NCBI GenBank assembly: GCA_963825175.1
Contig: CAWGSA010000002.1
Coordinates: forward strand, 2,270,346 to 2,334,345
Direction: 5' to 3'
Source: an uncultured Acidobacteriota bacterium
GTDB lineage: Bacteria; Acidobacteriota; Thermoanaerobaculia; UBA5066; Gp7-AA6
DNA: 64,000 bases
Shown: positions 1 to 64,000 of the stretch, one piece after another
Layout of the letters: each line of letters opens with the position of its first letter
How positions within the stretch are numbered: the first letter of the stretch is position 1
Notes under the pieces: model-generated
The model's input: only the letters and a program-made list of their open reading frames with translations
Told to the model about the DNA's origin: nothing
The model's database searches: none
Program-made: the position numbers and the translations under genes

Positions 1-1029
1 CTGGCGCTGGTCGAGGCTCTTGATGAGCCACACCGCCGACCTCATCTTGTCCTTCAGGTAATTGGCGGCTTCCTGCCCGATGGCGCCGTTGCCTCCGCGG
101 AGCATCCGGCGGTAGGCGGCGGAGATGCGCAGCTTGGGGAGCCCGTCCTCGTTCAACTGAATGACGTACTCGTCGCCGATCTTGCGAACGGCGACGTCCG
201 GCTCGACGTAGATCGTCCGCTCGCTCGAGTACTTGCGGCCCGGCTTGGGCTCCAGGTTCTTGACGATCTCCAGGACCGCCTGGAGCTCCGACATGCCGAC
301 GTTCAATGCCTTGCAGAGCTGGGCGTACTGGCGGTTCAGGAATTCGGCCCAGTGCTGCGTGATCACCTTATCGATCAGGGGGTTCTCGATTCCCAGCGTT
401 CGGATCTGGATCATCAGGCAGTCGGGCAGGTCGAAGGCGCAGATGCCCGGCGGATCGAAGGCGCGGACCGTGGCCAGAGCCTTCTCCACGTCCGCGTCCT
501 CGGCATATCCGGCCGCTCGGATCTCCTCCCGCGAGACCCGCAGATAGCCGTCCTCGTCCACGTTGCCGATCAGGTACGTGGCGATCTCCCGCACTCGAGA
601 ACTGGCGTCGGACATCGAGAGCTGCCAGGTCAGGTACTCCTGGAGGCCGGGAGGGGTCGAGAGCGTGTTCTCGAGGGGGACCTGCTCGCTGTCCTCGTAC
701 TGCCGAGGGTTGTAGGCGCTCTCCAGGTAGTCCTCGAAGTAGGTGTCGAAGTCGATCTCCTCGAAGGAATCCCGCTCCTTCTCCGCCGGCGCCTCCGAAG
801 GGGCCTCCAGAGCCGGGGCGGGAGCCTCTTCCTTGGCTGCCTCCAGGCGCTCGGTTTCGGCCTGGTCCTCCTGTTCCTCTTCCAGCAGGGGGTTTTCGAC
901 CATCTCCTGGGTAAGGACTTCCTCCAGCTCGAGCTTGGACATCTGCAGCAGCTTGATCGCCTGCTGCAGCGACGGCGTCATGACGAGCCGCTGCGAAAGC
1001 TTGAGATGGAGTTTTTGTTCCAGAGCCAT
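1..1029 (-). CDS. rpoN: RNA polymerase sigma-54 factor RpoN, partial (3' end beyond the window start)
   Basis: The reverse complement from 1029 reads MALEQKLHLKLSQRLVMTPSLQQAIKLLQMSKLELEEVLTQEMVENPLLEEE, the canonical sigma-54 N-terminal region I. It sits immediately downstream of lptB, which is the conserved lptB-rpoN arrangement. The track does not list it because the ORF runs off the window edge. Confidence 0.85.
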   Translation of the reverse strand, partial: MALEQKLHLKLSQRLVMTPSLQQAIKLLQMSKLELEEVLTQEMVENPLLEEEQEDQAETERLEAAKEEAPAPALEAPSEAPAEKERDSFEEIDFDTYFEDYLESAYNPRQYEDSEQVPLENTLSTPPGLQEYLTWQLSMSDASSRVREIATYLIGNVDEDGYLRVSREEIRAAGYAEDADVEKALATVRAFDPPGICAFDLPDCLMIQIRTLGIENPLIDKVITQHWAEFLNRQYAQLCKALNVGMSELQAVLEIVKNLEPKPGRKYSSERTIYVEPDVAVRKIGDEYVIQLNEDGLPKLRISAAYRRMLRGGNGAIGQEAANYLKDKMRSAVWLIKSLDQRQ

Positions 1030-1105
1030 GGTGTGGAAGCTCAGAGGCGAGGAGATCTCGGCCGGAACCAGGGGTTTTGTCGGTTTGGACGAACGTTCAT
1101 GCTGC

Positions 1106-1858
1106 TCAATTCAGCTGGAAAGCCTCCCCCAGGTAAATCTTCTTGACGACGGCGTCGCTCGACAGGGCAAGGGGCGTGCCAGCCCTCAGAATCTCGCCGG
1201 CATTGATTATATAGGCCCGGTCGACGATCGACAAAGTCTCGCGAACGTTGTGGTCGGTCACCAGAACGCCGATCCCCGAGGAGGCCAGGCGCCGCGCGAT
1301 GGCCTGGATGTCGAGCACCGCGATCGGATCGATTCCCGCGAAGGGCTCGTCCAGCAGGAGAAACTCCGGCTCCAGGACGAGACTTCGTGCGATCTCGACG
1401 CGGCGTCGCTCTCCGCCCGACAGCGTGTAGGCACGGTGCGCGCGCAGCGGCTCCAGTCCGAAGTCCGCGAGCAGCCGATCCGCCCGCTCCTGCCTCTCGC
1501 CCCTCGTCAGATCGAGCGTTTCCAGGATCGCCACCAGGTTCTGCTCGACCGTCATCTTTCGGAAGACCGAAGGCTCCTGAGGGAGGTAGGAGATGCCGGC
1601 CCGAGCCCGCTTGTACATCGGCAGATCGGTCAGGTCTCTCTCCCCCAGACGAACGGTTCCGGCGTCCGGACGGACGAGGCCCACGACGATGGAAAAGGTG
1701 GTGGTCTTGCCCGCGCCATTGGGCCCGAGGAGGCCCACGATCTCTCCCGCGCCGATTTCCAGAGAGACTCCGGAAACGACGGCGCGGCCGGCGTAGGTCT
1801 TGATCAACCCGACGGCTTCGAGGATGGGTCGCTGGATCGGGCTCTCGGTGGCGTTCAC
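1106..1858 (-). CDS. lptB: LPS export ABC transporter ATP-binding protein LptB
   Basis: Walker [13 protein letters not shown] signature [15 protein letters not shown], Walker B LLLDEP. It is 250 aa and lies upstream of rpoN. Confidence 0.9.
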
Positions 1859-3861
1859 GACGTTCGGGTTCGGTGAATCGTTTCGGTTTTTCCGCCTTCG
1901 GGGGCGGTCACTTCGACCCTACGCCCCCGCTCGGTGATCGTCAAGACGGCGCCGGTCACCCGGTTCCCGGCCGCATCAGACACCCAGGCCGGCGAGCCCT
2001 CGAGAACCGTTTTCCCCTCGCGCGGCCAGTCGGTGGCGTGCTCCGCGCGCCCCGATCGCCCCTCGCCCGAATCGGCCAGCGTGACGCTTCCGGTCATCTC
2101 GACGCGCTGGATCTTGCGGTCCTCTCCAAACACCGCCACTGCGCGGGACGCGGTGGATTGCCAGGTGCCTCGGGTCATCGAGACGTCCTCTTCGAAGACG
2201 GCCTGTGATTCCTTCTCCCGGTAGGTGACGCGGCGAGCGGTGACGACCGCGGGCGAGGGCGGCGCCACCGCGCCGGGCTTGCGGTCCTGAGCGTCCGCCG
2301 AGAGCACCACGGTGCGCGTGTGCCCGACCGCGACGGCGGACCGCTCGACGTCGTTCAAAGTGATCGCGTCGCCGGACAGGGAGGAGGCGTCCTGCCACAG
2401 CGTGGCGCCTCCGGTCAGAGAGGCCACGTGCGAGGCGTCGTCGAGCACCATGCGGCGGGCCTTTCCAAAGGTCGGCTTCCCGGGATCTCCCACCAGCGCC
2501 GGCGCATGCCCGGGCGCGGCGCCCTTTGCGCCGTCCTTGGCCGGCGTGAAGACCGCTCGGGCACTCCCCTCGGCCGTCAGCAGGTGTCGCTTCTCGTCGA
2601 TCTCGATGCGGTCCGCGGAGATCCGCGAGCCTCGGCTCTCGACGGTCGCCGTGCCGTGGTCTCCGCTCAAGATCCACACGCCGCGATCCGGCAGATCGAC
2701 CGCCTTTTCGGCCCGGCCCGAGCGGTCCTCCCCTTCCATCCGGACGTTGCCCGAGAGCTCCATCGTTTCGATCTCCCCCGCGGGCGTGAACGAAAGGCTG
2801 GCCTGCTCGGAGTCGGCGCGCGTCTTCTCGCCGTCGACGTGGACGGCGCCCCGCGCCGTCGCGGACGTGGCCCGGCCGTCCCGAAACGAGACGTCGATGG
2901 TAGAAGCCCGCACGCGACCTCGGGGGTCGAAGACCTCAGCCGGCGCGCCGGTCAAGGAAAGGGAGTTCGCCTTGCCGTCGGACCCGAAGAGGATCGCCGC
3001 GGACGCCGCGGTGTACCGGCGCGGAGCGGTCGTGCCCTTTCCCGTGGCCCCGGCAGGCCCGGCGACGAGGGTCCCCTGAACGTCTCCTTCGGCGCGGGCC
3101 CACTGCAGGCGTCCCTCGTCGCCCTCGAGCTTCAAGACCAGCCGGTCGCTGGAAAGCCGATCGCCGGAGCGGCTGGCCGCCGAAACGCGGCCGGACAGCT
3201 CGATGGTCGAGTCGTCGCGACGATAGACCGCGGCCGCAGCGGAGAGGGATGTCAAGCCGCCGCTGCCTTCTCCCGTGCCCGTCCCTTTCACCGGGCCGTT
3301 CAAGAACACCTGTCTGGTCTTCACGTCGTAGCGTCCGGACTGCGAAGTCAGCTCGAAGGTGCCGCGCGTGAAATGAAGGGGGCTCGGCGCGGTGAGCAGT
3401 CGCTGAGAAGGCTCGAATTCCAGAGTTTCCGTTTCTCCCAGCGCGCCTCGCTCGTCGGTCCAGTGAACATTTCCCGAGAGGCGCGCGCGCTTGCTGCGCT
3501 GGTCGTACTCGGCGCGGTCCGAGCGCACCGTCACCGCCTCACCCTGCTCGGGATAGACCGTGAGCGCGACCCGCTCGAGAACGTACACGTTGGGGACGAG
3601 GCCGGCGGCCGGCCCGAATCCGACCGTACGGTCCGCCTGAATGTGGAAGAGCGGCTTGCCCCGCAGGGTCTCGGTGTAATCGAAGCCCTTCAGGACGGTG
3701 GTCGCCGCGCCGGCCTCCTCCGCGGACGGGATGGTCGGAAGAGTCTCCCGTCCGGCCGCGCCCCGCGACGGCCGCCGGCCCGGTCGAAAGGCGAAGGCCA
3801 GAACGATCAGGAAGACCAGGCCGAAGCCGAGAATGGCGAACTCGAGGCGGCGTCGGCTCAT
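1855..3861 (-). CDS. Membrane-anchored protein with several LptA/OstA-like beta-jellyroll repeats (LptC/LptA-like)
   Basis: N-terminal TM segment [20 protein letters not shown]. Motifs recur along the protein ([55 protein letters not shown]). Its stop overlaps the lptB start by 4 nt, the position lptC/lptA normally occupy. Confidence 0.55.
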
Positions 3862-5636
3862 GCGTCGGGCCGCCTCGCGGCCACCACCTCCGCTTCGATG
3901 CGGCCCGCGCGGTTACGGCTCAATCGGAAGTGCGCTTCCATCGGCTCGCCCGGTCTGGATCCATCCAGCAAGTCGCGGCGCCAGCACAGGCAATCGAGGA
4001 CGCCCGCTCCTCGGCGCAGGCGGCCTCTGGCGCCCGAGTCTCCCAGATCCCGGAACGGCTCCGCGGCGACGACCGTGGCCTGGAAGACGGGACGCGGATT
4101 TCCCATCCCGTGCGGCTCGAACCGCTCCAGGTGGCGCATCAGCTCCTCGTCGATCTCCTCGATCGGCAGGAGGGCTTCCGCCTTTTCCACCCGTTCCAAA
4201 CTTTCCGAGTCGATCGCCGCGGCGAAGTGGCTCCGAGCCGCGTCGCGGAACGCGTCCCAATGGACTGCGGGCAGGCTGCCGCCCACGGCTTGATCGTGAC
4301 CTCCGAACTCCAGGAAGAACGACCCGACTTCTTTCAATGTCCCGTGCAGGGAGATGCCGGGAATGCTGCGGCCCGAACCGCTGGCCCGGTCACCTTCCAG
4401 GGCGAAGAGCAGAACCGGGCGGTTGTATTCCCGGGCCAGCCGCGAGGCGGCGATCCCCAGGACGCCGCGGTGCCATCCCTCCGCGCCCTCGACGATCACC
4501 GCGTCGCGGGCGGGATCGAACCAGCGATCGATCCGCTCGCGCGCCTGCGCGACGACACGCCGTTCGAGGCCCTGGCGCTGTGCGTTGCGCAGCGTCAGCT
4601 CCCGAGCGATCGCGGCGCCCCGAGCCTCGTCGCGCTCCTCGAACAACGAAAGGGCGAGCTCCGCCGTGTCCAGACGTCCCGCCGCGTTCAAGCGCGGAGC
4701 GATCCGAAAGGCGACCTCCTCGGACGTGGGTGCCCGCCCCGGCTCGATGCCGCACTCCGCCAGCAGCGCGCGGAGCCCTGGAGCGCGCGGGCGGGCCAGC
4801 GCCGCCAGGCCCGCGGCGGCGATCAGACGGTTTTCGCCGGTCAAGGGCACGAGGTCGGCGATCGTCCCCAGCGCCGCGGCCCGCAGGAGCGACTCCGGCG
4901 AGAGCGAGACCCCCGCGCGGTTCCCCACGGCGAGCGCGAGCTTCATCGCGATACCGCACGCGGCCAGATTCTTCTCGGGGTACTGGCAGCCCGGTTGCTT
5001 CGGGTTGACCACGATGGCGCCCGCCGGGAGCTCCTCCGGGACGAGGTGGTGGTCGGTGACGACCACGTCGACGCCCTGGGCCCGCGCGCACGCCACTCCT
5101 TCGATCGCGGTGATGCCGCAATCGACCGTCACGATGACGGCGGGATTCCATTGCGCCAGGACCCGCGCCACCGTCTCCGGCTTCAACCCGTAGCCATCCT
5201 TGAGGCGATGCGGGAGAAAAGCCACCGCGTCGGCGCCGGCGCGCACCAGGGCGGCTTTGAGCTGAGCGACGGCCGTCACGCCGTCCACGTCGTAGTCTCC
5301 GAACACGACGATCCGCCGGTGGGAATGGGCGGCGTGCGCGAGCAGCTCGGCCGCCTCGGAGGCGCCGGAGAGCAGCAGGGGGTCGTGAAACCCGCCCGCA
5401 TCGGGGCTGAAGAACCGCCGGGCGTCGTCGGGACCTTCCACACCCCGTGCCAGCAGGAGGGCGGCCACGACTCGGGGCACACCCGCGGATCGCGACAACC
5501 GGGCCAACTGATCGGGGTCGGGCGCGGCGACGCTCCAGCGAGGTCTCATCGCTCCCATTGTGCCTGCCGGTGGCGACAGATGCTGTCCATCCGCCGCGGG
5601 CGCGCCTCCGGCGCGGGGCTCGCGCGCGGCGCTCAC
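3858..5636 (-). CDS. recJ: Single-stranded-DNA-specific exonuclease RecJ
   Basis: DHH motifs [14 protein letters not shown] and VVVTDHH, plus a DHHA1 region. 592 aa. Confidence 0.9.
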
Positions 5637-6592
5637 GCCGTGGCGATCTCGAAGCGCCCGATGGAGCGGAACTTTCGGTAGCGCCGCTCGCGGCGTTCCT
5701 CGGGGGTCAGGTCGAGCAGGTCGCGCAGGTGCCGCTCGATCGCCTCCCCCACCGCCGACGCAGCGCCGGCCGGATCCGCGTGCGCTCCTCCCGGCGGCTC
5801 CGGCACGATCTCATCGATGACGTCGAGCTCCTGGAGATCCCGCGCCGTCAGCTTCATGGCCTCGGCCGCGTCCTTCTTGCGGGAGGCGTCCTTCCACAGG
5901 ATCGCGGCGCACCCCTCCGGCGTGATGACTGAATAGATCGAGTGCTCGAGCATCAAGACGCGATCTCCGATGCCCAGGGCCAGGGCTCCCCCCGAGCCGC
6001 CTTCCCCGGTGACGGTGACGATGATCGGCACGTGAAACGAGGCCATCTCGCGAAGGTTGACGGCGATGGCCTCGGCCTGACCGCGCTCCTCCGCGTCGAT
6101 TCCCGGGTACGCTCCCGCCGTGTCGATGAAGGAAAGAATCGGGCGGTTGAACTTTTCCGCCATTTGCATCACCCGCAAGGCCTTGCGATACCCCTCCGGC
6201 CGGGGCATTCCGAAGTTGCGCCGGATCTTTTCCTTCGTGTCCCGGCCCTTCTGGTGCCCAACGACGGCGACCGGGCGGCCCCGGAACCGGCCCACACCGG
6301 AAACGATGGACGGATCGTCAGCGAACTTGCGGTCCCCGTGCAGCTCCACGAAGTCCGAGATCAGGGCAGCGATGTAGTCGAGCGTGTAGGGCCGCGCCGG
6401 ATGCCGCGCCACCAGCGTCTTCTGCCACGGGGTCAGGTTCGCGTAGATCTCGCTCGACACGCGTTCCAGCCGCTCGCGCAGCTTTTCGATCTCACGCCGG
6501 TGGGTCGCGTCGTCGGGCAGCGCCGACAGCTCCTCGATCCTCCGGCGGAGCTTGACGATCGGTTCCTCGAACCCGCTCTCTTCGCCGTTCAT
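5633..6592 (-). CDS. accA: Acetyl-CoA carboxylase carboxyltransferase subunit alpha
   Basis: [22 protein letters not shown]...[38 protein letters not shown] is typical AccA. I prefer the ATG at 6592 over the TTG at 6631, because the 13 upstream codons are encoded by a heptamer repeat. Confidence 0.9.
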
Positions 6593-6595
6593 CGT

Positions 6596-6736
6596 GGAGT
6601 GACGAGTGACGAGTGACGAGTGACGAGACAAGCCAAAACGACCAAGAGTTGGGCTCTCATGGAGTCAAACGTAGTTTACTGGTCTTTCGGGCCGATTTCG
6701 CTTGTCACCGGCCACTCGTCACTTGTCACTGCTCAC
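6596..6736. repeat. Inverted tandem-heptamer element: (GAGTGAC)x4.4 at 6597-6627, about 75-nt core, inverse GTCAC-type units at 6703-6736
   Basis: It fills the whole priA-stop to accA-start interval. The left array ends 4 nt before the accA ATG, and the right array contains the priA stop codon. Confidence 0.7.
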
Positions 6737-9126
6737 ATCAGGTCCTGGGGATCGACGTCCGTGGCGATCTGCGTGCCGGCGGGAGCCCGTTCGGGCACAC
6801 ACGCTTCCAGCGCCGCCAGGAGCGCCTTTCGGTCCGCGGCGCGAAGGAGAATCTGAAACCGCCAACGCCCCTGCAGACGTTCCAGGGGAGCCGGAGCGGG
6901 ACCCGACAGGCGCACCCCCGTTGGCCCCCGTCGCGCGTCCACTCCGATCCGGGCCGCGGCGGCCTCGGCGCGGTCTCGATCCGCGGACGAGACCAGAATC
7001 TGCGCCATCTCGCAGAACGGGGGATAGAAGAAGGCGCGCCGGAACGCGAGCTCGTCGCCGGCGAAGCCGTCCACGTCGTGCGCCGCGGCCCGGCGGATCG
7101 CTGGATGCTGCGGATGAAACGTCTGCACGTGGACGGTCCCCGGACGGTCGCCCCGTCCGGCCCGGCCGGCCACCTGCGCCACCAGCTGGAACGTCTTCTC
7201 CGCGGACCGAAAATCCGGGAAGTTGAGCAGGGTGTCGGCGGAGAGGACGCCGACCGCGGTGACGTTGGGGAAGTCATGCCCCTTGGCGACCATCTGGGTT
7301 CCGATCAGGCACGAAACGCGCCCCGTCAGGACATCGTCGATCACCGCGGCCGCTCCGCCGCGGCGGCGGGCCGAATCGCGATCGAGGACGGCGTAAGCGA
7401 CGTCGGGAAACGCTTCCGCGAAACGATCGGCCACGCGCTCCGTTCCCGCCCCGACGGCTTCCAGCAGCGCTCCGCCGCAGTCCGGACACCGCGCCGGACG
7501 CGCCGACCGCTCGCCGCAGTAGTGGCACACCAGCGTGACGCCGCGGTCATGGACCGTCCGGCTCACGCTGCACCGGCCGCAGCGAAAATCGAAGCCGCAA
7601 TCCCGGCAGAGAAGCCTGGGCGCGAAACCGCGCCGGGGCTGGAGGAGGATGGCCTGCTCGCCGCGGGAAAAGACGTTCCTCAGACGATCGAGCAGGGGGC
7701 GCGAGAAGAGCGGCACGCCCTTTTCGTCCGCGCGGAAAGGCTCGCGCCGCAAATCGACGATTGCGACGTCGGGCAAGGGGCGGTCATCCACGCGAGACCG
7801 AAGCGGGAGCAGGAGCAGGCGCCCTTCCCGCGCCGAGTGCCACGCCTCCATGGACGGAGTGGCCGATCCGAACACGACCGCGGCGGCGGCGGCCCTGGCT
7901 CGGATCGCCACGACTTCGCGCGCATCGTAGCGCGGCGACTCCCGCTGCTTGTAGGAGGCGTCGTGCTCTTCGTCCACGACGAACAGTCCGGGATCGGAGA
8001 CCGGAGCGAACGCCGCGGAGCGAGGGCCGATCACCGCGCGGGCGTCCCCCGATCGCACGCGGTCCCAGGCCGCCGCGCGCTCGCGCTCCGACAGCGCGGA
8101 GTGAAGCACCGCGGCGCGGTCTCCGAACTGCCGGGAGAGCTCGCGGGCGAAGACGGGAGTCAGCGCGATCTCCGGCACCAGCCACACCGCCGCGCGTCCG
8201 GCCTCCAGGGCCGCGGCGATGGCCCTCAGATACACCTCCGTTTTTCCCGATCCGGTGACCCCTTGCAGGAGCGCCGGCAAGTAACGCCGCTGCCCGATCG
8301 CCGCGGTGAGCTCGTCCAGCGCGGCCTGCTGCTCGGGCGTGAGCCGGACGTCGCGCCGGGAGGTCGGCAGGACGGCGGCGATGTCCGGACGGCGCGGCTG
8401 CTCGAAGGCGAGAAGGAGAGCCCGGCGGCGGAGATCCTGGAGGACGGCGCGGCCAGCTCCCGTCTCGTTCTCGATCTCGTCGGCCGTGGCCGGACGGCCG
8501 ACCCCCTCGAGGAAGGCGAGCACGTCCGCCCCGCGCCGGCTCCGGCCCAGTCGGCGAGCGCGCTCGGATGGATCGACCCGTACCGGCGCATACCCCATCT
8601 CGACGCGCGGCCGCCGGGCGGAGCCGGAAACGACCCGGATCCAGCCGCGATCTTCCAGGGCCCGGAGCGCCTCCTGCCGTCCGCTCACGGCCAGGTCGAC
8701 CACGCGCGCCGGAGCGCCTCCGGCCAGGAGCTCGAGGATCTGACCCTCGGCGCCGGAGGCCTTTCCCAGCGCGCCTCTTTCGGTCAGGCGATAGTGAGCC
8801 GCTCCCGCCGCGGGCAGCCGGGCGGGCAGGGCACTGCGCAGCACCTCCCCGGTCGACGTGAAGAATCGCTGGGCGACCCGCTCCGCGGTTTCGAGCAGGT
8901 CGCTCGGGCACACCGGCTCCTCGTCGAGGACCTCCAGAACGTCCCGCAGGCCCTGCGCATCGTCGGCGCCGGATCCGACCACGACTCCGGTCAGGATCCG
9001 CTCGCCGAACGGGACGCGCACGCGCACGCCCGCCTCGGGCACGGAGATCGGTTCCGGGATTCGGTAGGAGAAGTTCCTCCGGATGGGCAGGGGCAGCGCG
9101 ACCGAGACAATTCGGGATCGGCTCAT
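6733..9126 (-). CDS. priA: Primosomal protein N' (replication restart helicase PriA)
   Basis: Walker [12 protein letters not shown], helicase motifs, and a C-terminal Cys-rich zinc region (CRDCGFDFRCGRC...CHYCG...CPDCG). 797 aa. Confidence 0.9.
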   Translation of the reverse strand: MSRSRIVSVALPLPIRRNFSYRIPEPISVPEAGVRVRVPFGERILTGVVVGSGADDAQGLRDVLEVLDEEPVCPSDLLETAERVAQRFFTSTGEVLRSALPARLPAAGAAHYRLTERGALGKASGAEGQILELLAGGAPARVVDLAVSGRQEALRALEDRGWIRVVSGSARRPRVEMGYAPVRVDPSERARRLGRSRRGADVLAFLEGVGRPATADEIENETGAGRAVLQDLRRRALLLAFEQPRRPDIAAVLPTSRRDVRLTPEQQAALDELTAAIGQRRYLPALLQGVTGSGKTEVYLRAIAAALEAGRAAVWLVPEIALTPVFARELSRQFGDRAAVLHSALSERERAAAWDRVRSGDARAVIGPRSAAFAPVSDPGLFVVDEEHDASYKQRESPRYDAREVVAIRARAAAAAVVFGSATPSMEAWHSAREGRLLLLPLRSRVDDRPLPDVAIVDLRREPFRADEKGVPLFSRPLLDRLRNVFSRGEQAILLQPRRGFAPRLLCRDCGFDFRCGRCSVSRTVHDRGVTLVCHYCGERSARPARCPDCGGALLEAVGAGTERVADRFAEAFPDVAYAVLDRDSARRRGGAAAVIDDVLTGRVSCLIGTQMVAKGHDFPNVTAVGVLSADTLLNFPDFRSAEKTFQLVAQVAGRAGRGDRPGTVHVQTFHPQHPAIRRAAAHDVDGFAGDELAFRRAFFYPPFCEMAQILVSSADRDRAEAAAARIGVDARRGPTGVRLSGPAPAPLERLQGRWRFQILLRAADRKALLAALEACVPERAPAGTQIATDVDPQDLM

Positions 9127-9164
9127 CCGGCGTTCAAATCATCCCGGGATCTCGAGCCCCGGTC

Positions 9165-9191
9165 CATCACCCGATGGCGGGATCACCCGAT
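9165..9191. repeat. Direct repeat ATCACCCGAT x2 (17-nt period) in the priA upstream region
   Basis: tccatcacccgatggcgggatcacccgatcgcccgat lies immediately upstream of the priA start (9126) on the minus strand. Possible operator or repeat. Confidence 0.4.
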
Positions 9192-9202
9192 CGCCCGATT
9201 CC

Positions 9203-9850
9203 TCACGTCTGAGCCGGGACGGGCGCCTCGTCGTCGTCCTCGTCGTCGCGCACGAAGACGTACGACCGGTGCACGGGATCCCACCGGTAGCGCCGCACCC
9301 CTTCGTCGGAGAGGTCCGGGGTGATGACGACCGCGTCCCGGTCGACGGAGAGGTCTCCCCGCGAAAGCGACACGTCGCGCTCGAGAAACGTCCCCGGGGA
9401 GTAGCCCCTGCCTCCGCCCCGTCCGGTGAAGATCACGACCGAGAACCAGGGCATGGCCCTGCTCGAATCGCGGTGCACGAAGGCCTGGATGAAGTCCAGG
9501 ACTCCGTCGTCGTTCAGATCGCCACGGACGAAATAAGGGTGGTACACGCCGTAGAGGCCCCGCACGTCGCCGTCTCCGCTGTGCGCGCCGTGCCGGTCCG
9601 AGTCGGTCGCCACGCGAAGCTCGGTGTGCCGGCTCAGAAATTCGTTCACCGCTTCCCTTTCGGCTTCGGAGAAGACATTGTTGCCGGGTCCGACCTGGGC
9701 GGCAGGGCCGGAGACCGGTTCCGGGGACGCGGGCGATTCGCGCCGCGCCGCTGCCCCCGCCCGCCCTGCCCGGCAGGCGACTCCCCTGTAGCCCAGGAGC
9801 GTCGCGGATGCGGCCAGCGCGAGAATCCAATGGATCTGAGATCGGCTCAA
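9203..9850 (-). CDS. Hypothetical secreted protein (signal peptide)
   Basis: N-terminal signal-like ILALAASATLLGY and an acidic tail, with no recognisable domain. Its codon composition is plausible for this genome. Confidence 0.45.
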   Translation of the reverse strand: MSRSQIHWILALAASATLLGYRGVACRAGRAGAAARRESPASPEPVSGPAAQVGPGNNVFSEAEREAVNEFLSRHTELRVATDSDRHGAHSGDGDVRGLYGVYHPYFVRGDLNDDGVLDFIQAFVHRDSSRAMPWFSVVIFTGRGGGRGYSPGTFLERDVSLSRGDLSVDRDAVVITPDLSDEGVRRYRWDPVHRSYVFVRDDEDDDEAPVPAQT

Positions 9851-9956
9851 CCGCCCACTCCTTCGATGACGATTCTACGGCACCTTCTCCGCATGCGGCG
9901 CTCCCGCCGCGAGCCCGCGCGGGGCCTGCCGAAGGGCCGCCGGCAATTCTGCTAGA

Positions 9957-11372
9957 TTGCAACGGAGACGTCACCCACGGGAGGTTTCGGTGCGGCAAGA
10001 GAGAGACAGCCTGGGAATCCGGGAGATCCCCGACGACGCGTACTGGGGGGCGCAAACGTCGCGGGCCATCGAGAACTACCCGATTTCCGGCGAGCGCGCG
10101 CATCCGGACATCGTCCGCGCGTACGCCCGCATCAAGAGGGCCTGCGGCGAGACCAACCACGAGCTGGGCGGCCTGGACGAAAGGAAGAAGACCGCGATCG
10201 TCGCCGCGTGCGACGAGATCCTGGACGGAAAGCTGGCCGACCAGTTCGTGGTCGACGTGTACCAGGCGGGCGCCGGAACGTCCTTCCACATGAACGTCAA
10301 CGAGGTGGTGGCCGGACGGGCGGCGGAACTCTTGGGGGCCGCGCGCGGCGACCGGTCCGCCGTCAATCCCAACGACGACGTCAACCTCGGCCAGTCCACC
10401 AACGACACCTTTCCGACGGCGCTTCACATGGCGGCCATCGCCGTCGGCCGCCAGCTGTCGAAGGAGATCGGGAGACTCGCGGCGTCGTTCGCGGCCAAGG
10501 GCGACGAGCTGGCCGGCGTGCTGAAGTCCGGACGGACGCACTTGATGGACGCCGTCCCGGTCACCCTGGGGCAGGAGTTTCGGGCTTTCGCCTCGGCGCT
10601 GGAGCACCGCCGAGAGGCGATCGATCGATCCCTGGACGGATTGCGCGAGCTCGCGTTGGGAGGCACGGCGGCCGGAACCGGGCTCAACACGGCGCCCGGC
10701 TTTCGGGATCGCGCGATCGCCCGCCTCTCGGCGCTCGCGGCCGAGAGCTTCACGCCCGCCGCGGACCCGCGCGAGGGCCTTCAGAGCCGCGCCGCGGCCG
10801 GCGACTACTCCGCCGCCCTGCGGGCGTTCTGCCTGGAGCTTTCGCGAGTGGCCAACGACCTGCGGCTGCTGGCGTCGGGCCCGGCGACGGGACTGGACGA
10901 GATCCGCCTGCCGGCGGTGCAACCGGGATCCTCGATCATGCCCGGCAAGGTCAACCCCTCGCTGCTCGAATGCCTGGGCATGCTCTGCTTCCAGGTCATC
11001 GGCTTCGACACCGCCAACGTCCTGGCGATCGGCGCGGGGCAGCTCGACTTGAACGTCATGATGCCGCTGCTCGCATACAACCTGACGCGGGGTCCTCAGC
11101 TGCTTCTCAACTTCCTCCCGGTGGTGCGCCAGAGGTGCGTGGACGGAATCCGGGCCAACGCCGAGAAATGCCGGCATTACCTGGAAGAATCCCCGTCCGT
11201 CATCACCGCCCTGACGCCCCGGATCGGCTACGCCAAAGCCGCGGAGATCTTCAAGGAGGCGGTGTCCCGCGGCGTGCGCGTGCGCCAGGTGATACTGGAA
11301 CGAAGAGTCGTGTCGGAAGAGGATCTCGACGCCGTGATGACCCCCGAAGTCCTGCTGGGCCCTTTGCGGTGA
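9957..11372 (+). CDS. aspA: Aspartate ammonia-lyase / class II fumarase family lyase
   Basis: Signature GSSIMPGKVNP and N-terminal RAIENYPIS, with DDAYWGAQT. The true start may be the GTG near 9990. Aspartase versus fumarase C cannot be settled by eye. Confidence 0.75.
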   Translation: MQRRRHPREVSVRQERDSLGIREIPDDAYWGAQTSRAIENYPISGERAHPDIVRAYARIKRACGETNHELGGLDERKKTAIVAACDEILDGKLADQFVVDVYQAGAGTSFHMNVNEVVAGRAAELLGAARGDRSAVNPNDDVNLGQSTNDTFPTALHMAAIAVGRQLSKEIGRLAASFAAKGDELAGVLKSGRTHLMDAVPVTLGQEFRAFASALEHRREAIDRSLDGLRELALGGTAAGTGLNTAPGFRDRAIARLSALAAESFTPAADPREGLQSRAAAGDYSAALRAFCLELSRVANDLRLLASGPATGLDEIRLPAVQPGSSIMPGKVNPSLLECLGMLCFQVIGFDTANVLAIGAGQLDLNVMMPLLAYNLTRGPQLLLNFLPVVRQRCVDGIRANAEKCRHYLEESPSVITALTPRIGYAKAAEIFKEAVSRGVRVRQVILERRVVSEEDLDAVMTPEVLLGPLR

Positions 11373-11417
11373 GAGAATCCAGGAACCCCGGCCTTTGACG
11401 CCTCAAGGAGGAGACCG

Positions 11418-12149
11418 ATGACCTGGCCCCAAGATTTCGCGACGAACTTTCAATTCCTGCTCCGATGGTTCCACTTCCTCGCGGGCATCACCTGGATCGG
11501 ACTGCTGTACTTCTTCAACCTGGTCAACGTGAAGATCCAGAAGGAGCTCGACGCGCCCACCAAGCTCAAGGCCAACCCGTCGCTGCTCACTCACACGCTC
11601 TGGTGGTTTCGGTGGGGCGCGATCGGGACGTGGGTTTCGGGATTCCTCTACCTCGGATACTTCGTGGAAGCCGGACACGAAGTCACCCAGAATCCCCATC
11701 TGATCCTGTTGCTCTTCCTCGTCGTATGGTCGGTCGCGTTCGTGATCCTTTCGGTGGTCTATCGGATGTCGATCCAGGGAGGCGCCCTGAAGGACGGACG
11801 GGTCGTCGCGGTGATCGTGGTGGTGGTGACGACGGCGGCGTCCGTGCTCATCGCCTGGGTGGCCCGAAACTGGGGTGCCAGCAACCGAGCGGTGTCGATC
11901 CTGATCGGCGGAGGCCTGGGGACGGTCATGCTGATGAACGTGTGGATGATCATCTGGCCGCTGCAGCAGAAAATCATCGCCGCGACCAGGGCCACCGCAC
12001 AGACCGGCGCCGCGGCGCCCGCCGATCAGCCGAAATGGGGCAGGCGGGCCTTCCTCGCGTCGCGAACGAACGCCTGGCTCTCGGTTCCTCTGCTCTTCTT
12101 CATGGGAGCGGCCAGCCACTTCCCGATCTTCAGCACGGTCGCGCGCTGA
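11418..12149 (+). CDS. Integral membrane protein (about 6 TM helices), function unknown
   Basis: Strong RBS AAGGAGGAG 6 nt upstream of the ATG. Hydrophobic helices ([56 protein letters not shown]). Confidence 0.6.
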
Positions 12150-12170
12150 TCGATTCCTCGCTGCGAGGAT

Positions 12171-12193
12171 GCGGGCGGCCTTCGGGCCGCCCT
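12171..12193. terminator. GC-rich hairpin GGGCGGCC-TTCG-GGCCGCCC between convergent genes (bidirectional terminator candidate)
   Basis: A perfect 8-bp stem with a tetraloop lies between the stop of the membrane protein (12149) and the stop of udg (about 12242). A smaller hairpin CCTCGC-TG-CGAGG sits just upstream. Confidence 0.5.
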
Positions 12194-12241
12194 CGTTCGT
12201 TTGGATTCCCCCGCAGCGCTTCCGGCGCGGTGAGGCCCGCT

Positions 12242-12914
12242 TCAGTCCTTGCCCGAGGCCAGAAAGTCGCGCACGAGCTTCATGTCCTCCCACACGTCTT
12301 TCTTCTTGCTCCGGGGACCGCAGCAGGAACGCGGGATGGAACGTGGGCATGACCCGAACGCCGCGTGCGGTTCGCCAGCGCCCGCGGAGACGTCCGATCG
12401 GCTCGTCGGTCCCGAGCACGGCCTGGGCAGCGAAGGTTCCGAGCGTCACGATGGCCCTGGGCGAGATCAGACGGATCTGTTCCTCGAGAAATGGCATGCA
12501 CGAGGCCACTTCGTCCGGCTCCGGATTGCGGTTGTTGGGAGGGCGGCACTTCAGAACGTTGGCGATGTAGACCTCCTCGCGCTTCATCCCCATCGCCTCG
12601 ATGATCTTGGTGAGAAGCTGCCCCGCGCGGCCGACGAAAGCCAGACCTTGAATGTCCTCTTCGTGGCCCGGGGCCTCCCCCACGAACAGGAGGTCGGCGG
12701 TCGGGCTGCCTTGCCCGAACACGATGTGGGTCCGACCGCGCGAGAGCTTGCACCGCGGGCAGCCTTCCAGAAAGGCCCTCAGCGCGGGAAGATCCGGGAC
12801 CGACCCCGGCACGAGCGCGGGCACCTCGCAGCGCAAGGCGTCGAGAAAGAGATCACGCATCCCGAGGTCTCGGAAGAACTCGAGCTCGCCGCGGATTCCG
12901 TCGTCGCCGCTCAT
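12242..12914 (-). CDS. udg: Uracil-DNA glycosylase, family 4, with an apparent 1-nt frameshift near 12300
   Basis: Core motifs [46 protein letters not shown]. The expected C-terminus [21 protein letters not shown] is present but in the +1 frame, after an A/G run (gcaagaagaaag). The 532-aa track ORF 11403..13001 is the artefactual read-through. Confidence 0.7.
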
Positions 12915-12954
12915 CGACGGGTTTTGGGTGCCGCCGGTCCCCTGCCGGAAGACG

Positions 12955-14160
12955 TCAAGGCGCCGCTTCGCATTTGGCGCGCCGGACCTCCAGAAAAGCA
13001 TCCCAGATCTTCTCGGCGACCTCCCGCTTGGGACGGCGCGACACAGTCTCTGGCTCGCCGTGCCTCTTCAGAATGAGGACTTCGTTGTCCGCGGCATCGA
13101 AGCCGATACCGGTGCGGCCGATGTCGTTGACGACGATTAAGTCGGCCCCCTTTTCCTCCATCTTGCGGCGTCCGCGCTCTTCGAGGGAATCGGTCTCCGC
13201 GGCGAACGCGACGATGGTCTGTCCGCGCACGAGCGGGGCCAGCCCGGCCAGAAGGTCCCGTCCGGCGGCCAGGTGCAGGACGCGATCCCCATCCTGGCGG
13301 TGCAGGCGCTGCGCGCTGGACTCCGGGATGAAATCGGCGACGGCGGCGGCCATGACCAGGCCCTCGCACGTCGGGAACTCCTCGACCAGGAGGGCAGCGA
13401 GGTCGGCCGCCGTCTGGAAAGCGAGGAAGCGGACGCCGGCGGGACGGGCGAGCCCCGTCGGACCGGAGAGAAGGGTGACGCGCGCCCCGCGGTCTCGTGC
13501 GGCTTCGACCAGCGCGTATCCCATCCGCCCGCTGGACCGATTGGAGACGAAACGAATCGGATCGATGGGCTCGCGGGTCGGACCGGCGGTCACCAGCAGC
13601 GAGAGGCCGGCCAGGTCGCCGCGATCCGAGAGGAGGCGCCAGGCTTCGTCCAGGATGACGGCCGGCTCTTCCATCCGGCCCCGACCCTCGTGCCCGGACG
13701 CCAGGAAGCCCGAGGCCGGACCCACCAGGCGCACGCCTCTCTCCTGGAGCGTCGCTCGGTTGCGGACGACGGCCGCGTTCTCCCACATGGCGGTCTCCAT
13801 CGCCGGAGCCAGCAGGACGGGCTTGCGATGGGCGAGAAAATAGGTCGAGAGAAAGTCGTCAGCCAGTCCCTGCGCGAACTTGGCCATGGTGTGAGCCGTG
13901 GCGGGAGCCACCAGCAGCAGGTCCGCCCAGTCCGCCAGGGCCACGTGATCGACGGCGGGGCGATGGCCGTCGCCCCACACCTCCGTGTACACCTCGTGTC
14001 CGGACAAAACCGCGAAGGTGGCGGGGGCCACGAACTCCCGGGCGCCCCGCGTCATCGCGACCCGAACTTCGGCTCCGCGCTGGACAAGGCCGCGCAACAG
14101 CTCGGCCGCCTTGTAAGCGGCGATGCCGCCGGAGACGCCGAGAACGACGTGCGGGCTCAT
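12955..14160 (-). CDS. coaBC: Bifunctional phosphopantothenoylcysteine decarboxylase / phosphopantothenate-cysteine ligase
   Basis: N-terminal flavoprotein motif [19 protein letters not shown] and a C-terminal CoaB domain. 401 aa. Confidence 0.9.
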
Positions 14161-14235
14161 ACGGAGAGTTTCCGGCGACGAGCGCGGCGCCGCCGGCCCG
14201 GAACCGGGCGGGTGCCGCGAGCGCCGCGGACCGCG

Positions 14236-14496
14236 CTACACGCGGGCGGCTTCTTCCTCCGCAACTTCCTCGTCGCCTGTGTCCGAGACGGCCTCTTCCA
14301 GAATGCCGCCTTCGGGGCCGTAGTCCCAACGAACCCTGCTCTGGTCGAATTCGTCGGCCGCGAGCCGAACCGGCTTGGCCGGCCGGTCGGTCTCGACCTT
14401 GGGGCGAGCGCCGCGCATCAATTGCTCGGCCCTCCGGGCGATCAAGAGAACCAGGCGAAACTTGCTGTCGACCCCCTCGGGCATTTTCTGAATCAT
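14236..14496 (-). CDS. rpoZ: DNA-directed RNA polymerase subunit omega
   Basis: DSKFRLVLLIARRAEQL is the omega hallmark. 86 aa with an acidic tail, in the conserved gmk-rpoZ context. RBS GAGAGG. Confidence 0.85.
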   Translation of the reverse strand: MIQKMPEGVDSKFRLVLLIARRAEQLMRGARPKVETDRPAKPVRLAADEFDQSRVRWDYGPEGGILEEAVSDTGDEEVAEEEAARV

Positions 14497-14529
14497 CGGT
14501 TGAAAACCTCTCTGAACTGAGCTTTGAAC

Positions 14530-15156
14530 TTAGCGGAACTCGGACCGGATGCGCTGCAGACGTGTCCTCTGCCGGGCCGGCGTCAAGCGTCGAGCCCGGA
14601 CGATCGATTGTAACTCAAGAGTGGCTCGTTCGAGATCGTCATTGACGATAACATATTGAAACTCTTCGGCTTGCTGGATTTCTCTGGAGGCGTTGATCAG
14701 GCGCTTGCGGATGGCTTCCTCTCCGTCCAGGCCGCGCGACCGCAGCCGCCGGTCGAGCTCGACCGGCGAGGCGGGAACGATGAAGATTGTCACCGCCTCA
14801 GGGTAGCCGCGCAGCACGTCGCGGGCTCCCTGGACGTCGATATCGAGGATCACGTCCTCCCCGGAGGCCAGGCGGGGCAGGACCTCCGCCCGGGACGTTC
14901 CGTAGATGTTGTCGTGAACCTCGTTGTGCTCGAGGAATTCGTCGCGCTGGACCATCTTCTGAAACTCGGTCACGGAAACGAAGTGGTACTCCCGGCCGTC
15001 CTGCTCTCCCTGCCGCCGAGGACGGGTCGTGTGGGACACCGAGAAATGCAGCGGCGCGCCAGGAGGGTCCTCCAGCAGGCGGCGGATGAGCGTCGTCTTG
15101 CCTCCTCCCGACGGGGACGAGACGATGAAGAGATCTCCCCGGGTGACGTCGGTCAT
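14530..15156 (-). CDS. gmk: Guanylate kinase
   Basis: MTDVTRGDLFIVSSPSGGGKTTLIRRLL...HFSVSHTTRPRR..GREYHFV. ATG at 15154-15156. Only the last 208 aa of the 480-aa track ORF are real. Confidence 0.9.
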   Translation of the reverse strand: MTDVTRGDLFIVSSPSGGGKTTLIRRLLEDPPGAPLHFSVSHTTRPRRQGEQDGREYHFVSVTEFQKMVQRDEFLEHNEVHDNIYGTSRAEVLPRLASGEDVILDIDVQGARDVLRGYPEAVTIFIVPASPVELDRRLRSRGLDGEEAIRKRLINASREIQQAEEFQYVIVNDDLERATLELQSIVRARRLTPARQRTRLQRIRSEFR

Positions 15157-16025
15157 TCCACGTTTCCGATCTGCTCGCGGATCTTCTCCGTCTCCGATTT
15201 CATGTCGACGACGTCCCTGACCAGTTGGAGATCCCGAGCCTTGGAGCCCAGGGTGTTGAGCTCCCGCAGGATCTCCTGGGACAAGAAGTCGAGCTTCTTC
15301 CCGATCGGCTCGGCCGCGGACCGGGCCAGCTGAGCGAACTGTTCCAGGTGTCCCTGCAGGCGCTGCAGCTCCTCGGCGATGTCGGAACGGTCGGCCACCA
15401 GGGCCGCTTCCTGTTCCAGGCGGGCGGGGTCGACCGGGCCGTCGTTCCAGAGATCGCGGATCCGCTGACGGAGGTTCGCGTGCACCGCGCGGGTGATCTC
15501 GTCGCGCCGAGCCGAAAGCTCCGCGGTCTTCGCCTGCAGGCGCTCGATCCGTGCCGTGATGTCCTTCTCGATGCCGCGGCCTTCCAGCTCGCGCATGGCG
15601 ACGAGGGCGGCGGCGGCCTCCTCGGCCAGAGCCTCCAGGGCCGAGATCTCCGCCGGCGGGAAGTCGGCCACCGGGCTTTCGACCGCGAAGATCTGCGAGA
15701 TGGCCAGGACGTCGCGCGCCTCCAGGCTCCCGGCCACCGGGAGCTTCGCCGAAAGGCGCTCGAACCGGGACAGCACGGCGGCGAGCAGCTCCTCGTTCAA
15801 CGTGATCTCGTAGCCGGCGGTTCCGGTCCTCTTCAACCGGAGGGTCACGTCGACCTTGCCCCGTCCCAAACGGCGGGAGAAGACCCGTCTCAGCACCGGC
15901 TCGAGCGACGCCTCGGTCTCCCTCAACCGGACGGTCAGATCGAGCGAGCGGTGGTTGACGCTCTTGGCCCACACCTCCGCCTGGGCCTCCCCCACCGGCC
16001 CACTCGACCGGCCGAACCCGGTCAT
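15153..16025 (-). CDS. yicC: YicC-family stress-induced protein (endoribonuclease YicC-like)
   Basis: MTGFGRSSGPVGEAQAEVWAKSVNHRSLDLTVRL.. and a C-terminal DUF1732-like region. It overlaps the gmk start (ATGA), the conserved yicC-gmk-rpoZ block. Confidence 0.85.
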   Translation of the reverse strand: MTGFGRSSGPVGEAQAEVWAKSVNHRSLDLTVRLRETEASLEPVLRRVFSRRLGRGKVDVTLRLKRTGTAGYEITLNEELLAAVLSRFERLSAKLPVAGSLEARDVLAISQIFAVESPVADFPPAEISALEALAEEAAAALVAMRELEGRGIEKDITARIERLQAKTAELSARRDEITRAVHANLRQRIRDLWNDGPVDPARLEQEAALVADRSDIAEELQRLQGHLEQFAQLARSAAEPIGKKLDFLSQEILRELNTLGSKARDLQLVRDVVDMKSETEKIREQIGNVE

Positions 16026-16036
16026 GCTTCGAAGGC

Positions 16037-17899
16037 TCAGGCCGGCGTCTCCCGGACCAGGTCGTTGTCGGTGAAGAACTGCATCTCGTGAAGCCTGCGG
16101 TACAGGCCGGGGCGAGTCAAGAGCTCGTCGTGCGTTCCGGACTCCACGATCCGGCCGGCGTCCAGGACCACGATGCGATCGGCCCGCCGCACGGTCGAGA
16201 GCCGATGGGCGATGACCAGCGTCGTGCGCCCGCGCATCAGGTTGCGCAGCGCCCGGGCCACCAGCATCTCGGATTCGGTGTCCAGCTGCGACGTGGCTTC
16301 GTCCAGGATCAGGATCGGCGCTCCCTTGTAGATCGCGCGGGCGATCGCCAGGCGCTGCTTCTGGCCTCCGGACAGGCGTCCGGCGTCCTCCCCCACCCGG
16401 GTGTCGTATTTGTCGGGCAGTCGCTCCACGAACTCGTCGACGTACGCCGCGCGCGCCGCCTCCCGCATCTTCTCCTCGGGCGGAGACGTCTGCCCGTAGG
16501 CGATGTTTTCCCGGATCGTGGAGTCGAAGAGGATCGTGTCCTGCGTCACCAGGCCGATCTGGCCGCGCAGGGACGGCAGGGTGGCGTCGCGCAGGTCCAC
16601 GCCGTCGAAGGTAATGCGCCCGGCCTCGGGGTCATAGAAGCGCGGCAGCAGATTGACCAGGGTCGTCTTGCCCGCGCCGGACGGCCCGACCAACGCGACC
16701 GTTTCGCCCGACCGGATGGTCAAGGAGATCCCGCGCAGGACCTCCTCGCGCCCATACCCAAACAGGACGCCCTCGTAGCGGAGAGCATCGCGAAACGGGG
16801 GAAGCGCAATCGCTCCGGGTGACTCGACGATTTCATTCTCACGGTCGATGACTTCGAACACCCGTCGGGCCGACGAGAGGGCGAGTTGGATGGCGATGTT
16901 GATGCGGGTGACGTCCTTCAATGGCTTGTACATCATCATGAGCGCGGTGAGGAACGAGAAGAGATCGCCCACCCGCATCCGCCCGCCATGGATCTGCCCG
17001 GCGGCGTAGATGAAGAGAGCGGACAGGCCGATGCCCGAGAGCGTCTCCATGAACGGGGCATTCAAGGCCTGCAGCCGGATCGTGCGGCGGTTCACGCGGA
17101 AGTACCGATCGTTGCTCTGGTCGAACCGGCGCGCTTCGAACGGCTCCATGGCGTAGGCCTTGATGACGCGGTGCCCCCGCAGCGTCTCGGAGAGGAGGGC
17201 TCCCATCTCCCCGATCCGCTCCCGCGCGGCGGTGGCGGCGCGGCCCAGCCGGCGCGTATTGTTGATGATCGGCAGCAGGATGATGGGGGCCAGCGCGAAG
17301 ACGATCACCGCGAGACGGGCGTTCAACGAAAAGACGTAGACGAGCACCAGGAGCAGCGTCAATCCTCCCTGCACCAGGTCCGTCAGGTTGTGGCCGAACG
17401 TCGTCTGGATCTGCTCGACGTCGGAAAGCATTCGGGAGAGCAGATCGCCGGTCGACGTCTCCGAGTAGAACCGGGTGGACTGCCCCAGGAGGCGGTTGTA
17501 CGCGTCCCGTCGCAGGTCCCGCACCATGGCCACCCCGATGCCGTTCAATTCGAATTCGGACAGATAGGAAAAGAGATTCTTCGACACCAGCGCCAGGAGC
17601 AGAAGCAGCGGCGCACCCCACGCCACGGAGACTCCGCGGCGCTGCGCCGCCGCGCATCCCGCGGCGTAGGCCTGATCCAGCCACCGCAGCAACGGCGCGG
17701 CCCGGGACGACGCGGACCTTCCCATGCCGGCCAGGCTCCGTGCCGTGGTGCCCGCTCCGAGCGCGTCATCGATGACCTTCCCGAAGAGAAAGAGCATCGC
17801 CACGGTCGAGAGCGAGACGATCCCCATGGCCACCAGCGCGGCGAGCGCCCGCCACCTGTAGCGCGCAAAGTACTTCAGAAGGCGAGGCAGCGGTTTCAT
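16037..17899 (-). CDS. msbA: ABC transporter permease/ATPase, MsbA-like lipid exporter
   Basis: Six-TM N-terminal domain, then Walker A GPSGAGKTT, signature LSGGQKQRLAIARA, Walker B ILILDEATS. It is adjacent to and overlaps lpxB. Confidence 0.8.
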   Translation of the reverse strand: MKPLPRLLKYFARYRWRALAALVAMGIVSLSTVAMLFLFGKVIDDALGAGTTARSLAGMGRSASSRAAPLLRWLDQAYAAGCAAAQRRGVSVAWGAPLLLLLALVSKNLFSYLSEFELNGIGVAMVRDLRRDAYNRLLGQSTRFYSETSTGDLLSRMLSDVEQIQTTFGHNLTDLVQGGLTLLLVLVYVFSLNARLAVIVFALAPIILLPIINNTRRLGRAATAARERIGEMGALLSETLRGHRVIKAYAMEPFEARRFDQSNDRYFRVNRRTIRLQALNAPFMETLSGIGLSALFIYAAGQIHGGRMRVGDLFSFLTALMMMYKPLKDVTRINIAIQLALSSARRVFEVIDRENEIVESPGAIALPPFRDALRYEGVLFGYGREEVLRGISLTIRSGETVALVGPSGAGKTTLVNLLPRFYDPEAGRITFDGVDLRDATLPSLRGQIGLVTQDTILFDSTIRENIAYGQTSPPEEKMREAARAAYVDEFVERLPDKYDTRVGEDAGRLSGGQKQRLAIARAIYKGAPILILDEATSQLDTESEMLVARALRNLMRGRTTLVIAHRLSTVRRADRIVVLDAGRIVESGTHDELLTRPGLYRRLHEMQFFTDNDLVRETPA

Positions 17900-19041
17900 G
17901 GAGTCCGTGCGGCGGCCGAGGAGGGAGAAGGCTCGAGATCGGCCACTGCGTCCAGGATCGCCGCCGCCGCTCGATCCGACGCGCCCGGCGGTCCCAGCTC
18001 CCGGGCCACGCGCTCGAGGCCCCGTCGCATGGCCTCCCGGCGCGGTGCCGAGGAGAGGAGCGTCTCCGCTTCGCGCTCCAGGCGATCCGCCGAGACCTCG
18101 TTCTGCAGCAGCTCGGGAACGATCTCCTCCTGGGCCACGATGTTGACGAGCGAGATCCAGGGAACCCGGACCAGGAGCTTGCCGACGGCGAAGCTCGCGG
18201 GGGAAGTCCGGTATACCACGATCATCGGGGCGCCGCAGAGCGCGGCTTCGAGCGTCGCCGTTCCCGACGCCACCAGAGCGAGGTCGGCCGAGGCCAGGAT
18301 CGGGTGCATTCCGGAGTCGACGACCCGGATTCCCCGCTGCGTCGCGTCGCCGAACAGGGTTTCCGAGACGCCGGCCGCACGGACCGCGACGACTTCGAGG
18401 TCGAACCGGGCCGCGAGTCGCTGCGCCGCCCGCGCCATCGGCTCCCAGTGCCGCCGCAATTCCGCCGTGCGGCTGCCCGGGAGCAGAACGAGCCGTCGTC
18501 TCGTCTTCTCCGGCAGCGGCGAGGGCCGGGCCAGGCCCTCACGGACGTCGTCGACGAGAGGATGCCCGGCGCAAATCGCGTCCGCCCCCAGGCGGCGGTA
18601 GATGTCCGCCTCGAACGGAAAGAGCGTGATGATCCTCCTGGCCCTTCGGGCGATGCGCCGGGCGCGTCCACGGCGCCAGGCCCATACCTGCGGGCTCACG
18701 TAGTAGATCAGCGGCACGCCCCTGCGTTGGAGCCGTCGCGCGAGGAAACCGTGGAAGTCGGGAAAGTCGATCAGCACCGCGGCATCCGGTCGGCGTCGGG
18801 CTGCGGCCCGGATCAGACCGCGAAGGGCGCCGACGAGCCCCGAAAGCTTCTCCAGGACCTCGGAGACTCCGACGACCGACAGGCCCTCCGACCGAACCAC
18901 CGTGTCGAGCCCCTCGGCCGCGAGCCGCGCTCCGCCCATCCCGAAGGCGGCGAGATCCGGCCGGCGCCGCCTCAGGGCAGCCAGCAGGCGCGAGCCGAGC
19001 AGATCGCCGGAAGCTTCGCCGGCGGAGAAAAGCAAGTACAA
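17896..19041 (-). CDS. lpxB: Lipid-A-disaccharide synthase
   Basis: MYLLFSAGEASGDLLGSRLLAAL...LIYYVSPQVWAWR is typical LpxB. Confidence 0.85.
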   Translation of the reverse strand: MYLLFSAGEASGDLLGSRLLAALRRRRPDLAAFGMGGARLAAEGLDTVVRSEGLSVVGVSEVLEKLSGLVGALRGLIRAAARRRPDAAVLIDFPDFHGFLARRLQRRGVPLIYYVSPQVWAWRRGRARRIARRARRIITLFPFEADIYRRLGADAICAGHPLVDDVREGLARPSPLPEKTRRRLVLLPGSRTAELRRHWEPMARAAQRLAARFDLEVVAVRAAGVSETLFGDATQRGIRVVDSGMHPILASADLALVASGTATLEAALCGAPMIVVYRTSPASFAVGKLLVRVPWISLVNIVAQEEIVPELLQNEVSADRLEREAETLLSSAPRREAMRRGLERVARELGPPGASDRAAAAILDAVADLEPSPSSAAARTP

Positions 19042-19227
19042 TCGCTTCCAATTAAATCAAATGCACCAGTCATCCCCGCCGCCGGTCGGGTCTACTGACC
19101 GGGACAGCGCCGGCGCGGGGAGAAGACGCGCCTCCGATGGCCGAAGCCGTTCTCCGTCTCAAGGAAACCGCATCGCGCCGCTGGACGGACGAATGGTCAT
19201 GACCGGGTCCATCCCAGGCGGCTCCCC

Positions 19228-20301
19228 GTGGCGATGAAGGCCTCGCTGGTGGGCTGCGGCCGGATCGGAGCCCGCCACGCCGCTCTGCTGGCGGGCTCGC
19301 CGGAGACGGAGCTGGCGGCCTGCGTGGACACGGAACCGGCTCGGGCCGAGGACTTCGCGCAGCGGCACAGCGCCCGGGCCTACGCGGACCTCGCGACGAT
19401 GGTCGCCGCCGAGTCCCCCGACCTGGTGGCGATCTGTACTCCCTCCGGACTCCACGCGGAGCATGTCGAGGCGTCGGCCCGCGCCGGCGTGCCCAACATC
19501 ATCGTCGAGAAACCCATGGCGCTCACTCTTGCCGACGCGGACCGGATGATCCAGGTGTGCGATACGGCAGGAGCGAGGCTCTTCGTGGTGCAGCAGAACC
19601 GGTACAACCTTCCGATCCAGAAGCTGCGGGATGCGGTCGATCAGGGGCGCTTCGGAAGGCTGGTTCTGGGCACCGTCCGCGTTCGGTGGTGCCGCCGGCA
19701 GGACTACTACGACCAGGCCGCCTGGCGCGGGACGTGGGCCATGGACGGCGGGGTCTTTTCCAATCAGGCCTCGCACCATATCGACATGCTGCTCTTCATG
19801 ATGGGACCGGTCGAGTCCGTCTTTGCGGCGGGCGCGACGCGCCTGGTCGACATCGAGGCGGAGGACACCGGCGTCGCCTTGTTGAAGTTCCGAAGCGGCG
19901 CCCTGGGCATCGTCGAGGCGACGACGGCGGCCAGGCCCGTGGACCTGGAGGGTTCGATCTCGATTCTTGGCGAGAACGGCACGGTCGAAGTGGGCGGCTT
20001 CGCCATGAACGAGATGAAAGTCTGGCGCTTCGCCGAAACCTTGCCCGAGGACGAAGGCGTTCTGGAGCGCTTTCGAACCAATCCGCCGGACGTCTACGGG
20101 TTCGGCCACCACGCCTTCTATCGAGACGTCTTCGCGTCGATCGCGACCGGCCACGGCACCACGGTGGACGGCCTCGAAGGGCGCCGCTCGCTGGAAGCGA
20201 TCACCGCGATCTACGAGTCGGTCGAAAGTCGGCAAGAGATCCAGCTTCCTTTCACCCCAAGGGCGTGCCGGCTGGGCATTCCGTCGGGTCCCCGGGCATG
20301 A
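19228..20301 (+). CDS. Gfo/Idh/MocA-family NAD(P)-dependent oxidoreductase (GnnA/WbpB-like UDP-sugar 3-dehydrogenase candidate)
   Basis: Rossmann N-terminus MKASLVGCGRIGARHAALLA with the family core. It overlaps the downstream DegT aminotransferase and is divergent from lpxB. Confidence 0.75.
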   Translation: MAMKASLVGCGRIGARHAALLAGSPETELAACVDTEPARAEDFAQRHSARAYADLATMVAAESPDLVAICTPSGLHAEHVEASARAGVPNIIVEKPMALTLADADRMIQVCDTAGARLFVVQQNRYNLPIQKLRDAVDQGRFGRLVLGTVRVRWCRRQDYYDQAAWRGTWAMDGGVFSNQASHHIDMLLFMMGPVESVFAAGATRLVDIEAEDTGVALLKFRSGALGIVEATTAARPVDLEGSISILGENGTVEVGGFAMNEMKVWRFAETLPEDEGVLERFRTNPPDVYGFGHHAFYRDVFASIATGHGTTVDGLEGRRSLEAITAIYESVESRQEIQLPFTPRACRLGIPSGPRA

Positions 20302-21410
20302 TTCCCCTCTCCCGCGCAACGGTGACGCCGGAAATGAAGCAGGCGATGCTCGACGTCGTCGACTCGGGGGTCTTCATCCTCGGCCCCGAGACGCGGGCCT
20401 TCGAGCAGGAGTTTGCCCGATCCATCGGCGTGCGCCATGCCGTGGCCGTCTCGCAGGGGACGTCCGCCATCCAGCTCTCTCTCCTGGCCATCGGGGTCCG
20501 CCCCGGCGACGAGGTGCTGGTTCCCGCGATGACCGCCTTCCCCACGATCGAAGGGATCGTGCACGCCGGTGCCACGCCGGTGTTCGCGGATATCGACGCC
20601 TTCGGCGCCATCGACCCCGGCGACGCGGCCAGGCGCCTGTCCCCGCGCACAATCGGGATCCTGCCGGTGCACCTGTACGGAGGCTCCGCCGACCTGCAGG
20701 CCCTGGCGTCGCTGGCCGCGGACCACAATCTCTGGATTGTGGAGGACTGCTGCCAGGCCCATGGAGCCCGGTTCCGGGAGAAGGCCGTGGGCGCGGTCGG
20801 CCGGGCCGGCTGCTTTTCCTTCTATCCTTCGAAGAACCTGACGGTCTTCGGCGACGGCGGCATGGTCACCACCGACGAGGACGCGATCGCGGACCGCGTG
20901 CGGCTCCTGCGCGACCACGGGCGGATCGACAAGTCCACCCATGCCGTCGTTGGCTTCAACCTGCGCTTCAACGAGATCCAGGCGGCGGTGGGGCGAAGGC
21001 AGCTTGCGCTGCTGGAGGAGTTCGTCGCGCGGCGGCGCCGGATCGCAGGGCGGTACGACGAAAGCCTCAACGAGATCGCGGGCGTCGGCATCCCTCGCGA
21101 ACGGCCCGGCACGCGGATGTCTTACCACCTCTACCCCATTGCGCTCGACAGCGAAACCACGCGGGACGGACTGCGGGATCACCTGAAGCGCCGGGGAATC
21201 GAGACCGGTATCCACTACCCGATCCCCAATCATCTCCAGCCGGCGATGTCGCAACGCGGCCACCCTCCGTCGCTGCCGGCGTCGGAAACCCTGGCCAAGA
21301 CGACCCTCTCCTTGCCGATGTTTCCAGGTCTCTCGGACGAAGACGTCGAGACGGTGATCGGCGCGATCGCCGAGTGTTTCGGCCAGGGCGCCGCTCTCAA
21401 GGCGCCGTAG
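20298..21410 (+). CDS. DegT/DnrJ/EryC1/StrS-family PLP aminotransferase (GnnB/WbpE-like)
   Basis: PSKNLTVFGDGGMVTTDE (PLP-lysine region), FNLRFNEIQAAVG, HYPIP. The ATG at 20298 overlaps the upstream stop. The 617-aa track ORF 19557..21410 is an over-extension. Confidence 0.8.
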   Translation: MIPLSRATVTPEMKQAMLDVVDSGVFILGPETRAFEQEFARSIGVRHAVAVSQGTSAIQLSLLAIGVRPGDEVLVPAMTAFPTIEGIVHAGATPVFADIDAFGAIDPGDAARRLSPRTIGILPVHLYGGSADLQALASLAADHNLWIVEDCCQAHGARFREKAVGAVGRAGCFSFYPSKNLTVFGDGGMVTTDEDAIADRVRLLRDHGRIDKSTHAVVGFNLRFNEIQAAVGRRQLALLEEFVARRRRIAGRYDESLNEIAGVGIPRERPGTRMSYHLYPIALDSETTRDGLRDHLKRRGIETGIHYPIPNHLQPAMSQRGHPPSLPASETLAKTTLSLPMFPGLSDEDVETVIGAIAECFGQGAALKAP

Positions 21411-23271
21411 CCGCGTTCTCCGCTTCCCGGCGGCCCCGAATCCATCGCCGGTACCACGCCTCGAGGTTCAAGAGCAGCCAGAGTTTGTTGTGGCGCCTCT
21501 GCGAGCTTCCCTCGACCAGGGCGCGCAGCGGCCGGGCCCGCACCAACCCGTCCGCGGCGAGGTCTCCCTTCTCCAGGATCGAGAGCGCCGTGTCGCGGTT
21601 GGCCCCCGAGACCCACCGCTTGAAGGGCGGAGAGAACCCGGCCTTGCTCCTCGTCAGGATCGCTTCCGGCAGCCATGGCCGAATCGCCTCCCGGAACGCG
21701 ATCTTGGTGGAGCCCGGAAAGACCAGCCGCTCCGGCGGCAGCGAAAATGCGTACTCCACGAGCTGGCGATCGAGCAGCGGGACGCGCGCCTCCAGGCCGA
21801 CGGCCATGGTCGACCGGTCGACCTGCATCAGGCCGTTGTCGGGAAGATAGGTGTGGACGTCCAGATACAGGAGCCGGTGGGCCAGCGGAAGGTCGGGGCG
21901 GTCGAACTTCCGGAAGAGCCACGCCGGATCCTCCGGCGCGCGGCCCGCCACGAGAGCCTGCTCGGCCGCGGTGAAGAATCCCCGCACCGGATAGTAGCGA
22001 TCGATGAACTCTCTCCCCGTGACGCGCGCCGCTCCGGCCAGTCGGGCAAGGCGCGGGCGCGCCGCGAGCGGTCCCAGGATGCCCCGATCGACCGCAGACA
22101 ACACCGGCCGGAACACGGCCAGGTTCTGACGCATCCGCTCGTACCGCATGACCGTCTCGTGCCATCCGTAGCCGCCGAAGATCTCGTCTCCGCCGTCGCC
22201 GGTCAGCACGACCTTGACCTCCGGCCTGGCCAGCGCCGCGACCTCGGCCACGGCCAGGGCGCTCGAATCGTAGAGCGGCTCGTCGTAGACCTCCGCGGCG
22301 CGAGCCAGGGCTCCGGCCAGGTCGCCGATCTCGACGATGCGTTCCGTGTGCTTCGTCCGGAACGCTGCCGCGGCGATACGGGCGTGCTCGAGATCGCTCC
22401 GGTCGCCGTCGCGGTACGCGATGGTATAGGTCGGCAGGCCGGGGGTGGCTTGGGCCGCGCGGCCGACGACGGTGGACGAATCGAGCCCGCCCGAGAGGAA
22501 CGCTCCGACCGGCACGTCGGACACCAGGTGGGATCGCACCGCGCGATCCAGCCGTTCGCGCAGCTCCTCCGGGTCGTCGCGGACGCTCTGCCTCTCGAGC
22601 CTCCAGAAGGAAGCGACCTCCACGCGCCCGCTTTCTGCGTCGAAGATCAGCCGATGGGCGGCGGGGAGCTTGAAGATGCCGGCGAAGATCGAGCGATCGT
22701 CCGGAACGTATCCGTACGAGAGAAAATCCGAGAGCGCGGTCGGGTCCGGACGCGCGGAAACACCGGGGAGCGCCAAGAGCGCCTTGGGCTCGGACGCGAA
22801 GGCCAGTCCCCGCGGCAGCCTGGTCCAGTACAAGGGCTTGATTCCGATTCGGTCCCTGGCCAGGAGGAGCCGTCGCTCACGCTCGTTCCAAAGTGCCAGG
22901 GCGAACATGCCCTCGACGCGGGAGAGCGCTTCGTCTCCGTCGCGCCTCAATAGCCGATGAACCACCTCGCCGTCGCTCTGGGAGACGAAGCGCTCTCCGG
23001 CCGCCTCCAGCTCCTCGCGCAGCGAGCGGAAGTTGTAGACCTCGCCGTTATGGATGAAGGCGGACCCGCCGTCGGGAGCGACCGATGGCTCCTCTCCCCG
23101 GATGGACGGATCGAGAATGGCCAGCCGCCGGTGGCCGAGCATGGCCCGCCCGTCCGGCGAGAGCCACCGTCCACTCCCGTCGGGCCCGCGGCGCCGCAGA
23201 GTGGAGATCGCGCGGTCCAGGGCCTCCGCGTCGATCCGCTCGACGGAGATCCAACCGGCGATGCCGCACAT
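21397..23271 (-). CDS. asnB: Asparagine synthase (glutamine-hydrolysing), AsnB family
   Basis: N-terminal MCGIAGW (Cys2 class-II amidotransferase) and the PP-loop SGGLDSS. 624 aa. Its 3' end overlaps the convergent aminotransferase by 14 nt. Confidence 0.85.
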   Translation of the reverse strand: MCGIAGWISVERIDAEALDRAISTLRRRGPDGSGRWLSPDGRAMLGHRRLAILDPSIRGEEPSVAPDGGSAFIHNGEVYNFRSLREELEAAGERFVSQSDGEVVHRLLRRDGDEALSRVEGMFALALWNERERRLLLARDRIGIKPLYWTRLPRGLAFASEPKALLALPGVSARPDPTALSDFLSYGYVPDDRSIFAGIFKLPAAHRLIFDAESGRVEVASFWRLERQSVRDDPEELRERLDRAVRSHLVSDVPVGAFLSGGLDSSTVVGRAAQATPGLPTYTIAYRDGDRSDLEHARIAAAAFRTKHTERIVEIGDLAGALARAAEVYDEPLYDSSALAVAEVAALARPEVKVVLTGDGGDEIFGGYGWHETVMRYERMRQNLAVFRPVLSAVDRGILGPLAARPRLARLAGAARVTGREFIDRYYPVRGFFTAAEQALVAGRAPEDPAWLFRKFDRPDLPLAHRLLYLDVHTYLPDNGLMQVDRSTMAVGLEARVPLLDRQLVEYAFSLPPERLVFPGSTKIAFREAIRPWLPEAILTRSKAGFSPPFKRWVSGANRDTALSILEKGDLAADGLVRARPLRALVEGSSQRRHNKLWLLLNLEAWYRRWIRGRREAENAATAP

Positions 23272-23273
23272 GA

Positions 23274-23363
23274 CGCGTGAGGCGCGAGGGGTTAGGCGTG
23301 AGGCGTGGAAAGGCCGAGACCAGTGCTTCGCCTCACGCCTTACGCCTTACGCCTTACCTCACG
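23274..23363. repeat. Inverted tandem-heptamer element: (GCGTGAG)-type units, 22-nt core, (CCTCACG/CCTTACG)x4
   Basis: It fills the interval between the stop of the small membrane gene (23359) and the asnB ATG (23271). The right array contains that stop codon. Confidence 0.7.
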
Positions 23364-23553
23364 AGGGGAACGGATACATCAGCCACGCGACCAGGAGGCC
23401 TCCCAGCACGAGCGCCCCGAAGATCTTCGCGAAGAGACGCAGGCGCTCCGCTGTCTGGTTGCCCCACAGGACGGAAAAGAAGACCGAGACGAGCAGGGCG
23501 AACAGGGTCATGATCAGGAAGTGATCGACCGGGAAGAGAACGGCGAGCGCCAT
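23359..23553 (-). CDS. Small two-TM membrane protein (64 aa)
   Basis: MALAVLFPVDHFLIMTLFALLVSVFFSVLW...GALVLGGLLVAWLMYPFPS. Its ATG overlaps the stop of the upstream membrane gene. Confidence 0.4.
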   Translation of the reverse strand: MALAVLFPVDHFLIMTLFALLVSVFFSVLWGNQTAERLRLFAKIFGALVLGGLLVAWLMYPFPS

Positions 23554-23945
23554 CACGATTTCCTTCCCGAGGCGATGTCGAAGGCGTCGAGCATCAGAAG
23601 CAGGTTCATCAGCCCGGCCGTGAGGAGGAACGCGCAGCCGTATTCGTAGGTCACGGCCAGGATGGCTCCCCGCGGGTTCTCCACCAGAAGCCGCGCCGCG
23701 ATGTTGAGCAGCCCCGATCCGAAAACGGCGAACGTTGCCAGCAGCGTCAGGGGCGCCCCCTGCTCGGGGACATAGAGCCGGCCCTGGAAAGAGAGGCCGA
23801 AGACGAAGGTCAGGGTTACGACCGCGGCGTACAGGAGCGCGCGCTGGCGGCGCCCGAGGTAGAAGTGCCCGAGACCGGGAAAGATCCACGCCAGAATGAC
23901 AGCCGTCCAGGCCCTGGCGGAGGCCTTCGGCGTCTCGGCCGTCAA
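23553..23945 (-). CDS. Membrane protein (about 130 aa, 4 TM), probable TTG start overlapping the HIT-gene stop
   Basis: Hydrophobic core AWTAVILAWIFPGLGHFYLG..LLYAAVVTLTFVFGLSF..LLATFAVFGSGLL. The N-terminal 140 aa of track ORF 23553..24371 are probably not translated. Confidence 0.4.
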   Translation of the reverse strand: MTAETPKASARAWTAVILAWIFPGLGHFYLGRRQRALLYAAVVTLTFVFGLSFQGRLYVPEQGAPLTLLATFAVFGSGLLNIAARLLVENPRGAILAVTYEYGCAFLLTAGLMNLLLMLDAFDIASGRKS

Positions 23946-24442
23946 GCCGCCCCCCCGGCGAACAGAGGCGCCAGTCGCCGGCTGGTTGCCGACAGCTCTT
24001 CCGGGACGACGCGCACCCCCGCGGCGACCGTCATGAAATTGGTGTCCCCCTTCCACCGGGGCACGACATGCACGTGGTAGTGCTCGAGCACTCCCGCTCC
24101 CGCCGCGGCCCCGAGATTGATCCCGATGTTCAGTCCGTCCGTGTGGTAGGTCTGCGTCAGGATCTGCTCGGCCCGGGCCACTGTCTGGATCAGCTCGGCG
24201 AGCGTCTCGCCGTCCGAGCTGGAGAGGCCGGCCTCGTGGCGATAGGGAGCGACCATGACGTGCCCGTTGGTGTACGGAAAGCGATTCAGAATCACGAACA
24301 CTCTCTTCCCCCGGTACACCACGAGCGAATCCTCGGTCGGCGAGGACGCCGCGGCTTCGCAAAAGATGCACTGGCCCGACTTATCCGACACCAGATACTC
24401 GTAGCGCCAGGGCGCGAAAAGAACGTCGGGGCTAACCGGCAT
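23942..24442 (-). CDS. HIT-family nucleotide hydrolase/transferase (Ap4A phosphorylase / GalT-like branch)
   Basis: Histidine triad HYHVHVVPR, with FAPWRYEY..CIFC and NRFPYTNGHVMV. Confidence 0.6.
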   Translation of the reverse strand: MPVSPDVLFAPWRYEYLVSDKSGQCIFCEAAASSPTEDSLVVYRGKRVFVILNRFPYTNGHVMVAPYRHEAGLSSSDGETLAELIQTVARAEQILTQTYHTDGLNIGINLGAAAGAGVLEHYHVHVVPRWKGDTNFMTVAAGVRVVPEELSATSRRLAPLFAGGAA

Positions 24443-24444
24443 GG

Positions 24445-24720
24445 CTACCGATTGATGAGCTCCTTCAATTCCTTGCCCGGCTTGAAGTAGGGAATCTTCT
24501 TGGCCGGAACGGCGACCTTGACGCCGGTCTTCGGATTCCGGCCCATACGGGCTCCTCGCTCGCGCAGGCGGAACGAGCCGAAACCGCGCAGCTCGATCTT
24601 CTGGCCGTCCTTGAGCGACTTCACGATCGCGTCGAACACCGTGTCCACGATGGTCTCTGCTTGTTTCTTGGTGACGTCCGTCGCCACCGCCACACGCTCG
24701 ATCAGTTCGGCTTTCGTCAT
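24445..24720 (-). CDS. ihfB: HU/IHF-family DNA-binding protein (IHF beta-like)
   Basis: MTKAELIERVAVATDVTKKQAETIVDTVFDAI...GFGSFRLRERGARMGRNPKTG, 91 aa, directly downstream of rpsA as in the conserved cmk-rpsA-ihfB block. ATG at 24718-24720. The rest of the 162-aa track ORF is spurious. Confidence 0.8.
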   Translation of the reverse strand: MTKAELIERVAVATDVTKKQAETIVDTVFDAIVKSLKDGQKIELRGFGSFRLRERGARMGRNPKTGVKVAVPAKKIPYFKPGKELKELINR

Positions 24721-24766
24721 TCCGGCGTCTCCTGAGACTCCCGTCGCGCGAGTCCGGTTCTTCCCG

Positions 24767-26545
24767 CTATTCCTTGGACCCGGAGTCTTCCGCTTTCTTG
24801 CGGGAGCGCTTCTTTTTCGGCGCGGGGGACTCTGCCGCCGGCTCCGCGGGAGGCTCCGCGGGAGGCTCCGCCGTCTCGGCCGGAGGGGGTAGCGCCTCCG
24901 CGGCTGCTTCCGCGCCGACCGCGGAGAGGCCAACCTTCATCTCGGCGTCATCGATGCGGAGGATTCGGGCGCGGACGGACGATCCTTCCTGAAAGTGTTC
25001 CTGGGGCTTGGCGCCGCGGGAAAGACCGGTTTCCGAGACGTGCATCAGACCTTCGACCAGGCCGTCGATCTGGACGAAGACGCCGAAATCCGCCACCCGC
25101 GTCACCGTTCCTTCGACGACTTCGCCCACCTCGTGCTTCTCCTTGAACGCCTGCCAGTCGTTGGGCTGAAATTCCTTGATGGAGAGGGAAATGCGGCGAT
25201 TCTCCTGATCGATCGACGTGATGATCGCGTCGACGTCGTCCCCTTTCTTGAGGACCTCGGACGGATGCTTGATGCGCTTGGTCCAGGACATGTCCGAGAC
25301 GTGGACCAGACCGTCCACGCCCTCTTCGATCTCGACGAACGCGCCGAAGTCCGTCAGATTCCGCACCTTCCCGTGCACCCGGCTCCCGACCGAGTACTTT
25401 TCCACCACGGTGTCCCAGGGATCGGGGAGCGTGTCCTTGAGCGAGAGCGAAATGCGGCGGGCTTCCGGATTGACGTCAGAGACCACGGCCTCGACGGTGT
25501 CTCCGGGGGAGACGACCTTGGACGGATTTTTCACCTTCTTCGACCACGACATCTCCGAAACATGGACCAGGCCTTCCACGCCTTCCTCCAATTCCACGAA
25601 GGCGCCGTAGTCGGTGACGTTTGTCACGCGCCCGGTCACGCGCGAGCCGGGCGGATAACGCTCCGGCACATGCGACCAGGGATCCTCGGTGAGCTGCTTG
25701 GTTCCGAGCGAGACGCGCTCCGTCTCCCGGTCGAACTTCAAGACGACGACGTCGATCTCGTCGCCGACCTTGACCAGGTCCGACGGGTGGTTGACGCGCC
25801 CCCACGACATGTCGGTGACATGGAGCAATCCGTCCAGGCCGCCCAGGTCGACGAAGGCGCCGTAGTCGGTCAGGTTCTTGACCACACCGCGCAGGACCCG
25901 GCCCTCTTCCAGAAGCTGCAGGGTTTCCTTCTTCTTTGCTTCCTGCTCGATCTCGACGACAGCCTTGCGCGACAGCACGATGTTGCCCCGCTTCTTGTCG
26001 ACCGAGATGACCTTGAACTCGAGCTCCTTGCCCCGCAGTGCCTCGAGGTTCTTGACCGGTTTGACGTCCACCAGCGAGCCCGGCAGGAACGCCTTCACGC
26101 CGATGTCGACGGCCAGACCTCCCTTGATCCGATCGATGACGCGGCCCTTCACGGTCGAGCCCGAGCGGTACGATTTCTCGACTTCGTCCCACACCTTCAT
26201 CTTCTCGGCTTTGTCCTTGGACAGGACGACGTAGCCGTTCTGGTCTTCGGTGCGCTCGAGCAGGACATCGACCGCATCGCCGGGATGAACCATCACCGTT
26301 CCGGAGAAATCGGTGAATTCGGAGATCGGAATGATGCCTTCCGATTTGTAGCCGATATCGACGATGACTTCGGAGGGAGTGACCGAGAGAACTCGCCCTC
26401 GGATGATCTGGCCTTCCTGCAGGTTCTTGAAGGAGTTCTCGTACTGGGCCAGGAGATGCTCGTATTCCTGGGGCGATAGTTCCTGATCTACTTCCATTGA
26501 ATCGGTTTCCCGACCTCCTTTGTCCTTTTCAGCCGTCATGGGCAA
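24767..26545 (-). CDS. rpsA: 30S ribosomal protein S1
   Basis: Six S1 domains (repeated GxV..V.DFGAFV..GLVH(V/I)S(E/D)MSW motifs) and a C-terminal basic tail. The start may be an internal Met. Confidence 0.9.
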   Translation of the reverse strand: MPMTAEKDKGGRETDSMEVDQELSPQEYEHLLAQYENSFKNLQEGQIIRGRVLSVTPSEVIVDIGYKSEGIIPISEFTDFSGTVMVHPGDAVDVLLERTEDQNGYVVLSKDKAEKMKVWDEVEKSYRSGSTVKGRVIDRIKGGLAVDIGVKAFLPGSLVDVKPVKNLEALRGKELEFKVISVDKKRGNIVLSRKAVVEIEQEAKKKETLQLLEEGRVLRGVVKNLTDYGAFVDLGGLDGLLHVTDMSWGRVNHPSDLVKVGDEIDVVVLKFDRETERVSLGTKQLTEDPWSHVPERYPPGSRVTGRVTNVTDYGAFVELEEGVEGLVHVSEMSWSKKVKNPSKVVSPGDTVEAVVSDVNPEARRISLSLKDTLPDPWDTVVEKYSVGSRVHGKVRNLTDFGAFVEIEEGVDGLVHVSDMSWTKRIKHPSEVLKKGDDVDAIITSIDQENRRISLSIKEFQPNDWQAFKEKHEVGEVVEGTVTRVADFGVFVQIDGLVEGLMHVSETGLSRGAKPQEHFQEGSSVRARILRIDDAEMKVGLSAVGAEAAAEALPPPAETAEPPAEPPAEPAAESPAPKKKRSRKKAEDSGSKE

Positions 26546-26629
26546 GAGAGTCCCCTCTCATAAGTATTTGAAGTCCAAAGGCATATCCTAGTGCGGCCCG
26601 GCGAGTCGAGTCAAATGCGGCCCGGCCCC

Positions 26630-27307
26630 CTAGGCGCCCGCCCGTACGCGCGCCTCCAGCTCCTCGACGATGTCCTCGACCCCCCTGGCGGCCGTGTCGA
26701 CCAGGAAATACCGGTCATCGCAAGTCAGGGGCGAGTCGGCCCGGGTGCGGTCGGCCCGGTCCCGGTCGTTCATTTCGGCCAGGACCGATTCGAGCGGCTG
26801 CGGCGTGCCCCGGTCCTCGAGCTCGCGAAAGCGCCTTTGCGCCCGGACTTCGGGAGACGCGGTCAGAAAGAACCTGAACGGCGTGTCGGGAAAGACCTTG
26901 GTGCCTATGTCCCGGCCCTCCATGACCCCTCCCCGGGCCGCCGCCAGGCGCCGCTGCTCCGCGACCATCCGCCGACGGACGCCCGGCAGAGCGGACACGG
27001 CCGAGGCATACAGGGAGACTTCCGGCCGCCGGATCTCTTCGGAAAGGTCTTTCCCGTTGACCACGACCCGGGCCCCCTGGTCGCTCGGGACGAGCTCGAT
27101 GGTCAGTGTCTCGGCGAGTCCGACGACACGCTCGGGGTCGGAAATCGGGAGGGGAATCCCCGCCTCGCGCGCCGCCAGGCCCACGGCGCGGTACATCGCT
27201 CCGGTGTCGATATACGGCACCCCCAGCCGCCGGGCCAGGGCCCGGGCCACCGTGGACTTGCCGGCGCCGGAAGGCCCGTCGATGGCGACGATCAGGCGGG
27301 CGGTCAT
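26630..27307 (-). CDS. cmk: Cytidylate kinase
   Basis: MTARLIVAIDGPSGAGKSTVARALARRLGVPYIDTGAMYRAV. It lies upstream of rpsA. Confidence 0.9.
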   Translation of the reverse strand: MTARLIVAIDGPSGAGKSTVARALARRLGVPYIDTGAMYRAVGLAAREAGIPLPISDPERVVGLAETLTIELVPSDQGARVVVNGKDLSEEIRRPEVSLYASAVSALPGVRRRMVAEQRRLAAARGGVMEGRDIGTKVFPDTPFRFFLTASPEVRAQRRFRELEDRGTPQPLESVLAEMNDRDRADRTRADSPLTCDDRYFLVDTAARGVEDIVEELEARVRAGA

Positions 27308-28107
27308 TTGGGACGGGGTCCGCGTTTGGATGCCGGAGTGTCCCCCGCTCTCCCACTCCCCCCCTCTCCCCCTCCGAGGCTCGAACGCAGCGCCCGCACC
27401 TCCGCCTCGGTGAGCCTTCGCACCGCGCCCACCGGCAGCCGCTCATCGCGGATCGGGCCGACTGCAACCCGGCGCAGCTTCGAGACGGGATGGCCGATGG
27501 TCTCGAACATGCGGCGGATCTGCCGGGTTCTTCCTTCGCGCAGCTCGACGCGCAGCCAGCTGTTGCCCTCTTCCCGGCCGCGGGTGGTCGACAGCCTCTC
27601 GATCAAGGCCGGCCGCGTCCGCTGGCCGTCGAGGAAGATCCCCCGCCGCAGTCGTTCGAGGTCCTTCTCGGACGGCACTCCGGACACCTTCACGCGATAC
27701 TCCTTGGGACAGCCCGTCGAGGGATGCGTGACGAGTCGGGCCAGGTCACCGTCGTCGGTCAAGAGGAGCAGCCCCTCCGTCTGCACGTCCAGCCGGCCCA
27801 CCGGTTTGACGCCTCGGCGCAGATTGATCGGCAAGAGATCCATGACCGTGTCCCGCCGTTCGGGATCCGAGAGCGCCGTGACGTAGCCCCGCGGCTTGTT
27901 CAAGAGCAGAAAGGTCCTCGCTCCGGCACGGGAGGCCACGCGCTTGCCGTCGACCTTGATCGAGTCGCGCAGGGGATCGGCGCGATCTCCCAGCTGCGCG
28001 AGGCGTCCGTTGAGCCGGACCCGGCCTTCCCGGATCCAGCCCTCCGCTTCCCGCCGTGAAGCGAGGCCGGCCTCGGAAAGGATCTTCTGGAGTCGCGCAG
28101 TCGCCAT
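27304..28107 (-). CDS. rluB: Pseudouridine synthase, RsuA/RluB family
   Basis: N-terminal S4 domain RLQKILSEAGLASRREAEGWIREGRVRLNG and catalytic GRLDVQTEGLLLLTDDG. Confidence 0.8.
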   Translation of the reverse strand: MATARLQKILSEAGLASRREAEGWIREGRVRLNGRLAQLGDRADPLRDSIKVDGKRVASRAGARTFLLLNKPRGYVTALSDPERRDTVMDLLPINLRRGVKPVGRLDVQTEGLLLLTDDGDLARLVTHPSTGCPKEYRVKVSGVPSEKDLERLRRGIFLDGQRTRPALIERLSTTRGREEGNSWLRVELREGRTRQIRRMFETIGHPVSKLRRVAVGPIRDERLPVGAVRRLTEAEVRALRSSLGGGEGGSGRAGDTPASKRGPRPK

Positions 28108-28179
28108 GGTCTGGATCCGGGTCAGCTCGTGAGCCGTCGTCGCAAATTGGCCTTGCGGGCGACGCGAAGCGGCGACGAG

Positions 28180-28920
28180 CTATTCCCCGCCGTCCTCCTC
28201 GTCCTCTGCGTCGTCGTCGCCTTCTTCTTCGTCGTCCTCGTCGTCGTCCCAGTCCTCGTCGTCGGCCTCTTCGGCCGCAGCGGTCACGGCAGGCGCCAGA
28301 GAGGACTCGGGCGCGAGCGCGTCATCGCCGACCGTCGCGGCGAGATCCTCCTCGATCTCTTCGGGCTTGGGCAGCTCCTCGATGTCGTTCAACCCGAACC
28401 GGACCAGGAAGTCCGACGTGGTCCGATAGTAGAAGGGAGTTCCCACCACCGGTTTCTTGCCCGCCGTCGTGACGAGCTTCTTCTCGAACAGCGTCTTCAG
28501 GACGGATGAGGAGTTGACGCCCCGGATCTCCTGGATCTCCGGCAGCGTGATCGGCTGGCGGTAGGCGATGATGGCGAGCGTCTCCAGGGCCGCGAGGGAG
28601 AGGCGGCTCCTCTCGGTCACGTCGTGGAAACGGCGCAGCAGCGAGTCGAACTCCGGCCGGGTGACGAACCGCCATCCCCCCGCGACCTGCTCGAGCCGGA
28701 CGCCGCGCTCGGACGTGTCCGCCGCGGCGGCGAGCGTCGACAACGCCGCCTGGACCGCCTCGCGCGTCGCGTCCAGGACGTCGGCCAGATCCTTCTCCGA
28801 GACCGGCCGGGGAGAGGAGAAGAGCAGAGCCTCCAGGGCCGGCCGGATCCTCTCCGCCCTCGTCTCGCGCGGGCGCTCGGGCTCGGAGGGAGCGCCGGCG
28901 GAGGGCTCGGGTTCTTGCAT
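28180..28920 (-). CDS. scpB: Segregation and condensation protein B
   Basis: ALEALLFSSPRPVSEKDLADVL is the ScpB winged-helix. It has an acidic D/E tail and lies downstream of scpA. Confidence 0.8.
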   Translation of the reverse strand: MQEPEPSAGAPSEPERPRETRAERIRPALEALLFSSPRPVSEKDLADVLDATREAVQAALSTLAAAADTSERGVRLEQVAGGWRFVTRPEFDSLLRRFHDVTERSRLSLAALETLAIIAYRQPITLPEIQEIRGVNSSSVLKTLFEKKLVTTAGKKPVVGTPFYYRTTSDFLVRFGLNDIEELPKPEEIEEDLAATVGDDALAPESSLAPAVTAAAEEADDEDWDDDEDDEEEGDDDAEDEEDGGE

Positions 28921-28940
28921 CGGGGTCTCGGTAGGGAGTT

Positions 28941-29037
28941 CTAGCTAGGACGTTCGACGTTCGAAGGCTTCCGTCCCGACGTTCCGCCTCGCGTTGCGCT
29001 CCGCACAACGTAGAACCTAGCACGTCGAACGTCGCAC
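28941..29037. repeat. Inverted tandem-heptamer element: (GACGTTC)x2, about 55-nt core, (GTCGAAC)(GTCGCAC)
   Basis: It lies in the scpA-stop to scpB-start intergenic region. More ACGTT-type units occur in the core. Confidence 0.6.
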
Positions 29038-29038
29038 T

Positions 29039-29805
29039 TCACCTGTAGGTGTCGCGCACCCGGCCGACGTCGAAGGCCACCTCGGTCCGGTGCACATGAA
29101 TTTCGCCAAACGCCACGGCTTGGAAGGCGCTCACGACCCCGAGCCGGATGAGCTCGAGCGTGGCCAGGAAGGCGGTGACGGCCTCCGCGCGGTACGCCAT
29201 GTGACCCAGAAACTCGAGCAGCGGCAGGTCGCGTCCCGATTCGTCCAGGCGCGCCACCAGATCGATCATCTTGTCCGCGACCGAGAAGCGCAGATGATGG
29301 ATCTCCATGGCCGGGGGGTGCGCCAGGCGATAGCGGTCGGTGACCTTGCGAAAGACGTCGATCAGGTCGAACAACGAGACTTCCAGAGTTTCGCCGTCGG
29401 CCGACCGCGGAATCTCCGTCGCCGGGCGCGGCCAAAGCCCCGCGCGCAGGTTGTCGATCTCGTGGAACGACTCGGCGGACTTCTTGTACCGCTCGTATTC
29501 CAGCAGGCGACGGGCCAGCTGCTGGCGCGGATCCTCCTCCGGCTCTCCCGGCGCGCGCGGCAGGAGCATCTTGGACTTGATGTAGATCAACTCCGCCGCG
29601 AGGGCGATGTAATCCGAGGCCACGTCCAGATCGAGCTCGCGCATGGCGTCGAGATAGCGGGTGTATTGCTCGGTGATCTCCGCCATCGGGATGTCGGTGA
29701 TCGAGACCTGATTGACGCGGATCAGGTGGAGCAGAAGGTCCAGCGGCCCGGAAAACGCGGCAATCTCGACGGGCGGGAGGGCGGACGGGGACTCGTCGTC
29801 GGTCA
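29039..29805 (-). CDS. scpA: Segregation and condensation protein A
   Basis: FSGPLDLLLHLIRVNQVSITDIPMAEITEQY is the kleisin ScpA N-terminus. I prefer the ATG near 29805. The track's upstream GTG at 29851 would read through the CGCCTCA repeat. Confidence 0.8.
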
Positions 29806-29820
29806 TGGACGGCGCGGGCT

Positions 29821-29850
29821 TCGCCTCACCCCTGACAGCTTCACGCCTCA
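29821..29850. repeat. Direct heptamer array (CGCCTCA)x2.5 plus degenerate units, the reverse complement of CGTGAGG
   Basis: tcgcctcacccctgacagcttcacgcctcacgcctcacga between the trpS stop and the scpA start. The trpS stop codon is inside it. The same unit occurs at 23274-23307 and 61699-61727. Confidence 0.6.
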
Positions 29851-29854
29851 CGCC

Positions 29855-30859
29855 TCACGATTCCGGGGCCAGCTTCACGGCGGCGCGCACTCTCTCCATC
29901 GTGTCCTCGGCCACGAGGCGCGCCTGCGCGTCGCCGGCATGGAGGACCTCCCCGACCACATTGCCGGAGGACGCCAGAAGCTCGGCGCGCTTCTGGCGGA
30001 AGCGCTCCAGCGCCGGGTTTAGATTCGAGATCAGGTGCTTCTTGCAGTCCACGCAGCCCCTGGCCGCGGTGCGGCATTCCTCGTCCACCACCCGGACCTG
30101 GTCACTCGGCGAATAGAGGACGTGAAAGGGAAACAGGTTGCAGTTGTCGGGATTGCCCGGATCCTGCCGGCGCGCGCGCGCCGGGTCGGTGACCATCGCC
30201 ATCACCTTCTGCGCCACCGACTCCGCCGGCTCGGTCACTCCGATGGTGTTGTTGTAGGACTTGGACATCTTGCGCCCGTCGACTCCGTTGATCCGCGGCG
30301 TGGGGGTGTACAGCGCTTTCGGCTCGGGAAAGACCTCGCCGTAGAGGCTGTTGAACCGCCGGATGATCTCCCGGCAGATCTCCAGATGACTGGCCTGATC
30401 TTCGCCGACCGGCACGTGCTGCGCCCGGTACAGCGCGATGTCCGCCGTCATCAGGACCGGATATCCGAGAAACCCGTGCGTTCCGAGATCCCGGCTGCGA
30501 AGCTGTTCGATCTGGTCCTTGTAGGTCGGAACCCGCTCGAGCCATCCGAGCGGCGTGATCATGGAGAAATAGAGCGCGAGCTCCGCGTGCTGGGGAACGC
30601 GGGACTGAAGGAAGATCGTCGCCTTGCCGGGGTCGAGTCCAACCGCCAGCCAGTCCAGGACCGCGTCCCGCGTGTACATCGCCAGGGACGCGGTGTCGGC
30701 GTAGTCGGTGGTCAGGGCATGGAGGTCGGCGACGAAGAAAAAGCACCGGTACTCGCCGCTGTTCTGGAGGTCGACCCAGTTCTTCACCGCCCCGAAATAG
30801 TTGCCCAGGTGCACCCGCCCGGTCGGCCGCAGCCCGGAGAGAACGACGCGGTCGGTCAC
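29855..30859 (-). CDS. trpS: Tryptophan--tRNA ligase
   Basis: SGLRPTGRVHLGNYFG (HIGH) and KMSKS are present. 334 aa. Confidence 0.9.
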   Translation of the reverse strand: MTDRVVLSGLRPTGRVHLGNYFGAVKNWVDLQNSGEYRCFFFVADLHALTTDYADTASLAMYTRDAVLDWLAVGLDPGKATIFLQSRVPQHAELALYFSMITPLGWLERVPTYKDQIEQLRSRDLGTHGFLGYPVLMTADIALYRAQHVPVGEDQASHLEICREIIRRFNSLYGEVFPEPKALYTPTPRINGVDGRKMSKSYNNTIGVTEPAESVAQKVMAMVTDPARARRQDPGNPDNCNLFPFHVLYSPSDQVRVVDEECRTAARGCVDCKKHLISNLNPALERFRQKRAELLASSGNVVGEVLHAGDAQARLVAEDTMERVRAAVKLAPES

Positions 30860-31519
30860 GACAGGATCCGCTGGAGAAGAGCGCTGACCACGGCGAACAC
30901 CGGACCGAGGATCCTTCCGAGAATCCCGGTGGCGGACAGCATGACCAGGATGAGGAACCCGAAGGGAGCGAGGGAGTTGAACACTCGGCGCGCACCGGAT
31001 CCGAGGATCGACGCCAGGACCCCGCTGCCGTCGAGCGGCGGGATCGGGATCAGGTTGAAGATGGCCAGGCTCAGGTTGACCCGCAGGAACGCCAGCGCGA
31101 CCTGCAGGAGCGGCGCCCCGACGGTGTCGGCCAGCGTCGTGTGGGAGCCGACCCGGCTGATGACGATCAGCGCGACCACGGCGAAGGCGGCCAGTAAGAA
31201 GTTCGACGCCGGGCCGGCGGCGGAGACGACGAAGTCGGCGAGTCGGGGATTCTTGGTGTTGCGCAGGTCGACCGGCGTCGGCTTGGCGTATCCGAAGATC
31301 AGGCCCGAGGTCATGTACAGGAGAATCGGAAGGAGGATCGACCCGAAGGGATCGATGTGGCGGATGGGATTCAAGCTGATCCGCCCCTGGTCCCTGGCCG
31401 TCGTGTCCCCCAGCAGCAGCGCGGCAAGCGCGTGGGCCGACTCGTGGAACGAGATGGCGAAGAGAATGACCGCCAGCTGGATCGTGAAGTCGAGAACCTT
31501 GGCCGCGTTGAATCCCAAA
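30856..31519 (-). CDS. Site-2 protease (M50) family membrane metalloprotease
   Basis: HESAHAL (HExxH) and NLIPIPPLDGS (LDG). It overlaps the trpS start. Its own start is uncertain; I infer a TTG near 31519, because the track ORF over-extends to 32076. Confidence 0.65.
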
Positions 31520-31583
31520 GCGACGGGACTATATCGGAATGGGCCGGTTTCGGGCAGAAGCCGCGATCCGCCAGCACGAGGAT

Positions 31584-32200
31584 CTACTTCGCGGACGCCT
31601 CGTCGCGCACGTCGGGCAACTTCAGGGTCCGCCGCAAGGCCCGGAAATACTGAACGGGCTCCTCCCGCCAGGCCTTCTCCTCGATGGAGGCCGGGAACCG
31701 GCCGCCGAGCTCGCCCAGATACGTGTACGTCACACGGCACCGGTTGTCGCGCAGCGGCTCGACGAGCGTCTCGCCCGAGACCTTTTCGATCCGGACTCCT
31801 TCGTGCGGGTCCCCGGGTTTGGCGTCGGCTTCCCACGAAAGCACGAACCGTCCTCCCTCCTCGCTCCGGCCGCGGTAACGGATCACCGCGTCGCGGTTGC
31901 GCAGCGGAAAGGGGTACGGCCATACGACGTGAAGCCGCGCCGCGGCGTCCCGCTCCTCCAGGACCCGAGCGGTCTTCAGGGCCGGGGCGAAGATCTGTTT
32001 GTATCTTCCGTAGTCGGTCAACACCCGTTCCACCGCCGTGGACGGGGTGGCCAGCTCCGCCGATCCCCGCACCCATGGGGCGGAACCGGGCATCCGCGCG
32101 ATCTCGACCTTCACCCCCCTCGAAACGAACCAGCTCTCGAAGCGCGAGCCGGCCGGGGCCCCCGCCAGGCCGAGGAGAAACGGGAGGACCGCCAGGACGC
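31584..32200 (-). CDS. SRPBCC/START-like (polyketide cyclase fold) probable secreted or lipoprotein
   Basis: RVLTDYGRYKQIFAPALKTARVLEERD..RLHVVWPYPFPLRNRDAVIRY..VSGETLVEP..CRVTYTY fits the Bet v1-like fold. A hydrophobic leader VLSVLAVLPFLLGLAGAPAGS lies upstream. The start codon is unresolved. Confidence 0.45.
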
Positions 32201-32620
32201 TCAGGACGCCCGCCGCGCGAGAAGAAGGAGCGCCACCGACGCCGCCACCAGGACCAGATCTTCGGCCACCGTCCCCCAACCGAGGGGGCGCGCCAGGAAG
32301 ACGCCGAAGCAGCCGCAGTTGGCCAGCTTCAAGCCCCGCTCGATCGCCGCGGCGGACCAGGTCGCATAAGCCAGGTGCGCGGCCGTCGAGGTGAGCGCCG
32401 ACGCCACCAGCGCCCGGCCGCTGAAGAGCCACATCGCCAGCACGAGCTCCGCGATGGGGATCAAGACGGCGAGCGGCCGAAGAGACGCCTCCGGAAGAGC
32501 CCGGTATGTCCCGAGCACGCGAGCGAAGCCGCCGACGTCGAGCAGTTTCCCGACGGCCGTGGCGAGCAGGATCACCCCAATCGCCACCCGCAGGAATGCC
32601 GCCGCTCGCCTCCTCCCCAT
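32201..32620 (-). CDS. MauE/DoxX-like small membrane protein
   Basis: Four TM helices with CGCFG (LANCGCFGVF), typical of the MauE/DoxX family. Confidence 0.5.
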   Translation of the reverse strand: MGRRRAAAFLRVAIGVILLATAVGKLLDVGGFARVLGTYRALPEASLRPLAVLIPIAELVLAMWLFSGRALVASALTSTAAHLAYATWSAAAIERGLKLANCGCFGVFLARPLGWGTVAEDLVLVAASVALLLLARRAS

Positions 32621-32677
32621 GTCAGTCCGGCTCGAGCGCCCGCCGCGCGGCGAGATCCCGATTAACCCCGAGCCGCG

Positions 32678-33439
32678 TCACTGGGCATTGAGCGTCCAAT
32701 CGTACGGGATGAATTCGACCTTCCAATCGGCGGGGATCTTGTCGTCGCGGTACTGGTTGACGTACGCGATGAGGGAAGGCGCTTTCTGGGTGAAGTCCCC
32801 GGTATAGAACTGGAGGATCTGCGACAGATGGACGGTCTGCTTGTCGGGCTCGAGCCGGACGTTGCGCTCCTCGTTGTAGAACTCCCTGGCCTGCCGGTCG
32901 AGTTGCTGGTCCAGCTTGTCCGCTTCGAACGCCTCGCGCGGGAGGCGGGGACAGCCGCGGGCCATGCAGTTCAAGGCCACGTGGACGCGGGGATCTCCCA
33001 TCGGGCGGACGACCTTGTTCTCGAGCTCGTACAGAGACAGGGAGCGGCCCCCGATCTCGAACCGGTTCTTGTAGAAGAAGGTGACCTTGACCTTGTCGAG
33101 GTTGGCCGGAAAATCCGATTTCAGGACGTCGTACATGGCGACCGCGTTGTAGGTGTTGATGTCGTACGCGAGCTTCGAGGCCGGGGTGGAGAAAGAGGGA
33201 GGGTCCGACTCCGGGCCCACCCTCGCCGCCCAGGCCAGATAGGCGTTCAGGCTGGCCGGGTCCTTGGCCATCCCGCGGAAGTCCATGCGTCCTTTGTCAT
33301 CGACGAACCGGGAAAGATGATCGGCCCACGCCTTCTGGGGCGAGGCGCCGGCCGAAGGGGCGGCCTGGGGAGGCGCGATCCGCACTGCGCAGGCGCAGGC
33401 GAAAGCCAGGAAGGCAACGAGGCGGAGAATCTTGTTCAT
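32678..33439 (-). CDS. DUF547-domain secreted protein
   Basis: Signal peptide MNKILRLVAFLAFACACA. DUF547 signature YNAVAMYDVL...HVALNCMARGCPRL. Confidence 0.7.
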   Translation of the reverse strand: MNKILRLVAFLAFACACAVRIAPPQAAPSAGASPQKAWADHLSRFVDDKGRMDFRGMAKDPASLNAYLAWAARVGPESDPPSFSTPASKLAYDINTYNAVAMYDVLKSDFPANLDKVKVTFFYKNRFEIGGRSLSLYELENKVVRPMGDPRVHVALNCMARGCPRLPREAFEADKLDQQLDRQAREFYNEERNVRLEPDKQTVHLSQILQFYTGDFTQKAPSLIAYVNQYRDDKIPADWKVEFIPYDWTLNAQ

Positions 33440-33455
33440 GGCTCTCCTCGCTGGA

Positions 33456-34718
33456 TCATTGAAGAACGGGAAGGGCGGAGCCGGACAGCGGATTCCAGAG
33501 GCGCCGCCCCTCTCCCGTGTCGAGCGTGATCGGTTTCAGGATGAACTCGTCGCGGCGGGCGTTGTGGGCGCACATGGAGATCGGCCCGTCCGCGGTCATG
33601 ACCATGAAAGAGCAGGCGTGCACCCGCTCGGGGTCGAGCGCCGTCGCGTCCATGAAATTCTGGACGAAGAAGGAGAGCTTGTGGACTCTCCCGCGCGCCG
33701 CCAGCAGGTCCCGCCGCATCTTCCAGAGCTTCGGGAGGAAGAACTTCGCGGAGCGGACCAGCCAGCTCGGCCGGCGCAGGGCTTCGCGGACCAGGGCGCT
33801 CACGGCCGCCCGCGGCGAGCGGCGATCGAGCATCACGTGCTCGAAGTCCACCAGGAACCGGTTGAAGAACTCCGCGTCGTCGTTCAGGTCGTACAGCCGG
33901 CCATTGGCCGCGAGCGTGATTCCGATGCGGTGACAGTCCGGATGTCCGATCAGGATCGTGTCCCACGAGATCGGCGTCTCCGCGCCCTCGCAGATCTTGG
34001 CGCGGACGGTCGCGAGCGAGATCACCCGGTCCCGCTCGCGCAGGATCCCGCGCCCCGTGTCGGCCTGGAGCTGGAACGACCCCATGCCCACGACGTCGGC
34101 ATGGCGCCGGAAGAATCGGATCAAGTCAGGGATCTCCTCGAAGTTCTCGCGGCACACCGTCGTATTGAAGATCACCGCGATCGGCAGGCCCCGGGCCCGC
34201 TCGATGTACTCGCGGCGAACGGCGTTCAAGTCCTCCTCCGTGGCGTAGCCCTTGCGCTCCTGGGTCACGTCGACGTGAAACGCCACGTCGTTCAACCCGG
34301 CCCGTGAGAGCTCCTGGAGAAGGTCCCGCGTGGCCTTGATGCCGTTGGTCATGAGAGTGGGGAGCATTCCCCGGTCGCGGACGCGGCGCACGATCGCGAC
34401 GAGTTCGGACCTCTCCCGCAGGGTCGGGTCGCCGCCGGTGATCTGCACGGACGTTGGGGCTCCGAACTGCGCCTGGATCGCATCGATCCGCCGGAACACT
34501 TCGGGCAGCGGGAGGTCCTTGACTCTCTCCGAGTTCTCCGAGAGGTAGCAGAGGGTGCAGTCGAGGTTGCACCGCTGCGTGATCTCGAGCGCGACGCATC
34601 CGATCGCATTGCGGCGGCCCAGGACCTGGTTGTCTCGAAAGTGCTCCCCCATCCGAAGACGGGTCGCCCCCAGGGCCTGTGCGCGGTTCTCGCTCTCTGC
34701 GACGGGTACACGGCTCAT
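33456..34718 (-). CDS. Radical SAM enzyme (CxxxCxxC), subfamily unassigned
   Basis: ITQRCNLDCTLCY cluster, a glycine-rich SAM motif ITGGDPTL, and a C-terminal Cys pair CSFMVMTADGPISMC. RBS GGAGGATGAGGAGGGG precedes the ATG. Confidence 0.8.
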   Translation of the reverse strand: MSRVPVAESENRAQALGATRLRMGEHFRDNQVLGRRNAIGCVALEITQRCNLDCTLCYLSENSERVKDLPLPEVFRRIDAIQAQFGAPTSVQITGGDPTLRERSELVAIVRRVRDRGMLPTLMTNGIKATRDLLQELSRAGLNDVAFHVDVTQERKGYATEEDLNAVRREYIERARGLPIAVIFNTTVCRENFEEIPDLIRFFRRHADVVGMGSFQLQADTGRGILRERDRVISLATVRAKICEGAETPISWDTILIGHPDCHRIGITLAANGRLYDLNDDAEFFNRFLVDFEHVMLDRRSPRAAVSALVREALRRPSWLVRSAKFFLPKLWKMRRDLLAARGRVHKLSFFVQNFMDATALDPERVHACSFMVMTADGPISMCAHNARRDEFILKPITLDTGEGRRLWNPLSGSALPVLQ

Positions 34719-34873
34719 CGCCCCTCCTCATCCTCCAAAATGGTCAGAACCGGTGGACCGGACCGGGTTGCTCTTCGGAGATCATACGGGAAACGGATGT
34801 GCATGGATCTCGAGGCTTTTGCCGCTCGCCGGTCCCCGTGGGACCGCGCCGGGGCCCCTCGGGCCTTGCGGGC

Positions 34874-34899
34874 GAAACCTCCGGCCTCCCCCGACGTCT
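34874..34899 (+). promoter_or_regulatory. Candidate ECF-type promoter GAAAC-N16-CGTCT upstream of the ECF sigma gene (autoregulation)
   Basis: The -35 AAC and -10 CGTC core with 16-nt spacing is characteristic of group IV sigma promoters. It lies about 25 nt upstream of the ATG at 34924. Confidence 0.4.
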
Positions 34900-34923
34900 C
34901 CCTCTTTGCCGTGCCGAGCGGAC

Positions 34924-35509
34924 GATGATGAGGCCGGGAGCGGGAGCGGAGGACCGGGCGCTCCTCGAGCGGGTCCGCCGTGGCGACACGGACGGAGCGG
35001 CGGAGCTCTTCGACCGCTACGCCCCGGCCCTGTTGCGCTTCGCGGACCGTCTCCTGTCGGACCGGAGCACGGCGGAAGAGGTGACCCAGGAGGTCTTCGT
35101 CAAGGTGATATCCCGAGCCCATCAATACGACGGCCGCGCGGAAGTGGCCTCCTGGCTCTTCGCCATCGCCGCCAACGCCTGCCGGGACCGACGGCGGCGC
35201 GACCGCCGGGCCACGGTTGTGCCGCTCGACGCCGTCGCGGAGCCGGCGGACGCCCCGAAGGGAGAGGGGGTTCTGGGCCGTATGGTGGAGCGCGAGAAGC
35301 GCGATGCCGTCCGCCAGGCCCTCGCGCTCCTCTCGGAGGAACAGCGGGAGGCCCTCATCCTGGCGCGCTACCAGGGACTCCCCTATGCCGAGATCGCCCG
35401 CATCCTCGGGATCTCGGTTGGAGCGGTCAAGACACGCATCTTCCGGGCCGTCGAGACGCTCAAGGCCCGTTTCTCGGAAGGAGAAGCCTCATGGAATGCC
35501 GCGAATTGA
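34924..35509 (+). CDS. ECF (group IV) RNA polymerase sigma-70 factor
   Basis: Region 2 LLERVRRGDTDGAAELFDRYAPALLRFA..EEVTQEVFVKV and region 4 YQGLPYAEIARILGISVGAVKTRIFRA. The true ATG is at 34924, inside the longer track ORF. Confidence 0.85.
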
Positions 35510-36417
35510 TCGAACGCGCGGTCGGGCTGTGGACGGGCGAGCTGGATGAGCCCGACCGAAGGGAGCTCGAGCAGCACCGCCTCTCCTGCTCCGCCTGCCG
35601 GCTGGAGCTCTCGAGACTGGAAGAGACCTGGGCCGCGCTGCTCGCCGATCCGGACGCCGACGTCACGGCCGACTTGCGCCGGCGCACACTCGAGCTGATG
35701 GAGGACGAGATGACGCGCCGGCGCATCCGCGCCTTCCGGCCTCGCCGGCGCTGGATGGGTCCGGTGGCGCAAGCAGCCGCGGTCCTTTTGGCGGCGGGAG
35801 CGGGTTGGCTGGCTCACCGGCCGGCTGCACCGGCCCCGACGCCGGTCCTCGGAGCCGCCGCCTCGACGCCGGGTCCGGCTTCGGGCGTTTTGTCCAACGT
35901 CTCCTACCGGCCCACCGACCAGCAGGGGAAGGTCGCCGTCTCTTTCGACGTGACCTCGCACCAGACGGTCGTGGGACGACCCGAGGACCCGGCGATGACC
36001 AACCTCCTCGCCTATCTCGTCTCGCGGGGAGCCCAGACCTCCGGAGAGAAATCCCAGGCCATCGAGCTCGTCTCCTCCCACTACGGGACGGGGACCGCGC
36101 CGGTCTCGCCCGAGATCGTCCGCGCGCTGACCGTGACCCTGAAGAAGGATCAGAACCCGGGCGTGCGCAAGAAGGCGGCCGATGCGCTGGCCGGCTTTCC
36201 CGTCACGGCGGAGATCCGCGCGGCGTTCCTCGACGCGCTCCAGACCGATCGCAACCCGGCCGTGCGGCTGGTCGCCGTCGACGCGCTGGCCGCGGCGGCC
36301 AAGCAATCCCCCGATCCGCGCACGATCGAGTCGCTGCGGGAAAAGGCGTCGGATCCCTCGGAGAACGGCTTCGTCCGCGCCAAGGCGGCGTCGGCCCTGA
36401 AGGGGATGGAGTTTTGA
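35491..36417 (+). CDS. Anti-sigma factor (ZAS-type zinc finger, one TM) with C-terminal HEAT/PBS-lyase repeats
   Basis: HRLSCSACRLELSRLEE (HxxxCxxC), TM MGPVAQAAAVLLAAGAGWLA, then repeated ...NPGVRKKAADALAG..DRNPAVRLVAVDALA..ENGFVRAKAASAL. It overlaps the sigma gene by 19 nt. Confidence 0.7.
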   Translation: MECRELIERAVGLWTGELDEPDRRELEQHRLSCSACRLELSRLEETWAALLADPDADVTADLRRRTLELMEDEMTRRRIRAFRPRRRWMGPVAQAAAVLLAAGAGWLAHRPAAPAPTPVLGAAASTPGPASGVLSNVSYRPTDQQGKVAVSFDVTSHQTVVGRPEDPAMTNLLAYLVSRGAQTSGEKSQAIELVSSHYGTGTAPVSPEIVRALTVTLKKDQNPGVRKKAADALAGFPVTAEIRAAFLDALQTDRNPAVRLVAVDALAAAAKQSPDPRTIESLREKASDPSENGFVRAKAASALKGMEF

Positions 36418-36447
36418 GGTCCTGCGATTCGGGAACGGAGTAACTTC

Positions 36448-38430
36448 GTGAGCACCGTCGCGTCTCTCTCGACGATGAAGATCCAAACGACTCCGCGCGG
36501 GCAGGCCGCATCCGACCGCCCGGCCCTCTGGCTCGCGCTCCTGGCGGGTCTCATCCTGATGGCCATCGCCGCCGCGGCCCGCTCCGAGGTCGGAGGCTTC
36601 CAGGCCCGGCGGACCGAGAACTTCACTGCGACGCTCGCTTCCGGCGCGACGCTCAAGGTCGAGAACGTCTCCGGGGACATCGTGGCAAAGCCGGGCCGCG
36701 CGTTTGCGGCCGTCGTCACCATCGTGGTGACAGCGCCGACTCAGAAGGAAGCCGAGGAGCTCCTGTCCGCCACGCGCGTCACCCAGTCGCGGGAAGGAGA
36801 CGACGTTTCCCTGGAAACACACTGGCCGGGATCGGACGAACGGCACGTTCGGGGATCGCGCTCCTGGGTCACGCGCCAGATCCACCCGCTGCCGTGCCGG
36901 CAGTGCCGCATCACGGCTCAGTACGAGCTGACCGTTCCGCCTGGAATCCGGACGGCGCTCAACAACGTCAACGGCGACGTCCGGGCCGACGATCTCGACG
37001 CCGACCTGAGCCTCCAGACGGTCAATGGCGCCGTGTCCGTGCGCGGGGCGCGCCGGTCGGTCACCGCCCACAGCGTCAACGGCAAGGTGAATCTCGTTTC
37101 CCGGAGTCTTCCGCCGGCGGCGCGGATCGACCTCAAGACCGTCAACGGCGCGGTGCTCGCGACCCTGCCCCGCGAGGCGAAGTTCCAGCTGTCGGCTTCG
37201 TCCATGAACGGGGTCATCGCGTCCACCTTCGCATTGCCCCCGCGCGCCGAGACCGACGCCGACGAGGTCATCGCTCCGCGGCCGGTCGTGGCGCCGAATC
37301 CTCCCCGCACGCCCAGGGCCCCGCGCCGGATCGTCATCGAGAAGGACGGCGACGAAGACGACGTGGTGGTCGACTTGAAGGAGCTCGAGAAAGAGCTCGA
37401 GGAATCGATGCGCGAGGTCGACGTGGAGGTGCAGAGAAACGTCCGGGGAGTCGACCGCCAGGTGCGCCGGATGCGGATTCTTCCCGGAGGCGACTACACC
37501 GGCTCGATCGGGCAGGGCGGAGCGGCCGTGCACGCGTCGACGTTGAACGGCTCGATCACCGTGCTCGCCAGTGGCACCGTCGAAAACGAGGCGAAGGTCC
37601 TGGTGTCCCCCCGGCGGTCATTCTCCGTCGAGGTGCCGCGCGTGCCGATGCCGCACGTCGAGGTGAGGATTCCTCGGATCGAAGTGAGGGCTCCGCGCGC
37701 CATCATTCCGCGCACGCTCGTCCGGGTCGAGTCCGGCCTGCCGGGAGCGGAGGACGAAGTGGTGCGGGGCGACGTGGCCGGCGACTTTCTGGCCACTTCC
37801 GGCAGCGGAAGCTATCGGATCGGAAACGTGACGGGCCGGGTGAAGGTCCTGACCCAGGCCGGCGAGATTCATGTCGGCTCCATCGGCGCAGGCGCCGAGC
37901 TGAAGACCTACGGGGGCGACATCACGATCGGGCCGGTCCATGGAGACCTGAAGGCTCTGACCATGGCCGGCGACGTGCATGCCGGCGCCGTCACGGGCTC
38001 CGCGACGGTCGACACGTCCGGCGGCGACGTCCGCATCGAGCGCATCGGCGGAGCGGCCGACGTCCGCACCGGAGGCGGGGACATCGTGCTGCCGGCGGTG
38101 GCCGGAGCCGTCGAAGCCCACAGCAGCGGCGGCGACGTCCGCGTGGATCTCGTCTCGCGGGATCCCCGGGGTCCCATCGTGATCCACAACGGCGGCGGGG
38201 ACGTGACCCTGACCCTGCCTCGCGACATGCGCGCGGACGTCGAGCTCGACGTGACCGATTGCGGCGACCCGGGGGACAGTTTCATACGATCGGACTTTCC
38301 CGAAATCTCGGTGCTGCGGCGCAGCGACTCGGCCCACGCTTCGGGCGCCTTGAACGGCGGCGGCACCCGCGTCCTCGTGCGCACCAGCTCCGGAACGATC
38401 CGCATCCGCAAGGGGCCGGCCTCGCAATAG
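36448..38430 (+). CDS. DUF4097-type (putative adhesin / beta-helix repeat) protein with N-terminal TM anchor
   Basis: Many repeats of (T/S)xNGxV, (S/T)GGDV, GDV..R..G across 660 aa. The third-position GC bias supports this frame over the antisense ORFs. This is a common third gene of ECF/anti-sigma modules. Confidence 0.6.
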   Translation: MSTVASLSTMKIQTTPRGQAASDRPALWLALLAGLILMAIAAAARSEVGGFQARRTENFTATLASGATLKVENVSGDIVAKPGRAFAAVVTIVVTAPTQKEAEELLSATRVTQSREGDDVSLETHWPGSDERHVRGSRSWVTRQIHPLPCRQCRITAQYELTVPPGIRTALNNVNGDVRADDLDADLSLQTVNGAVSVRGARRSVTAHSVNGKVNLVSRSLPPAARIDLKTVNGAVLATLPREAKFQLSASSMNGVIASTFALPPRAETDADEVIAPRPVVAPNPPRTPRAPRRIVIEKDGDEDDVVVDLKELEKELEESMREVDVEVQRNVRGVDRQVRRMRILPGGDYTGSIGQGGAAVHASTLNGSITVLASGTVENEAKVLVSPRRSFSVEVPRVPMPHVEVRIPRIEVRAPRAIIPRTLVRVESGLPGAEDEVVRGDVAGDFLATSGSGSYRIGNVTGRVKVLTQAGEIHVGSIGAGAELKTYGGDITIGPVHGDLKALTMAGDVHAGAVTGSATVDTSGGDVRIERIGGAADVRTGGGDIVLPAVAGAVEAHSSGGDVRVDLVSRDPRGPIVIHNGGGDVTLTLPRDMRADVELDVTDCGDPGDSFIRSDFPEISVLRRSDSAHASGALNGGGTRVLVRTSSGTIRIRKGPASQ

Positions 38431-38502
38431 CCTGGGACAGGCCCTGCGCCCGATCCCGTCACCAGCGCCAAACCCGACCGGCACGCTCTGAGGCCCGATT
38501 CC

Positions 38503-38520
38503 GGGTCCGCGGGGTCCGCG
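38503..38520. repeat. Tandem 9-mer (GGGTCCGCG)x2 between convergent genes
   Basis: ccgggtccgcggggtccgcggacgg lies in the 95-nt gap between the DUF4097 stop and the epimerase stop. Confidence 0.4.
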
Positions 38521-38525
38521 GACGG

Positions 38526-39518
38526 CTACCGGATCCTCAGGACCTTGACCGGCTCGAGGTCGACTTCCCGGCCCAGGCCGAACCTGGGATCGTGCCTCAT
38601 CGCTCCGTGCAGAGATTCGCGCAAACCGGGGCGCAGCGCGATCCAGTCTTCGCCGAACACGCGAACGGTGTCCGAGAGATCGGCCGCGTTGTCGCGCGAA
38701 AGGCTCCGGAGCTGGTCTCGCGTCAGAGGAGGATCGGGGATCCAGCCGCGGCGCGCCATCCACTCGAAGCACGATGCCAGGATCGCGCCCCACCAGAGCG
38801 GGAGGTGGAGCAGCGGCTTGCGGGGCCTGCCAACCGCGATCGCGATCTCCCGATAGACGTCGTTCAACGCGAGCGTGGCCGGACCGCCGACCTCGAAGGT
38901 CCGGCCGACCGTCTCCGGCTTCTCCAGCGCGTCGGCGAAGACCCGAGCCACGTCATAGATCGAGACGGGCTGAAACCGGGTCGTGCCGGGCCCGATCACG
39001 GGAATGAAGCCGGGGTTGCTCCGCACGATTCCGGCCAGCAGCGAGAAGAAGCCGTCCCCGGGCCCGAAGATGATCGAGGGACGGAAGATCGTCCAATCCA
39101 GACCCGACTCCCGGACAGCCTTTTCGCCGGCGGCCTTGCTCCGGCTGTATGCGGAGAGAGAGTCGGGCGAGGTTCCCATCGCGCTCATGTGCAGGAGGCG
39201 ACGGACGCCGGCCGAATCCATCGCCGCGATCACGTTGGCGACCCCTTCGTGGTGGACCCGCTCGAACGTCTGACCGCCGTCCTCGTGGATGATGCCGACC
39301 AGGTGCACGACCGCCTCCTGCCCGAGGACGGCTGAAGCGAGCGAGCGCGGGTCGAGGACGTTGCCCGATCGGCTCTGGACGGGCCGGTTGTAGCGGTTGC
39401 GCGTCGCGGCCTCCCCGCGCGCCAGGACCGCCACGGCGTGACCGCGCCGCAGCAGGGCGTTGACCAGATGCGTCCCGACGAACCCGGTGCCACCGGTGAC
39501 GAGGATTTTCAATTCCAC
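38526..39518 (-). CDS. NAD(P)-dependent epimerase/dehydratase-family (NmrA/CIA30-like) protein
   Basis: MELKILVTGGTGFVGTHLVNALLRRGH.. Rossmann GxxGxxG. 330 aa. Confidence 0.75.
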   Translation of the reverse strand: MELKILVTGGTGFVGTHLVNALLRRGHAVAVLARGEAATRNRYNRPVQSRSGNVLDPRSLASAVLGQEAVVHLVGIIHEDGGQTFERVHHEGVANVIAAMDSAGVRRLLHMSAMGTSPDSLSAYSRSKAAGEKAVRESGLDWTIFRPSIIFGPGDGFFSLLAGIVRSNPGFIPVIGPGTTRFQPVSIYDVARVFADALEKPETVGRTFEVGGPATLALNDVYREIAIAVGRPRKPLLHLPLWWGAILASCFEWMARRGWIPDPPLTRDQLRSLSRDNAADLSDTVRVFGEDWIALRPGLRESLHGAMRHDPRFGLGREVDLEPVKVLRIR

Positions 39519-39574
39519 CTCCGTTCGGCTCTATTTACCATGTCTCGTTCAGGTCGACCCTTGCGCTCCAGTGC

Positions 39575-39662
39575 GAGACGGGGGACAGGCCGACGGGGGG
39601 ACAGGGGGGGAACTCCCGCTCTCGGTCTCACCCCGTCTGCCCATCACCCCGTCACCCCGTCC
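39575..39662. repeat. Inverted tandem-repeat element: (GACGGGGGACAG)x2-type units, 19-nt core, (CACCCCGT(C))x3
   Basis: It spans from the epimerase start to the recG stop. The last recG codons and the stop lie inside the right array. Confidence 0.65.
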
Positions 39663-41665
39663 TCCCCCCGGGCCACCCGAACAGATCGCTCGCGATCCTC
39701 TCTCCTCTGCCCATCCTCTCGATGACCGCGCCCCTCGCCTGCGCCAGACGGGCCAGATCGCGCACCGGATCGGCCACGCGCATGTCGGCAAGCCCCGACT
39801 GTCTCTGCCCGAGGAGATCGCCCGGACCGCGGGTCTCCAGGTCCTTCTCCGCGATGACAAAGCCGTCGGAGGTCTCCTCCAGGATCGCCAGGCGCCGGCG
39901 GGCCTCCTCTCCGGCCTTCTCTCCGACAATCAGCGCGCACCACGACCGCCGCAAGCCGCGTCCGACGCGACCCCGCAGCTGGTGGAGCTGAGCCAAGCCG
40001 AAGACCTCGGCGTTCTCCACGATCATCAGGGTTGCCTCGGACACGTCGACACCGACCTCGACCACCGTGGTGGCCACCAGGATGCCGATGTCCCCGGCGG
40101 CAAAGGCGGCCAGCACGCGAGCGCGGTCTTCGGGCGGCATCCGGCCGTGCAGCGTCCCGATGGCGGCGCGCGGAGCGAGAGCGGCGATCCGGACGGCCGT
40201 CTCCCGCGTGGCAGCGACCTCACGCTCCCCCTCCTCGATGGCCGGAACGACCACGTACACGCGCTCCCCGGCGGCCACCCGCTCGGCGGCGAACCGATAG
40301 ACCTTCTCGCGAGACCGCTCCTCCCGGATGCGCGTCACGATCGTCGAGCGCCCGGGAGGCTTTTCGTCGAGGATCGACACGTCGAGCTCCCCGTAGACGG
40401 CCCACGCCAGGGACCGCGGGATGGGCGTCGCGGTCATGACCAGCACGTGGGGGCTCGTGCCCTTGCCGAAGAGCCGCGCTCGGTGCGCCACGCCGAACCG
40501 ATGCTGCTCGTCGACGACCACCAGCGCCAGGTCGCGAAACGCAACGGGGCTCTCGATCAGGGCGTGCGTTCCCACCAGGACGTCGATCTCCCCGGCGGCG
40601 AGCGCCGACAGGAGCGCGCGCCGCGGGGCGCCCCGCACGCGGCCGGTCAGGAGGCCCATCCGAACGCCGCCTTTCTCCAACCAGGAAGCCAGGCTCGCCG
40701 CGTGCTGCTCGGCCAGGATCTCGGTCGGCGCCATCAGCGCCGCTTGCGCTCCATTCTTCGCCGCGAGCAAAAGGGCCAGTCCCGCGACCACCGTCTTTCC
40801 GCTTCCGACATCGCCCTGGAGCAGCCGGGCCATGGCGCGGCCCGAAGACAGGTCCGCCGAGATCTCTCGCAAGGCGCGTTTTTGGGCGCCGGTGAGGCGG
40901 AACGGGAGAATGGTCCGGGCCAATGCGCGCACACCTTCGTCGGCAGCGAGCACGCGGCCAGACCGCTTGCGGAGCCGCGCCCTCTTTTCCTCGATCCCCG
41001 CGGCGAGCACGGTGAGCTCTTCTCCCGCCAGAACGCGCCGGGCGGATTCGGCCTCTTCCAGAGTCCCGGGAAAATGAGCCCGCTCGAGCGCGGCGCGGAT
41101 GGCCAGCGGATCGGCGCTCGCCGTCTCGAAGTCGGCCGTCAGCCCGTCCAGGGCCCGGCGCGCCAACGACCTCCAGACGCGAGGGGCCATTCCCGCCACG
41201 CGGTGGTAGACGCCGACGATTCTTCCCGAGTGGAGGGGATCGGCCTCCTCTCCCGGCAGGACCACTTCGGTCTCCGGGTTCTCCAGCCGCAGCTCTCCGC
41301 GGGGCGTCACGGCCGGATCTCCATAGAGGATCACGGGCCGGCCCGAGCGCAGGGCCTCGGCGAAGGACGGATAGCGGTTGTGCCAGACCACGCGCGTGGA
41401 TCCCGTGTCGTCGCTGGCGATCCCCTCGATCCGCAGCAGACCCCGCCGCATGCGGGCGCTCTGCACGCCGGTGACGCGCACGAGCAGCGTCTGCGGCCTG
41501 CCCCGCGGAGAGCGCCGCCACGGTGCCGTAGCGGCTTCGGTCCTCGTACCGGAAAGGCAGGCGCAGCAGGAAGTCGCCGACGGTCTGGATCCCCTCGTGC
41601 TCCAGCCGGGAGGCGCGGGCCGGACCCAGACCGGGCACCCGCGAGACCGGTTCGCGCGGACTCAC
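39652..41665 (-). CDS. recG: ATP-dependent DNA helicase RecG, with an apparent 1-nt frameshift near 41502 (CCCC/GGGG run)
   Basis: The N-terminal 51 aa (GIQTVGDFLLRLPFRYEDRSRYGTVAAL) are in the frame of track ORF 40220..41665. The wedge and helicase body (TLLVRVTGVQSARMRRG..., GDVGSGKT, DEQHRFG, TATPIPRS) are in the frame of ORF 39652..41481. Removing one G from the gcgggg run restores a 671-aa RecG. Confidence 0.8.
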
Positions 41666-41702
41666 GCGGGCCGGGTCGAAGGCGCGCCGCGCCGCGCCCG
41701 CC

Positions 41703-42489
41703 TCACGCTCCCGTGTCGTAGAAGGTCAGCTGCACGAGGCCGAACTTGAGAGCGTCGCCGTTTTTGATCGAGGCGGGAGTCCCTGTGGCCAGCCGGGTCT
41801 CGTTGACGAACGTACCGTTCATCACGCCGATCTCTTCCATGACGTAGAAATGCCCGGCGAGCTGGTAGAGCTTCGCGTGCCGCCGCGACGTGGACCTCTG
41901 CGGATCGAGAGTCGAGAGGTCGACGTCCGGAGTGATGCCGGTCACCGGATCGGCGCGGCCCACCAGCGTGTCTCCCTCGCGGTTGAGGAAGAACTCCGCC
42001 TTCCCCTCCGGGGCCACGAGGCGGCACACGTCCCGCTCCGGCGCGGCGCGGCGCGGCGGCGGTTTCTCCTCCTCCGGGACCTGCCGGCCCAGCGACTCTT
42101 CCAGCATCGCGGTGACCTCGCGCAGCCTCCGAGAGAGCTTGCGCATCATGCGCACCGCGATCTCCGTGTTGCTCTTCAACATCGTGTCGAACATCGCGCC
42201 GTTAATTTTCACGAGCTCGACGTCCGTCTTGGCGCGGGCCGAAGCCGTGCGCGGGAAGATCTTCGAGAACGCTCATCTCGCCGAAGAAGTCTCCCTTCTC
42301 CAGGGTCGCCAGGACCCGCGTCTCGCCGGCGATCTGTTTGAAGAGCTCCACGATCCCCGCCTGGATGATGAACATCTCCGTGCCGATATCCCCCTCGGAG
42401 AAGATCATGTCCCCCATCGGGTGCGCCACGATGTAGCGCTCGAAGGGGTTCTTCCCTCCGGCCGGACCGGACTTGAAGACCGCCTTCAT
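41703..42489 (-). CDS. Cyclic-nucleotide-binding domain / FHA domain fusion protein, with an apparent 1-nt frameshift near 42254 (CCC run)
   Basis: cNMP domain (DMIFSEGDIGTEMFIIQAGIVELFKQ..TLEKGDFFGEMSVLEDL) in ORF 42202..42489. It continues in the -1 frame as PRTASARAKTDVELVKINGAMFDTMLKSNTEIAVRMMRKLSRRLRE, then the FHA domain (LVGRADPVTG..VSRRHAKL..NGTFVN). The start overlaps the ldcA stop. Confidence 0.65.
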
Positions 42490-43430
42490 CGGGTCTCCCC
42501 GCGGGCCGGGGCGACGCCCGGCTCCAGGAAGGAGAGTTTCCCGATTCCGTCCAGATCCAGGCGGACCCGGGTGCCCAGCGGCAGCGTGCGGGGTCGGCGC
42601 AGGTGACCGGCGGGAAAGTTCATCGCGACGGGAAACTCCGCACCGCGAAAACGGAGCCGCAGGTACTCCCCGATCTGCTCCGGAGAGTCGGTCCGACCGC
42701 CGGGAAGCACCGAGCCGATCACCATGCCCCGCAAACCATCGAGGGTACCCGAGCGTTCCAGCTGGGTCAACAGACGGTCCAGGCGATAGGTCTCCTCGCC
42801 GATGTCTTCCCAGAACAGGATGCTGTCGGTCGCCGGAATGGATTCCCGCGTCCCGCAGAGCGACGCCAGCAGCGACAGACAGCCCCCGATGAGCGGGCCT
42901 TCCGCGCGGCCAGAGGCGAGAATGTCCTCCGCGGCGAATTGATGGATCTCGGGAATCGAACCGGCGAGGACGCGCTCCCAGTCCAGAGCCTCGGGTCCCT
43001 CGTCCGCCAACTGCACCGCAACCATCGGTCCGTAGAACGCGACCAGGGCGGCTTCTCGCATGAGGAACGCAAAGTGAGCGGTCAGATCGGACGATCCCAG
43101 ATGGATCTTGGGATGCGCGCGGACCTCGTCCGGATCGAGGAGGGCGAGAACGCGGGACGCGCCGTAGCCTCCCCGCGCGAAGAAAATCGCGTCGATGGAC
43201 GGATCGGTCAGCAGGCTACGATATCCGGCCGCCCGCGCCGCATCCGAACCCGCGAGGAATCCCAGTCGAGATCGCAGATTCGCGGCCTCGGCGATCCGAT
43301 AGCCCTTGGCCCGCAGCGCCGACAGTCCGCGGTCGAGGCTGTCGAGGTCGACCGGGCCCGACAGCGCGGCGACTCCGATCGTCGCGTTCGGCGCGAGGCG
43401 ACGGGGCTTCAGCAAGAGTCGAGATTCCAA
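42486..43430 (-). CDS. ldcA: LD-carboxypeptidase (peptidase S66, LdcA/MccF family)
   Basis: IGVAALSGPV.., GGYGASRVL, HLGSSDLTAHFAF, with the catalytic S/E/H region. TTG start. Confidence 0.75.
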   Translation of the reverse strand: MESRLLLKPRRLAPNATIGVAALSGPVDLDSLDRGLSALRAKGYRIAEAANLRSRLGFLAGSDAARAAGYRSLLTDPSIDAIFFARGGYGASRVLALLDPDEVRAHPKIHLGSSDLTAHFAFLMREAALVAFYGPMVAVQLADEGPEALDWERVLAGSIPEIHQFAAEDILASGRAEGPLIGGCLSLLASLCGTRESIPATDSILFWEDIGEETYRLDRLLTQLERSGTLDGLRGMVIGSVLPGGRTDSPEQIGEYLRLRFRGAEFPVAMNFPAGHLRRPRTLPLGTRVRLDLDGIGKLSFLEPGVAPARGETR

Positions 43431-43440
43431 GGCCTAAGGT

Positions 43441-43516
43441 CCAAGGTCCAGGGTCTCAGGTTTGGGCGCGGGATGCACTTTGGACTCTCGACCTTCGACC
43501 TGAGACTGCTTCTTCG
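43441..43516. repeat. Inverted tandem-heptamer element: (AAGGTCC)x2+AGGGTCT, core, (TCGACCT)x2, closed by the perfect 8-bp inverted repeat GTCTCAGG/CCTGAGAC
   Basis: It lies between the 3' end of rnpB and the ldcA start. Confidence 0.65.
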
Positions 43517-43539
43517 CCACGCGAAAAAAGCTCTGAGCG

Positions 43540-43914
43540 GGCCGATAAGCCGAATTCTGTTCCCCTTCCGGGGCCGCGATCATTCCTCTACGCCCGAGGT
43601 CGCCCTCGGGCTCCAGCAGCCGACCCGGAGACGGCCCGCGCGAGGCGGGACGGGACGGGCACCCACCGTCTCCCTATTTGGCCTTGCTCCGCATGGGGTT
43701 TACCGTGCCCCCTCCGTTGCCGTCGGGGCGGTGCGCTCTTACCGCACCGTTTCACCCTTGCCGTCCGGCTCCAAAAGAAGCCGGAAGGCGGTCTGTTCTC
43801 TGTGGCACTTTCCTTCGCGTCGCCGCGACCGGGTGTTACCCGGCATGCCGCCCGTTCTGGAGTTCGGACTTTCCTCCCCGATGACTCGGGGCGATCGTGT
43901 GGCCCGCTCAGAGC
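43540..43914 (-). ncRNA. rnpB: RNase P RNA (bacterial type A)
   Basis: The reverse complement contains GGAGGAAAGTCCGAACTCC (P4 5' strand), CAAGGGTGAAACGGTGCGGTAAGAGCGCACC (P10-12), CGGTAAACCCCATGCGGAGCAAGGCCAAATAGGG, and ACAGAATTCGGCTTATCGG (P4 3' strand). The P1 helix GCTCTGAGCGGGCC/GGCCCGCTCAGAGC is followed by TTTTTT. The overlapping track ORFs are spurious. Confidence 0.85.
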
Positions 43915-43960
43915 CGGGCGCATCTTAACATTTCCGTGGAATCTCGGCCGCGACTCCCCC

Positions 43961-44410
43961 TCACCGCTCCCGATTCTTCTCGTCCTCGAAATAGCGCAGC
44001 CAATCGTCGACGTCGACTCTCTCCTCGCCTCCCGCGGAAGCTCGAGAGGGGCCCGTACCCAGCCGGCTCCAGAACTGGTCCGGCGCGAGCGCGCGCGCCC
44101 CGAGGTCCCGCACGCGCGCGATCAACGCGCGGTCCGCGGTCACGACGGTGCATTCCCTCGGGGCGCGGGACCGCCGGATCTCCCGCACGATCGCGTCGTC
44201 GGCGCTGCTGCCTCCGGAGGAGCGGATCGCCAGGCTGCCCAGCTCGGAATCGCGCTCGCCGCCGCCGTCGAAGAAGAGGACGGCCCGGGCCTTCGTGCGC
44301 CGAAGCCGGTCGGCGATCTCCGCGACGAGGGCGGCGCGGTCCTCGGTCGACGGACGCGCAGATCCGCGCGCCGATCCGATCAGGTTGTTCCCGTCGAGGA
44401 AGTAAGGCAT
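43961..44410 (-). CDS. NYN-domain (YacP/Rae1-like) predicted ribonuclease
   Basis: MPYFLDGNNLIG, AVLFFDGG, ADDAIVREI and VVTADRALI align with the YacP NYN motifs. Confidence 0.65.
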   Translation of the reverse strand: MPYFLDGNNLIGSARGSARPSTEDRAALVAEIADRLRRTKARAVLFFDGGGERDSELGSLAIRSSGGSSADDAIVREIRRSRAPRECTVVTADRALIARVRDLGARALAPDQFWSRLGTGPSRASAGGEERVDVDDWLRYFEDEKNRER

Positions 44411-44477
44411 CGGATCGTGCGCGATGAAGCGATGTGCGATTGGGCGAATGGGTCCGGGTCCGGAGAGGCCCTACAAG

Positions 44478-45077
44478 TTATATATTGTTCTCTCCGCGCC
44501 GGGGATGTTGCAGTCGGAACAGGAGGAGTTGAATCGTCCGTCCGACGCGCGGCCGATGCAGGAGCAGAACGAAGGCGAGGCCGGCAAGAAGGATGGCCGT
44601 GAACAATGGCTGAAAGAAACAGAGAGTCGCCAGCACCACCGCCACCGTGTCTTCCGCCAGGGACAGAAGAAACTGCGTCGATCCTCGGATCGCGGCGGTG
44701 GACGTCAATCGGGTTGTCGACTTGGCCAGATGCGCTCCCAGGGTGGCCAGGGCCGCGGCGATCCCGGCTCCGACCCGCCCGAAACCGGCGGACTCCGGCA
44801 GGCACGCCAGCGTCAGAAGCACTCCGACCACGGGGCGCAGGAAAGTGTGGGCCGATTCCCAGAACCGATCCACGACGGGAATCTTGTTGACGACGAACTC
44901 GGCCACGAAGAGCACCAGAGCGATCTGGAGCACGATCGGGCTGGAGAGAAACGGCGTGACGCCGCCGGGAAAGTCCTGCGGCAAGAGGCGCACCAGCCCC
45001 TGAAAGAGCAGCAGTACCGCCCAGGCGTTGAGACCGGCCGCGGCGGCGAGCCCCAGGCCGGTCAGGAGCGCCATCAC
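44478..45077 (-). CDS. DUF4126-family membrane protein
   Basis: Four to five TM helices (MMALLTGLGLAAAAGLNAWAVLLLF.., IVLQIALVLFVAEFVVNKIP). The start overlaps the upstream gene. Confidence 0.55.
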   Translation of the reverse strand: MMALLTGLGLAAAAGLNAWAVLLLFQGLVRLLPQDFPGGVTPFLSSPIVLQIALVLFVAEFVVNKIPVVDRFWESAHTFLRPVVGVLLTLACLPESAGFGRVGAGIAAALATLGAHLAKSTTRLTSTAAIRGSTQFLLSLAEDTVAVVLATLCFFQPLFTAILLAGLAFVLLLHRPRVGRTIQLLLFRLQHPRRGENNI

Positions 45078-46759
45078 GTTCGGCGGAAGAGACGCGAGAG
45101 GAGGCCGGGCCTCGCGGAGTCTCCCGCGTCGGGGGGAGATTGCGAGCCCAGGTCCACCTCGCCGGCCGACGCCGGACGAGCGGAGGCCGGGATCGGAGGC
45201 CGGGGAGGGGCCGCGGGAGCAGGTGCCGGCGGCGAGGAGGGCGGCGCCGCGGGCGGTGGCGGAGGCGGCGCCTCCTTGGCCAGAATCGACTGGAGCAGGG
45301 CCTGGTTTTCGGCAGACGGATCGAGCCCCACCAGCCGCCGTCCGAAGATCTCGGCGTCATAGGACTGGCCGTGCTCCGCGAGAGCTCGTGCGGCGGCGGC
45401 CAGGAAATCCTTGTTGCGGGGCGCCAGACGCGCCGCTTCCTTCAGGTTCGCCAGCGCCTTGTCCGCCCACCGCGCGTTCTTCAGCTCGACCTGGGCCAGC
45501 GCGAATCGGTACTCGGCGTTGTCCGGCACGAACCGGATCGCTTCCCGCAGCATCTCCACGGCCGGGTGGTAGTCCTTCTCCGCGATGAGCTGCTTGGCCC
45601 GCCGGAAGCTTTGCGCCGCCATCTGCTCGCGGACCTTCGGGTCCGACACGCTGTCGGACACGAGCACCGGCGTGGGCGCTTCGGCCAGCGAGGCATCGTA
45701 TTCCGTGCGCTTCTGCGAGTCCGACAGCGTCTCGTGCGCCTTCTTCAGTCGATCGAAGACCGCGGCGAGCTCCTTGGCGAACTGGGTCAGGTCTTCCCGG
45801 TGACGCAGGTCGGGATGAAAGAGCCTGCTGCGTTCGAAGTAGGCCTGCTGGATCTGGTCCCCGGTCGAATCCGGTTTGATGCCCAGGAGCTCGTAGTGCG
45901 TCAACCAGTCGATGCGCCGATACGTGTTCTTGACCAATTCCGCGTGCCCCGGGGCCCGCTTGGACGCCTCCGCGGCCACCTCGATATTCAAGCGGTCGAC
46001 TCCCGCCACATGTTCCACCGACGCCGGCGGTGAGCCTTCCGTCCGCCACTCCACGATCCCGCAGGAAAGAAGCGCGTAGAGGGTCTTCGCCGTCGCCCCC
46101 CGCGACGCGCCCCCGATCTTCAGCAAGGAATCGAGATCGAGGCTGCCGTCGATCCGCGATAGAAGGTACGCCTCCTGCGGCGTCAGCGGAAGGTACTGGT
46201 AGCGAGACATGGGGTCGGGGGAAAGGATCGCCACCCGGCGGCCGTCGCCCAGCCGCTCCCGGAAGATCTCGGTCTCCGGCAGTCGACGGATTCCCTCAAC
46301 GATGATGGCGGCCGTGGAGAGCGACAGCGCCACGTCGGGATCGAGCACGCCGGTCGAAGACTGGAAGCGGTACTCTCCGTCCGCCCATTCGAACGTCGAG
46401 TAGACGATCTCCTCCACCAGCCGCCGCATCTCGGCGTCGAGCACCGCGCGGGAGACCAGGCCCTTTTCCACCAGGATCTTCCCCAGCCGCGCACGGCCCT
46501 GGCGCGCGACGGTCTCCAGTGCCCAGGAGATGTCCTGGTCCGTGATCCAGCCGCGCCGCTTCAGGAACGCTCCGATGCGCTGCCCCTCCCGCGACGAGGT
46601 CGCCGTGCGCAGCTCTCCCTTTTCGAAGAAGAGATGCCGCGTCTCGTCGCCGTGGACGAGCGTCAGCGTTCCCTTCAGACGCTCGAGAAAGATCCGCCGC
46701 AGGACCTGCGGGAGCGGCGTCTCGCTGAGCGACCCTCGGAATCCTGGTGACTTGTCCAT
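45074..46759 (-). CDS. DUF4388 (PATAN-like) - J-domain - TPR protein
   Basis: N-terminus GSLSETPLPQVLRRIFLERLKGTLTLVHG (DUF4388 signature). J-domain YELLGIKPDSTGDQIQQAYFERSRLFHPD (HPD motif). TPR-like C-terminus and a Pro/Ala-rich tail. Confidence 0.75.
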   Translation of the reverse strand: MDKSPGFRGSLSETPLPQVLRRIFLERLKGTLTLVHGDETRHLFFEKGELRTATSSREGQRIGAFLKRRGWITDQDISWALETVARQGRARLGKILVEKGLVSRAVLDAEMRRLVEEIVYSTFEWADGEYRFQSSTGVLDPDVALSLSTAAIIVEGIRRLPETEIFRERLGDGRRVAILSPDPMSRYQYLPLTPQEAYLLSRIDGSLDLDSLLKIGGASRGATAKTLYALLSCGIVEWRTEGSPPASVEHVAGVDRLNIEVAAEASKRAPGHAELVKNTYRRIDWLTHYELLGIKPDSTGDQIQQAYFERSRLFHPDLRHREDLTQFAKELAAVFDRLKKAHETLSDSQKRTEYDASLAEAPTPVLVSDSVSDPKVREQMAAQSFRRAKQLIAEKDYHPAVEMLREAIRFVPDNAEYRFALAQVELKNARWADKALANLKEAARLAPRNKDFLAAAARALAEHGQSYDAEIFGRRLVGLDPSAENQALLQSILAKEAPPPPPPAAPPSSPPAPAPAAPPRPPIPASARPASAGEVDLGSQSPPDAGDSARPGLLSRLFRRT

Positions 46760-46780
46760 TGGGGTGGTCCGCCGACAATT

Positions 46781-48519
46781 CTACCGGACCCCGACGACGG
46801 CCGGGTGATTGGCCGCGGTCGAGAAATAGGGCGGGATCCCGGATTTGGCCCGCTTCGCCTCCTCGATCGTCGCGTACCGGCCCCACAGGACCCGGAAACA
46901 GTCGCGTCCGCCGTGTTTCGTCGTCAACACCCACATCGACCCCGCCGGGTGGTCGTGTTTCCAGGCTTCCGCCAGAGACGGAACCTCGCAAACGAGCTCC
47001 AGCTGGATGGCGTACCGCGTCCGCTTCTCCGCCTTCAGGCGGCGGGCGTCCTTTGCGGCCCTCTCCAGCCAGGCCGAGCGTCCGGAGGCCGGGACGGGAG
47101 CCGTCTCTTCCGCCCCCCGAGCCGGGCTGGGCCTCGGGGACGGGGCGGGGGAAGCCGCAGGGCGGCGCGCGGTCGGCGCACGGGAGGCGGAGGCGGTCGC
47201 GGCCGGGGCCGTTGTCGGAGCCGGAGCGGCGGTCGGCCGGGACGTCGGCGCCGCGGCTGCCGCGGTGCGGGCTCCGGCGGGCATCGCAGCGGGTGTCGGA
47301 AGGGCCGGGCGCGGCGTCTCCCGCCGCGCGGACCACGACTTGAGAAGGAGTGTGGCGGCGACCGCCAGCAGCAGAACGATCAGCAGGGTTCCGAACAGGA
47401 ACGGGCGCCTTCGGCCCGGAGGCCCATCTCCCCCTCCGCTCTCAAGGACCGGCGCGGGTCCGCGCTCCGACGGCTCGGGCGGAGGCTCCCAGGGCGGAGC
47501 CGCCGGCGTCTCCCAGATCGGCTGCGTCGTTCCGGTGAGGGACGCCTCGCGCGCGTCGAGGCCAGGCGCCTCCGGGTCGAGCGACCGCCATCTCTCCTCC
47601 GACGCTTCGGGCGCGTCCTCCGGTTCGCCGGCCGACGCGCGCGTCGCCAGCGGCAGATCGGCCAGCTCGCCGTCGTTCTGAGTCTCGCCCGCGGGGGGCT
47701 CACCGGCATCGGCTGAGGAGAGCGCCACGGTCCACGGCTCCAGGGCCGCCGGCTCGCTCGGGGCGGGTTCCTCCGATGCTTCGACCGCGGAGAGCGGAGC
47801 CGGCGCCGGGTCCTCGAATTGCCCCGATCGCAGCAACCCCAGCGTTTTCAAGGCGGCCAGGAGTTTCAGGACCGCGAACTCCTCCGCCGGCGCGCGCTCG
47901 GAAATCTCCATCGCGCTGGCCTGCCCGTCGATCAGCGCCACGACCGATTCCGCGTCCGCGGTCAAGCCGAACGTCGCGAACTCCTCGTCGAACGCGGCCG
48001 AACGCAGCAGCGGCGCGTCGGTCGGGCCGAGCTGGTGTTCGACCAGATGGCGGTCGCGCGAGCGCAGGAAGAGCTCGAGCAGCAGCCGGGGCACGGTCAG
48101 GGTGAACTCGCCGCGGGCAGGCCGCGCCTCCTGGTCGAAGACGTACCGGCCGTCGGGCCAGGACAGCAGATCAGCCAGGATCTCGATGGCGCGGATCTTC
48201 TCTCCCCATTTCCACTCCCGCTTCGTGAGAATTCCGGCGGCCAGCGCGGCCAGGGCGCCGTCGCTGCCGGGGGGCACGGAAAGACGCTCCACCGCCGCGG
48301 CGTCCAGCTTTCCGGCCCGAACCAGGATGGCCGACGTTTCGAACCGGGCCTCGGACGAGGAAATCGCCGTGATCTCGCCGTCGGCCAGGTCGAAGCCGGC
48401 GCTGGCGGCTCCGCCCCGCGAAAAGCGCAACGATCCGCTGCGGGCCTCTCTCCACAACGCCACGAACGCGGCGAGGAGGTCGACTTCGCGAACCTCACCG
48501 GCGGCCCCGAAGGCCTCCT

Positions 48520-48523
<4 letters not shown>
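46781..48523 (-). CDS. DUF4388-domain protein with Pro/Ala-rich linker, one TM and a C-terminal SPOR-like domain
   Basis: N-terminus VREVDLLAAFVALWREARSGSLRF (DUF4388-like). TM FLFGTLLIVLLLAVAATLLL. C-terminus YAIQLELVCEVPSLAEAWK..MWVLTTKHGGRDCFRVLWGRYATIEEAKRAKSGIP resembles the SPOR (septal peptidoglycan-binding) fold. Confidence 0.6.
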
Positions 48524-50331
<1,808 letters not shown>

Positions 50332-50354
50332 GCGATCAGTGTAACCCCGAGGTA

Positions 50355-50594
50355 TTGCCGAAATTTCTGTATGATCCAGTTCCGCCGATGAACGAATGCC
50401 CCTACTGCTACGCGCCGGTCAAGCCCACCGACGATGTCTGTCCCAAGTGCAACCGCGCCATTGCCCGATGGCAGACCGGCTTCTATGCGCGGCAGCCTCT
50501 TCCTTCCCGAACCCGCACCATCGTGTGGGCGGTGGCCGCGGGGGTCTTTCTCCTGATCCTCACGGGCTTCGCCAAGTCGTGCCACTGGATATGA
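50355..50594 (+). CDS. Small zinc-ribbon (CPxC...CPxC) protein with C-terminal TM helix
   Basis: MNECPYCYAPVKPTDDVCPKCNRAI then IVWAVAAGVFLLILTGFA. It lies between the divergent uvrC and the convergent uvrB. No clear RBS, and the start is ambiguous (50355 or 50388). Confidence 0.35.
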   Translation: MPKFLYDPVPPMNECPYCYAPVKPTDDVCPKCNRAIARWQTGFYARQPLPSRTRTIVWAVAAGVFLLILTGFAKSCHWI

Positions 50595-50696
50595 CCATCG
50601 CTCCTTGCAGCGCAGGCGGTCGCTTCGCGACCGGCGCTGCGAGGTTCTCAACGAGGGTTGCGGAGGCTTCGCGCGCCGCGAACCAAGGCCCGAAAA

Positions 50697-52772
50697 TCAG
50701 CGGAAGATCTGGAGCTCGCGGAGGGACCGGAGCTCGTCGCGCAGCTGGGCGGCTCGCTCGAAGTCGAGCTCCTTGGCCGCGGCCTTCATCGCCTTCTCCA
50801 GCTCGCTGATCCGCCGCGACAGGGACTCGGCGTCGGGAAGGCCGGGGGGCGCAGGGGCGATCAGCCGGTCGTGGTAATCGAGGCTCGCCATCCGCACGAG
50901 GGGTGAGTTGACCTGCTTGACGATCGAGGCCGGCTCGATGCCGTGCTCGGCGTTGTACGCGTCCTGGATGCGCCGGCGCCGCGACGTCTCGTCGATCGCC
51001 CTCTGCATGGAGTCGGTCACGGCGTCGGCGTAGAACAGCACGCGTCCGTGCAGGTTCCGCGCGGCGCGGCCCGAGGTCTGGATCAGGGACGTCTCGCTGC
51101 GCAGGAATCCTTCCTTGTCCGCGTCGAGAATCGCCACCACCGCCACTTCCGGCAGGTCGAGGCCTTCGCGCAGCAGGTTGATCCCGATCAGACAGTCGAA
51201 GACGCCGCGGCGGAAATCCGTCAGGATCTGGACCCGCTCCAGGGTCTCGATGTCGGAGTGCAGGTACCGGCACCGAACTCCGACCTCGGAGAAGTATGTG
51301 GTCAGCTCCTCGGCCATCCGTTTGGTCAGAGTGGTGACCAGGACGCGCTCCCCCCGCGCCGTCGCGTCGCGCACGACGGCGAGCAGATCGTCGACCTGTC
51401 CCTTGACCGGCCGCACTTCGATCGTGGGGTCGAGCAGGCCGGTCGGACGGATGACCTGCTCCACCACCTCTCCGCCGGTCTTGGTCAACTCCTCGTGGGC
51501 CGGCGTGGCGGAGACATAGACAACCTGGTTCAAGCGCGCCTCGAATTCTTCGTACGTCAACGGCCGGTTGTCCAGCGCGGACGGAAGCCGGAAGCCATAG
51601 TCGACGAGGACCTGCTTTCGGGATCGGTCTCCGTGGAACATGCCCCGCACCTGCGGAAGGGAGACGTGGGACTCGTCGACGACCAGGAGGAAGTCCTTCG
51701 GAAAGTAGTCGATGAGGGTTGGGGGAGGCTCCCCCGGCTGCCGGCCGGAGAGATGGCGCGAATAGTTCTCGATGCCGTTGCAGTAGCCGAGCTCCTTGAT
51801 CATTTCCAGATCGAACATGGTCCGCTGGTGGAGGCGCTGGGCCTCGAGCAGCTTGCCGGCGTCAGTCAGGACGCGGAGCCGGTCGTTCAGCTCGCTCTTG
51901 ATCGTCTCGATCGCGCGCTCCAGCGTCGAGCGCGGCGTGGCGTAGAACGTCCGGGGGTAGAGCGCGATGCGGTCGAGCCGCTGGAGAGCCGTGCCCCGCA
52001 GCGGATCGACCCGCGTGATCTTCTCGATCTCGTCGCCGAAGTACTCGATCCGCACGGCGACGTCCTCGTACGCCGGGTGGATTTCGACCACGTCGCCGCG
52101 GACGCGGAACGTTCCGCGCGCCAGGTCCATGTTGGTCCGCTCGTACTGCATCTGGACCAGCTGCGCGAGCAGCGCCGGCATGCCCGAGCGGTCCCCGACC
52201 TCGAGATAGGCGAGCATGTCGTAGTAGGACTCGGGCGAGCCCAGCCCGTAGATACAGGAGACCGAGGCGACGACGATGACGTCGCGGCGCTCGAACAGGG
52301 CCTTGGACGCGGAGAGGCGCATCTTGTCGATCTCTTCGTTGCGCGAGGTCTCCTTTTCGATATAGGTGTCGCTCTGAGGGATGTACGCCTCGGGCTGGTA
52401 GTAGTCGTAGTAGGACACGAAGTACTCGACGGCGTTCTCCGGAAAGAACGACCGGAACTCCTGGTACAGCTGCGCGGCCAGCGTCTTGTTGTGAGACAGG
52501 ACCAGCGTGGGACGGTTGACCGAGTCGATCACTTTGGCCACGGTGTAGGTCTTGCCCGAGCCGGTCACCCCCAGGAGGACCTGGTGCGGCTTACCCTCCC
52601 GCAGTCCCTCGGTCAGCTTGTCGATGGCCGGCTGCTGGTCCCCTTGCGGCGTGAACTCGGTCGTGATGCGGAATCGTCCGCTGGCCCGCGACTGCGCTTC
52701 CAGGTACGTGCCCGGCTTGGGAAGCTGCGACGGGTTTTCGGGTCTCGCTTCGGATCCCGGTCGGGGGCTCAC
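50697..52772 (-). CDS. uvrB: Excinuclease ABC subunit B
   Basis: [23 protein letters not shown], Walker [11 protein letters not shown], helicase motifs, C-terminal UVR domain [26 protein letters not shown] infer a GTG start at 52772 overlapping the upstream stop (GTGA). The N-terminal 120 aa of the track ORF are not UvrB. Confidence 0.85.
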
Positions 52773-53257
52773 GGGGTCGGCGAGGGCGCCGGGGCGGGGG
52801 ACGCCGGAGACGCCGCGCCCTCGGCCACGGCCTGGCGGTAGGCGCGGGTCAAGGCCACGACCTGTTCGTGACTGATGGTGCCGGAGCGGCTTCCCGAAAA
52901 CGTGAACTGCAGGCGCTGCATCGCCGCCCGGTCCAGACGCCGCTCCATGAGGGCGGTTCGGAAATCCGAATACGCCGCCTGGAGGTCCTTCTTGTCCTGC
53001 TCCGTCACGTCCGATCCATAGCGCGACTCGACCTGCCGCATCATGAGGTCGGTGAAAAAGACGGGATTCCGCCGCGCGTACAGGAAGAGGCCGACGATCA
53101 CCGCCAGCAGGGCGATGGCCAGAACGCCGCATCCGATGAGCGCAGCCCGCGCGCAGCCCCGGCCGCCGGACGGAGCCTCAGACGGTGCGGGCACGGGAGG
53201 GATGACCGGGCTCTCCACGACGCTGGGCTTATAGCATAGAAGCGCGGAATGCCTCAC
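52769..53257 (-). CDS. Hypothetical single-TM protein (Pro-rich N- and C-termini)
   Basis: [28 protein letters not shown] start only 11 nt from the divergent mrcA start, so the real start is probably internal. Weak call. Confidence 0.3.
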
Positions 53258-53268
53258 AATAGCGGTCC

Positions 53269-55659
53269 GTGCCCCGCCGCATCCTCTTTCTCGGTGCGCC
53301 CCTGGTCGCCGTGGGCCTGTTGGGCGTCCTGGCCGGCTCGGTGGCGACCGGCTTCGTCCGCGTCCCCCGCGTTTCGGCGCTCGAGACGTATCGGCCCGAC
53401 ATCATCACCGAGATCCGGGCCACCGACGGTTCGACGATTGCCCGCTACGCGATCCAGCGCCGGATCCTGATCTCGCGCTCGGAAATCCCCGCGGTGCTGA
53501 AGAACGCCATCGTGGCGACGGAGGACAAGAACTTCTATCGCCACGGCGGCGTCGACCTGGTCCGAACGGTGTCGGCGGTCGTGGCGGATCTTCGGCACCA
53601 ACGCTACGCCCAGGGCGGTTCCACCCTGACCCAGCAGCTGGCCAGAGCGATCTTCCTTTCCCCGCGCAAGACGATCTCCCGAAAAGTCAACGAGGCCCTT
53701 GTGTCCTTCGAGATCGAGAGGCGCTACTCGAAGGATCAGATCCTGACGATGTACGTCAACGAGATCTACCTGGGGCACGGCAACTACGGATTCGAGGCTG
53801 CCGCGCGCTACTACTTCGGCAAGAGCGTCAAGGAGCTGACGCTGCCGGAGGCGGCCCTGCTCGCCGGAATCGTCCAGCGTCCCGAAGACCAGTCTCCCTT
53901 TCGCAACCCCGTCCTGGCCCGGGCCCGGCGCGCCACGGCGCTGCGTCGCATGCGGGCCGCCGGATTCATCACCGAGGAGCAGCGCCGCTCGGCCGAAGAG
54001 GAGCCCCTGCCGGCCGCGCCTTCGCTGAAGGAAACGGTGGTCGCGCCGTACTTCTGCGAAGAGATCCGTCAGTATCTGGAGCGGACGTACGGCGAGAAGG
54101 ACCTCTACCGGAGAGGATTGCGGGTCGACTCGACTCTCGATCCGCAGCTGCAGGCCGTCTCCGAGGAGGCGCTGGGCTGGGGCCTGCGCCGCCTGGCCCG
54201 CCGCCACGGCTTTCGCCGGGCGCGCAACCTCCTCGAGGAGGGCTACAAGAATCCGTCCACCTACATCGATCCATCCTGGGAGAACGCGCGCCTGGCGGAA
54301 GGAGACGCCGTCCGGGGCGTCGTCGAGAACGCGGCGCGCGCGGGGGCCGAGGTCCGCATCGCCGGCAAGACGTTCCCTCTGCGGCCGTCGGGGTACGCCT
54401 GGACCGGCGCCGCGTCCGCCGCGAAGATCCTGAAGTCCGGCGATCTCGTGACCGTGACCATCCAGAAAGAGAAGGACGGAGGCGCCTTGCAGCTGGAGAA
54501 CGATCCGCGCGAGCAGGGAGCGGTCCTGATTCTGGAGAACTCGACCGGCGCGGTCCGGGCGATGGTCGGTGGGTACGACTGGTCCACGTCGAAGTTCAAC
54601 CGCGCGACCCAGGCGCTGCGGCAGGCCGGGTCCACCTTCAAGCCGTTTGTCTACCTGACGGCGCTGGAAGAGGGGTTCACTCCCTCCGACACGATCTTCG
54701 ATGAGCCGATCGCGATCCGGTACGATCCCCGCAGGCCTCCCTACGAGCCGAGCAACTACGACAAGAAGTTCCGGGGCATCGTGACGCTGCGCCGAGCCCT
54801 CGAGCACTCGATCAATGTGCCGACGATCCGGCTCGCGCAGATGGTCGGACTCCAGAACGTGATCGGGACCGCGCAGCGCCTGGGCATCCACGAGCGGCTC
54901 GAAGCCTGGCCCTCTCTGCCCCTGGGCTCCTTCGAGGTCACTCTGTTCGAGATGACGTCGGTGTACTCGGTCTTCGCCAATCAGGGCCTCGCGTTCCAGC
55001 CCTACACCTTCGAGCGCATCACCGACGCCGACGGGGATCCCCTCGAGCAGACGCACCCGGAGGCGCGGGAGGTCGAGAGCCCGCAGGCCGCTTTTCAACT
55101 CCTGCAGATGTTGAAGGGCGTCACGCAGCGGGGAACCGGAGCCGCGGCCGCTTCTCTCAAGCTCAATATCGCCGGCAAGACAGGCACGACGTCGGACTTC
55201 ACCGACGCCTGGTTCATCGGGATGACTCCCCGCTACACCGTCGGCGTCTGGGTGGGCAACGATCTGAAGACGGTCAGCCTGGGCCCGGGCATGGAGGGCG
55301 CAAGGGTCGCGCTGCCGATCTGGATGCGCATCCTGCAGGCGATGAAGGACCGCGGCCGGATCGATCCGAGCGCCGACTTCGAGGCTCCGCCCAACGTCGT
55401 CTTCACCCCTGTCGACTACGAGACGGGGCTCAAGGCCACTCCCAACAGCCCCCGCCCGATCCTCGAGGCGTTCGTGAACGGTTCGCAGCCGACCGAGGAA
55501 TGGAGCTCCAAGTGGGAGGACATCATCCGCCTTCCCTGGTCTCTGCAGAAGTCGTTCTACATGCCCAAGAAGGGCGAAGCCGGAGAAGCCGCGGTGGACA
55601 CTCCGGCGACGACGCCCGTTCCGCTCGCGCCCACGCCGGTTCCCCAGGCCGTGCACTGA
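53269..55659 (+). CDS. mrcA: Penicillin-binding protein 1A (bifunctional transglycosylase/transpeptidase)
   Basis: GT51 motifs ATEDKNFYRHGGVD, GGSTLTQQLAR, RKVNEAL. Transpeptidase STFKP, SIN, KTGTT. Confidence 0.9.
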   Translation: MPRRILFLGAPLVAVGLLGVLAGSVATGFVRVPRVSALETYRPDIITEIRATDGSTIARYAIQRRILISRSEIPAVLKNAIVATEDKNFYRHGGVDLVRTVSAVVADLRHQRYAQGGSTLTQQLARAIFLSPRKTISRKVNEALVSFEIERRYSKDQILTMYVNEIYLGHGNYGFEAAARYYFGKSVKELTLPEAALLAGIVQRPEDQSPFRNPVLARARRATALRRMRAAGFITEEQRRSAEEEPLPAAPSLKETVVAPYFCEEIRQYLERTYGEKDLYRRGLRVDSTLDPQLQAVSEEALGWGLRRLARRHGFRRARNLLEEGYKNPSTYIDPSWENARLAEGDAVRGVVENAARAGAEVRIAGKTFPLRPSGYAWTGAASAAKILKSGDLVTVTIQKEKDGGALQLENDPREQGAVLILENSTGAVRAMVGGYDWSTSKFNRATQALRQAGSTFKPFVYLTALEEGFTPSDTIFDEPIAIRYDPRRPPYEPSNYDKKFRGIVTLRRALEHSINVPTIRLAQMVGLQNVIGTAQRLGIHERLEAWPSLPLGSFEVTLFEMTSVYSVFANQGLAFQPYTFERITDADGDPLEQTHPEAREVESPQAAFQLLQMLKGVTQRGTGAAAASLKLNIAGKTGTTSDFTDAWFIGMTPRYTVGVWVGNDLKTVSLGPGMEGARVALPIWMRILQAMKDRGRIDPSADFEAPPNVVFTPVDYETGLKATPNSPRPILEAFVNGSQPTEEWSSKWEDIIRLPWSLQKSFYMPKKGEAGEAAVDTPATTPVPLAPTPVPQAVH

Positions 55660-55681
55660 GCCGTCCATCGGCAATGACGAC

Positions 55682-57004
55682 TTGAAGACCCCGAGCGTCC
55701 CGATTCCATCGCCCGCCGACCAGTCCCCCGCTCTCTTCTCCCCCTCGTCCTGGCTCGGTGCGGGTCGTTCGATCCTTTTCGCCCGCGGCAGCGACGCCGC
55801 CGCGCGATTTGTCCTGTTCCTCGCCGCGGCGCGCGTCCTGACCTCCACCGATTTTTCGGTCTATGCCCTGCTCACCGCGGCGCTGGCCACGTGTCAATGG
55901 ACGCTTTCGCTGGGCGCTCCGCGCATCGCGCTGTACTTCCACGCCCTGGGACGGCGCGGGACGCTGTTCGGATGGCTCTACCTTCTCGCCCTCTTCGCCA
56001 GCGTGCCGGTCTTCGGAGTGACTCTGGCCGCTCCTCCCCTGCGCCATGTCCTGTTCCCGGCGGTTCCGACCGGCTGGATCCTCCTGGGGCTGGCGCCGCT
56101 TCCCTTCTCGCTGGTGGGAGACTCGCTGGCTTCGACGCTCATCGCCGCCGGGCGCACGCGCGCTTACGGCGCGACTCTCTGGATTCGCAACGCCGGAACC
56201 GCGATCGTGCTGGCCTCGAGTCTGACCTCCCGCGATCGGCTGTTGTGGATTCTGGCCGGTCGCCTTGCCGTCCAGGGAGGCGTCGCCGCGATCACGGCCG
56301 TGGCGGCGCACGCCCGGCCGCGGATGGGAGGCCTCCGCGCCTTCATTCCTGAAGCGCTGGCCTACGGCGTACCCACCGCCCTCTCCGACGGCGTCGTGGC
56401 GGTGCACCGCCGCGCGGACGTGTTCCTGCTCTCGGCCCTCGGACGCACGCCGGAGATCGGGGCTTATGCCCTGGCCTATGCACTGGCCGAAGCGTTCTGG
56501 CTGGTGACCGACTCTTTCGAGGCCGCGCTCTTCGTCGACATCACCAGACGTCCCGACGTCGACGCGCGTGCCGCCGCCGCCCGGGCGTTCCGGCTCTCGC
56601 TGTGGATCGGCCTGTGCGGGTTCCTGCCCGGCGTGCTCCTGGCCCAGGGCCTTCGCAGCGTGTTCTTCGGCGGCCGCTATTCCGACGCGCGAGGGCTTCT
56701 GCCCTGGACGCTCGCGGCGGCAGTAGCGTGGGGGGTCTCCCGACCTTTCGCCTCCTATCTCGGCTCTCGCGGGCGTTTGCGAGCGCTCGTCGCCTGCCAC
56801 ACGGCCAGCCTCGCGGCGAACCTTCTCGCCAACGTGCTTTTGATTCCTCGGCATGGCGCGATGGGCGCCGCCATCGCGTCCCTCGCGAGCTACACGCTCG
56901 ACGCGATTCTGCTCGGCATCGCCTTTCGTTGGACCGGAGCCGCTGGCGATCGCGCCGCGGCCGGCGACAGGACGAGCTCAAACGGGGGTCTTGAACCGGA
57001 CTGA
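55682..57004 (+). CDS. Polysaccharide/oligosaccharide flippase-like membrane protein (MOP/Wzx-MurJ superfamily)
   Basis: About 12 TM helices, 440 aa, immediately downstream of mrcA. Family-level call only. Confidence 0.55.
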   Translation: MKTPSVPIPSPADQSPALFSPSSWLGAGRSILFARGSDAAARFVLFLAAARVLTSTDFSVYALLTAALATCQWTLSLGAPRIALYFHALGRRGTLFGWLYLLALFASVPVFGVTLAAPPLRHVLFPAVPTGWILLGLAPLPFSLVGDSLASTLIAAGRTRAYGATLWIRNAGTAIVLASSLTSRDRLLWILAGRLAVQGGVAAITAVAAHARPRMGGLRAFIPEALAYGVPTALSDGVVAVHRRADVFLLSALGRTPEIGAYALAYALAEAFWLVTDSFEAALFVDITRRPDVDARAAAARAFRLSLWIGLCGFLPGVLLAQGLRSVFFGGRYSDARGLLPWTLAAAVAWGVSRPFASYLGSRGRLRALVACHTASLAANLLANVLLIPRHGAMGAAIASLASYTLDAILLGIAFRWTGAAGDRAAAGDRTSSNGGLEPD

Positions 57005-57027
57005 CGTTACGCGTTACGCCGTCACCG
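57005..57027. repeat. Short tandem array (CGTTACG)x2-CCGTCAC. A related GCCGTCACTGCTG copy lies at 57122-57134, inside the rplI 3' end
   Basis: Direct rather than inverted copies. It shares the GTCAC(T/C)GCT motif with the right arm of the 6596-6736 element. Weaker member of the family. Confidence 0.35.
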
Positions 57028-57116
57028 CTGGGGAGGCTGAGCCGGGCCGCGGCGGTCGCTGCGGGGACCAGGCGGCCAAACCGGTTCGAAACGAGGGGCT
57101 TCGATCGAGGTGGAAG

Positions 57117-57575
57117 TTAAGCCGTCACTGCTGCCGGGGGCTGGACCTCTACGGTCATTTCAACGACGACGTCGCGATGGAGCCGGACGTGGACCTTGTG
57201 GGTTCCGACCCGCTTGATGGGCTCGGCGACTTCCACACGGCGTCGGTCGACCTCGATGCCCCTCGAGGCCAGGGCGTCGGCGATCTCCGAAGCGGTGACC
57301 GATCCGTAGAGGACGCCTTCCTCTCCCGCCTTCTTCGTCAGGACCACCGCCAGTCCGTCCATCTTTCTGGCCACTTCCTCGGCCACTCTCTTTTCCTGGA
57401 GCATCCGCTCGTCGTACTTCTTCTTTTCATCGCCCAGGCGTCGGACGTTGGCGTCGGTGGCCTCGTAAGCGATTCGCTGGGGAAAGAGAAAGTTGCGGGC
57501 GTACCCCGGCTTGACCGTGACGGTGTCGCCGCGGTGTCCGAGCCCCCGTACGTCGTCGGCCAGAATGACTTTCAT
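57117..57575 (-). CDS. rplI: 50S ribosomal protein L9
   Basis: MKVILADDVRGLGHRGDTVTVKPGYARNFLFPQRIA, 152 aa. ATG at 57573-57575. The upstream part of track ORF 57117..57962 is spurious. Confidence 0.9.
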   Translation of the reverse strand: MKVILADDVRGLGHRGDTVTVKPGYARNFLFPQRIAYEATDANVRRLGDEKKKYDERMLQEKRVAEEVARKMDGLAVVLTKKAGEEGVLYGSVTASEIADALASRGIEVDRRRVEVAEPIKRVGTHKVHVRLHRDVVVEMTVEVQPPAAVTA

Positions 57576-58570
57576 GACTCCCTGGTCCCCCTGCCTCGGC
57601 GGCGAAAGTCCGCGTACCAGTCGAACAATCCCAGTACCACAACCCCCACGTTGATCGGGACGTAGATCACCAGGGCGTACAGCCCGACGCGGAGAATTCT
57701 CGACCGGAGCCACTTCCGGGCGAAGTGGCAGATGATAGAGAGCCCGGCCACAAAATACAAGGCCACAAGGGGCCACAACAGATTCCCGGCGATCCGGCTG
57801 GCCGGAGCTGGAGCGAGGGCCCAGCCCGCTCCGGTCGCCACGAACACGGCCACGACCGGCGCGGGGATCCGCAGCGCCTCGAACCGGGCGGCCAGGGCCG
57901 AGGGAGCCGGGCGGGCGGCCCACGCGCCGACATAGAAGCTGATCGCGCCGCCCAGGATCCACGAGACTCCGATCAGTCCAATCCAGAAGCGCTTACAGAA
58001 GGTCCGGGCTGCCTCGAGGGTGGCATGGAGCCGTGCAGCCGTCTCCGAATCGACCGCTGCGCGGCCCGGTTGGGCCGCCAGACGGGCCCACTCGTCGAAG
58101 CCCCGATCGATCTCCCGGCTCATCGTGGCGTCGGAGGCATTCGACCAGGCAAGCAGAACACCGCAGGCGAGGGCGAACCCCGTGCCGCAAAGCGCGAGAT
58201 AGGCTCGGGAAGGATCGCTTCCGCGGTGGACGGCCCCGGCGAAGAGGGCCGGCAAAGCGGTGAGGACGGCGGCGAAGAGCGCTCCCGAGGCCGCCTCCGA
58301 GAGCCCCCCCGCAGCCCACCCGACCAGGAAGAGGAGAGAGGCCGCGATCGCCGCGGCCGTCAGTCCGGCAACGGCTCCCCTGCGATGCGCGATCCGGGTG
58401 GTCGAGACCGGGGCGAACGGAAGAGCGAAGGGACCGGCGACGGGAAGGACCAGGAAAGCCGCAAGAAAGAGAGTGGTCGTCGCAGCCGCCGAGAGGATTT
58501 CCAGCGCAAGCCGCGGAGGGTTCGGCGGCAGCAAGACCTCCCCAGAGCCTGTGGGCGCGGAGGACATCAC
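57572..58570 (-). CDS. DUF2232 (YybS-like) polytopic membrane protein
   Basis: Multi-TM, and it occupies the conserved rpsR-yybS-rplI position seen in Firmicutes-like operons. Confidence 0.65.
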   Translation of the reverse strand: MMSSAPTGSGEVLLPPNPPRLALEILSAAATTTLFLAAFLVLPVAGPFALPFAPVSTTRIAHRRGAVAGLTAAAIAASLLFLVGWAAGGLSEAASGALFAAVLTALPALFAGAVHRGSDPSRAYLALCGTGFALACGVLLAWSNASDATMSREIDRGFDEWARLAAQPGRAAVDSETAARLHATLEAARTFCKRFWIGLIGVSWILGGAISFYVGAWAARPAPSALAARFEALRIPAPVVAVFVATGAGWALAPAPASRIAGNLLWPLVALYFVAGLSIICHFARKWLRSRILRVGLYALVIYVPINVGVVVLGLFDWYADFRRRGRGTRES

Positions 58571-58651
58571 AGGTTCGGAACCGGGCGGAACGTCCGGCGG
58601 CGAAACCTCCGGAGGTTTCCGGCCACGCCGCCCGACGTCTTCCGCGATTGG

Positions 58652-58933
58652 CTAGTCCGTGACGTACGGAAGAAGGGCGATCGAGCGCGCGCGCTTGATC
58701 GCCGTCTGGAGCTTGCGCTGGTGGAGGGCGCACGTCCCCGAGATGCGGCGCGGCAGAATCTTGCCCCGCTCCGGGATGAAGGATTGAAGAAGCTTGACAT
58801 CCTTCCAGTCGACGTACTCGAGCTTTTCCGCGCAGAACTTACAGACCTTGCGGCGGCGAACGAAAAACTTCTTGCGGCCGGTCGGCTTGCCTTCGCGGTC
58901 GCGCGATCCACCTCGCTGCGGCATCGCGGCCAT
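58652..58933 (-). CDS. rpsR: 30S ribosomal protein S18
   Basis: [65 protein letters not shown]. Confidence 0.9.
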
Positions 58934-59343
58934 TACTCACTCCTTTCCGAAACCGGGGCCCCGGCGGCTTCCGCCACCGGAGCGGGGGCCGGCCGCGGCG
59001 GGCGTTTCGCGGCCTTGATCTTCTGGCGCTCGGCGGCCTTGGCCGCGCGCTTCAACTCTTCGTCGGCCCGAACGGACAGATGGCGAAGGATCTGATCGGA
59101 CAGCTTCAGCCGGCGCTCCGTTTCGGCGACCACCGCGGGTTCCGCCTTGACCTGGAAGTGGTGGTAGTACGCGTCCCGCTTGCGCTCGATCGGATACGCG
59201 AGCTTCCGGCGTCCCCAGGACTCGTCCCGGACCATCTCGGCTCCGCCGTCGGTCAATATCTTGCGGTAGTCGGCGGTGATCTTGGCCGCCTCCTCTTCGG
59301 AAACGTCCGGGGTCACCAGCACGACGATGTCGTAGAGCCTCAT
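58933..59343 (-). CDS. rpsF: 30S ribosomal protein S6
   Basis: [19 protein letters not shown]...[19 protein letters not shown]. The stop overlaps the rpsR ATG. Confidence 0.9.
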
Positions 59344-59362
59344 CGGATCCTCCTCATGGATG

Positions 59363-59962
59363 TCAATCCGGGCCCGAGGCGGAGCCCGGAGAGGAAGGTT
59401 TTACATTGGCGCGTCTCATCGCGGCATCGATCCCGTCGGTCAACCAGAGCCGGAGCGCCTGCGTTCCCCGGCCGAGTGCATCCTCGAATGCGGCCCCCTC
59501 GTCGGTGAGCAGCGGCGCGAGGACGTAGTCGGCCAGATCGATCTCCCGGGAGTAGTCGGCTCCGCGGATGCCGATCCGCAGCCTGGGAAACTCCGTCCCG
59601 ATTCGAGAGATCACCGAAGCGAGCCCCTTCTGTCCTCCCGCCGAACCCCGCGCGCGCATTCGCAGGGTTCCCAGCGGAAGATCGATGTCGTCCACGACGA
59701 CACAGAGGTCCGAGGAATCGATGTCGTTTTTCTTGCAAAGAGCGTCAACCGCCTCGCCGGAGGCATTCATATACGTTTGGGGGAGAGCCAGGAGGACCGG
59801 AACGCCGGAAATCTCGCCTCGTCCGACGCGCGACAACGAGTGGCGCGCGCGAAGCCGGATTCCCTCTTCCGCCGCGAGCCTTTCCACCGCGCGAAAGCCC
59901 GCATTGTGGCGGGTATCCGCGTACTCGTCGCCCGGATTGCCGAGCCCGACGATGGCGTGCAG
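59363..59962 (-). CDS. pth: Peptidyl-tRNA hydrolase (start codon non-canonical or unresolved)
   Basis: GLHAIVGLGNPGDEYADTRHNAGF (catalytic His in TRHN) follows directly after the rplY TAG stop. No in-frame ATG/GTG/TTG precedes the catalytic site. A CTG 8 nt after AGGAG is the only well-spaced candidate. The track's GTG start at 59887 would delete the active site. Confidence 0.75.
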   Translation of the reverse strand: MHAIVGLGNPGDEYADTRHNAGFRAVERLAAEEGIRLRARHSLSRVGRGEISGVPVLLALPQTYMNASGEAVDALCKKNDIDSSDLCVVVDDIDLPLGTLRMRARGSAGGQKGLASVISRIGTEFPRLRIGIRGADYSREIDLADYVLAPLLTDEGAAFEDALGRGTQALRLWLTDGIDAAMRRANVKPSSPGSASGPD

Positions 59963-59965
59963 GCC

Positions 59966-60676
59966 CTATTTCTCCTTCTTCTCCTTTTCCTTCTCCTTCT
60001 CCTTCTCCTTCTCCTCGCTCCCTTCCTCGGTGGCGACCTTGCCCTTCTTCAGAACTTCGGGCTCCGTGATCTCCGTGGCCGCCTCGGCCGCCGCCGCCTC
60101 CGGAGCCTTCTCCGCGGTCGGATGCGTGACGTGGACCAGGACCTTCTCCGCATCGTCGACGATCTCGACCCCTTCGATGGCCGGGATCTGGGAAACGCGA
60201 AGGGCGTCCCCGATCGAGAGCTCGGACACGTCGATTGGAAGATGGGCCGGGATGTTCCCGGGCAGGCACTCGATCTCCACCTCGCGGGTGACGAAATCGA
60301 GAATGCCGCCCTCGGTCTTGACTCCCTTGGCCACCCCGACGACATCGATTCCGACCTTGACGCGGATCTTCGTGTCCATCATCACGCGGACGAAGTCGAT
60401 GTGGAGGGGCTTGCGCGACGCGGGATCCCGCTGGAGCTCCCGGATCATCGCGTGGCGACTTTGATCGGAACCTCCGAGCTTCAACAGGAAGATCGCGTTC
60501 TCCTGCGCCCCGTGTCGGAACGCGTCCGACAGCGCCCGGCGGTCGACGCTGATGGGGACGGTGGGCTTGCCGGCCCCGTACACGATGGCCGGAATCTTTC
60601 CCTGAGCCCGGCTTCTGCGGGCCTCGTTCTTGCCGACGCTCGCGCGCCGCTCGACGCTCAACTCGATCGTTTTCAT
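59966..60676 (-). CDS. rplY: 50S ribosomal protein L25 / general stress protein Ctc, with EK-repeat C-terminal tail
   Basis: MKTIELSVERRASVGKNEARRSRAQGKIPAIVYG is the L25 N-terminus. Ctc-type beta-barrel C-domain. Start at the second Met (about 60676). Confidence 0.85.
   Translation of the reverse strand: MKTIELSVERRASVGKNEARRSRAQGKIPAIVYGAGKPTVPISVDRRALSDAFRHGAQENAIFLLKLGGSDQSRHAMIRELQRDPASRKPLHIDFVRVMMDTKIRVKVGIDVVGVAKGVKTEGGILDFVTREVEIECLPGNIPAHLPIDVSELSIGDALRVSQIPAIEGVEIVDDAEKVLVHVTHPTAEKAPEAAAAEAATEITEPEVLKKGKVATEEGSEEKEKEKEKEKEKKEK
59969..60018. repeat. CTCCTT/CTTCTC hexanucleotide microsatellite encoding the (EK)n tail of L25
   Basis: ttctccttcttctccttttccttctccttctccttctccttctcc. 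The reverse complement encodes EEKEKEKEKEKEKKEK and also contains the GAAGGAG RBS for pth. Confidence 0.8.
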
Positions 60677-60718
60677 AAGGTTGTTCCCGGCGCGGCACAC
60701 CGCGCAAAGCGGGGCATT

Positions 60719-61675
60719 CTACACGAAAAGCGAAGAAACGGAAGAGCCCTCGTGAATCCGCCGAATCGCCTCTCCCAGGAGAGGGGCGATCGAGAGCGGC
60801 CGGATCCGCGGGCACCGAGCCACCGCTGCGTCGAGCGGCAGCGTATTGGTCACCAGGAGGGTCTCGATCTTCGAGGCTTCCAGGCGCTCCAGGGCCGGGC
60901 CGGACAGCACGGGGTGGACGGCGGCGGCGAACGTCTTCTTCGCGCCCTGGGCCCTCAAGGCCTCTTCCGCCTGGACCAGTGTGCCGGCGGTGTCGACGAT
61001 GTCGTCCAGAAGCAATACATTGCGGCCCTCCACCTCGCCCACGACGTGGAGAACCTCCGTTTCGTTCTTCCCGGTCCGCCGCTTATCGATGATCGCCAGA
61101 GAGGCACCCAGGCGTTTCCCGATCGCGCGGGCGCGCGCCACGCCCCCGACGTCCGGCGACACGATCACGAGGTCGTCCAGGTCCATCTTTCGGATGGCGT
61201 CGAGAAGGACCGGGGCGGCGAAGAGATGGTCGACCGGGATATTGAAGAAGCCCTGGATTTGGGCCGTATGGAGATCCATGGTGAGAATCCGATCGGCCCC
61301 GGCCGCGGTCAGGAGATCGGCCATGAGCTTGGCGGCGATCGGCACGCGGGGCTTATCCTTCTTGTCCTGCCTGGCGTATCCGAAGTACGGCATCACGGCC
61401 GTCAGACGCGAGGCCGACGACCGGCGAAAGGCGTCGAGAAGGATCAGGAGCTCCATCACATGGTCGTTGACGGGAGATCCCGTCGGCTGGACGACGAAGA
61501 CATCCGCGCCCCGCACGTTTTCGTCGATCTGACAGTAGTTCTCGCCGTCAGAGAAGTTGTAGAGGGTCAGCTGACCCATAGGCAGTCCGAGGTAATCGCA
61601 GATCTCCTGCGCCAGGGCGGGATGCGCCCGCCCGGAGAAGATCTTGAGCTCGCCGTAGGAAAAATTGGAGGTCAA
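60719..61675 (-). CDS. prs: Ribose-phosphate pyrophosphokinase (PRPP synthetase)
   Basis: LKIFSGRAHPALAQEI, DGENYCQIDENVRGADVFVVQ, PRPP-binding loop DLHTAQIQGFF and VVSPDVGGV. I infer the TTG at about 61675. The upstream track residues are encoded by the CGTGAGG repeat. Confidence 0.9.
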   Translation of the reverse strand: MTSNFSYGELKIFSGRAHPALAQEICDYLGLPMGQLTLYNFSDGENYCQIDENVRGADVFVVQPTGSPVNDHVMELLILLDAFRRSSASRLTAVMPYFGYARQDKKDKPRVPIAAKLMADLLTAAGADRILTMDLHTAQIQGFFNIPVDHLFAAPVLLDAIRKMDLDDLVIVSPDVGGVARARAIGKRLGASLAIIDKRRTGKNETEVLHVVGEVEGRNVLLLDDIVDTAGTLVQAEEALRAQGAKKTFAAAVHPVLSGPALERLEASKIETLLVTNTLPLDAAVARCPRIRPLSIAPLLGEAIRRIHEGSSVSSLFV

Positions 61676-61698
61676 GCAAAGCGATTGTATCGAATCGC

Positions 61699-61730
61699 GG
61701 CGTGAGGCGTGAGGCGTGAGGCGTGAGGCG
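61699..61730. repeat. Direct tandem array (CGTGAGG)x4, then CGTCGAA
   Basis: ggcgtgaggcgtgaggcgtgaggcgtgaggcgtcgaa lies about 25 nt upstream of the prs start and about 225 nt downstream of tRNA-Gln. Confidence 0.75.
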
Positions 61731-61955
61731 TCGAATGAACGCCACCCCATCAAGCCCCAGTCAAGAGAACTCTCGAACCCGGAGTACGCGTCCTTGAGCT
61801 CGCGGCGCGCGAAGTCTCCTGAGCGGAAGCAAAGGAGGAGGCGCGCGCCGCGGGAGCGTGAGCCAGTGAGGGATCAGGCGGACCGTCGAGGCCGCATCCG
61901 GCCGAGCGGACCGCCGGTGGCGAAGCCAGATCCCGAACGAACGGAAGCGACGTGG

Positions 61956-62028
61956 CTGGGGCGCTAGGACTCGAACCTAGAAATGCCGGCTCCAAAGGCC
62001 GGTGCCTTACCAATTTGGCGACGCCCCA
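61956..62028 (-). tRNA. tRNA-Gln (anticodon UUG)
   Basis: The reverse complement TGGGGCGTCGCCAAATTGGTAAGGCACCGGCCTTTGGAGCCGGCATTTCTAGGTTCGAGTCCTAGCGCCCCAG folds into a cloverleaf: 7-bp acceptor TGGGGCG/CGCCCCA, 3-bp D stem, anticodon stem CCGGC/GCCGG with loop CUUUGGA, T arm CTAGG-TTCGAGT-CCTAG, and an encoded CCA. Very close to the E. coli tRNA-Gln scaffold. Confidence 0.8.
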
Positions 62029-62121
62029 AGCGAAGGCCTCGGACGCTCAGTGTAGCGCGCATCCCGTGGGGCGGGTCGGCCGATGGCTGCGGCTCCGGGC
62101 TGGAAGCCCGGAGGGCCGGAG

Positions 62122-62448
62122 TCATTGGTGGACTTGAGAGTCCGCGTGGCCGGCGGAAGGCTCTTCGTCCTCGGACGCGCTCTCCAGCGCCGCCACGGAG
62201 CTCGCCCTTCCGTATTCTTCCAGGATCCGGCGCTCCATCCATTCCCGGGTCTCGCGATTGAGGGGATGCGCGATGTCTTTGAATTCGCCGTTCTTCTTGC
62301 GCTTGGACGGCATCGAGACGAAGAGGCCGTTGGGACCGTGGATGACCTTGAGATCCGACACCAGGAAACAATCGTCGAGAACGATCGACACGTAGGCCTT
62401 CAGCTTCTCTTCGGTGACCGGAAACACCTTGACCTGAGTTATCTCCAT
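62122..62448 (-). CDS. spoVG: Septation/regulatory RNA-binding protein SpoVG
   Basis: MEITQVKVFPVTEEKLKAYVSIVLDDCFLVSDLKVIHGPNGLFVSMPSKRKKNGEFKDIAHPLNRETRE is a strong SpoVG match. Confidence 0.85.
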   Translation of the reverse strand: MEITQVKVFPVTEEKLKAYVSIVLDDCFLVSDLKVIHGPNGLFVSMPSKRKKNGEFKDIAHPLNRETREWMERRILEEYGRASSVAALESASEDEEPSAGHADSQVHQ

Positions 62449-63317
62449 GAGTGACCTCCCGATGGATGGATACGCCGCTGATACTCATCGCGCCCGATCG
62501 TTCGACACGGCAACAGCCGACACTCCGGGTGGTTGCGCGCGAGCGTGCGAAGGGACTCCGCCGAGACCCCATGCATCGCGATCACCGAACCCGAGCCGGT
62601 CATCGCGCAGTCCGGGGACGCCTCCGCAGCCGCGCGCAAATACACGGTCATCTCCGAATTCGAAGCAAGCACGGCTGATGCCAAATCATTGGGCCCAAAG
62701 AACCGTCCGGATGACTCAACCTCCAGGCGCTTCGGAAGAGTCCCGCCCGATGGAACGTTCCCGCAGTCGAAAGAAACATAGACGTCCGCCGTTGAGAGTG
62801 AGAACGGCGGGACGAGCAGGACAAGATCCTCAGCCGGACCGTCCTCTCGCGGTGTCACACGCTCTCCCCTTCCCTCGACGTCCGCTTCCCCGCCGACGAA
62901 AAAGTACGGGACGTCGCTGCCCAGCTTCGCGCCGAGATTCCGAAGTTCCGCCGCGCTCAGGGCTGCTTTCCAGAGGGAGGCCAGGAGGAGAAGCGTCACT
63001 GCCGCGTCGGCGCTGCCGCCGCCCAGCCCTCCTCCGACCGGGATGCGTTTGGTCAGATGGATGTGGGCACTGGCAGTGACCGAGAGCGTCCCGGCGAGAA
63101 GGCGCGCCGCTCTCAACACCATGTTCGAATCGTCGACCGGAACGGGTGCGCCCTCGACCGTCAAGCGCAAATCCGGCGCCGGCTCGACGGCGAGGGTATC
63201 GGCGAGGCCGATCGACGTGAAGCGCGACAGGATGCTGTGGTACCCGTCTTCTCGACGGCTGCCGACGCGGAGCTCGCGATTGATCTTGGCCGGGGCCTCG
63301 GCGACGAACATGCTCAT
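62439..63317 (-). CDS. ispE: 4-diphosphocytidyl-2-C-methyl-D-erythritol kinase
   Basis: APAKINRELRVGSRREDGYHSILSRF.., GHMP kinase motif IPVGGGLGGGSADAA. ATG at 63315-63317. The upstream 195 aa of the track ORF are spurious. Confidence 0.85.
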   Translation of the reverse strand: MSMFVAEAPAKINRELRVGSRREDGYHSILSRFTSIGLADTLAVEPAPDLRLTVEGAPVPVDDSNMVLRAARLLAGTLSVTASAHIHLTKRIPVGGGLGGGSADAAVTLLLLASLWKAALSAAELRNLGAKLGSDVPYFFVGGEADVEGRGERVTPREDGPAEDLVLLVPPFSLSTADVYVSFDCGNVPSGGTLPKRLEVESSGRFFGPNDLASAVLASNSEMTVYLRAAAEASPDCAMTGSGSVIAMHGVSAESLRTLARNHPECRLLPCRTIGRDEYQRRIHPSGGHSWR

Positions 63318-64000
63318 TCCAGGACTTCGTGCGCCCGGAGGGTCAGGTGCAGACGGGCCCGGTTGGTGGAATCCTCGACGTCGATCTGCGGCGGCCACGG
63401 ATCGAACTGGCCGGAGTACGTCGCCACGATCTTCCCCTGCGGGCCGGTGACCGAGAGAGACCGGAAGCGGGAACGGGAAACGTCGAGAACCCCCTCGACC
63501 CGTTCCGCTCCCTCCCAAACCAGAAGCGCGTCGCCCGAGGCGACCCCGCGCACCTGCGGTCTGGACGCTTTCCACACGCCGGCCAGCAGGCAACGCAGCG
63601 CGTCCGGCTCGATGACGAGCGTCCGGAGACCCTCTCCCCGCAAGGCGCCGTCTGCGTACGTCGCCACCGGAGATCCAAAGGGTCCGGTCAGGCTCGCCTG
63701 CAGCGAGCGCGGCGACTCGGTGACGGCGAGCGTGCCGGGCTGGCGGACGAGCCCTCGCGTCAGGCGGGCGTCGTACAGGAGCCGGGAAGGAGGGAGAGCC
63801 TCGGCGCGGTCGACGGCCTGGCGCCAGGCGGCCAGAGCTCGAGCGGCGTCCTCGTCGCGAGCCGGAACGAACACCGGAGTCTTGCGCCCCGCGCAGCTCC
63901 ACGTCTCGAGCAGGAGGGCGGCCAGGAGGGCAGCCGCGGGGCGAAGGCCGGCTGCGGCGTGTTTTCCGGCGAGAGGACGGACCGCGACAGCGCCCGGACG
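63314..64000 (-). CDS. Putative lipoprotein (LolB-like position upstream of ispE), 5' end beyond the window
   Basis: The frame stays open to the window edge with a hydrophobic leader ...AAALLAALLLETWSCAG. It overlaps the ispE start. Function is inferred only from synteny (lolB-ispE-prs in other bacteria). Confidence 0.35.
   Translation of the reverse strand, partial: RPGAVAVRPLAGKHAAAGLRPAAALLAALLLETWSCAGRKTPVFVPARDEDAARALAAWRQAVDRAEALPPSRLLYDARLTRGLVRQPGTLAVTESPRSLQASLTGPFGSPVATYADGALRGEGLRTLVIEPDALRCLLAGVWKASRPQVRGVASGDALLVWEGAERVEGVLDVSRSRFRSLSVTGPQGKIVATYSGQFDPWPPQIDVEDSTNRARLHLTLRAHEVLE

Follow-up and report, generated by a model that had tools for sequence, protein, structure and literature searches.

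The 64-kb window analyzed here (the whole stretch of 64,000 nucleotides, from a soil acidobacterium of the Thermoanaerobaculia type with 68% G+C) features a series of intergenic gaps with tandem arrays of 7-8 nt units, and the question arises of what these arrays are, how they came to lie there and whether they affect the neighboring genes. The first-pass annotation had described a common design consisting of an array, a core and the reverse-complement array, and this design is indeed seen across loci. Repeats are present at 8/8 of the loci it listed, whereas one further array at 9166-9199 had been overlooked. Gene boundaries and the census of gaps in the window are based on our own codon-score calls; the product lengths of accA, scpA and ldcA agree with database proteins. 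The clade sample comprises about 172 kb from four genomes. Compared were four related genomes with 84-89% protein identity, whose corresponding gaps contain arrays as well, in many cases built from another unit. The two closest AccA relatives show 89% identity.

Unless noted otherwise, all features described in the following lie on the minus strand. Element E1 (6593-6735) takes up the entire gap from priA to accA. On the mRNA strand its 5' arm (6735-6701) contains NNAGTGA five times, in phase with the priA stop codon TGA (6733-6735), and is followed by a core (6700-6628) and by a 3' arm (6627-6597) of 4.4 exact GTCACTC units that stops 4 nt short of the accA ATG at 6592. The unit family is also found after asnB in L163. 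The array at 9166-9199 is a direct 8-mer array with 4.2 copies of GNGATCGG, which begins 3 nt past the stop codon (9203-9205) of the ORF preceding priA; L083 has an orthologous array of this family, and the family appears at other loci in L163 and L167. E2 (23272-23361) likewise occupies an entire gap, here between a 65-aa ORF and an asnB-like gene. Its 5' arm (23361-23329) includes the stop codon and is composed of TGAGG, three exact TAAGGCG units and TGAGGCG. A core (23328-23308) separates it from five ACGCCTC-type units in the 3' arm (23307-23272), which runs up to the ATG (23271). In the orthologous gap, L161 has the identical unit and L163 another one.

E3 (28921-29041) resides in the scpA-to-scpB gap, where the units GTGCGAC, GTTCGAC, GTGCTAG and GTTCTAC after the stop codon (29039-29041) make up the 5' arm, and two GAACGTC units plus CTAGCTAGAAC the 3' arm, with another 28 nt to the scpB ATG (28920). 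Only the 5' half is kept in L161. Nearby, a direct array of about five TGAGGCG-family units (29807-29859) includes the trpS stop codon (29855-29857) and takes up all the space from there to the scpA ATG (29806); L161 and L163 have inverted GGGAAAC/GTTTTCC arrays there instead. E4 (39575-39661) is situated downstream of recG. Its TGACGGGG/TGATGGGC arm takes in the stop codon (39652-39654), while the complementary arm, which ends at 39575, is rich in CCCCGTC, and some 60 nt with a GGAGG Shine-Dalgarno sequence separate the element from the start of the epimerase gene. An array at this place had been seen correctly, but its period is 8 (about 16 in the other arm) and not the heptamer first assigned. 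Period-8 arrays occur in this gap in 3/3 genomes compared, with a different unit in L163. The arms of E5 (43426-43508) consist of three AGGTCGA-type and four to six CCTTGGA-type units. This array, too, is present as described earlier, but it follows the 3' end of the RNase P RNA gene (43530-43910, Rfam match) instead of a stop codon, lying between a small hairpin just 3' of that gene and an ldcA-like start (TTG at 43415). L168 has a GCTGAGA-type inverted array in the orthologous gap and L167 none. Between tRNA-Gln and prs, an exact direct array (61699-61731; 4.7 copies of ACGCCTC on the mRNA strand) shares its unit with E2 and the array at 29807-29859, and 30 nt of it match L163 16353-16382 with 100% identity. 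A repeat had also been named at 57005-57027; it exists, but it is a weak array of just 2.1 CGTTACG copies (57005-57019, no strand assigned) in the gap that follows rplI (57117-57575, minus strand), and no family match was found for the flanking ORF.

The prediction that the elements fold into long hairpins holds best for E1 (-64.8 kcal/mol, z = -6.3 relative to shuffled sequences) and E2 (-51.3 kcal/mol, z = -5.9), both far better than the shuffles; in E2 the stop and start codons are paired at the stem base. E3-E5, folded with their flanks, reach z = -0.8 to -2.0. Arrays were called with TRF and compared to 100 third-order Markov simulations of 64 kb, and the idea that inverted heptamer arrays exceed chance is borne out by a wide distance. 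Twelve period-7 arrays were observed versus 3.84 +/- 1.9 expected (maximum 9), eight of at least three copies versus 0.84 +/- 0.81 (maximum 3), and three strict inverted pairs versus 0.02. Exact runs of at least three copies number three for period 7 and 0-2 for any other period from 4 to 15. Gap DNA accounts for about 10% of the window yet houses 10/12 of the period-7 arrays. When pairs are counted as the same unit close together on opposite strands, there are five in the window and ten in the relatives. Arrays of period 7-8 with at least three copies amount to 25 per 100 kb in the clade, as opposed to 4.7 in near relatives and 2.6 in other bacteria. One array is identical in 81/81 nt between L161 and L162, an independent Logan assembly of a relative, and the arrays are therefore not assembly artefacts. 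Since the 7-8 nt units directly abut, while CRISPR arrays have repeats of 23-55 nt between unique spacers of similar length, a CRISPR array is ruled out on anatomy, as the first-pass annotation had already stated.

The elements lie immediately 3' of a gene, following either a stop codon or, with RNA genes, the gene end, and in many cases they take up all the space to the next start signals. In the clade, with L166-L168 tallied as well, arrays are present in 26 of about 82 gaps between co-directional genes, whereas 2-3 of the 8 convergent gaps and none of the 11 divergent ones are occupied. Among the stop-proximal arrays, 20/21 begin at most 7 nt from the stop codon or include it. The placement between a stop and the next start described before is correct, though not for E5. 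Non-coding upstream neighbors are rnpB in the window and L168 and tRNA genes in L088. Several elements are located within probable operons (scpA-scpB, HEAT-DUF4097).

Related genomes have arrays in these gaps too, but the sequence of the unit changes between them. The recG-epimerase, trpS-scpA, small-ORF-asnB, x-priA and priA-accA gaps each hold arrays in 3/3 genomes compared, with different units, and even the core sequences differ among orthologs. By contrast, no array is seen in any cmk-rpsA gap, whose sequence is 90% conserved over 125 nt. The direction of the unit changes cannot be polarised by phylogeny because the window, L161 and L163 are mutually equidistant (84-86% ScpA identity). 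At the same time, the unit families are limited in number and turn up again at gaps that are unrelated to one another. For unit sharing we relied on exact-unit counts and a chance model; single-linkage clustering at one mismatch or less was dropped since it merges unrelated families. The TGAGGCG unit is found at four independent loci in the clade sample, three of them in the window, and in the chance model with 30 random loci, any unit reaches four or more of them with a probability of 0.0013, which becomes 0.017 for TGA-anchored units. GGGAAAC is present at two loci in L163. At least ten unit families exist in the 172 kb, and no motif common to all of them was found.

In many elements one of the arms is a perfectly homogeneous array, and this brings in an alternative that relies on slippage only: every gap would have generated its own long simple-sequence repeat, starting from the stop codon and the bases beside it, with no movement between loci, and shared units would be convergent. 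Exact arrays confined to one arm, as in E1 and E2, and exact direct arrays (window 61699, L163 16353, L164 7446) agree with it, and equally with slippage as a part of the preferred reading given below, as do arrays traceable to one local unit copy and the seeds visible in the HEAT-DUF4097 gap and the rluB tail. In the latter, a G-rich stretch at the 3' end of rluB (27341-27375) contains single copies of GGGGACAC and CCCCGTC that are expanded in L161 to inverted 8-mer arrays inside the ORF, and these single copies look like probable seeds of arrays. Outside arrays, the heptamers occur as single copies at background frequency, again as expected from slippage in place; seeding from a heptamer abundant throughout the genome was rejected because such single copies are not over-represented. 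Stop triplets are part of 9/23 5'-arm units by our count, compared to about 15% expected. Since a TGA stop anchors many of the units, some of the sharing could be convergent; under the stop-anchored model 3.1 matching unit pairs arise by chance on average, and six or more in 11% of trials. Still, the TGAGGCG-family arrays at window 61699 and L163 16353 adjoin no stop codon. Slippage alone also sits badly with two families that are alike beyond the repeated unit. The copies of family F, in the recG-epimerase gap of L163 and the yacP-rnpB gap of L167, agree in both arms, at the beginning of the core and in a CCGATTGG terminus. Family G links E3 to the priA-accA gap of L166 through 31 nt of the 5' arm (about 84% identical) and the junction AGCCTTC..GAACGTC. 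Furthermore, L163 carries a 116-nt element between two genes that overlap each other in the window and in L161. The distribution is patchy among equally close relatives, with zero arrays in 21 kb of L165, and the corresponding gaps of sister lineages contain identical palindromes of 35 nt. We therefore regard slippage as the sole cause as unlikely.

These palindromes, found in L004, L081 and L082 and absent from the window, are REP-like and start 0-5 nt past stop codons in the x-priA and priA-accA gaps, the very gaps that hold arrays in the window's clade; L081 contains two identical gap copies. Together with the recurrence of unit families at non-orthologous gaps in four genomes, they lend support to the early suggestion of a non-autonomous mobile or recombinogenic element. 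We estimate at slightly better than even the chance that the elements are dispersed REP/REPIN-like intergenic hairpins whose arms are tandem 7-8 nt arrays, usually of about four copies each. The annotators had seen no obvious resemblance to REP, BIME or ERIC sequences, but the likeness to REP/REPIN is closer than that. Like the REP, BIME and REPIN elements of proteobacteria, the elements are dispersed, intergenic and located 3' of genes, form inverted pairs that give long hairpins, comprise several families per genome and turn over rapidly at orthologous sites, and the palindrome of the sister lineages in the same gaps is a typical 35-nt imperfect one. They differ in that the arm is a tandem array rather than a single palindromic REP unit and lacks an internal palindrome; a conserved REP head motif was not found in them. 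Presumably, replication slippage expands and homogenises the units in place, and a copying or mobilisation step, as for REP elements, would move elements between gaps. The sharp boundaries would then reflect purifying selection, which protects the coding sequence at one end of the element and start, Shine-Dalgarno or -10 signals at the other. We found neither a transposase nor a target-site duplication nor a conserved terminal motif for the elements, none of the Pfam hits listed for about 110 kb of relatives is a RAYT transposase, and inspection revealed no flanking direct duplication at E1-E5 or the family F and G copies. The inverted arms are reminiscent of a MITE, but no target-site duplication is seen; as to the internal sequence, cores differ between orthologs, and partial core or junction sequence is shared within families F and G.

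The elements are best read as members of the bacterial heptanucleotide repeats, i.e. long simple-sequence repeats of the STRR type, a class for which over-representation in intergenic DNA was described as early as 2007 (Mrazek et al., cited by PMC4679880 and PMC4692102). Accordant with this, tandem units in the window exceed chance and are mainly intergenic. As to recurrence of a unit within one genome, TGAGGCG is present at three loci in the window, which covers 64 kb of a 2.9-Mb genome, and GGGAAAC at two in L163. In Geobacter metallireducens, GGGACCG is repeated four times at 49 loci and MTYCTGA five times (PMC2700814), and the TAACTGA arrays of Beggiatoaceae (PMC4679880) lie a few nt from start codons that lack ribosome-binding sites. 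These heptamers and the cyanobacterial STRR/GGGGAYT repeats resemble ours in having 2-6 copies, one unit at several loci, mostly intergenic positions and TGA in many units. However, they are almost all direct arrays (169 direct sets versus one indirect in the Maribeggiatoa genome), and inverted pairing, stop anchoring and the filling of whole gaps are unreported for them. Our literature search retrieved nothing on heptamer repeats in Acidobacteria or on STRR together with heptanucleotide.

On the best reading, the nearest kin described so far are pairs of convergent GGGAATC arrays in Xanthomonas (Rehm et al., 2015, PMC4692102), objects of the same kind that serve as a precedent. There are 70-75 such pairs per genome, most commonly with four units and on average 28 nt from the upstream ORF; 89-93% of the arrays are intergenic, mostly between co-directional genes, and pairs are rare in divergent gaps. 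From one related species to the next the arrays differ in length and sequence, but single arrays stay single and paired ones paired (PMC4692102). High G+C content, tandem 7-nt units in about four copies, opposite-strand pairs able to form stem-loops, closeness to the upstream ORF and avoidance of divergent gaps are thus common to both systems. In our case, though, there are ten or more families, most without G-tracts and some of 8-mers, the distance to the stop is 0-7 nt or the stop is included, and the arrays often extend to the next start codon. The single G-rich family of Xanthomonas was interpreted as G-quadruplex-forming (PMC4692102). A few G-rich families (GGACGGGG, GGGAAAC, GGGAGTT) might tempt one to transfer the idea of G-quadruplexes or other non-B DNA to the present elements; most units (e.g. 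GAGTGAC, TGAGGCG, GACGTTC, GCTGAGA, TTGTGAT) have no GGG and hence do not conform to a quadruplex-capable GGGNNNN x4, with the same architecture and placement. G-quadruplexes are rejected on these anatomical grounds, and we consider an identity of the elements as non-B DNA extremely improbable.

This bears on a wider issue, as origin and function of heptanucleotide repeats are unsettled despite their recognition since 2007, and the one study that dealt with inverted pairs in detail invoked G-quadruplexes. Since the same architecture, copy number and placement are realized here with non-quadruplex units, that explanation is not general. What sets the present elements apart are stop-abutting arrays of ten or more 7-8-mer families, inverted pairs among them. 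The same gaps in close relatives hold one heptamer family, another one, a REP-like palindrome or nothing, a natural comparison that makes it testable what moves the elements and what they do to neighboring genes.

As to the latter, transcribed elements would form hairpins of -30 to -65 kcal/mol. REPs act as mRNA 3' stabilisers and attenuators, and because of this role we infer that the hairpins may similarly serve the upstream gene as a barrier to 3' exonucleases or as a partial terminator in a REP/BIME-like manner, and may occlude the initiation region of the downstream gene. With a stem end no more than 10 nt away from the start codon, the downstream gene would then need read-through, and unwinding by ribosomes that terminate upstream, to be expressed. 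Any such effect at the RNA level would probably be a consequence or an exaptation and not the reason why the elements exist. Intrinsic terminators share with them the G+C-rich stem-loop right after a gene, but stems of 25-50 bp are far above typical terminator length, and a scan of the sense strand of E1 and E2 detected neither a T-tract nor a sigma-70 promoter. A canonical intrinsic terminator, one of the roles originally considered, is thus unsupported because the T-tract is absent. No element matches an Rfam family at gathering thresholds or at E values up to 0.1; even then the only matches in the window are the RNase P RNA and a tRNA. The arms co-vary imperfectly. Among 14 elements no signature of a sense-strand RNA became apparent in G-U versus A-C asymmetry or in sense versus antisense folding energy: G-U pairs are equally frequent in the antisense (41/446) and sense fold (40/450) and the sense strand folds better in 7/14, so there is no selection signature on transcript structure.

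It is conceivable, as in the first-pass annotation, that the arrays offer binding sites to a sequence-specific RNA- or DNA-binding protein, for example of the S1, CSP or CsrA type, as proposed for the TAACTGA repeats of Beggiatoaceae. The regular copy number of about four, the purine-rich tendency of the 5' arms (14 versus 5 by our count) and a position just before start codons, as in PMC4679880, would fit. At least ten unit families in 172 kb without a single common motif and the replacement of units at orthologous sites speak against it, and this option appears highly unlikely to us.

A further possibility is a selected device for translational coupling or attenuation in which the hairpin joins stop and start codon, the terminating ribosome melts the outer repeats, and a downstream gene without Shine-Dalgarno sequence is translated only after melting, by shunt-like reinitiation, with the copy number tuning the coupling. 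Geometry is in its favor: besides the paired codons of E2, the stop and start codons of E1 lie 2 and 4 nt from the stem base, and in 10/15 inverted elements the 3' arm ends at most 10 nt from the next start. Gap occupancy is conserved, and a precedent is reported from Haemophilus influenzae (PMC12721329), where heptamer copy number acts via 5'-UTR structure and RNase III. On the other hand, coupling is impossible for elements in convergent gaps or after the non-coding rnpB and tRNA genes, several elements finish about 60 nt ahead of an ordinary Shine-Dalgarno sequence, and a sense-strand G-U bias is missing. We regard a selected coupling device as very unlikely. We judge it quite unlikely as well that a hitherto unrecognised class of mobile REPIN-like hairpins homes to the positions directly 3' of stop codons and RNA genes, that its members replace one another there and that, by bringing upstream stop and downstream start together, they impose shunt-like termination-reinitiation coupling on genes without a Shine-Dalgarno sequence or a promoter of their own.

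Neither accA nor the asnB-like gene of the window has a Shine-Dalgarno sequence or a -10 box, in line with coupling, but genes without Shine-Dalgarno sequence are the rule in this genome. Such a sequence is present in just 15/58 called genes, and the first-pass statement that arrays stand in place of it was overstated. Many window genes have a TAnAAT box 7-12 nt ahead of the start, which suggests leaderless transcripts. In prs a TACAAT box is kept between the array and the TTG start, adjoining the former and 8 nt before the latter. In the case of the essential gene accA, the conserved leaderless promoter box of the relatives appears to have been lost to a recently expanded array.

The minus strand carries nearly all genes of the window, which has a G+C content of 64-72% and encodes AccA, ScpA and other proteins with 79-89% identity to those of uncultured soil Thermoanaerobaculia (Acidobacteriota). 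With flanking genes named by NCBIfam, hairpin elements with arms of tandem 7-8-nt units occupy the gaps between priA (6733-9126) and accA (5633-6592), termed E1 (6593-6735), between a small ORF and an asnB-like amidotransferase gene (21397-23271), termed E2 (23272-23361), and between scpA (29039-29806) and scpB (28180-28920), termed E3 (28921-29041). E4 (39575-39661) follows recG, which ends at 39652 with an SDR epimerase gene next, and E5 (43426-43508) separates the Rfam-predicted RNase P RNA gene rnpB (43530-43910, minus strand) from an ldcA-like peptidase gene (42486-43415). Repeats are present at every locus listed in the first-pass annotation, with the corrections that the unit at E4 (39575-39662) has period 8 rather than 7, that E5 lies 3' of the RNase P RNA gene and not after a stop codon, and that the array at 57005 exists but is weak; an array at 9166-9199 had been missed. 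TRF detected 12 period-7 arrays in the 64 kb versus 3.84 +/- 1.9 in 100 third-order Markov simulations, which also yielded 0.84 arrays with at least three copies (observed: 8) and 0.02 strict inverted pairs (observed: 3). Exact runs of at least three copies numbered three for period 7 and zero to two for each other period from 4 to 15. The proposed hairpins are borne out by mRNA-strand RNA folding of E1 (-64.8 kcal/mol, z = -6.3) and E2 (-51.3 kcal/mol, z = -5.9); E3-E5, folded with flanks, gave weaker z-scores and clear long stems. One relative's element is base-for-base the same in an independent Logan assembly. The arrays are real, locally abundant and associated with the 3' ends of genes.

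Read along the mRNA, the 5' arm starts at the stop codon. In E1 the TGAs of NNAGTGA x5 keep the phase of the priA TGA, the TGA of the small ORF provides the first bases of TGAGG-TAAGGCG x3-TGAGGCG in E2, and that of recG opens TGACGGGG-TGATGGGC in E4. The stop-to-start placement claimed earlier holds: 20 of 21 stop-proximal arrays from five genomes include the stop or start at most 7 nt from it, and of 15 inverted elements, 10 have a 3' arm that reaches to within 10 nt of the following start codon. Shine-Dalgarno sequences or TAnAAT boxes, where present, are kept directly outside the array (epimerase GGAGG, prs (60719-61675) TACAAT, accA TACAAT in L164 and TACACT in L166, two related contigs). 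A stop triplet occurs within 9 of 23 5'-arm units by manual count, versus about 15% expected from composition, and combined with the 7-nt period this places stops in all three frames. Commonly, one arm is perfectly homogeneous and its partner degenerate, e.g. exact GTCACTC x4.4 opposite NNAGTGA variants in E1 and exact TAAGGCG x3 opposite ACGCCTC variants in E2, which means that the arms expand independently.

The most informative result came from syntenic DNA of three relatives, genomes B (L161 and L167; ScpA identity 86%), C (L163, L164 and L168; ScpA 84%, AccA 88%) and D (L166; AccA 86%): orthologous gaps are occupied in each genome, often by a different unit. Four gaps were sampled in B and C, with D outside the sample. 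Between recG and the epimerase gene, the window contains TGACGGGG, genome B a direct GGGGGGAC array and genome C TTCATCGG x4 / CCGATGAA x4. From trpS to scpA, direct TGAGGCG in the window corresponds to inverted GGGAAAC / GTTTTCC in B and C; from the small ORF to asnB, TRAGGCG is found in the window and B and GGGAAAC in C; and from rnpB to ldcA, the window has AGGTC-type units, B none and C GCTGAGA-type units. Two further gaps were sampled in C and D, with B outside. Between priA and accA, AGTGAC / GTCACTC in the window is matched by CCGTCAG / GCTGAGA in C and by GTGCGAC-type arms round a nested 250-nt insert in D, and between x, the ORF upstream of priA, and priA itself, GNGATCGG is matched by GGGAGTT x4 in C and CTCAGCG / AGCTGAC in D. 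This sets them apart from ordinary regulatory gaps: cmk-to-rpsA (26498-26629) matches L161 13178-13290 at 90% identity over 125 nt, never carries an array and probably represents a conserved regulatory region or rpsA leader. In genomes with database gene calls, with L166-L168 tallied by hand, 18 of the 53 co-directional gaps of at least 20 nt hold arrays; convergent gaps do so in about 2 of 5 cases and divergent ones in 0 of 4. For the window, the counts are about 8/29, 1/3 and 0/4, respectively. The insert in D (L166 9680-9925, about 250 nt) is highly structured, sits within the loop of the heptamer hairpin, has its own inverted ends (TGCTGAAAAAGG... / ...CCATTTTTCAGCA) and is without Rfam match. 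L168 contains an 841-aa ORF (6807-9332) without Pfam match between yacP and rnpB that is extra compared with the window and L167.

Unit families recur across loci. TGAGGCG/CGCCTCA has three loci in the window and one in L163, 16353-16382, where 30 nt are 100% identical to window 61699-61731; AGTGAC/GTCACT occurs in E1 and 3' of asnB in L163, and GGGAAAC at two L163 loci. The NCATCGG 8-mer family is present in the x-to-priA gap of the window, the recG-to-epimerase gap of L163 and the yacP-to-rnpB gap of L167, the latter two also having the core start and a terminal CCGATTGG in common. The GTGCGAC/GTTCTAG family links scpA-to-scpB of the window with priA-to-accA of L166 through 31 nt of arm and the AGCCTTC..GAACGTC junction. 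Since alignments between tandem repeats are artificially long, exact heptamers were used to model how much sharing would arise by chance: 30 random loci gave 1.1 expected matching pairs and P = 0.0013 for a unit at four or more loci, and units anchored on TGA plus four bases gave 3.1 and 0.017. The observed sharing thus exceeds chance, though some of it may reflect convergence, and as single copies the heptamers show no over-representation. Local growth can be seen as well. The TTTGTGA x5 array of L161 is an extension of a TTGCGAT that the window has as a single copy, and inverted 8-mer arrays GGGGACAC / CGTCCCCG (L161 12360-12445) lie within the 3'-terminal part of the rluB ORF, the product being 25 aa longer; the window's rluB tail (27341-27375) is G-rich only, with single GGGGACAC and CCCCGTC copies matching these arrays. 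A 116-nt element of L163 takes up a position at which the window and L161 have overlapping genes. Such growth would be in keeping with slippage alone, devoid of dispersal, which we consider unlikely: families at non-orthologous gaps favour the mobile or recombinogenic reading of the first-pass annotation.

Arrays of at least three copies number 25 per 100 kb in the clade, 4.7 in more distant relatives (79-84% AccA identity) and 2.6 in other bacteria; related contig L165 has zero in 21 kb. The more distant relatives feature a 35-nt imperfect palindrome, GTCGCGGGGACAGGTCC-TGC-GGACCTGCACCCGCC, in the x-to-priA and priA-to-accA gaps (L004 3925-3958 and 9902-9940; L081 7440-7474 and 9909-9943, identical copies; L082 7499-7531), 0-5 nt 3' of the stop codon in every copy. 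This is a typical dispersed REP-like family. L083 has an NCATCGG 8-mer array between x and priA, orthologous to that of the window. Palindrome or arrays in the same gaps mark the site just 3' of these stops as a niche, whose occupant differs by lineage, either a REP-like palindrome or array hairpins of changing family. The architecture is not confined to this clade, as inverted heptamer-array hairpins occur in unrelated metagenome contigs, between two tRNA genes (L088 81-161) and with a 5-nt loop (L128 9007-9073), and a Nitrospirae MAG (L010) has seven period-7 arrays within 13.7 kb. In-frame heptamer arrays are also seen in dnaE coding sequences (L128 7135-7167, L093 9255-9285, L010 4087-4116); those of two soil contigs are in the same linker, encoding PQLPAPSSRLP and TPVPRPSSPLP, and that of the Nitrospirae MAG is TTCAGCC x4.3.

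Gap occupancy is kept while the unit turns over, families recur across loci, and arms are homogenised internally. With moderate confidence we favour a combined reading in which units would be expanded locally by slippage, elements would pass from gap to gap by some form of copying or mobilisation, and the boundaries would be set by selection on coding sequence and start signals. Once transcribed, the elements may act as REP/BIME-like hairpins, serving the upstream message as a partial terminator or barrier and occluding the downstream initiation region; a stem abutting the start would couple downstream expression to read-through and upstream translation. The terminator suggested in the first-pass annotation fared less well, the sense strands of E1 and E2 containing neither a T-tract terminator nor a sigma-70 promoter, and the Rfam search proposed there matched no element to a known family. 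Sense and antisense folds contain G-U pairs at equal rates (40/450 and 41/446), and the sense strand folds more stably in only 7 of 14 elements, so nothing shows selection on transcript structure specifically. Shine-Dalgarno sequences precede 15 of 58 called window genes, and many carry a TAnAAT box 7-12 nt ahead of the start (e.g. starts 46759, 53218, 53269, 60700 and 61675), which suggests that the lineage commonly makes leaderless transcripts. In all 11 relatives examined (L001-L004, L081-L084, L164-L166), accA is preceded by a box of this kind at 6-12 nt; accA of the window has lost it and has in its place the GTCACTC array, which is young since it is exact. A device selected for coupling would suit arms reaching start codons, and we regard it as improbable; elements 3' of non-coding genes and in convergent gaps mean that a purely translational role cannot be general.

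Among known systems, the GGGAATC arrays of Xanthomonas come closest, with a mode of four units, 70-75 convergent pairs and 89-93% intergenic location near the upstream ORF, rarely in divergent gaps (PMC4692102). Related direct-array systems are GGGACCG x4 at 49 loci of Geobacter metallireducens (PMC2700814), cyanobacterial STRRs and Beggiatoaceae TAACTGA repeats (PMC4679880); a bacterial heptamer excess was reported by Mrazek et al. 2007, as cited in PMC4679880 and PMC4692102. Our elements differ in their many unit families, 8-mers besides 7-mers, stop-codon anchoring with whole-gap filling, demonstrated unit replacement at orthologous sites and a REP-like palindrome in equivalent position in sister lineages. 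Protein-binding arrays are quite improbable given this replacement, and G-quadruplexes, which a few G-rich families would suit, are hardly credible with families mostly lacking G-tracts. The searchable literature yielded no account of repeats of this type in Acidobacteria, and the elements represent a variation on a repeat kind already known yet unexplained.

A 95-nt tRNA-Pro called by ARAGORN within a fumarase-type gene (10307-10401, minus strand) is probably a false positive because Rfam, which places tRNA-Gln at about 61953-62028, finds no tRNA at that site. Two coding repeats, CTTCTC x6.3 (59978-60015) and a period-3/30 repeat forming the acidic scpB tail (28188-28273), resemble ordinary low-complexity protein tails.

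Follow-up and report, generated by a model that had tools for sequence, protein, structure and literature searches.

Three single-base insertions splitting udg, recG and a cNMP-binding/FHA gene in a long-contig Acidobacteriota MAG are most likely consensus errors

Indels in Nanopore consensus sequences lead to frameshifted gene calls, and bins below about 40x need short-read polishing (PMC9262707). Broken reading frames are also known from frameshift pseudogenes in reductive or mutator lineages, from phase-variable contingency loci, in which slipped-strand mispairing at long mononucleotide tracts switches a gene off, and from programmed +1 ribosomal frameshifting of the prfB type. The window analysed here, a stretch of 64,000 nucleotides, derives from a 2,934,016-bp NCBI/ENA contig of a Thermoanaerobaculia (Acidobacteriota) MAG and contains three conserved genes that do not read through in one frame. 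Our comparison with related and same-strain assemblies points to consensus errors in a long-contig MAG as the most likely explanation, rather than real gene loss.

Three broken reading frames and their repair

Of the approximately 60 genes in the window, only three were found to be frame-broken, and all of them lie on the minus strand: udg, recG and a cNMP-binding/FHA gene (Table 1). As the first-pass annotation had claimed, each is cured by a one-base change; in every case this is the removal of a base, all three events being insertions and none a deletion (n = 3). Deletion of a single base per gene restored a UDG of 252 aa, a RecG of 670 aa and a cNMP-binding/FHA protein of 261 aa, and a Pfam search after this removal recovered complete domains in each. 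In its main frame, udg covered positions 1-127 of the 141-position Pfam UDG profile, extending to 1-141 after repair, and three-frame translation placed its final ~20 aa in a different frame. The N-terminal 55 aa of RecG (VSPREPVSRVPGLGPARA...YEDRSRYGTVAALSAG) are encoded in one frame and the remainder in another; the RecG_wedge domain was detected by Pfam only once the gene had been repaired, with the helicase domains also present in the repaired protein. The cNMP_binding profile was divided between two fragments, with positions 4-61 in the first and 61-89 together with FHA in the second, and became contiguous (4-89 of 89) after repair. The recG and cNMP/FHA breaks lie about 750 bp apart.

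Table 1. Coordinates of the three broken genes, their extra bases and the neighbouring anchor gene in the window
Feature	Position	Strand	Description
udg, family-4 uracil-DNA glycosylase	12242..13001	-	broken 20 codons ahead of the stop; Pfam UDG and three-frame translation
udg extra base	12308..12308	-	C on the coding strand (G on the plus strand), context GGAG[C]AAGAAG, outside a homopolymer
recG, ATP-dependent DNA helicase	39652..41665	-	broken after codon ~55; deposited call is a truncated 599 aa
recG extra-base interval	41494..41504	-	coding strand GGGGCAGGCCG; placement not unique
recG candidate placements	GGGG 41501-41504; CC 41495-41496; G 41494	-	alternatives within the interval
cNMP-binding + FHA gene	41703..42489	-	broken at codon 79-80; premature TAA 42202-42204
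cNMP/FHA extra base	42252..42255	-	coding strand CTTCCCGCGC; one C of CCC (42253-42255) or G 42252
LD-carboxypeptidase (Peptidase_S66), intact	42486..43415	-	anchor for the same strain in an independent assembly

The truncated products are also found in the public record. A 599-aa RecG (P0001), matching the window RecG at 100% identity over 599 aa, and a 95-aa cNMP fragment (P0263) are both recorded from the 2,934,016-bp contig, and the frame breaks therefore belong to the deposited assembly. In the protein look-up, the broken products were on record from no independent assembly, the source contig being their only known origin. The six other members of the 90% cluster of P0263 are all 261 aa long, as opposed to the 95 aa of P0263 itself. 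Amino acid identities to the syntenic relative on the two sides of the break were 82% and 81% for udg, 97% and 91% for cNMP, and 67% and 82% for recG, and this comparison revealed neither second lesions (stops or indels) nor raised divergence beyond any of the three breaks.

Further one-nucleotide errors had been expected elsewhere in the window, an expectation that was not borne out for the coding frames: 37 genes each occupy a single frame by comparison with the syntenic relative, and about 20 further ORFs either gave full-length Pfam matches or, where they matched no Pfam family, displayed no frame break. The start regions that had been singled out as indel candidates are likewise accounted for, with a normal start in uvrB (GTG at 52772; 691 aa, equal to the relative's length) and a CTG at the expected start, with no indel, in both pth and the SRPBCC gene. 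Frame switches in a codon-usage scan at gmk/yicC, msbA/lpxB, M50/SRPBCC/MauE, ECF sigma/HEAT, DUF4126/DnaJ, uvrB/upstream ORF, L9/DUF2232 and ispE/upstream proved to be ordinary gene boundaries.

Same-strain and sibling assemblies

The closest relatives comprised L001 and L002 from ERZ25039463, L083 from JGI, and a fourth contig, also from JGI. In these the genes are intact, as single ORFs of 223, 261 and 674-685 aa. The same strain is represented in an independent Logan assembly of ERR12037362, which contains an intact 252-aa UDG (P0121) identical to the repaired window protein. On a 1523-bp contig of this assembly, the S66 peptidase is followed by the cNMP gene with the same 4-nt overlap as in the window; the peptidase product is identical to that of the window (309/309 aa), and the cNMP frame runs on without a stop for at least 105 codons until the contig ends, whereas that of the window stops at codon 96. 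At two of the three sites (udg and cNMP) the extra base is thus absent from the independent same-strain assembly, as judged from protein sequence for udg and from gene coordinates and lengths for cNMP. The predicted 105-aa partial cNMP product had no exact match in the look-up, either because cut products are unstored or because the sequence differs, and eight guesses at the product of a neighbouring Logan contig gave no match by exact look-up. For recG, a search with the 140-aa N-terminus for a same-strain fragment returned only relatives, at 70% identity or less, and a RecG search of genome contigs was dominated by distant homologues (47% identity or less) and yielded no close relatives; the recG break presumably follows the same pattern as the other two.

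Defects of the same kind occur in some of the sibling assemblies. In L084 (ERZ25039562:contig_15739, 3.43 Mb), recG is split once, an epimerase gene extends across three frames and DnaJ is split, amounting to at least four frame breaks in 8.6 kb, and contigs of 0.48-3.4 Mb encode other RecG N-terminal fragments that are truncated and end in an out-of-frame tail. The short-read JGI relative L083 has no breaks in 8 kb. The closest sibling assembly (L001 and L002, 42 kb) is also free of breaks, so that the error rate would vary across the accession series. Sibling assemblies in the ERZ250394xx-395xx series carry Flye-style contig_N names, the same naming as the Nanopore-only MFD MAGs. The first-pass annotation had preferred an artefact to gene decay or a mutator background, and this preference is supported by the intact udg and the cNMP frame open past codon 96 in ERR12037362, by the 2.93 Mb length of the source contig and by the many breaks in a sibling assembly from this ENA accession series.

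Placement of the extra bases relative to homopolymer runs

The relative's UDG maps to two window frames with a switch at 12300-12307, and base 12308 is the sole single-base deletion in udg that reproduces P0121 exactly (252/252 aa). This base lies between G and A and not in the AAA run at 12298-12300; a repair by shortening of that run was rejected, as it yields EQEED versus the observed EKKKD. For recG, where the relative's protein switches window frames at 41502-41510, the gap falls at GCC[G]CAG in the pairwise alignment with L001 and at the G run in a three-way alignment, and RecG homologues are compatible with both G-Q-A-Q and G-R-P-Q. At the cNMP site, either repair gives an identical protein (Leu-Pro-Arg-Thr), and in both relatives with DNA, L001 and L083, the site has the sequence CCC-CGN, in favour of the CCC[G]CGC placement.

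The extra bases are consequently not demonstrably homopolymer errors. The earlier placement of all three inside homopolymer runs fails at udg, barring a SNP at that codon in the Logan strain, and for the G run of recG and the C run of cNMP, neither longer than 3-4 nt, the placement is ambiguous. Runs of at least 5 nt number 142 in the window, including 24 of at least 6 nt and five of 7 nt, and no frame break was detected at any of them; nor was there a rise of breaks with run length in the window, with the longest runs affected first. With a GC content of 68%, the probability of a run of at least 3 nt in a random 10-nt interval of the window is P = 0.44, and adjacency to a run is therefore no greater than chance. 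A search for a motif shared by the three sites, as might accompany methylation-linked error, yielded only a trivial 'GCA' within 3 nt and was dropped.

Consensus error, real alleles and known systems

We consider it likely that the window derives from a long-contig MAG whose consensus contains sporadic errors in the form of single-base insertions. Three of these would hit coding regions and break the frames of udg, recG and the cNMP/FHA gene. All three genes would then be intact and functional in the organism itself, for recG by extension from the other two. Such errors would lie at G+C-rich sites that are non-repetitive or contain only very short runs, unlike the usual homopolymer-length miscalls, and would have the look of errors left behind in the consensus or by polishing where coverage is modest, both the platform and the coverage being inferred. 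Some observations sit less easily with consensus error: the Logan contigs could come from a co-occurring strain and not the MAG's own; three insertions with no deletion, two of them within 750 bp, are unlike uniform random error, though n = 3; the exact 105-aa cNMP product was unmatched; and L001 and L002 are free of breaks over 42 kb.

Systematic homopolymer-length miscalling in an A, a G and a C run, as on a pyrosequencing-type or Nanopore-type platform, was the explanation favoured by the first-pass annotation, and it would be consistent with the classic form of Nanopore consensus error (PMC9262707). It would also agree with the cure of recG by shortening GGGG at 41501-41504, where the three-way alignment places the gap, and of cNMP by shortening CCC at 42253-42255. 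However, the udg base stands between G and A and shortening of AAA gives the wrong residues, the candidate runs reach merely 3-4 nt and could be matched by chance in 44% of 10-nt intervals, both relatives with DNA carry CCC-CGN at the cNMP site, and the 142 longer runs have no detected break. In addition, the three events are insertions, whereas under-calling (deletion) is the commoner error of Nanopore homopolymers. With udg outside a run, recG and cNMP ambiguous and the long runs unbroken, systematic homopolymer miscalling is unsupported and appears very improbable. Even less credible, to a vanishing degree, is that programmed +1 ribosomal frameshifting or transcriptional slippage yields the full-length proteins in vivo. 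The cNMP site offers the one suggestive feature, a zero-frame CCC followed by G at which slippage would give the conserved Leu-Pro-Arg-Thr exactly, and a CCC-G quadruplet is prone to +1 slippage by tRNA-Pro. Against this, no slippery motif is present at udg (GAG-C) or at recG, each of three unrelated genes would need its own signal, and a shift is required neither by any orthologue (single ORFs in all) nor by the same-strain Logan assembly; programmed frameshifting is effectively refuted by this lack of conservation.

The frameshifts might instead be real alleles of the dominant MAG strain, arising from recent inactivating insertions, with a strain of intact alleles also present in the environment; they would then be strain-level polymorphisms or incipient pseudogenes, possibly in a repair-deficient background. 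This reading is unlikely, but has some points in its favour: the breaks stand in the deposited consensus, two of the three are in DNA-repair genes, the two that are 750 bp apart could share one haplotype, and the Logan contigs are not provably from the same cells. The absence of second lesions or excess divergence downstream of the breaks argues against it, as do the flanking proteins, which match their counterparts in the assembly with intact alleles at 100% identity, so that each of three loci would need to have diverged extremely recently. Some 19% of the coding length belongs to repair and replication genes, and by a gene-map calculation two hits among three have P ~0.09. Moreover, single-base insertions are not a consequence of losing UDG or RecG, and the same kind of break is found at other positions in sibling long-contig assemblies. 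In a more specific form, which we regard as quite unlikely, a sub-lineage has newly lost UDG, RecG and the cNMP/FHA protein and coexists with an otherwise identical intact lineage, that of ERR12037362; it would then represent a naturally occurring strain deficient in DNA repair, observed just as it diverges. A natural lineage doubly deficient in udg and recG would be mildly interesting, but the evidence points the other way.

If the breaks are consensus errors, their value is practical and not biological, and the finding is an ordinary one. Consensus errors would break a reading frame about once per 20 kb in this MAG and probably in others from its accession series, and truncated calls such as the 599-aa RecG and the 95-aa cNMP/FHA product could pass for the loss of DNA repair when pangenomes or metabolism are surveyed. 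Some of these errors lie outside homopolymers, and correction or filtering restricted to homopolymers would therefore miss some.

Among known systems, frameshift pseudogenes of reductive or mutator lineages resemble this locus in the disrupted frames of the DNA-repair genes udg and recG. Here, however, there is a single lesion per gene with no further decay, only three of about 60 genes are affected among intact neighbours, and the lesion is absent from relatives and, where compared (udg and cNMP), from the same-strain assembly. Phase-variable contingency loci share the one-base change that switches a gene off, but the longest candidate run here is 4 nt, with none at udg and no tract of at least 7-8 nt or tandem repeat; the genes are housekeeping genes and not surface or restriction functions, and the relatives have no conserved tract. 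Programmed +1 frameshifting (prfB type, or CCC-N slippage by tRNA-Pro) is similar in that a +1 shift restores each frame, with CCC-G at cNMP, but here it is unconserved, and neither an in-frame stop nor a stimulator resembling a Shine-Dalgarno sequence was observed. The consensus indels of long-read (Nanopore-type) MAGs, as exposed by IDEEL length ratios (Sereika et al. 2022, PMC9262707), are alike in these respects: single-base indels within intact conserved genes, truncated calls in the deposited record, absence from an independent assembly (at two of three sites), a very long contig and comparable defects in siblings. They are classically tied to homopolymers, whereas at this locus one lies outside a run, the others are at runs of no more than 3-4 nt, and all are insertions.

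Three single-base frame breaks and their repair

A codon-usage scan, trained on the long ORFs of the window (64 kb, ~68% G+C, ~60 protein-coding genes with the majority on the minus strand, and Thermoanaerobaculia MAGs of the Acidobacteriota as top protein matches), was used to mark each change of best coding frame, and Pfam scans and three-frame translations were used to confirm breaks in udg, recG and a cNMP-binding/FHA gene (Table). The main frame of udg matched positions 1-127 of the 141-position UDG profile, and its conserved C-terminus of 20 residues was found in a different frame. The cNMP_binding profile was interrupted at position 61; the first fragment of this gene (95 aa, with a premature TAA at its end) carried positions 4-61, and the second carried positions 61-89 plus the FHA domain. 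In recG, codons 1-55 (PGLGPARA...LPFRYEDRSRYGTVAALSAG) were out of frame with the wedge and helicase domains. All three sites had a surplus of one base: a single deletion at each gave proteins of 252 (UDG), 261 (cNMP/FHA) and 670 aa (RecG), with a complete UDG profile (1-141/141), both an FHA and an unbroken cNMP_binding domain (4-89/89), and a RecG_wedge domain, undetectable before repair. The Pfam scans, translations and single-base repairs thus bear out the three one-base breaks described in the first-pass annotation.

All relatives encode single ORFs of 223 (UDG), 261 (cNMP/FHA) and 674-685 aa (RecG), identity to the relative was comparable before and after each break, and none of the three genes carried a second lesion. 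The extra bases of recG and the cNMP/FHA gene, which are adjacent, lie only ~750 bp apart, and no further frame break was found in the ~29 kb around this pair; low coverage or strain heterogeneity in this stretch of the assembly may account for their proximity.

Positions of features in the window and of frame breaks in the sibling contig L084
Feature	Position	Strand	Detail
udg	12242-13001	minus	
recG	39652-41665	minus	extra base within 41494-41504
cNMP-binding/FHA gene	41703-42489	minus	
recG and cNMP/FHA extra bases	41494-42255		
LD-carboxypeptidase (S66) gene	42486-43415	minus	adjoins cNMP/FHA gene
uvrB start	52772		GTG
pth start region	59957-59965	minus	CTG at 59959
SRPBCC (Polyketide_cyc2/START) start region	32201-32206	minus	CTG at 32206; L001 19546
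L25/Ctc tail	59966-60010	minus	
PatA_N/DUF4388 pair	45074-48523	minus	
Oxidoreductase and aminotransferase genes	19228-21410	plus	
Class II fumarase/aspartase-like gene	9990-11372	plus	
ARAGORN tRNA-Pro(ggg)	10307-10401	minus	95 nt
tRNA-Gln	61953-62028		
L084 recG	~4486-4501		broken once
L084 epimerase	~6034, ~6300		three frames
L084 DnaJ/PatA_N gene			broken

Remaining coding frames and unusual starts

The closest long-contig relative (ERZ25039463:contig_52079, 3.2 Mb, ~80% amino-acid identity, fully syntenic) was compared through its regions around recG (L001) and udg (L002). When its 40 proteins were searched against the window by tblastn, 37 aligned in a single frame and three (UDG, the cNMP/FHA protein and RecG) were split across frames; the remaining ~20 window ORFs either had Pfam matches end to end or showed no frame break. 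The further one-base errors that had been thought probable were therefore not found in coding frames, and the odd starts of uvrB, pth and the SRPBCC gene, proposed as indel candidates, involve no indel. The normal GTG start of uvrB yields a protein of 691 aa, exactly as long as that of the relative. In pth, ATG, GTG and TTG are absent at the expected start and the sole candidate is a CTG immediately past the L25 stop codon (TAG GGC CTG CAC GCC ATC GTC GGG, ..HAIVGLGNPG), with the Pept_tRNA_hydro profile of Pfam starting at residue 5 past that stop; translation may initiate at CTG, or the start codon may have been altered by a substitution, whether real or erroneous. The SRPBCC gene, the second with CTG at its start position, reads CTGA at its overlap with the upstream MauE stop where the relative reads ATGA, and one must go 75 codons upstream, into MauE, to reach a canonical in-frame start.

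Directly upstream of pth, GGAGAA-type repeats encode the C-terminal tail of ribosomal protein L25/Ctc, a low-complexity Lys/Glu stretch (KEKEKEKEKEKKEK, then stop). A tandem gene pair with N-terminal PatA_N/DUF4388, one member fused to DnaJ and TPR repeats, is kept in every relative, where it lies between uvrC and DUF4126; its second gene has a weakly conserved C-terminal half, only residues 1-317 aligning with the relative. Genes for a GFO/IDH/MocA oxidoreductase and a DegT/DnrJ/EryC1 aminotransferase separate lpxB from asnB, which adjoin directly in L002, and therefore represent a genome-specific sugar-modification insertion of ~2.3 kb. The tRNA-Pro(ggg) called inside the fumarase/aspartase-like gene is almost certainly a false positive, and the tRNA-Gln upstream of prs looks genuine.

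Homopolymer runs and an independent assembly

The first-pass annotation had placed all three breaks in homopolymer runs (A in udg, G in recG, C in the cNMP/FHA gene). A search with the repaired UDG recovered an intact 252-aa UDG (P0121) from a 2,191-bp Logan contig of ERR12037362, and of all single-base deletions in the window copy of udg, only that of base 12308 yielded this protein exactly (252/252 aa). On the coding strand this base reads C and is flanked by G and A (GGAG[C]AAGAAG); the AAA run previously named lies eight bases away, and its shortening would encode ...EQEED... rather than the observed ...EKKKD.... At the cNMP site (CTTCCCGCGC), either possible repair encodes Leu-Pro-Arg; since both relatives with DNA (L001 and the JGI relative L083) read CCC-CGN, sequence comparison favours a G inserted inside CCCC over a longer C run. 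For recG the surplus base could belong to GGGG (a G), to CC (a C) or to GCC[G]CAG (the bracketed G); its placement differs between the pairwise and the three-way alignment, and homologues accept G-Q-A-Q and G-R-P-Q alike. A run of at least 3 nt is present in 44% of random 10-nt intervals of the window, and its long runs (142 of at least 5 nt, 24 of at least 6 nt, 5 of 7 nt) yielded no frame break. Given this chance rate, the unbroken long runs and the position of base 12308 outside a run, the homopolymer claim fails, being refuted at udg and at chance level at recG and cNMP.

A second Logan contig of ERR12037362 (1,523 bp) carries the exact 309-aa LD-carboxypeptidase, and the cNMP gene begins there with the same 4-nt overlap as in the window, its frame staying open for 105 codons up to the contig end, whereas the window copy stops at codon 96. 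Judged by the identical UDG and LD-carboxypeptidase, the window strain, or one indistinguishable over 561 aa of flanking and repaired protein, is present in ERR12037362, where udg is intact and the cNMP frame open. An exact look-up of the predicted 105-aa partial cNMP product found no match.

Artefact or biology

The truncated RecG (P0001, 599 aa, 100% identical) and the 95-aa cNMP-binding fragment (P0263, exact match) are both recorded from the same single NCBI/ENA contig of 2,934,016 bp; the breaks are therefore present in the deposited long-contig MAG, and the broken products have no record in any other assembly. Programmed frameshifting, for which the CCC-G quadruplet at the cNMP site might speak, is excluded because the frameshift is not conserved. 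A real, very recent strain polymorphism is improbable. The breaks are most likely an assembly artefact and no real biological feature, and the interpretation in the first-pass annotation is partly supported: the intact udg and open cNMP frame in ERR12037362 uphold the artefact, which probably extends to recG, and homopolymer miscalling as its mechanism is not retained.

Such an artefact would have parallels in the same ENA series, where at least four frame breaks lie within 8.6 kb (positions 1-8594) of the sibling ERZ25039562:contig_15739 (L084, 3.43 Mb), whereas the other sibling (L001 and L002, 42 kb) has none, so error density differs strongly between same-series MAGs. The short-read JGI relative also has no frame breaks. 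Contigs of 0.5-3.4 Mb also encode several further N-terminal RecG fragments that are cut short and have tails out of frame. The value of the finding is as a quality warning on this assembly and its siblings. Frameshifted gene calls are known to result from Nanopore consensus indels, and Nanopore bins below ~40x require polishing (PMC9262707); large Nanopore-only soil MAG sets have been polished with a single Medaka round (PMC12313526). The contig_N naming is common to the sibling assemblies and the MAGs of the latter project, and we infer that the window belongs to a Nanopore-only soil MAG data set of this kind.

What the first reader, a model, noticed from the sequence alone, without database searches (positions are those of the whole stretch)
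19228..21410. A GnnA/GnnB-like oxidoreductase and aminotransferase pair sits next to lpxB and msbA
A Gfo/Idh/MocA NAD-dependent oxidoreductase is translationally coupled to a DegT-family PLP aminotransferase, and the pair is divergent from lpxB-msbA-like.

In Acidithiobacillus and Leptospira the analogous pair, GnnA and GnnB, converts UDP-GlcNAc to UDP-GlcNAc3N. Lipid A is then built on 2,3-diamino-2,3-dideoxyglucose, with four amide-linked acyl chains.

The same enzyme pair also occurs as WbpB/WbpE in O-antigen pathways, so the lipid A link rests only on position. The adjacent asnB-family amidotransferase overlaps the aminotransferase convergently by 14 nt, and could be an LPS amidation enzyme of the WbpS type.
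Basis: partly seen in the sequence, partly recalled or inferred. Interest (0 to 1): 0.55.

Follow-up and report, generated by a model that had tools for sequence, protein, structure and literature searches.

The report
Amino-sugar enzyme pair beside lpxB
Two coupled genes next to the lipid A genes lpxB and msbA in an acidobacterium should make a 3-amino sugar nucleotide, possibly for an amide-linked lipid A; the first enzyme is related to the O-antigen enzyme WlbA, not to the known GnnA, and the lipid A link rests on gene position only.

Summary
A Gfo/Idh/MocA oxidoreductase (19234-20301, +) overlaps a DegT aminotransferase (20298-21410, +) by ATGA. The pair is divergent from lpxB-msbA, and a convergent asnB-family gene overlaps the aminotransferase by 14 nt.

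- The oxidoreductase is not an orthologue of the characterised GnnA (PDB 7BVJ, E=1.7e-8). It belongs to the Bordetella/Chromobacterium WlbA family (E=1e-90, 46% identity), which are UDP-GlcNAcA 3-dehydrogenases of an O-antigen pathway.
- The window's pair nevertheless belongs to a separate clade with 100% bootstrap support for both proteins, mostly Thermoanaerobaculia (Acidobacteriota).
- This clade lacks the WbpD/WlbB N-acetyltransferase found in 51 of 80 related loci.
- Its aminotransferase is a different lineage, 29-41% identical to the WlbC-like partners.
- It never sits in a polysaccharide cluster. Its settings are lpxB-msbA (11 loci), an HpnIJK(L)-like hopanoid-glucosamine cluster, or a lone GT4. 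The aminotransferase's sister sits in an Arn-like operon.

Most likely the pair makes a 3-amino sugar nucleotide with a free amine, probably UDP-GlcNAc3N, for a membrane lipid. The lipid A backbone is the best guess (about 0.45). The substrate and the destination are both untested. asnB is not part of the module.

The parts
16037..17899 (-). msbA-like ABC exporter (lipid A flippase family), 620 aa. Its start overlaps the stop of lpxB by 4 nt.
   Evidence: ABC_membrane plus ABC_tran domains. The best NCBIfam match is TIGR02203 MsbA_lipidA at 551 bits, below the 602 cut-off. It holds the same position in L083-L085 and L087-L090.
17896..19041 (-). lpxB, lipid-A-disaccharide synthase, 381 aa.
   Evidence: Pfam LpxB at E=6e-80. 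TIGR00215 scores 245.8 bits, above the 190.25 cut-off.
19042..19233 (.). 192-nt divergent intergenic region between lpxB and the oxidoreductase.
   Evidence: Sequence shown. No sigma-70-like site was found. No conserved block appeared across six related loci.
19234..20301 (+). NAD-dependent Gfo/Idh/MocA nucleotide-sugar 3-dehydrogenase of the WlbA (B. pertussis) family, 355 aa. An alternative GTG start lies at 19228.
   Evidence: - Pfam domains.
- PDB 3Q2K E=1e-90 and 3Q2I E=4e-83, against GnnA 7BVJ E=1.7e-8 and WbpB 3OA2 E=1.5e-9.
- 46% and 44% identity to the Bp and Cv WlbA. GCGRIG, D32, EKP-K93 and H181 are invariant with WlbA.
- The clade is monophyletic in 100/100 bootstraps.
20298..21410 (+). 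PLP-dependent DegT-family sugar aminotransferase, 370 aa. It is coupled to the dehydrogenase by an ATGA overlap.
   Evidence: - DegT_DnrJ_EryC1 at E=1e-112.
- Among named PDB entries the best matches are enzymes I know as C3 aminotransferases: DesV 2OGA E=7e-82, WbpE E=7e-65 and QdtB E=8e-64. Two uncharacterised entries rank among them: 7B0D, the top hit at E=6e-87, and 3UWC at E=7e-69. The YPSK Schiff-base lysine motif is kept.
- 67-75% identity within the clade, but only 29-41% to the WlbC-like partners of related dehydrogenases.
21397..23271 (-). asnB-family glutamine amidotransferase, 624 aa. It is a convergent neighbour and is not a constant part of the module.
   Evidence: - GATase_6/7 plus Asn_synthase domains.
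- TIGR01536 scores 407 bits, above the 267 cut-off.
- The MCGI N-terminus and the SGGLDS PP-loop are present.
- It is absent at this position in L085 and L087, and does not accompany the pair in L081 or L086.

Best explanation
The two genes form a self-contained module that makes a 3-amino sugar nucleotide.

Proposed mechanism:
- The Gfo/Idh/MocA enzyme uses NAD+ to oxidise the 3''-OH of a UDP-N-acetylhexosamine to the 3-keto sugar.
- The PLP-dependent DegT enzyme transaminates this to the 3-amino sugar. This two-step chemistry is inferred from homology with high confidence.
- No WbpD/WlbB-type N-acetyltransferase belongs to the module, so the product keeps a free 3-amine.

The most likely substrate and product are UDP-GlcNAc and UDP-GlcNAc3N. 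The most likely use is as the LpxA substrate for a lipid A built on 2,3-diamino-2,3-dideoxyglucose, whose disaccharide is then made by the adjacent LpxB and exported by MsbA. Both of these steps are inferred from gene context only.

The module would then do the job of GnnA/GnnB without being their relative. The dehydrogenase was recruited from the WlbA family of O-antigen enzymes, and the aminotransferase comes from a different DegT lineage than WlbC/WbpE.
For: Chemistry:
- The dehydrogenase shows full-length similarity to the UDP-GlcNAcA 3-dehydrogenases 3Q2K and 3Q2I (E=1e-90 and 4e-83), with conserved NAD and catalytic motifs.
- The named PDB relatives of the aminotransferase (DesV, WbpE, QdtB) are enzymes I know as C3 aminotransferases. 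Its catalytic lysine motif is intact.
- The ATGA overlap recurs in L084, L085 and L088.

Free amine and no glycan pathway:
- No hexapeptide acetyltransferase, UDP-sugar 6-dehydrogenase, flippase or WbpM homologue was found in the 64-kb window or in 10 clade loci.
- By contrast, 51 of 80 related loci have Gfo>acetyltransferase>DegT inside polysaccharide clusters.

Distinct lineage:
- The clade is monophyletic in 100/100 bootstraps for both proteins.
- The aminotransferase is only 29-41% identical to the WlbC-like partners.

Lipid link:
- lpxB-msbA lies next to the pair in the window, L001, L002, L004, L006, L083-L085 and L088-L090.
- Where the pair has moved, it sits beside HpnJ/K/I/L-like genes (L086) or a lone GT4 plus an MFS transporter (L081). 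From my knowledge of these families, the Hpn genes build a UDP-GlcNAc-derived lipid headgroup.
- The sister of the aminotransferase lies in an ArnC/ArnT-like operon (L040).
- From my knowledge of these families, the lpxB and Hpn settings, and arguably the Arn-like one, concern amino sugars attached to lipids and derived from UDP-GlcNAc.
- One relative of the aminotransferase carries JGI's automatic GnnB name.
Against: - The dehydrogenase's closest characterised relatives act on UDP-GlcNAcA in an O-antigen pathway, not on UDP-GlcNAc. The characterised GnnA is only a remote relative.
- Almost no conserved residue separates the clade from the relatives found in polysaccharide clusters. The sequence therefore gives no sign of a change of substrate.
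- All lpxB-adjacent cases share one long syntenic block (yicC-msbA-lpxB ... HIT-HU-rpsA). They amount to one evolutionary event, not independent support.
- Two clade members place the pair elsewhere. In L087 only the aminotransferase remains beside lpxB.
- Having gnnA/gnnB does not guarantee GlcN3N lipid A, as Campylobacter coli shows.
- gnnA/gnnB are not always linked to lpx genes.
- I found no published data on a GlcN3N lipid A backbone in Acidobacteria.
- lpxA is not in the window.
Confidence: 0.45

Rival explanations
1. The module makes a 3-amino sugar nucleotide that decorates the envelope rather than forming the lipid A backbone. The sugar would be added to lipid A phosphates, the LPS core or another membrane glycolipid by a transferase encoded elsewhere, in the manner of Arn, Lgm or Flm.
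For: - The sister of the aminotransferase (50% identity) lies in DegT-GT2-Gfo-DedA-PMT_2, an ArnB/ArnC/ArnT-like layout.
- Clade members also sit beside GT4+MFS and HpnI/J/K/L-like genes.
- These settings show that the module serves various lipid glycosylation routes.
Against: - No polysaccharide-type glycosyltransferase was found by homology.
- No ArnC/ArnT-like (GT2 or PMT_2) domain appears among the 41 window proteins scanned with Pfam; the aminotransferase and several short genes were not in the automatic gene list.
- The only sugar-lipid genes next to the pair in the window are lpxB and msbA.
Confidence: 0.27
2. It is an ordinary Wbp/Wlb-type pathway piece. The pair would be a UDP-GlcNAcA 3-dehydrogenase and aminotransferase for a 2,3-diamino uronic acid in O-antigen or exopolysaccharide. 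The 6-dehydrogenase, acetyltransferase and epimerase would be encoded elsewhere, and the lpxB adjacency would be an accident of synteny.
For: - The dehydrogenase is 46% identical to B. pertussis WlbA.
- It is 51-62% identical to enzymes in Gfo-AcT-DegT polysaccharide clusters.
- Its active-site-level conservation is the same as theirs.
- JGI names its relatives as the WbpB enzyme.
- To my knowledge, B. pertussis also encodes its 6-dehydrogenase away from the wlb cluster.
Against: - The clade has exchanged the aminotransferase partner and lost the acetyltransferase.
- None of the 15 clade loci examined lies in a polysaccharide cluster.
- Acidobacteriota also carry the ordinary three-gene form as a separate lineage (L045, L052, P0118).
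Confidence: 0.2
3. The oxidoreductase is a general sugar or inositol dehydrogenase and the aminotransferase works on a non-nucleotide substrate, such as an aminocyclitol.
For: - The top NCBIfam match of the oxidoreductase is iolG (131.7 bits).
- The top PDB match of the aminotransferase is labelled glutamine--scyllo-inositol transaminase (7B0D).
Against: - The iolG score is far below its 355 cut-off.
- The WlbA match is full length at E=1e-90, against 1e-20 for inositol dehydrogenases.
- The 7B0D label could not be traced to any paper.
Confidence: 0.04

Closest known systems
GnnA/GnnB of Acidithiobacillus ferrooxidans (UDP-GlcNAc 3-dehydrogenase, PDB 7BVJ, plus a DegT aminotransferase). They make UDP-GlcNAc3N for GlcN3N lipid A.
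   Same: - The pairing is the same: a Gfo/Idh/MocA dehydrogenase with a DegT aminotransferase.
- No N-acetyltransferase is present.
- The pair lies next to a lipid A gene.
- The same product is predicted.
   Different: - The dehydrogenase is only a superfamily-level relative (E=1.7e-8, 37 bits). GnnA has 321 aa against 355 aa here.
- The relationship to GnnB was not tested.
- The substrate and the lipid A chemistry are unknown here.
WlbA of Bordetella pertussis and Chromobacterium violaceum (PDB 3Q2K, 3Q2I), with WlbB and WlbC. These are steps in UDP-ManNAc3NAcA synthesis for LPS.
   Same: - The dehydrogenase is a clear family member: 46% and 44% identity, E=1e-90 and 4e-83, full length, with conserved motifs.
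- It is followed by a DegT aminotransferase.
   Different: - There is no WlbB/WbpD acetyltransferase.
- The aminotransferase is of another lineage.
- The setting is not a polysaccharide cluster.
- The pair forms a separate clade, with the Bp and Cv enzymes outside the whole radiation.
WbpB/WbpE of Pseudomonas aeruginosa (PDB 3OA2; 3NU7, 3NYU)
   Same: The two-step chemistry at C3'' of a UDP-HexNAc is the same.
   Different: - WbpB is a different Gfo subfamily that depends on alpha-ketoglutarate (E=1.5e-9 here).
- WbpE matches at E=7e-65, more weakly than DesV at 7e-82 or 7B0D at 6e-87.
ArnB/ArnC/ArnT-type lipid A amino-sugar modification
   Same: - It uses a DegT aminotransferase to make an amino sugar for lipid A.
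- The sister lineage (L040) has an Arn-like operon that contains this dehydrogenase family.
   Different: - The ArnB model NF008658 scores 238 bits, below its 631 cut-off.
- No ArnC/ArnT-like (GT2 or PMT_2) domain was seen among the window genes scanned with Pfam.

Membership tests
GnnA (UDP-GlcNAc 3-dehydrogenase, A. ferrooxidans type) | Sequence kinship with the characterised enzyme (PDB 7BVJ) | tested here: not met
   7BVJ scores E=1.7e-8 (37 bits), ranked about 51st. WlbA 3Q2K scores 1e-90.
GnnA (UDP-GlcNAc 3-dehydrogenase, A. ferrooxidans type) | Gfo/Idh/MocA fold with an NAD-binding motif and catalytic Lys and His | tested here: met
   Pfam domains are present. GCGRIG, D32, K93 (EKP) and H181 are conserved.
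GnnA (UDP-GlcNAc 3-dehydrogenase, A. ferrooxidans type) | Oxidises UDP-GlcNAc rather than UDP-GlcNAcA | not testable with these tools
   This needs an enzyme assay or inspection of ligand-bound structures. The WlbA papers were not held.
GnnA/GnnB system | Dehydrogenase paired with a DegT aminotransferase, with no N-acetyltransferase, so that the product keeps a free 3-amine | tested here: met
   There is an ATGA overlap. No acetyltransferase homologue occurs in the window or in 10 clade loci.
GnnA/GnnB system | Lipid A of the organism contains GlcN3N, and its LpxA accepts UDP-GlcNAc3N | not testable with these tools
   lpxA is not in the window. A literature search for GlcN3N lipid A in Acidobacteria found nothing.
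GnnB (UDP-3-keto-GlcNAc aminotransferase) | DegT-family fold with a PLP lysine, closest to C3 aminotransferases | tested here: met
   PF01041 at E=1e-112. The YPSK motif is kept, and the best named PDB matches are DesV, WbpE and QdtB, which I know as C3 aminotransferases.
GnnB (UDP-3-keto-GlcNAc aminotransferase) | Sequence kinship with a characterised GnnB (A. ferrooxidans or C. jejuni) | not tested
   No GnnB sequence could be obtained. The only hint is one automatic JGI name on a relative that is 69% identical.
WlbA (B. pertussis / C. violaceum type 3-dehydrogenase) | Full-length sequence similarity to 3Q2K and 3Q2I | tested here: met
   E=1e-90 and 4e-83, with 46% and 44% identity.
Wlb/Wbp ManNAc3NAcA pathway | Companion genes: WlbB/WbpD acetyltransferase, WlbC/WbpE-type aminotransferase, 2-epimerase, 6-dehydrogenase, glycosyltransferases and a flippase | tested here: not met
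   - None was found in the window or the clade loci.
- The aminotransferase is only 29-41% identical to the WlbC-like partners.
- The rest of the genome could not be searched.
WbpB (P. aeruginosa / T. thermophilus type) | Sequence kinship with 3OA2 and 3O9Z | tested here: not met
   E=1.5e-9 and 1.8e-8. A true WbpB-type protein from L023 scores 1e-106 against 3OA2.
ArnB | Passes NCBIfam NF008658 | tested here: not met
   238 bits against a cut-off of 631.
Inositol 2-dehydrogenase (IolG) | Passes TIGR04380 | tested here: not met
   131.7 bits against a cut-off of 355.
WbpS-type LPS amidotransferase (proposed for the asnB gene) | An AsnB-family enzyme consistently linked to the sugar pathway it serves | tested here: inconclusive
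   - The family and its motifs are present.
- The gene is missing at this position in L085 and L087, and does not travel with the pair in L081 or L086.
- A second paralogue lies between msbA and lpxB in L001, L002, L084 and L087.
LpxB | Passes TIGR00215 | tested here: met
   245.8 bits against a cut-off of 190.25.
MsbA | Passes TIGR02203 | tested here: not met
   551 bits against a cut-off of 602. It is the best of 187 ABC-exporter models, so 'msbA-like' is the right wording.

The most novel reading that the evidence does not exclude
Thermoanaerobaculia make an amide-linked (GlcN3N) lipid A by a route assembled independently of GnnA/GnnB. The route would pair a WlbA-type dehydrogenase taken from an O-antigen pathway with a DesV-like aminotransferase. 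This two-gene unit would act as a portable UDP-GlcNAc to UDP-GlcNAc3N cassette that related lineages have plugged into other lipid-headgroup pathways, namely HpnI/J/K hopanoid glucosamine and Arn-like transfer.
Probability: 0.3. Interest if true: 0.6.

Novelty: new variant of a known kind. Interest (0 to 1): 0.45.

Why it matters
I found no published description of the lipid A backbone sugar in Acidobacteria. A GlcN3N backbone changes acyl-chain stability, Toll-like receptor 4 activation and resistance to antimicrobial peptides.

If the prediction holds, the UDP-GlcNAc3N route has arisen at least twice from different Gfo subfamilies. Searches for GnnA by homology would then miss it, and annotation pipelines that label this protein WbpB would point to the wrong pathway.

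The same cassette next to hopanoid-glucosamine genes hints at diamino-sugar headgroups on other membrane lipids.

If the prediction fails, the pair is an ordinary sugar-modifying module that happens to lie beside lpxB.

Tried and rejected
- **GnnA sequence for GnnB retrieval.** I tried to pull the 7BVJ sequence from the PDB search so as to fetch the A. ferrooxidans gnnA-gnnB locus. A WbpB-type query returned only 3OA2 and 3O9Z. A C-terminal fragment query did not list 7BVJ. GnnB was therefore never compared.
- **Papers not held.** The two WlbA structure papers, the original GnnA/GnnB paper and the C. jejuni gnnA/gnnB paper were not held. The residues that bind the UDP-GlcNAcA carboxylate could not be looked up.
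- **Clade-specific substitutions.** I looked for substitutions that would signal a change of substrate. Only C68, A233 and V253 separate the clade from the polysaccharide-type relatives. Bp and Cv WlbA differ from both groups at many invariant sites, for example R149, R151 and R234. This was uninformative.
- **Nearby 6-dehydrogenase as a substrate proxy.** Only 10 of 80 loci have one within reach. This is inconclusive, because the gene can lie elsewhere.
- **Regulatory elements.** A promoter scan and an alignment of the lpxB-oxidoreductase intergenic region found no shared element.
- **Literature searches.** Searches for acidobacterial GlcN3N lipid A, PDB 7B0D and Cj0504c/Cj0505c gave nothing useful.
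- **Rejected assignments.** IolG, ArnB, PseC and WbpB-type assignments were rejected because the scores fall below the cut-offs.
Full report
**Observation**

The window is 64-72% GC in 2-kb steps, about 68% overall. Filtering ORFs by third-position GC gives a clean gene map.
- The oxidoreductase ORF begins with GTG at 19228. The ATG at 19234 gives a 355-aa protein identical to a gene call in a public assembly.
- It carries the GFO_IDH_MocA N-terminal and C-terminal domains (E=4e-29 and 1e-28).
- Its TGA stop overlaps the ATG of a 370-aa DegT_DnrJ_EryC1 protein (E=1e-112) as ATGA.
- Upstream and divergent, across 192 nt, lies lpxB (17896-19041, -). It passes TIGR00215 (245.8 bits, cut-off 190.25).
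- lpxB overlaps by 4 nt an ABC exporter whose best model is MsbA (551 bits, below the 602 cut-off).
- A 624-aa asnB-family gene (21397-23271, -) overlaps the aminotransferase convergently by 14 nt. It has the MCGI nucleophile and the SGGLDS PP-loop.

**Surroundings**

The rest of the window is housekeeping.
- It holds rpoN, an lptB-like ATPase, an LptC/LptA-like fusion, recJ, accA, priA, a class II fumarase-family lyase, coaBC and yicC.
- Beyond asnB it holds a HIT protein, rpsA, cmk, a pseudouridine synthase, scpB, scpA, a class I Trp/Tyr-type tRNA synthetase, uvrB, uvrC, a class A PBP and prs. An HU gene is called between the HIT gene and rpsA in an identical public contig.
- No acetyltransferase, UDP-sugar 6-dehydrogenase, flippase or WbpM-type gene related to those of polysaccharide clusters occurs anywhere in the window.
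- The best homologues of both proteins come from Thermoanaerobaculia and other Acidobacteriota metagenome genomes.

**What the dehydrogenase is related to**

Comparison with all solved structures is decisive on kinship.

| Structure | Enzyme | E-value |
|---|---|---|
| 3Q2K | B. pertussis WlbA | 1e-90 |
| 3Q2I | C. violaceum WlbA | 4e-83 |
| 7BVJ | A. ferrooxidans GnnA (identity) | 1.7e-8 |
| 3OA2 | P. aeruginosa WbpB | 1.5e-9 |
| 3O9Z | T. thermophilus enzyme | 1.8e-8 |

- The two WlbA matches are full length, at 46% and 44% identity. Both are UDP-GlcNAcA 3-dehydrogenases of the ManNAc3NAcA pathway that work by a sequential mechanism.
- A genuine WbpB-type protein from locus L023 matches 3OA2 at 1e-106 but does not match 7BVJ at E<=1e-10.
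- GnnA, WbpB and WlbA are therefore three separate Gfo lineages, and the window protein belongs to the WlbA lineage.
- 'GnnA-like' is wrong as a statement of kinship.

**Comparative genomics**

A scan of one genome per species with an alignment of the window protein, both WlbA sequences and four relatives returned 80 loci.
- In 51 of them the dehydrogenase is followed by a roughly 195-aa hexapeptide acetyltransferase and then a DegT gene.
- These loci also hold flippases, glycosyltransferases, WbpM-like, hisH/hisF-like, formyltransferase, NeuB and GDP-mannose dehydratase genes. They are Wbp/Wlb-type polysaccharide clusters.
- Their dehydrogenases are 51-62% identical to the window protein. Their DegT partners are only 29-41% identical to the window aminotransferase.
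- Only the closest loci differ: L001, L002, L004 and L006, at 68-72% and about 70% identity. They have lpxB and msbA next to the dehydrogenase, and where the contig extends that far the aminotransferase directly follows it.
- Look-ups of further relatives give the same block. It reads coaBC-rpoZ-gmk-yicC-msbA-lpxB, then Gfo-DegT divergently, then asnB convergently, then a small ORF, DUF6677, HIT, HU, rpsA and cmk. It appears in L083, L084, L085, L088, L089 and L090.

**The clade**

- In neighbour-joining trees the 12 dehydrogenases without an acetyltransferase form one clade in 100 of 100 bootstraps. It lies inside the polysaccharide-type radiation, and Bp and Cv WlbA lie outside everything.
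- The 10 matching aminotransferases also form one clade in 100 of 100 bootstraps. Their nearest neighbours are a Sedimenticolaceae protein (50% identity) and then DesV and 7B0D (44% and 43%).
- Acidobacteriota also carry the ordinary three-gene form as a separate lineage (L045, L052, P0118).
- The window's pair is thus a derived two-gene module that lost the acetyltransferase and exchanged its aminotransferase partner.

**How much the lpxB adjacency is worth**

- All lpxB-adjacent cases share one long syntenic block, so they count as roughly one event.
- Two clade members, nested among the lpxB-linked ones, carry the pair elsewhere.
  - In L081 (Thermoanaerobaculaceae) it follows a GT4 glycosyltransferase and precedes an MFS transporter.
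  - In L086 it is divergent from a gene set that passes the HpnJ model (757 bits against 578) and the HpnK model (260 against 233). The set nearly passes HpnI (304 against 310) and has an HpnL-like gene.
- A third relative, P0112, has the dehydrogenase alone beside genes with the same Pfam families.
- L087 keeps only the aminotransferase beside lpxB.
- The sister of the aminotransferase (L040) lies in DegT-GT2-Gfo-DedA-PMT_2, which is the ArnB/ArnC/ArnT layout.
- None of these settings is a repeat-unit polysaccharide cluster.
- From established knowledge of the Lpx, Hpn and Arn/Lgm families, the lpxB and Hpn settings concern amino sugars on lipids that derive from UDP-GlcNAc. The Arn-like setting is arguably similar, and the GT4+MFS setting is less clearly so. 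This is the best indirect argument that the substrate is UDP-GlcNAc and that the destination is a membrane lipid.

**What remains open**

- The sequence gives no sign of a changed substrate. Only three conserved positions separate the clade from its polysaccharide-type relatives.
- The catalytic and NAD motifs are shared with WlbA.
- The residues that bind the UDP-GlcNAcA carboxylate could not be looked up.
- Only 10 of 80 related loci have a UDP-sugar 6-dehydrogenase nearby, but that gene can lie elsewhere.
- No GnnB sequence could be obtained, so the aminotransferase's kinship to GnnB is untested. The one hint is an automatic JGI name on a relative that is 69% identical. JGI names the dehydrogenase's relatives as WbpB.
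- Published work warns that gnnA/gnnB are often unlinked to lpx genes. It also shows that C. coli has both genes yet a GlcN backbone.
- I found no published data on a GlcN3N lipid A backbone in Acidobacteria.

**asnB**

- The gene is an intact glutamine-dependent AsnB-family enzyme. It passes the general asparagine synthase model but no specific one.
- It is missing at this position in L085 and L087, and it does not move with the pair in L081 or L086.
- It is therefore not part of the module.
- A second paralogue is inserted between msbA and lpxB in L001, L002, L084 and L087. This leaves open an envelope role for AsnB paralogues in this group. The WbpS idea is neither supported nor excluded.

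**Verdict**

- The module very probably performs C3'' oxidation and transamination of a UDP-N-acetylhexosamine and releases a product with a free 3-amine.
- The best single reading, at about 0.45, is a non-orthologous functional counterpart of GnnA/GnnB that supplies UDP-GlcNAc3N for lipid A.
- Decoration of lipid A or another glycolipid (0.27) and an ordinary Wbp-type role with accidental adjacency (0.20) remain live.
- It is a new variant of a known kind and of moderate interest.

Noticed in passing
window 1855-3861 (-), with 1106-1858 (-) and 1-1110 (-): A 668-aa protein combines an LptC domain with two LptA/LptD_N (OstA) stretches, an apparent LptC-LptA fusion. It lies upstream of an lptB-like ABC ATPase and rpoN.
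   Followed up: no
L086 686-8343 (GCA_038239305.1); also the contig of P0112: An orthologous Gfo-DegT pair (about 68% identity for each protein) is divergent from genes that pass the HpnJ and HpnK models and nearly pass HpnI, plus an HpnL-like gene. This suggests a 3-amino sugar feeding a hopanoid-glucosamine-type pathway. P0112 has the dehydrogenase alone beside genes with the same Pfam families.
   Followed up: partly
L040 8034-13358 (Sedimenticolaceae MAG): The operon reads DegT, GT2, Gfo, DedA/VTT, PMT_2. The DegT is 50% identical to the window aminotransferase and is its sister in the tree. The Gfo is 58% identical to the window dehydrogenase. The layout is Arn-like, with a Gfo dehydrogenase where ArnA would be.
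   Followed up: partly
L001 6783-8615, L002 3152-4984, L084 3614-5230, L087 2627-4564: A second AsnB-family paralogue, 62-64% identical to the window's where measured (L001, L002, L084), is inserted between msbA and lpxB in some relatives. It lies inside the lipid A gene string.
   Followed up: partly
L087 4749-7086: One relative keeps only the aminotransferase next to lpxB. There is no room for the dehydrogenase in the 185-nt gap, and a Vgb_lyase-like gene replaces the convergent asnB.
   Followed up: no
L081 6841-11689 (Thermoanaerobaculaceae): The pair is preceded by a GT4 glycosyltransferase and followed by an MFS transporter, with no lpxB nearby. A transposase and, in L082, a group II intron reverse transcriptase lie close by.
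   Followed up: no
window 9203-9850 (-), 55682-57004 (+), 63314-63874 (-): Three ORFs with gene-like GC3 have no Pfam match.
   Followed up: no
window 32201-34718 (-): A MauE-like membrane protein, a DUF547 protein and a radical SAM protein lie in a row.
   Followed up: no
window 20793-20813 (+): A terminator-like GC-rich hairpin followed by a T-rich stretch lies inside the aminotransferase coding region. It is within the range expected by chance: 3 found against 1.4 +/- 1.1 in shuffles.
   Followed up: no
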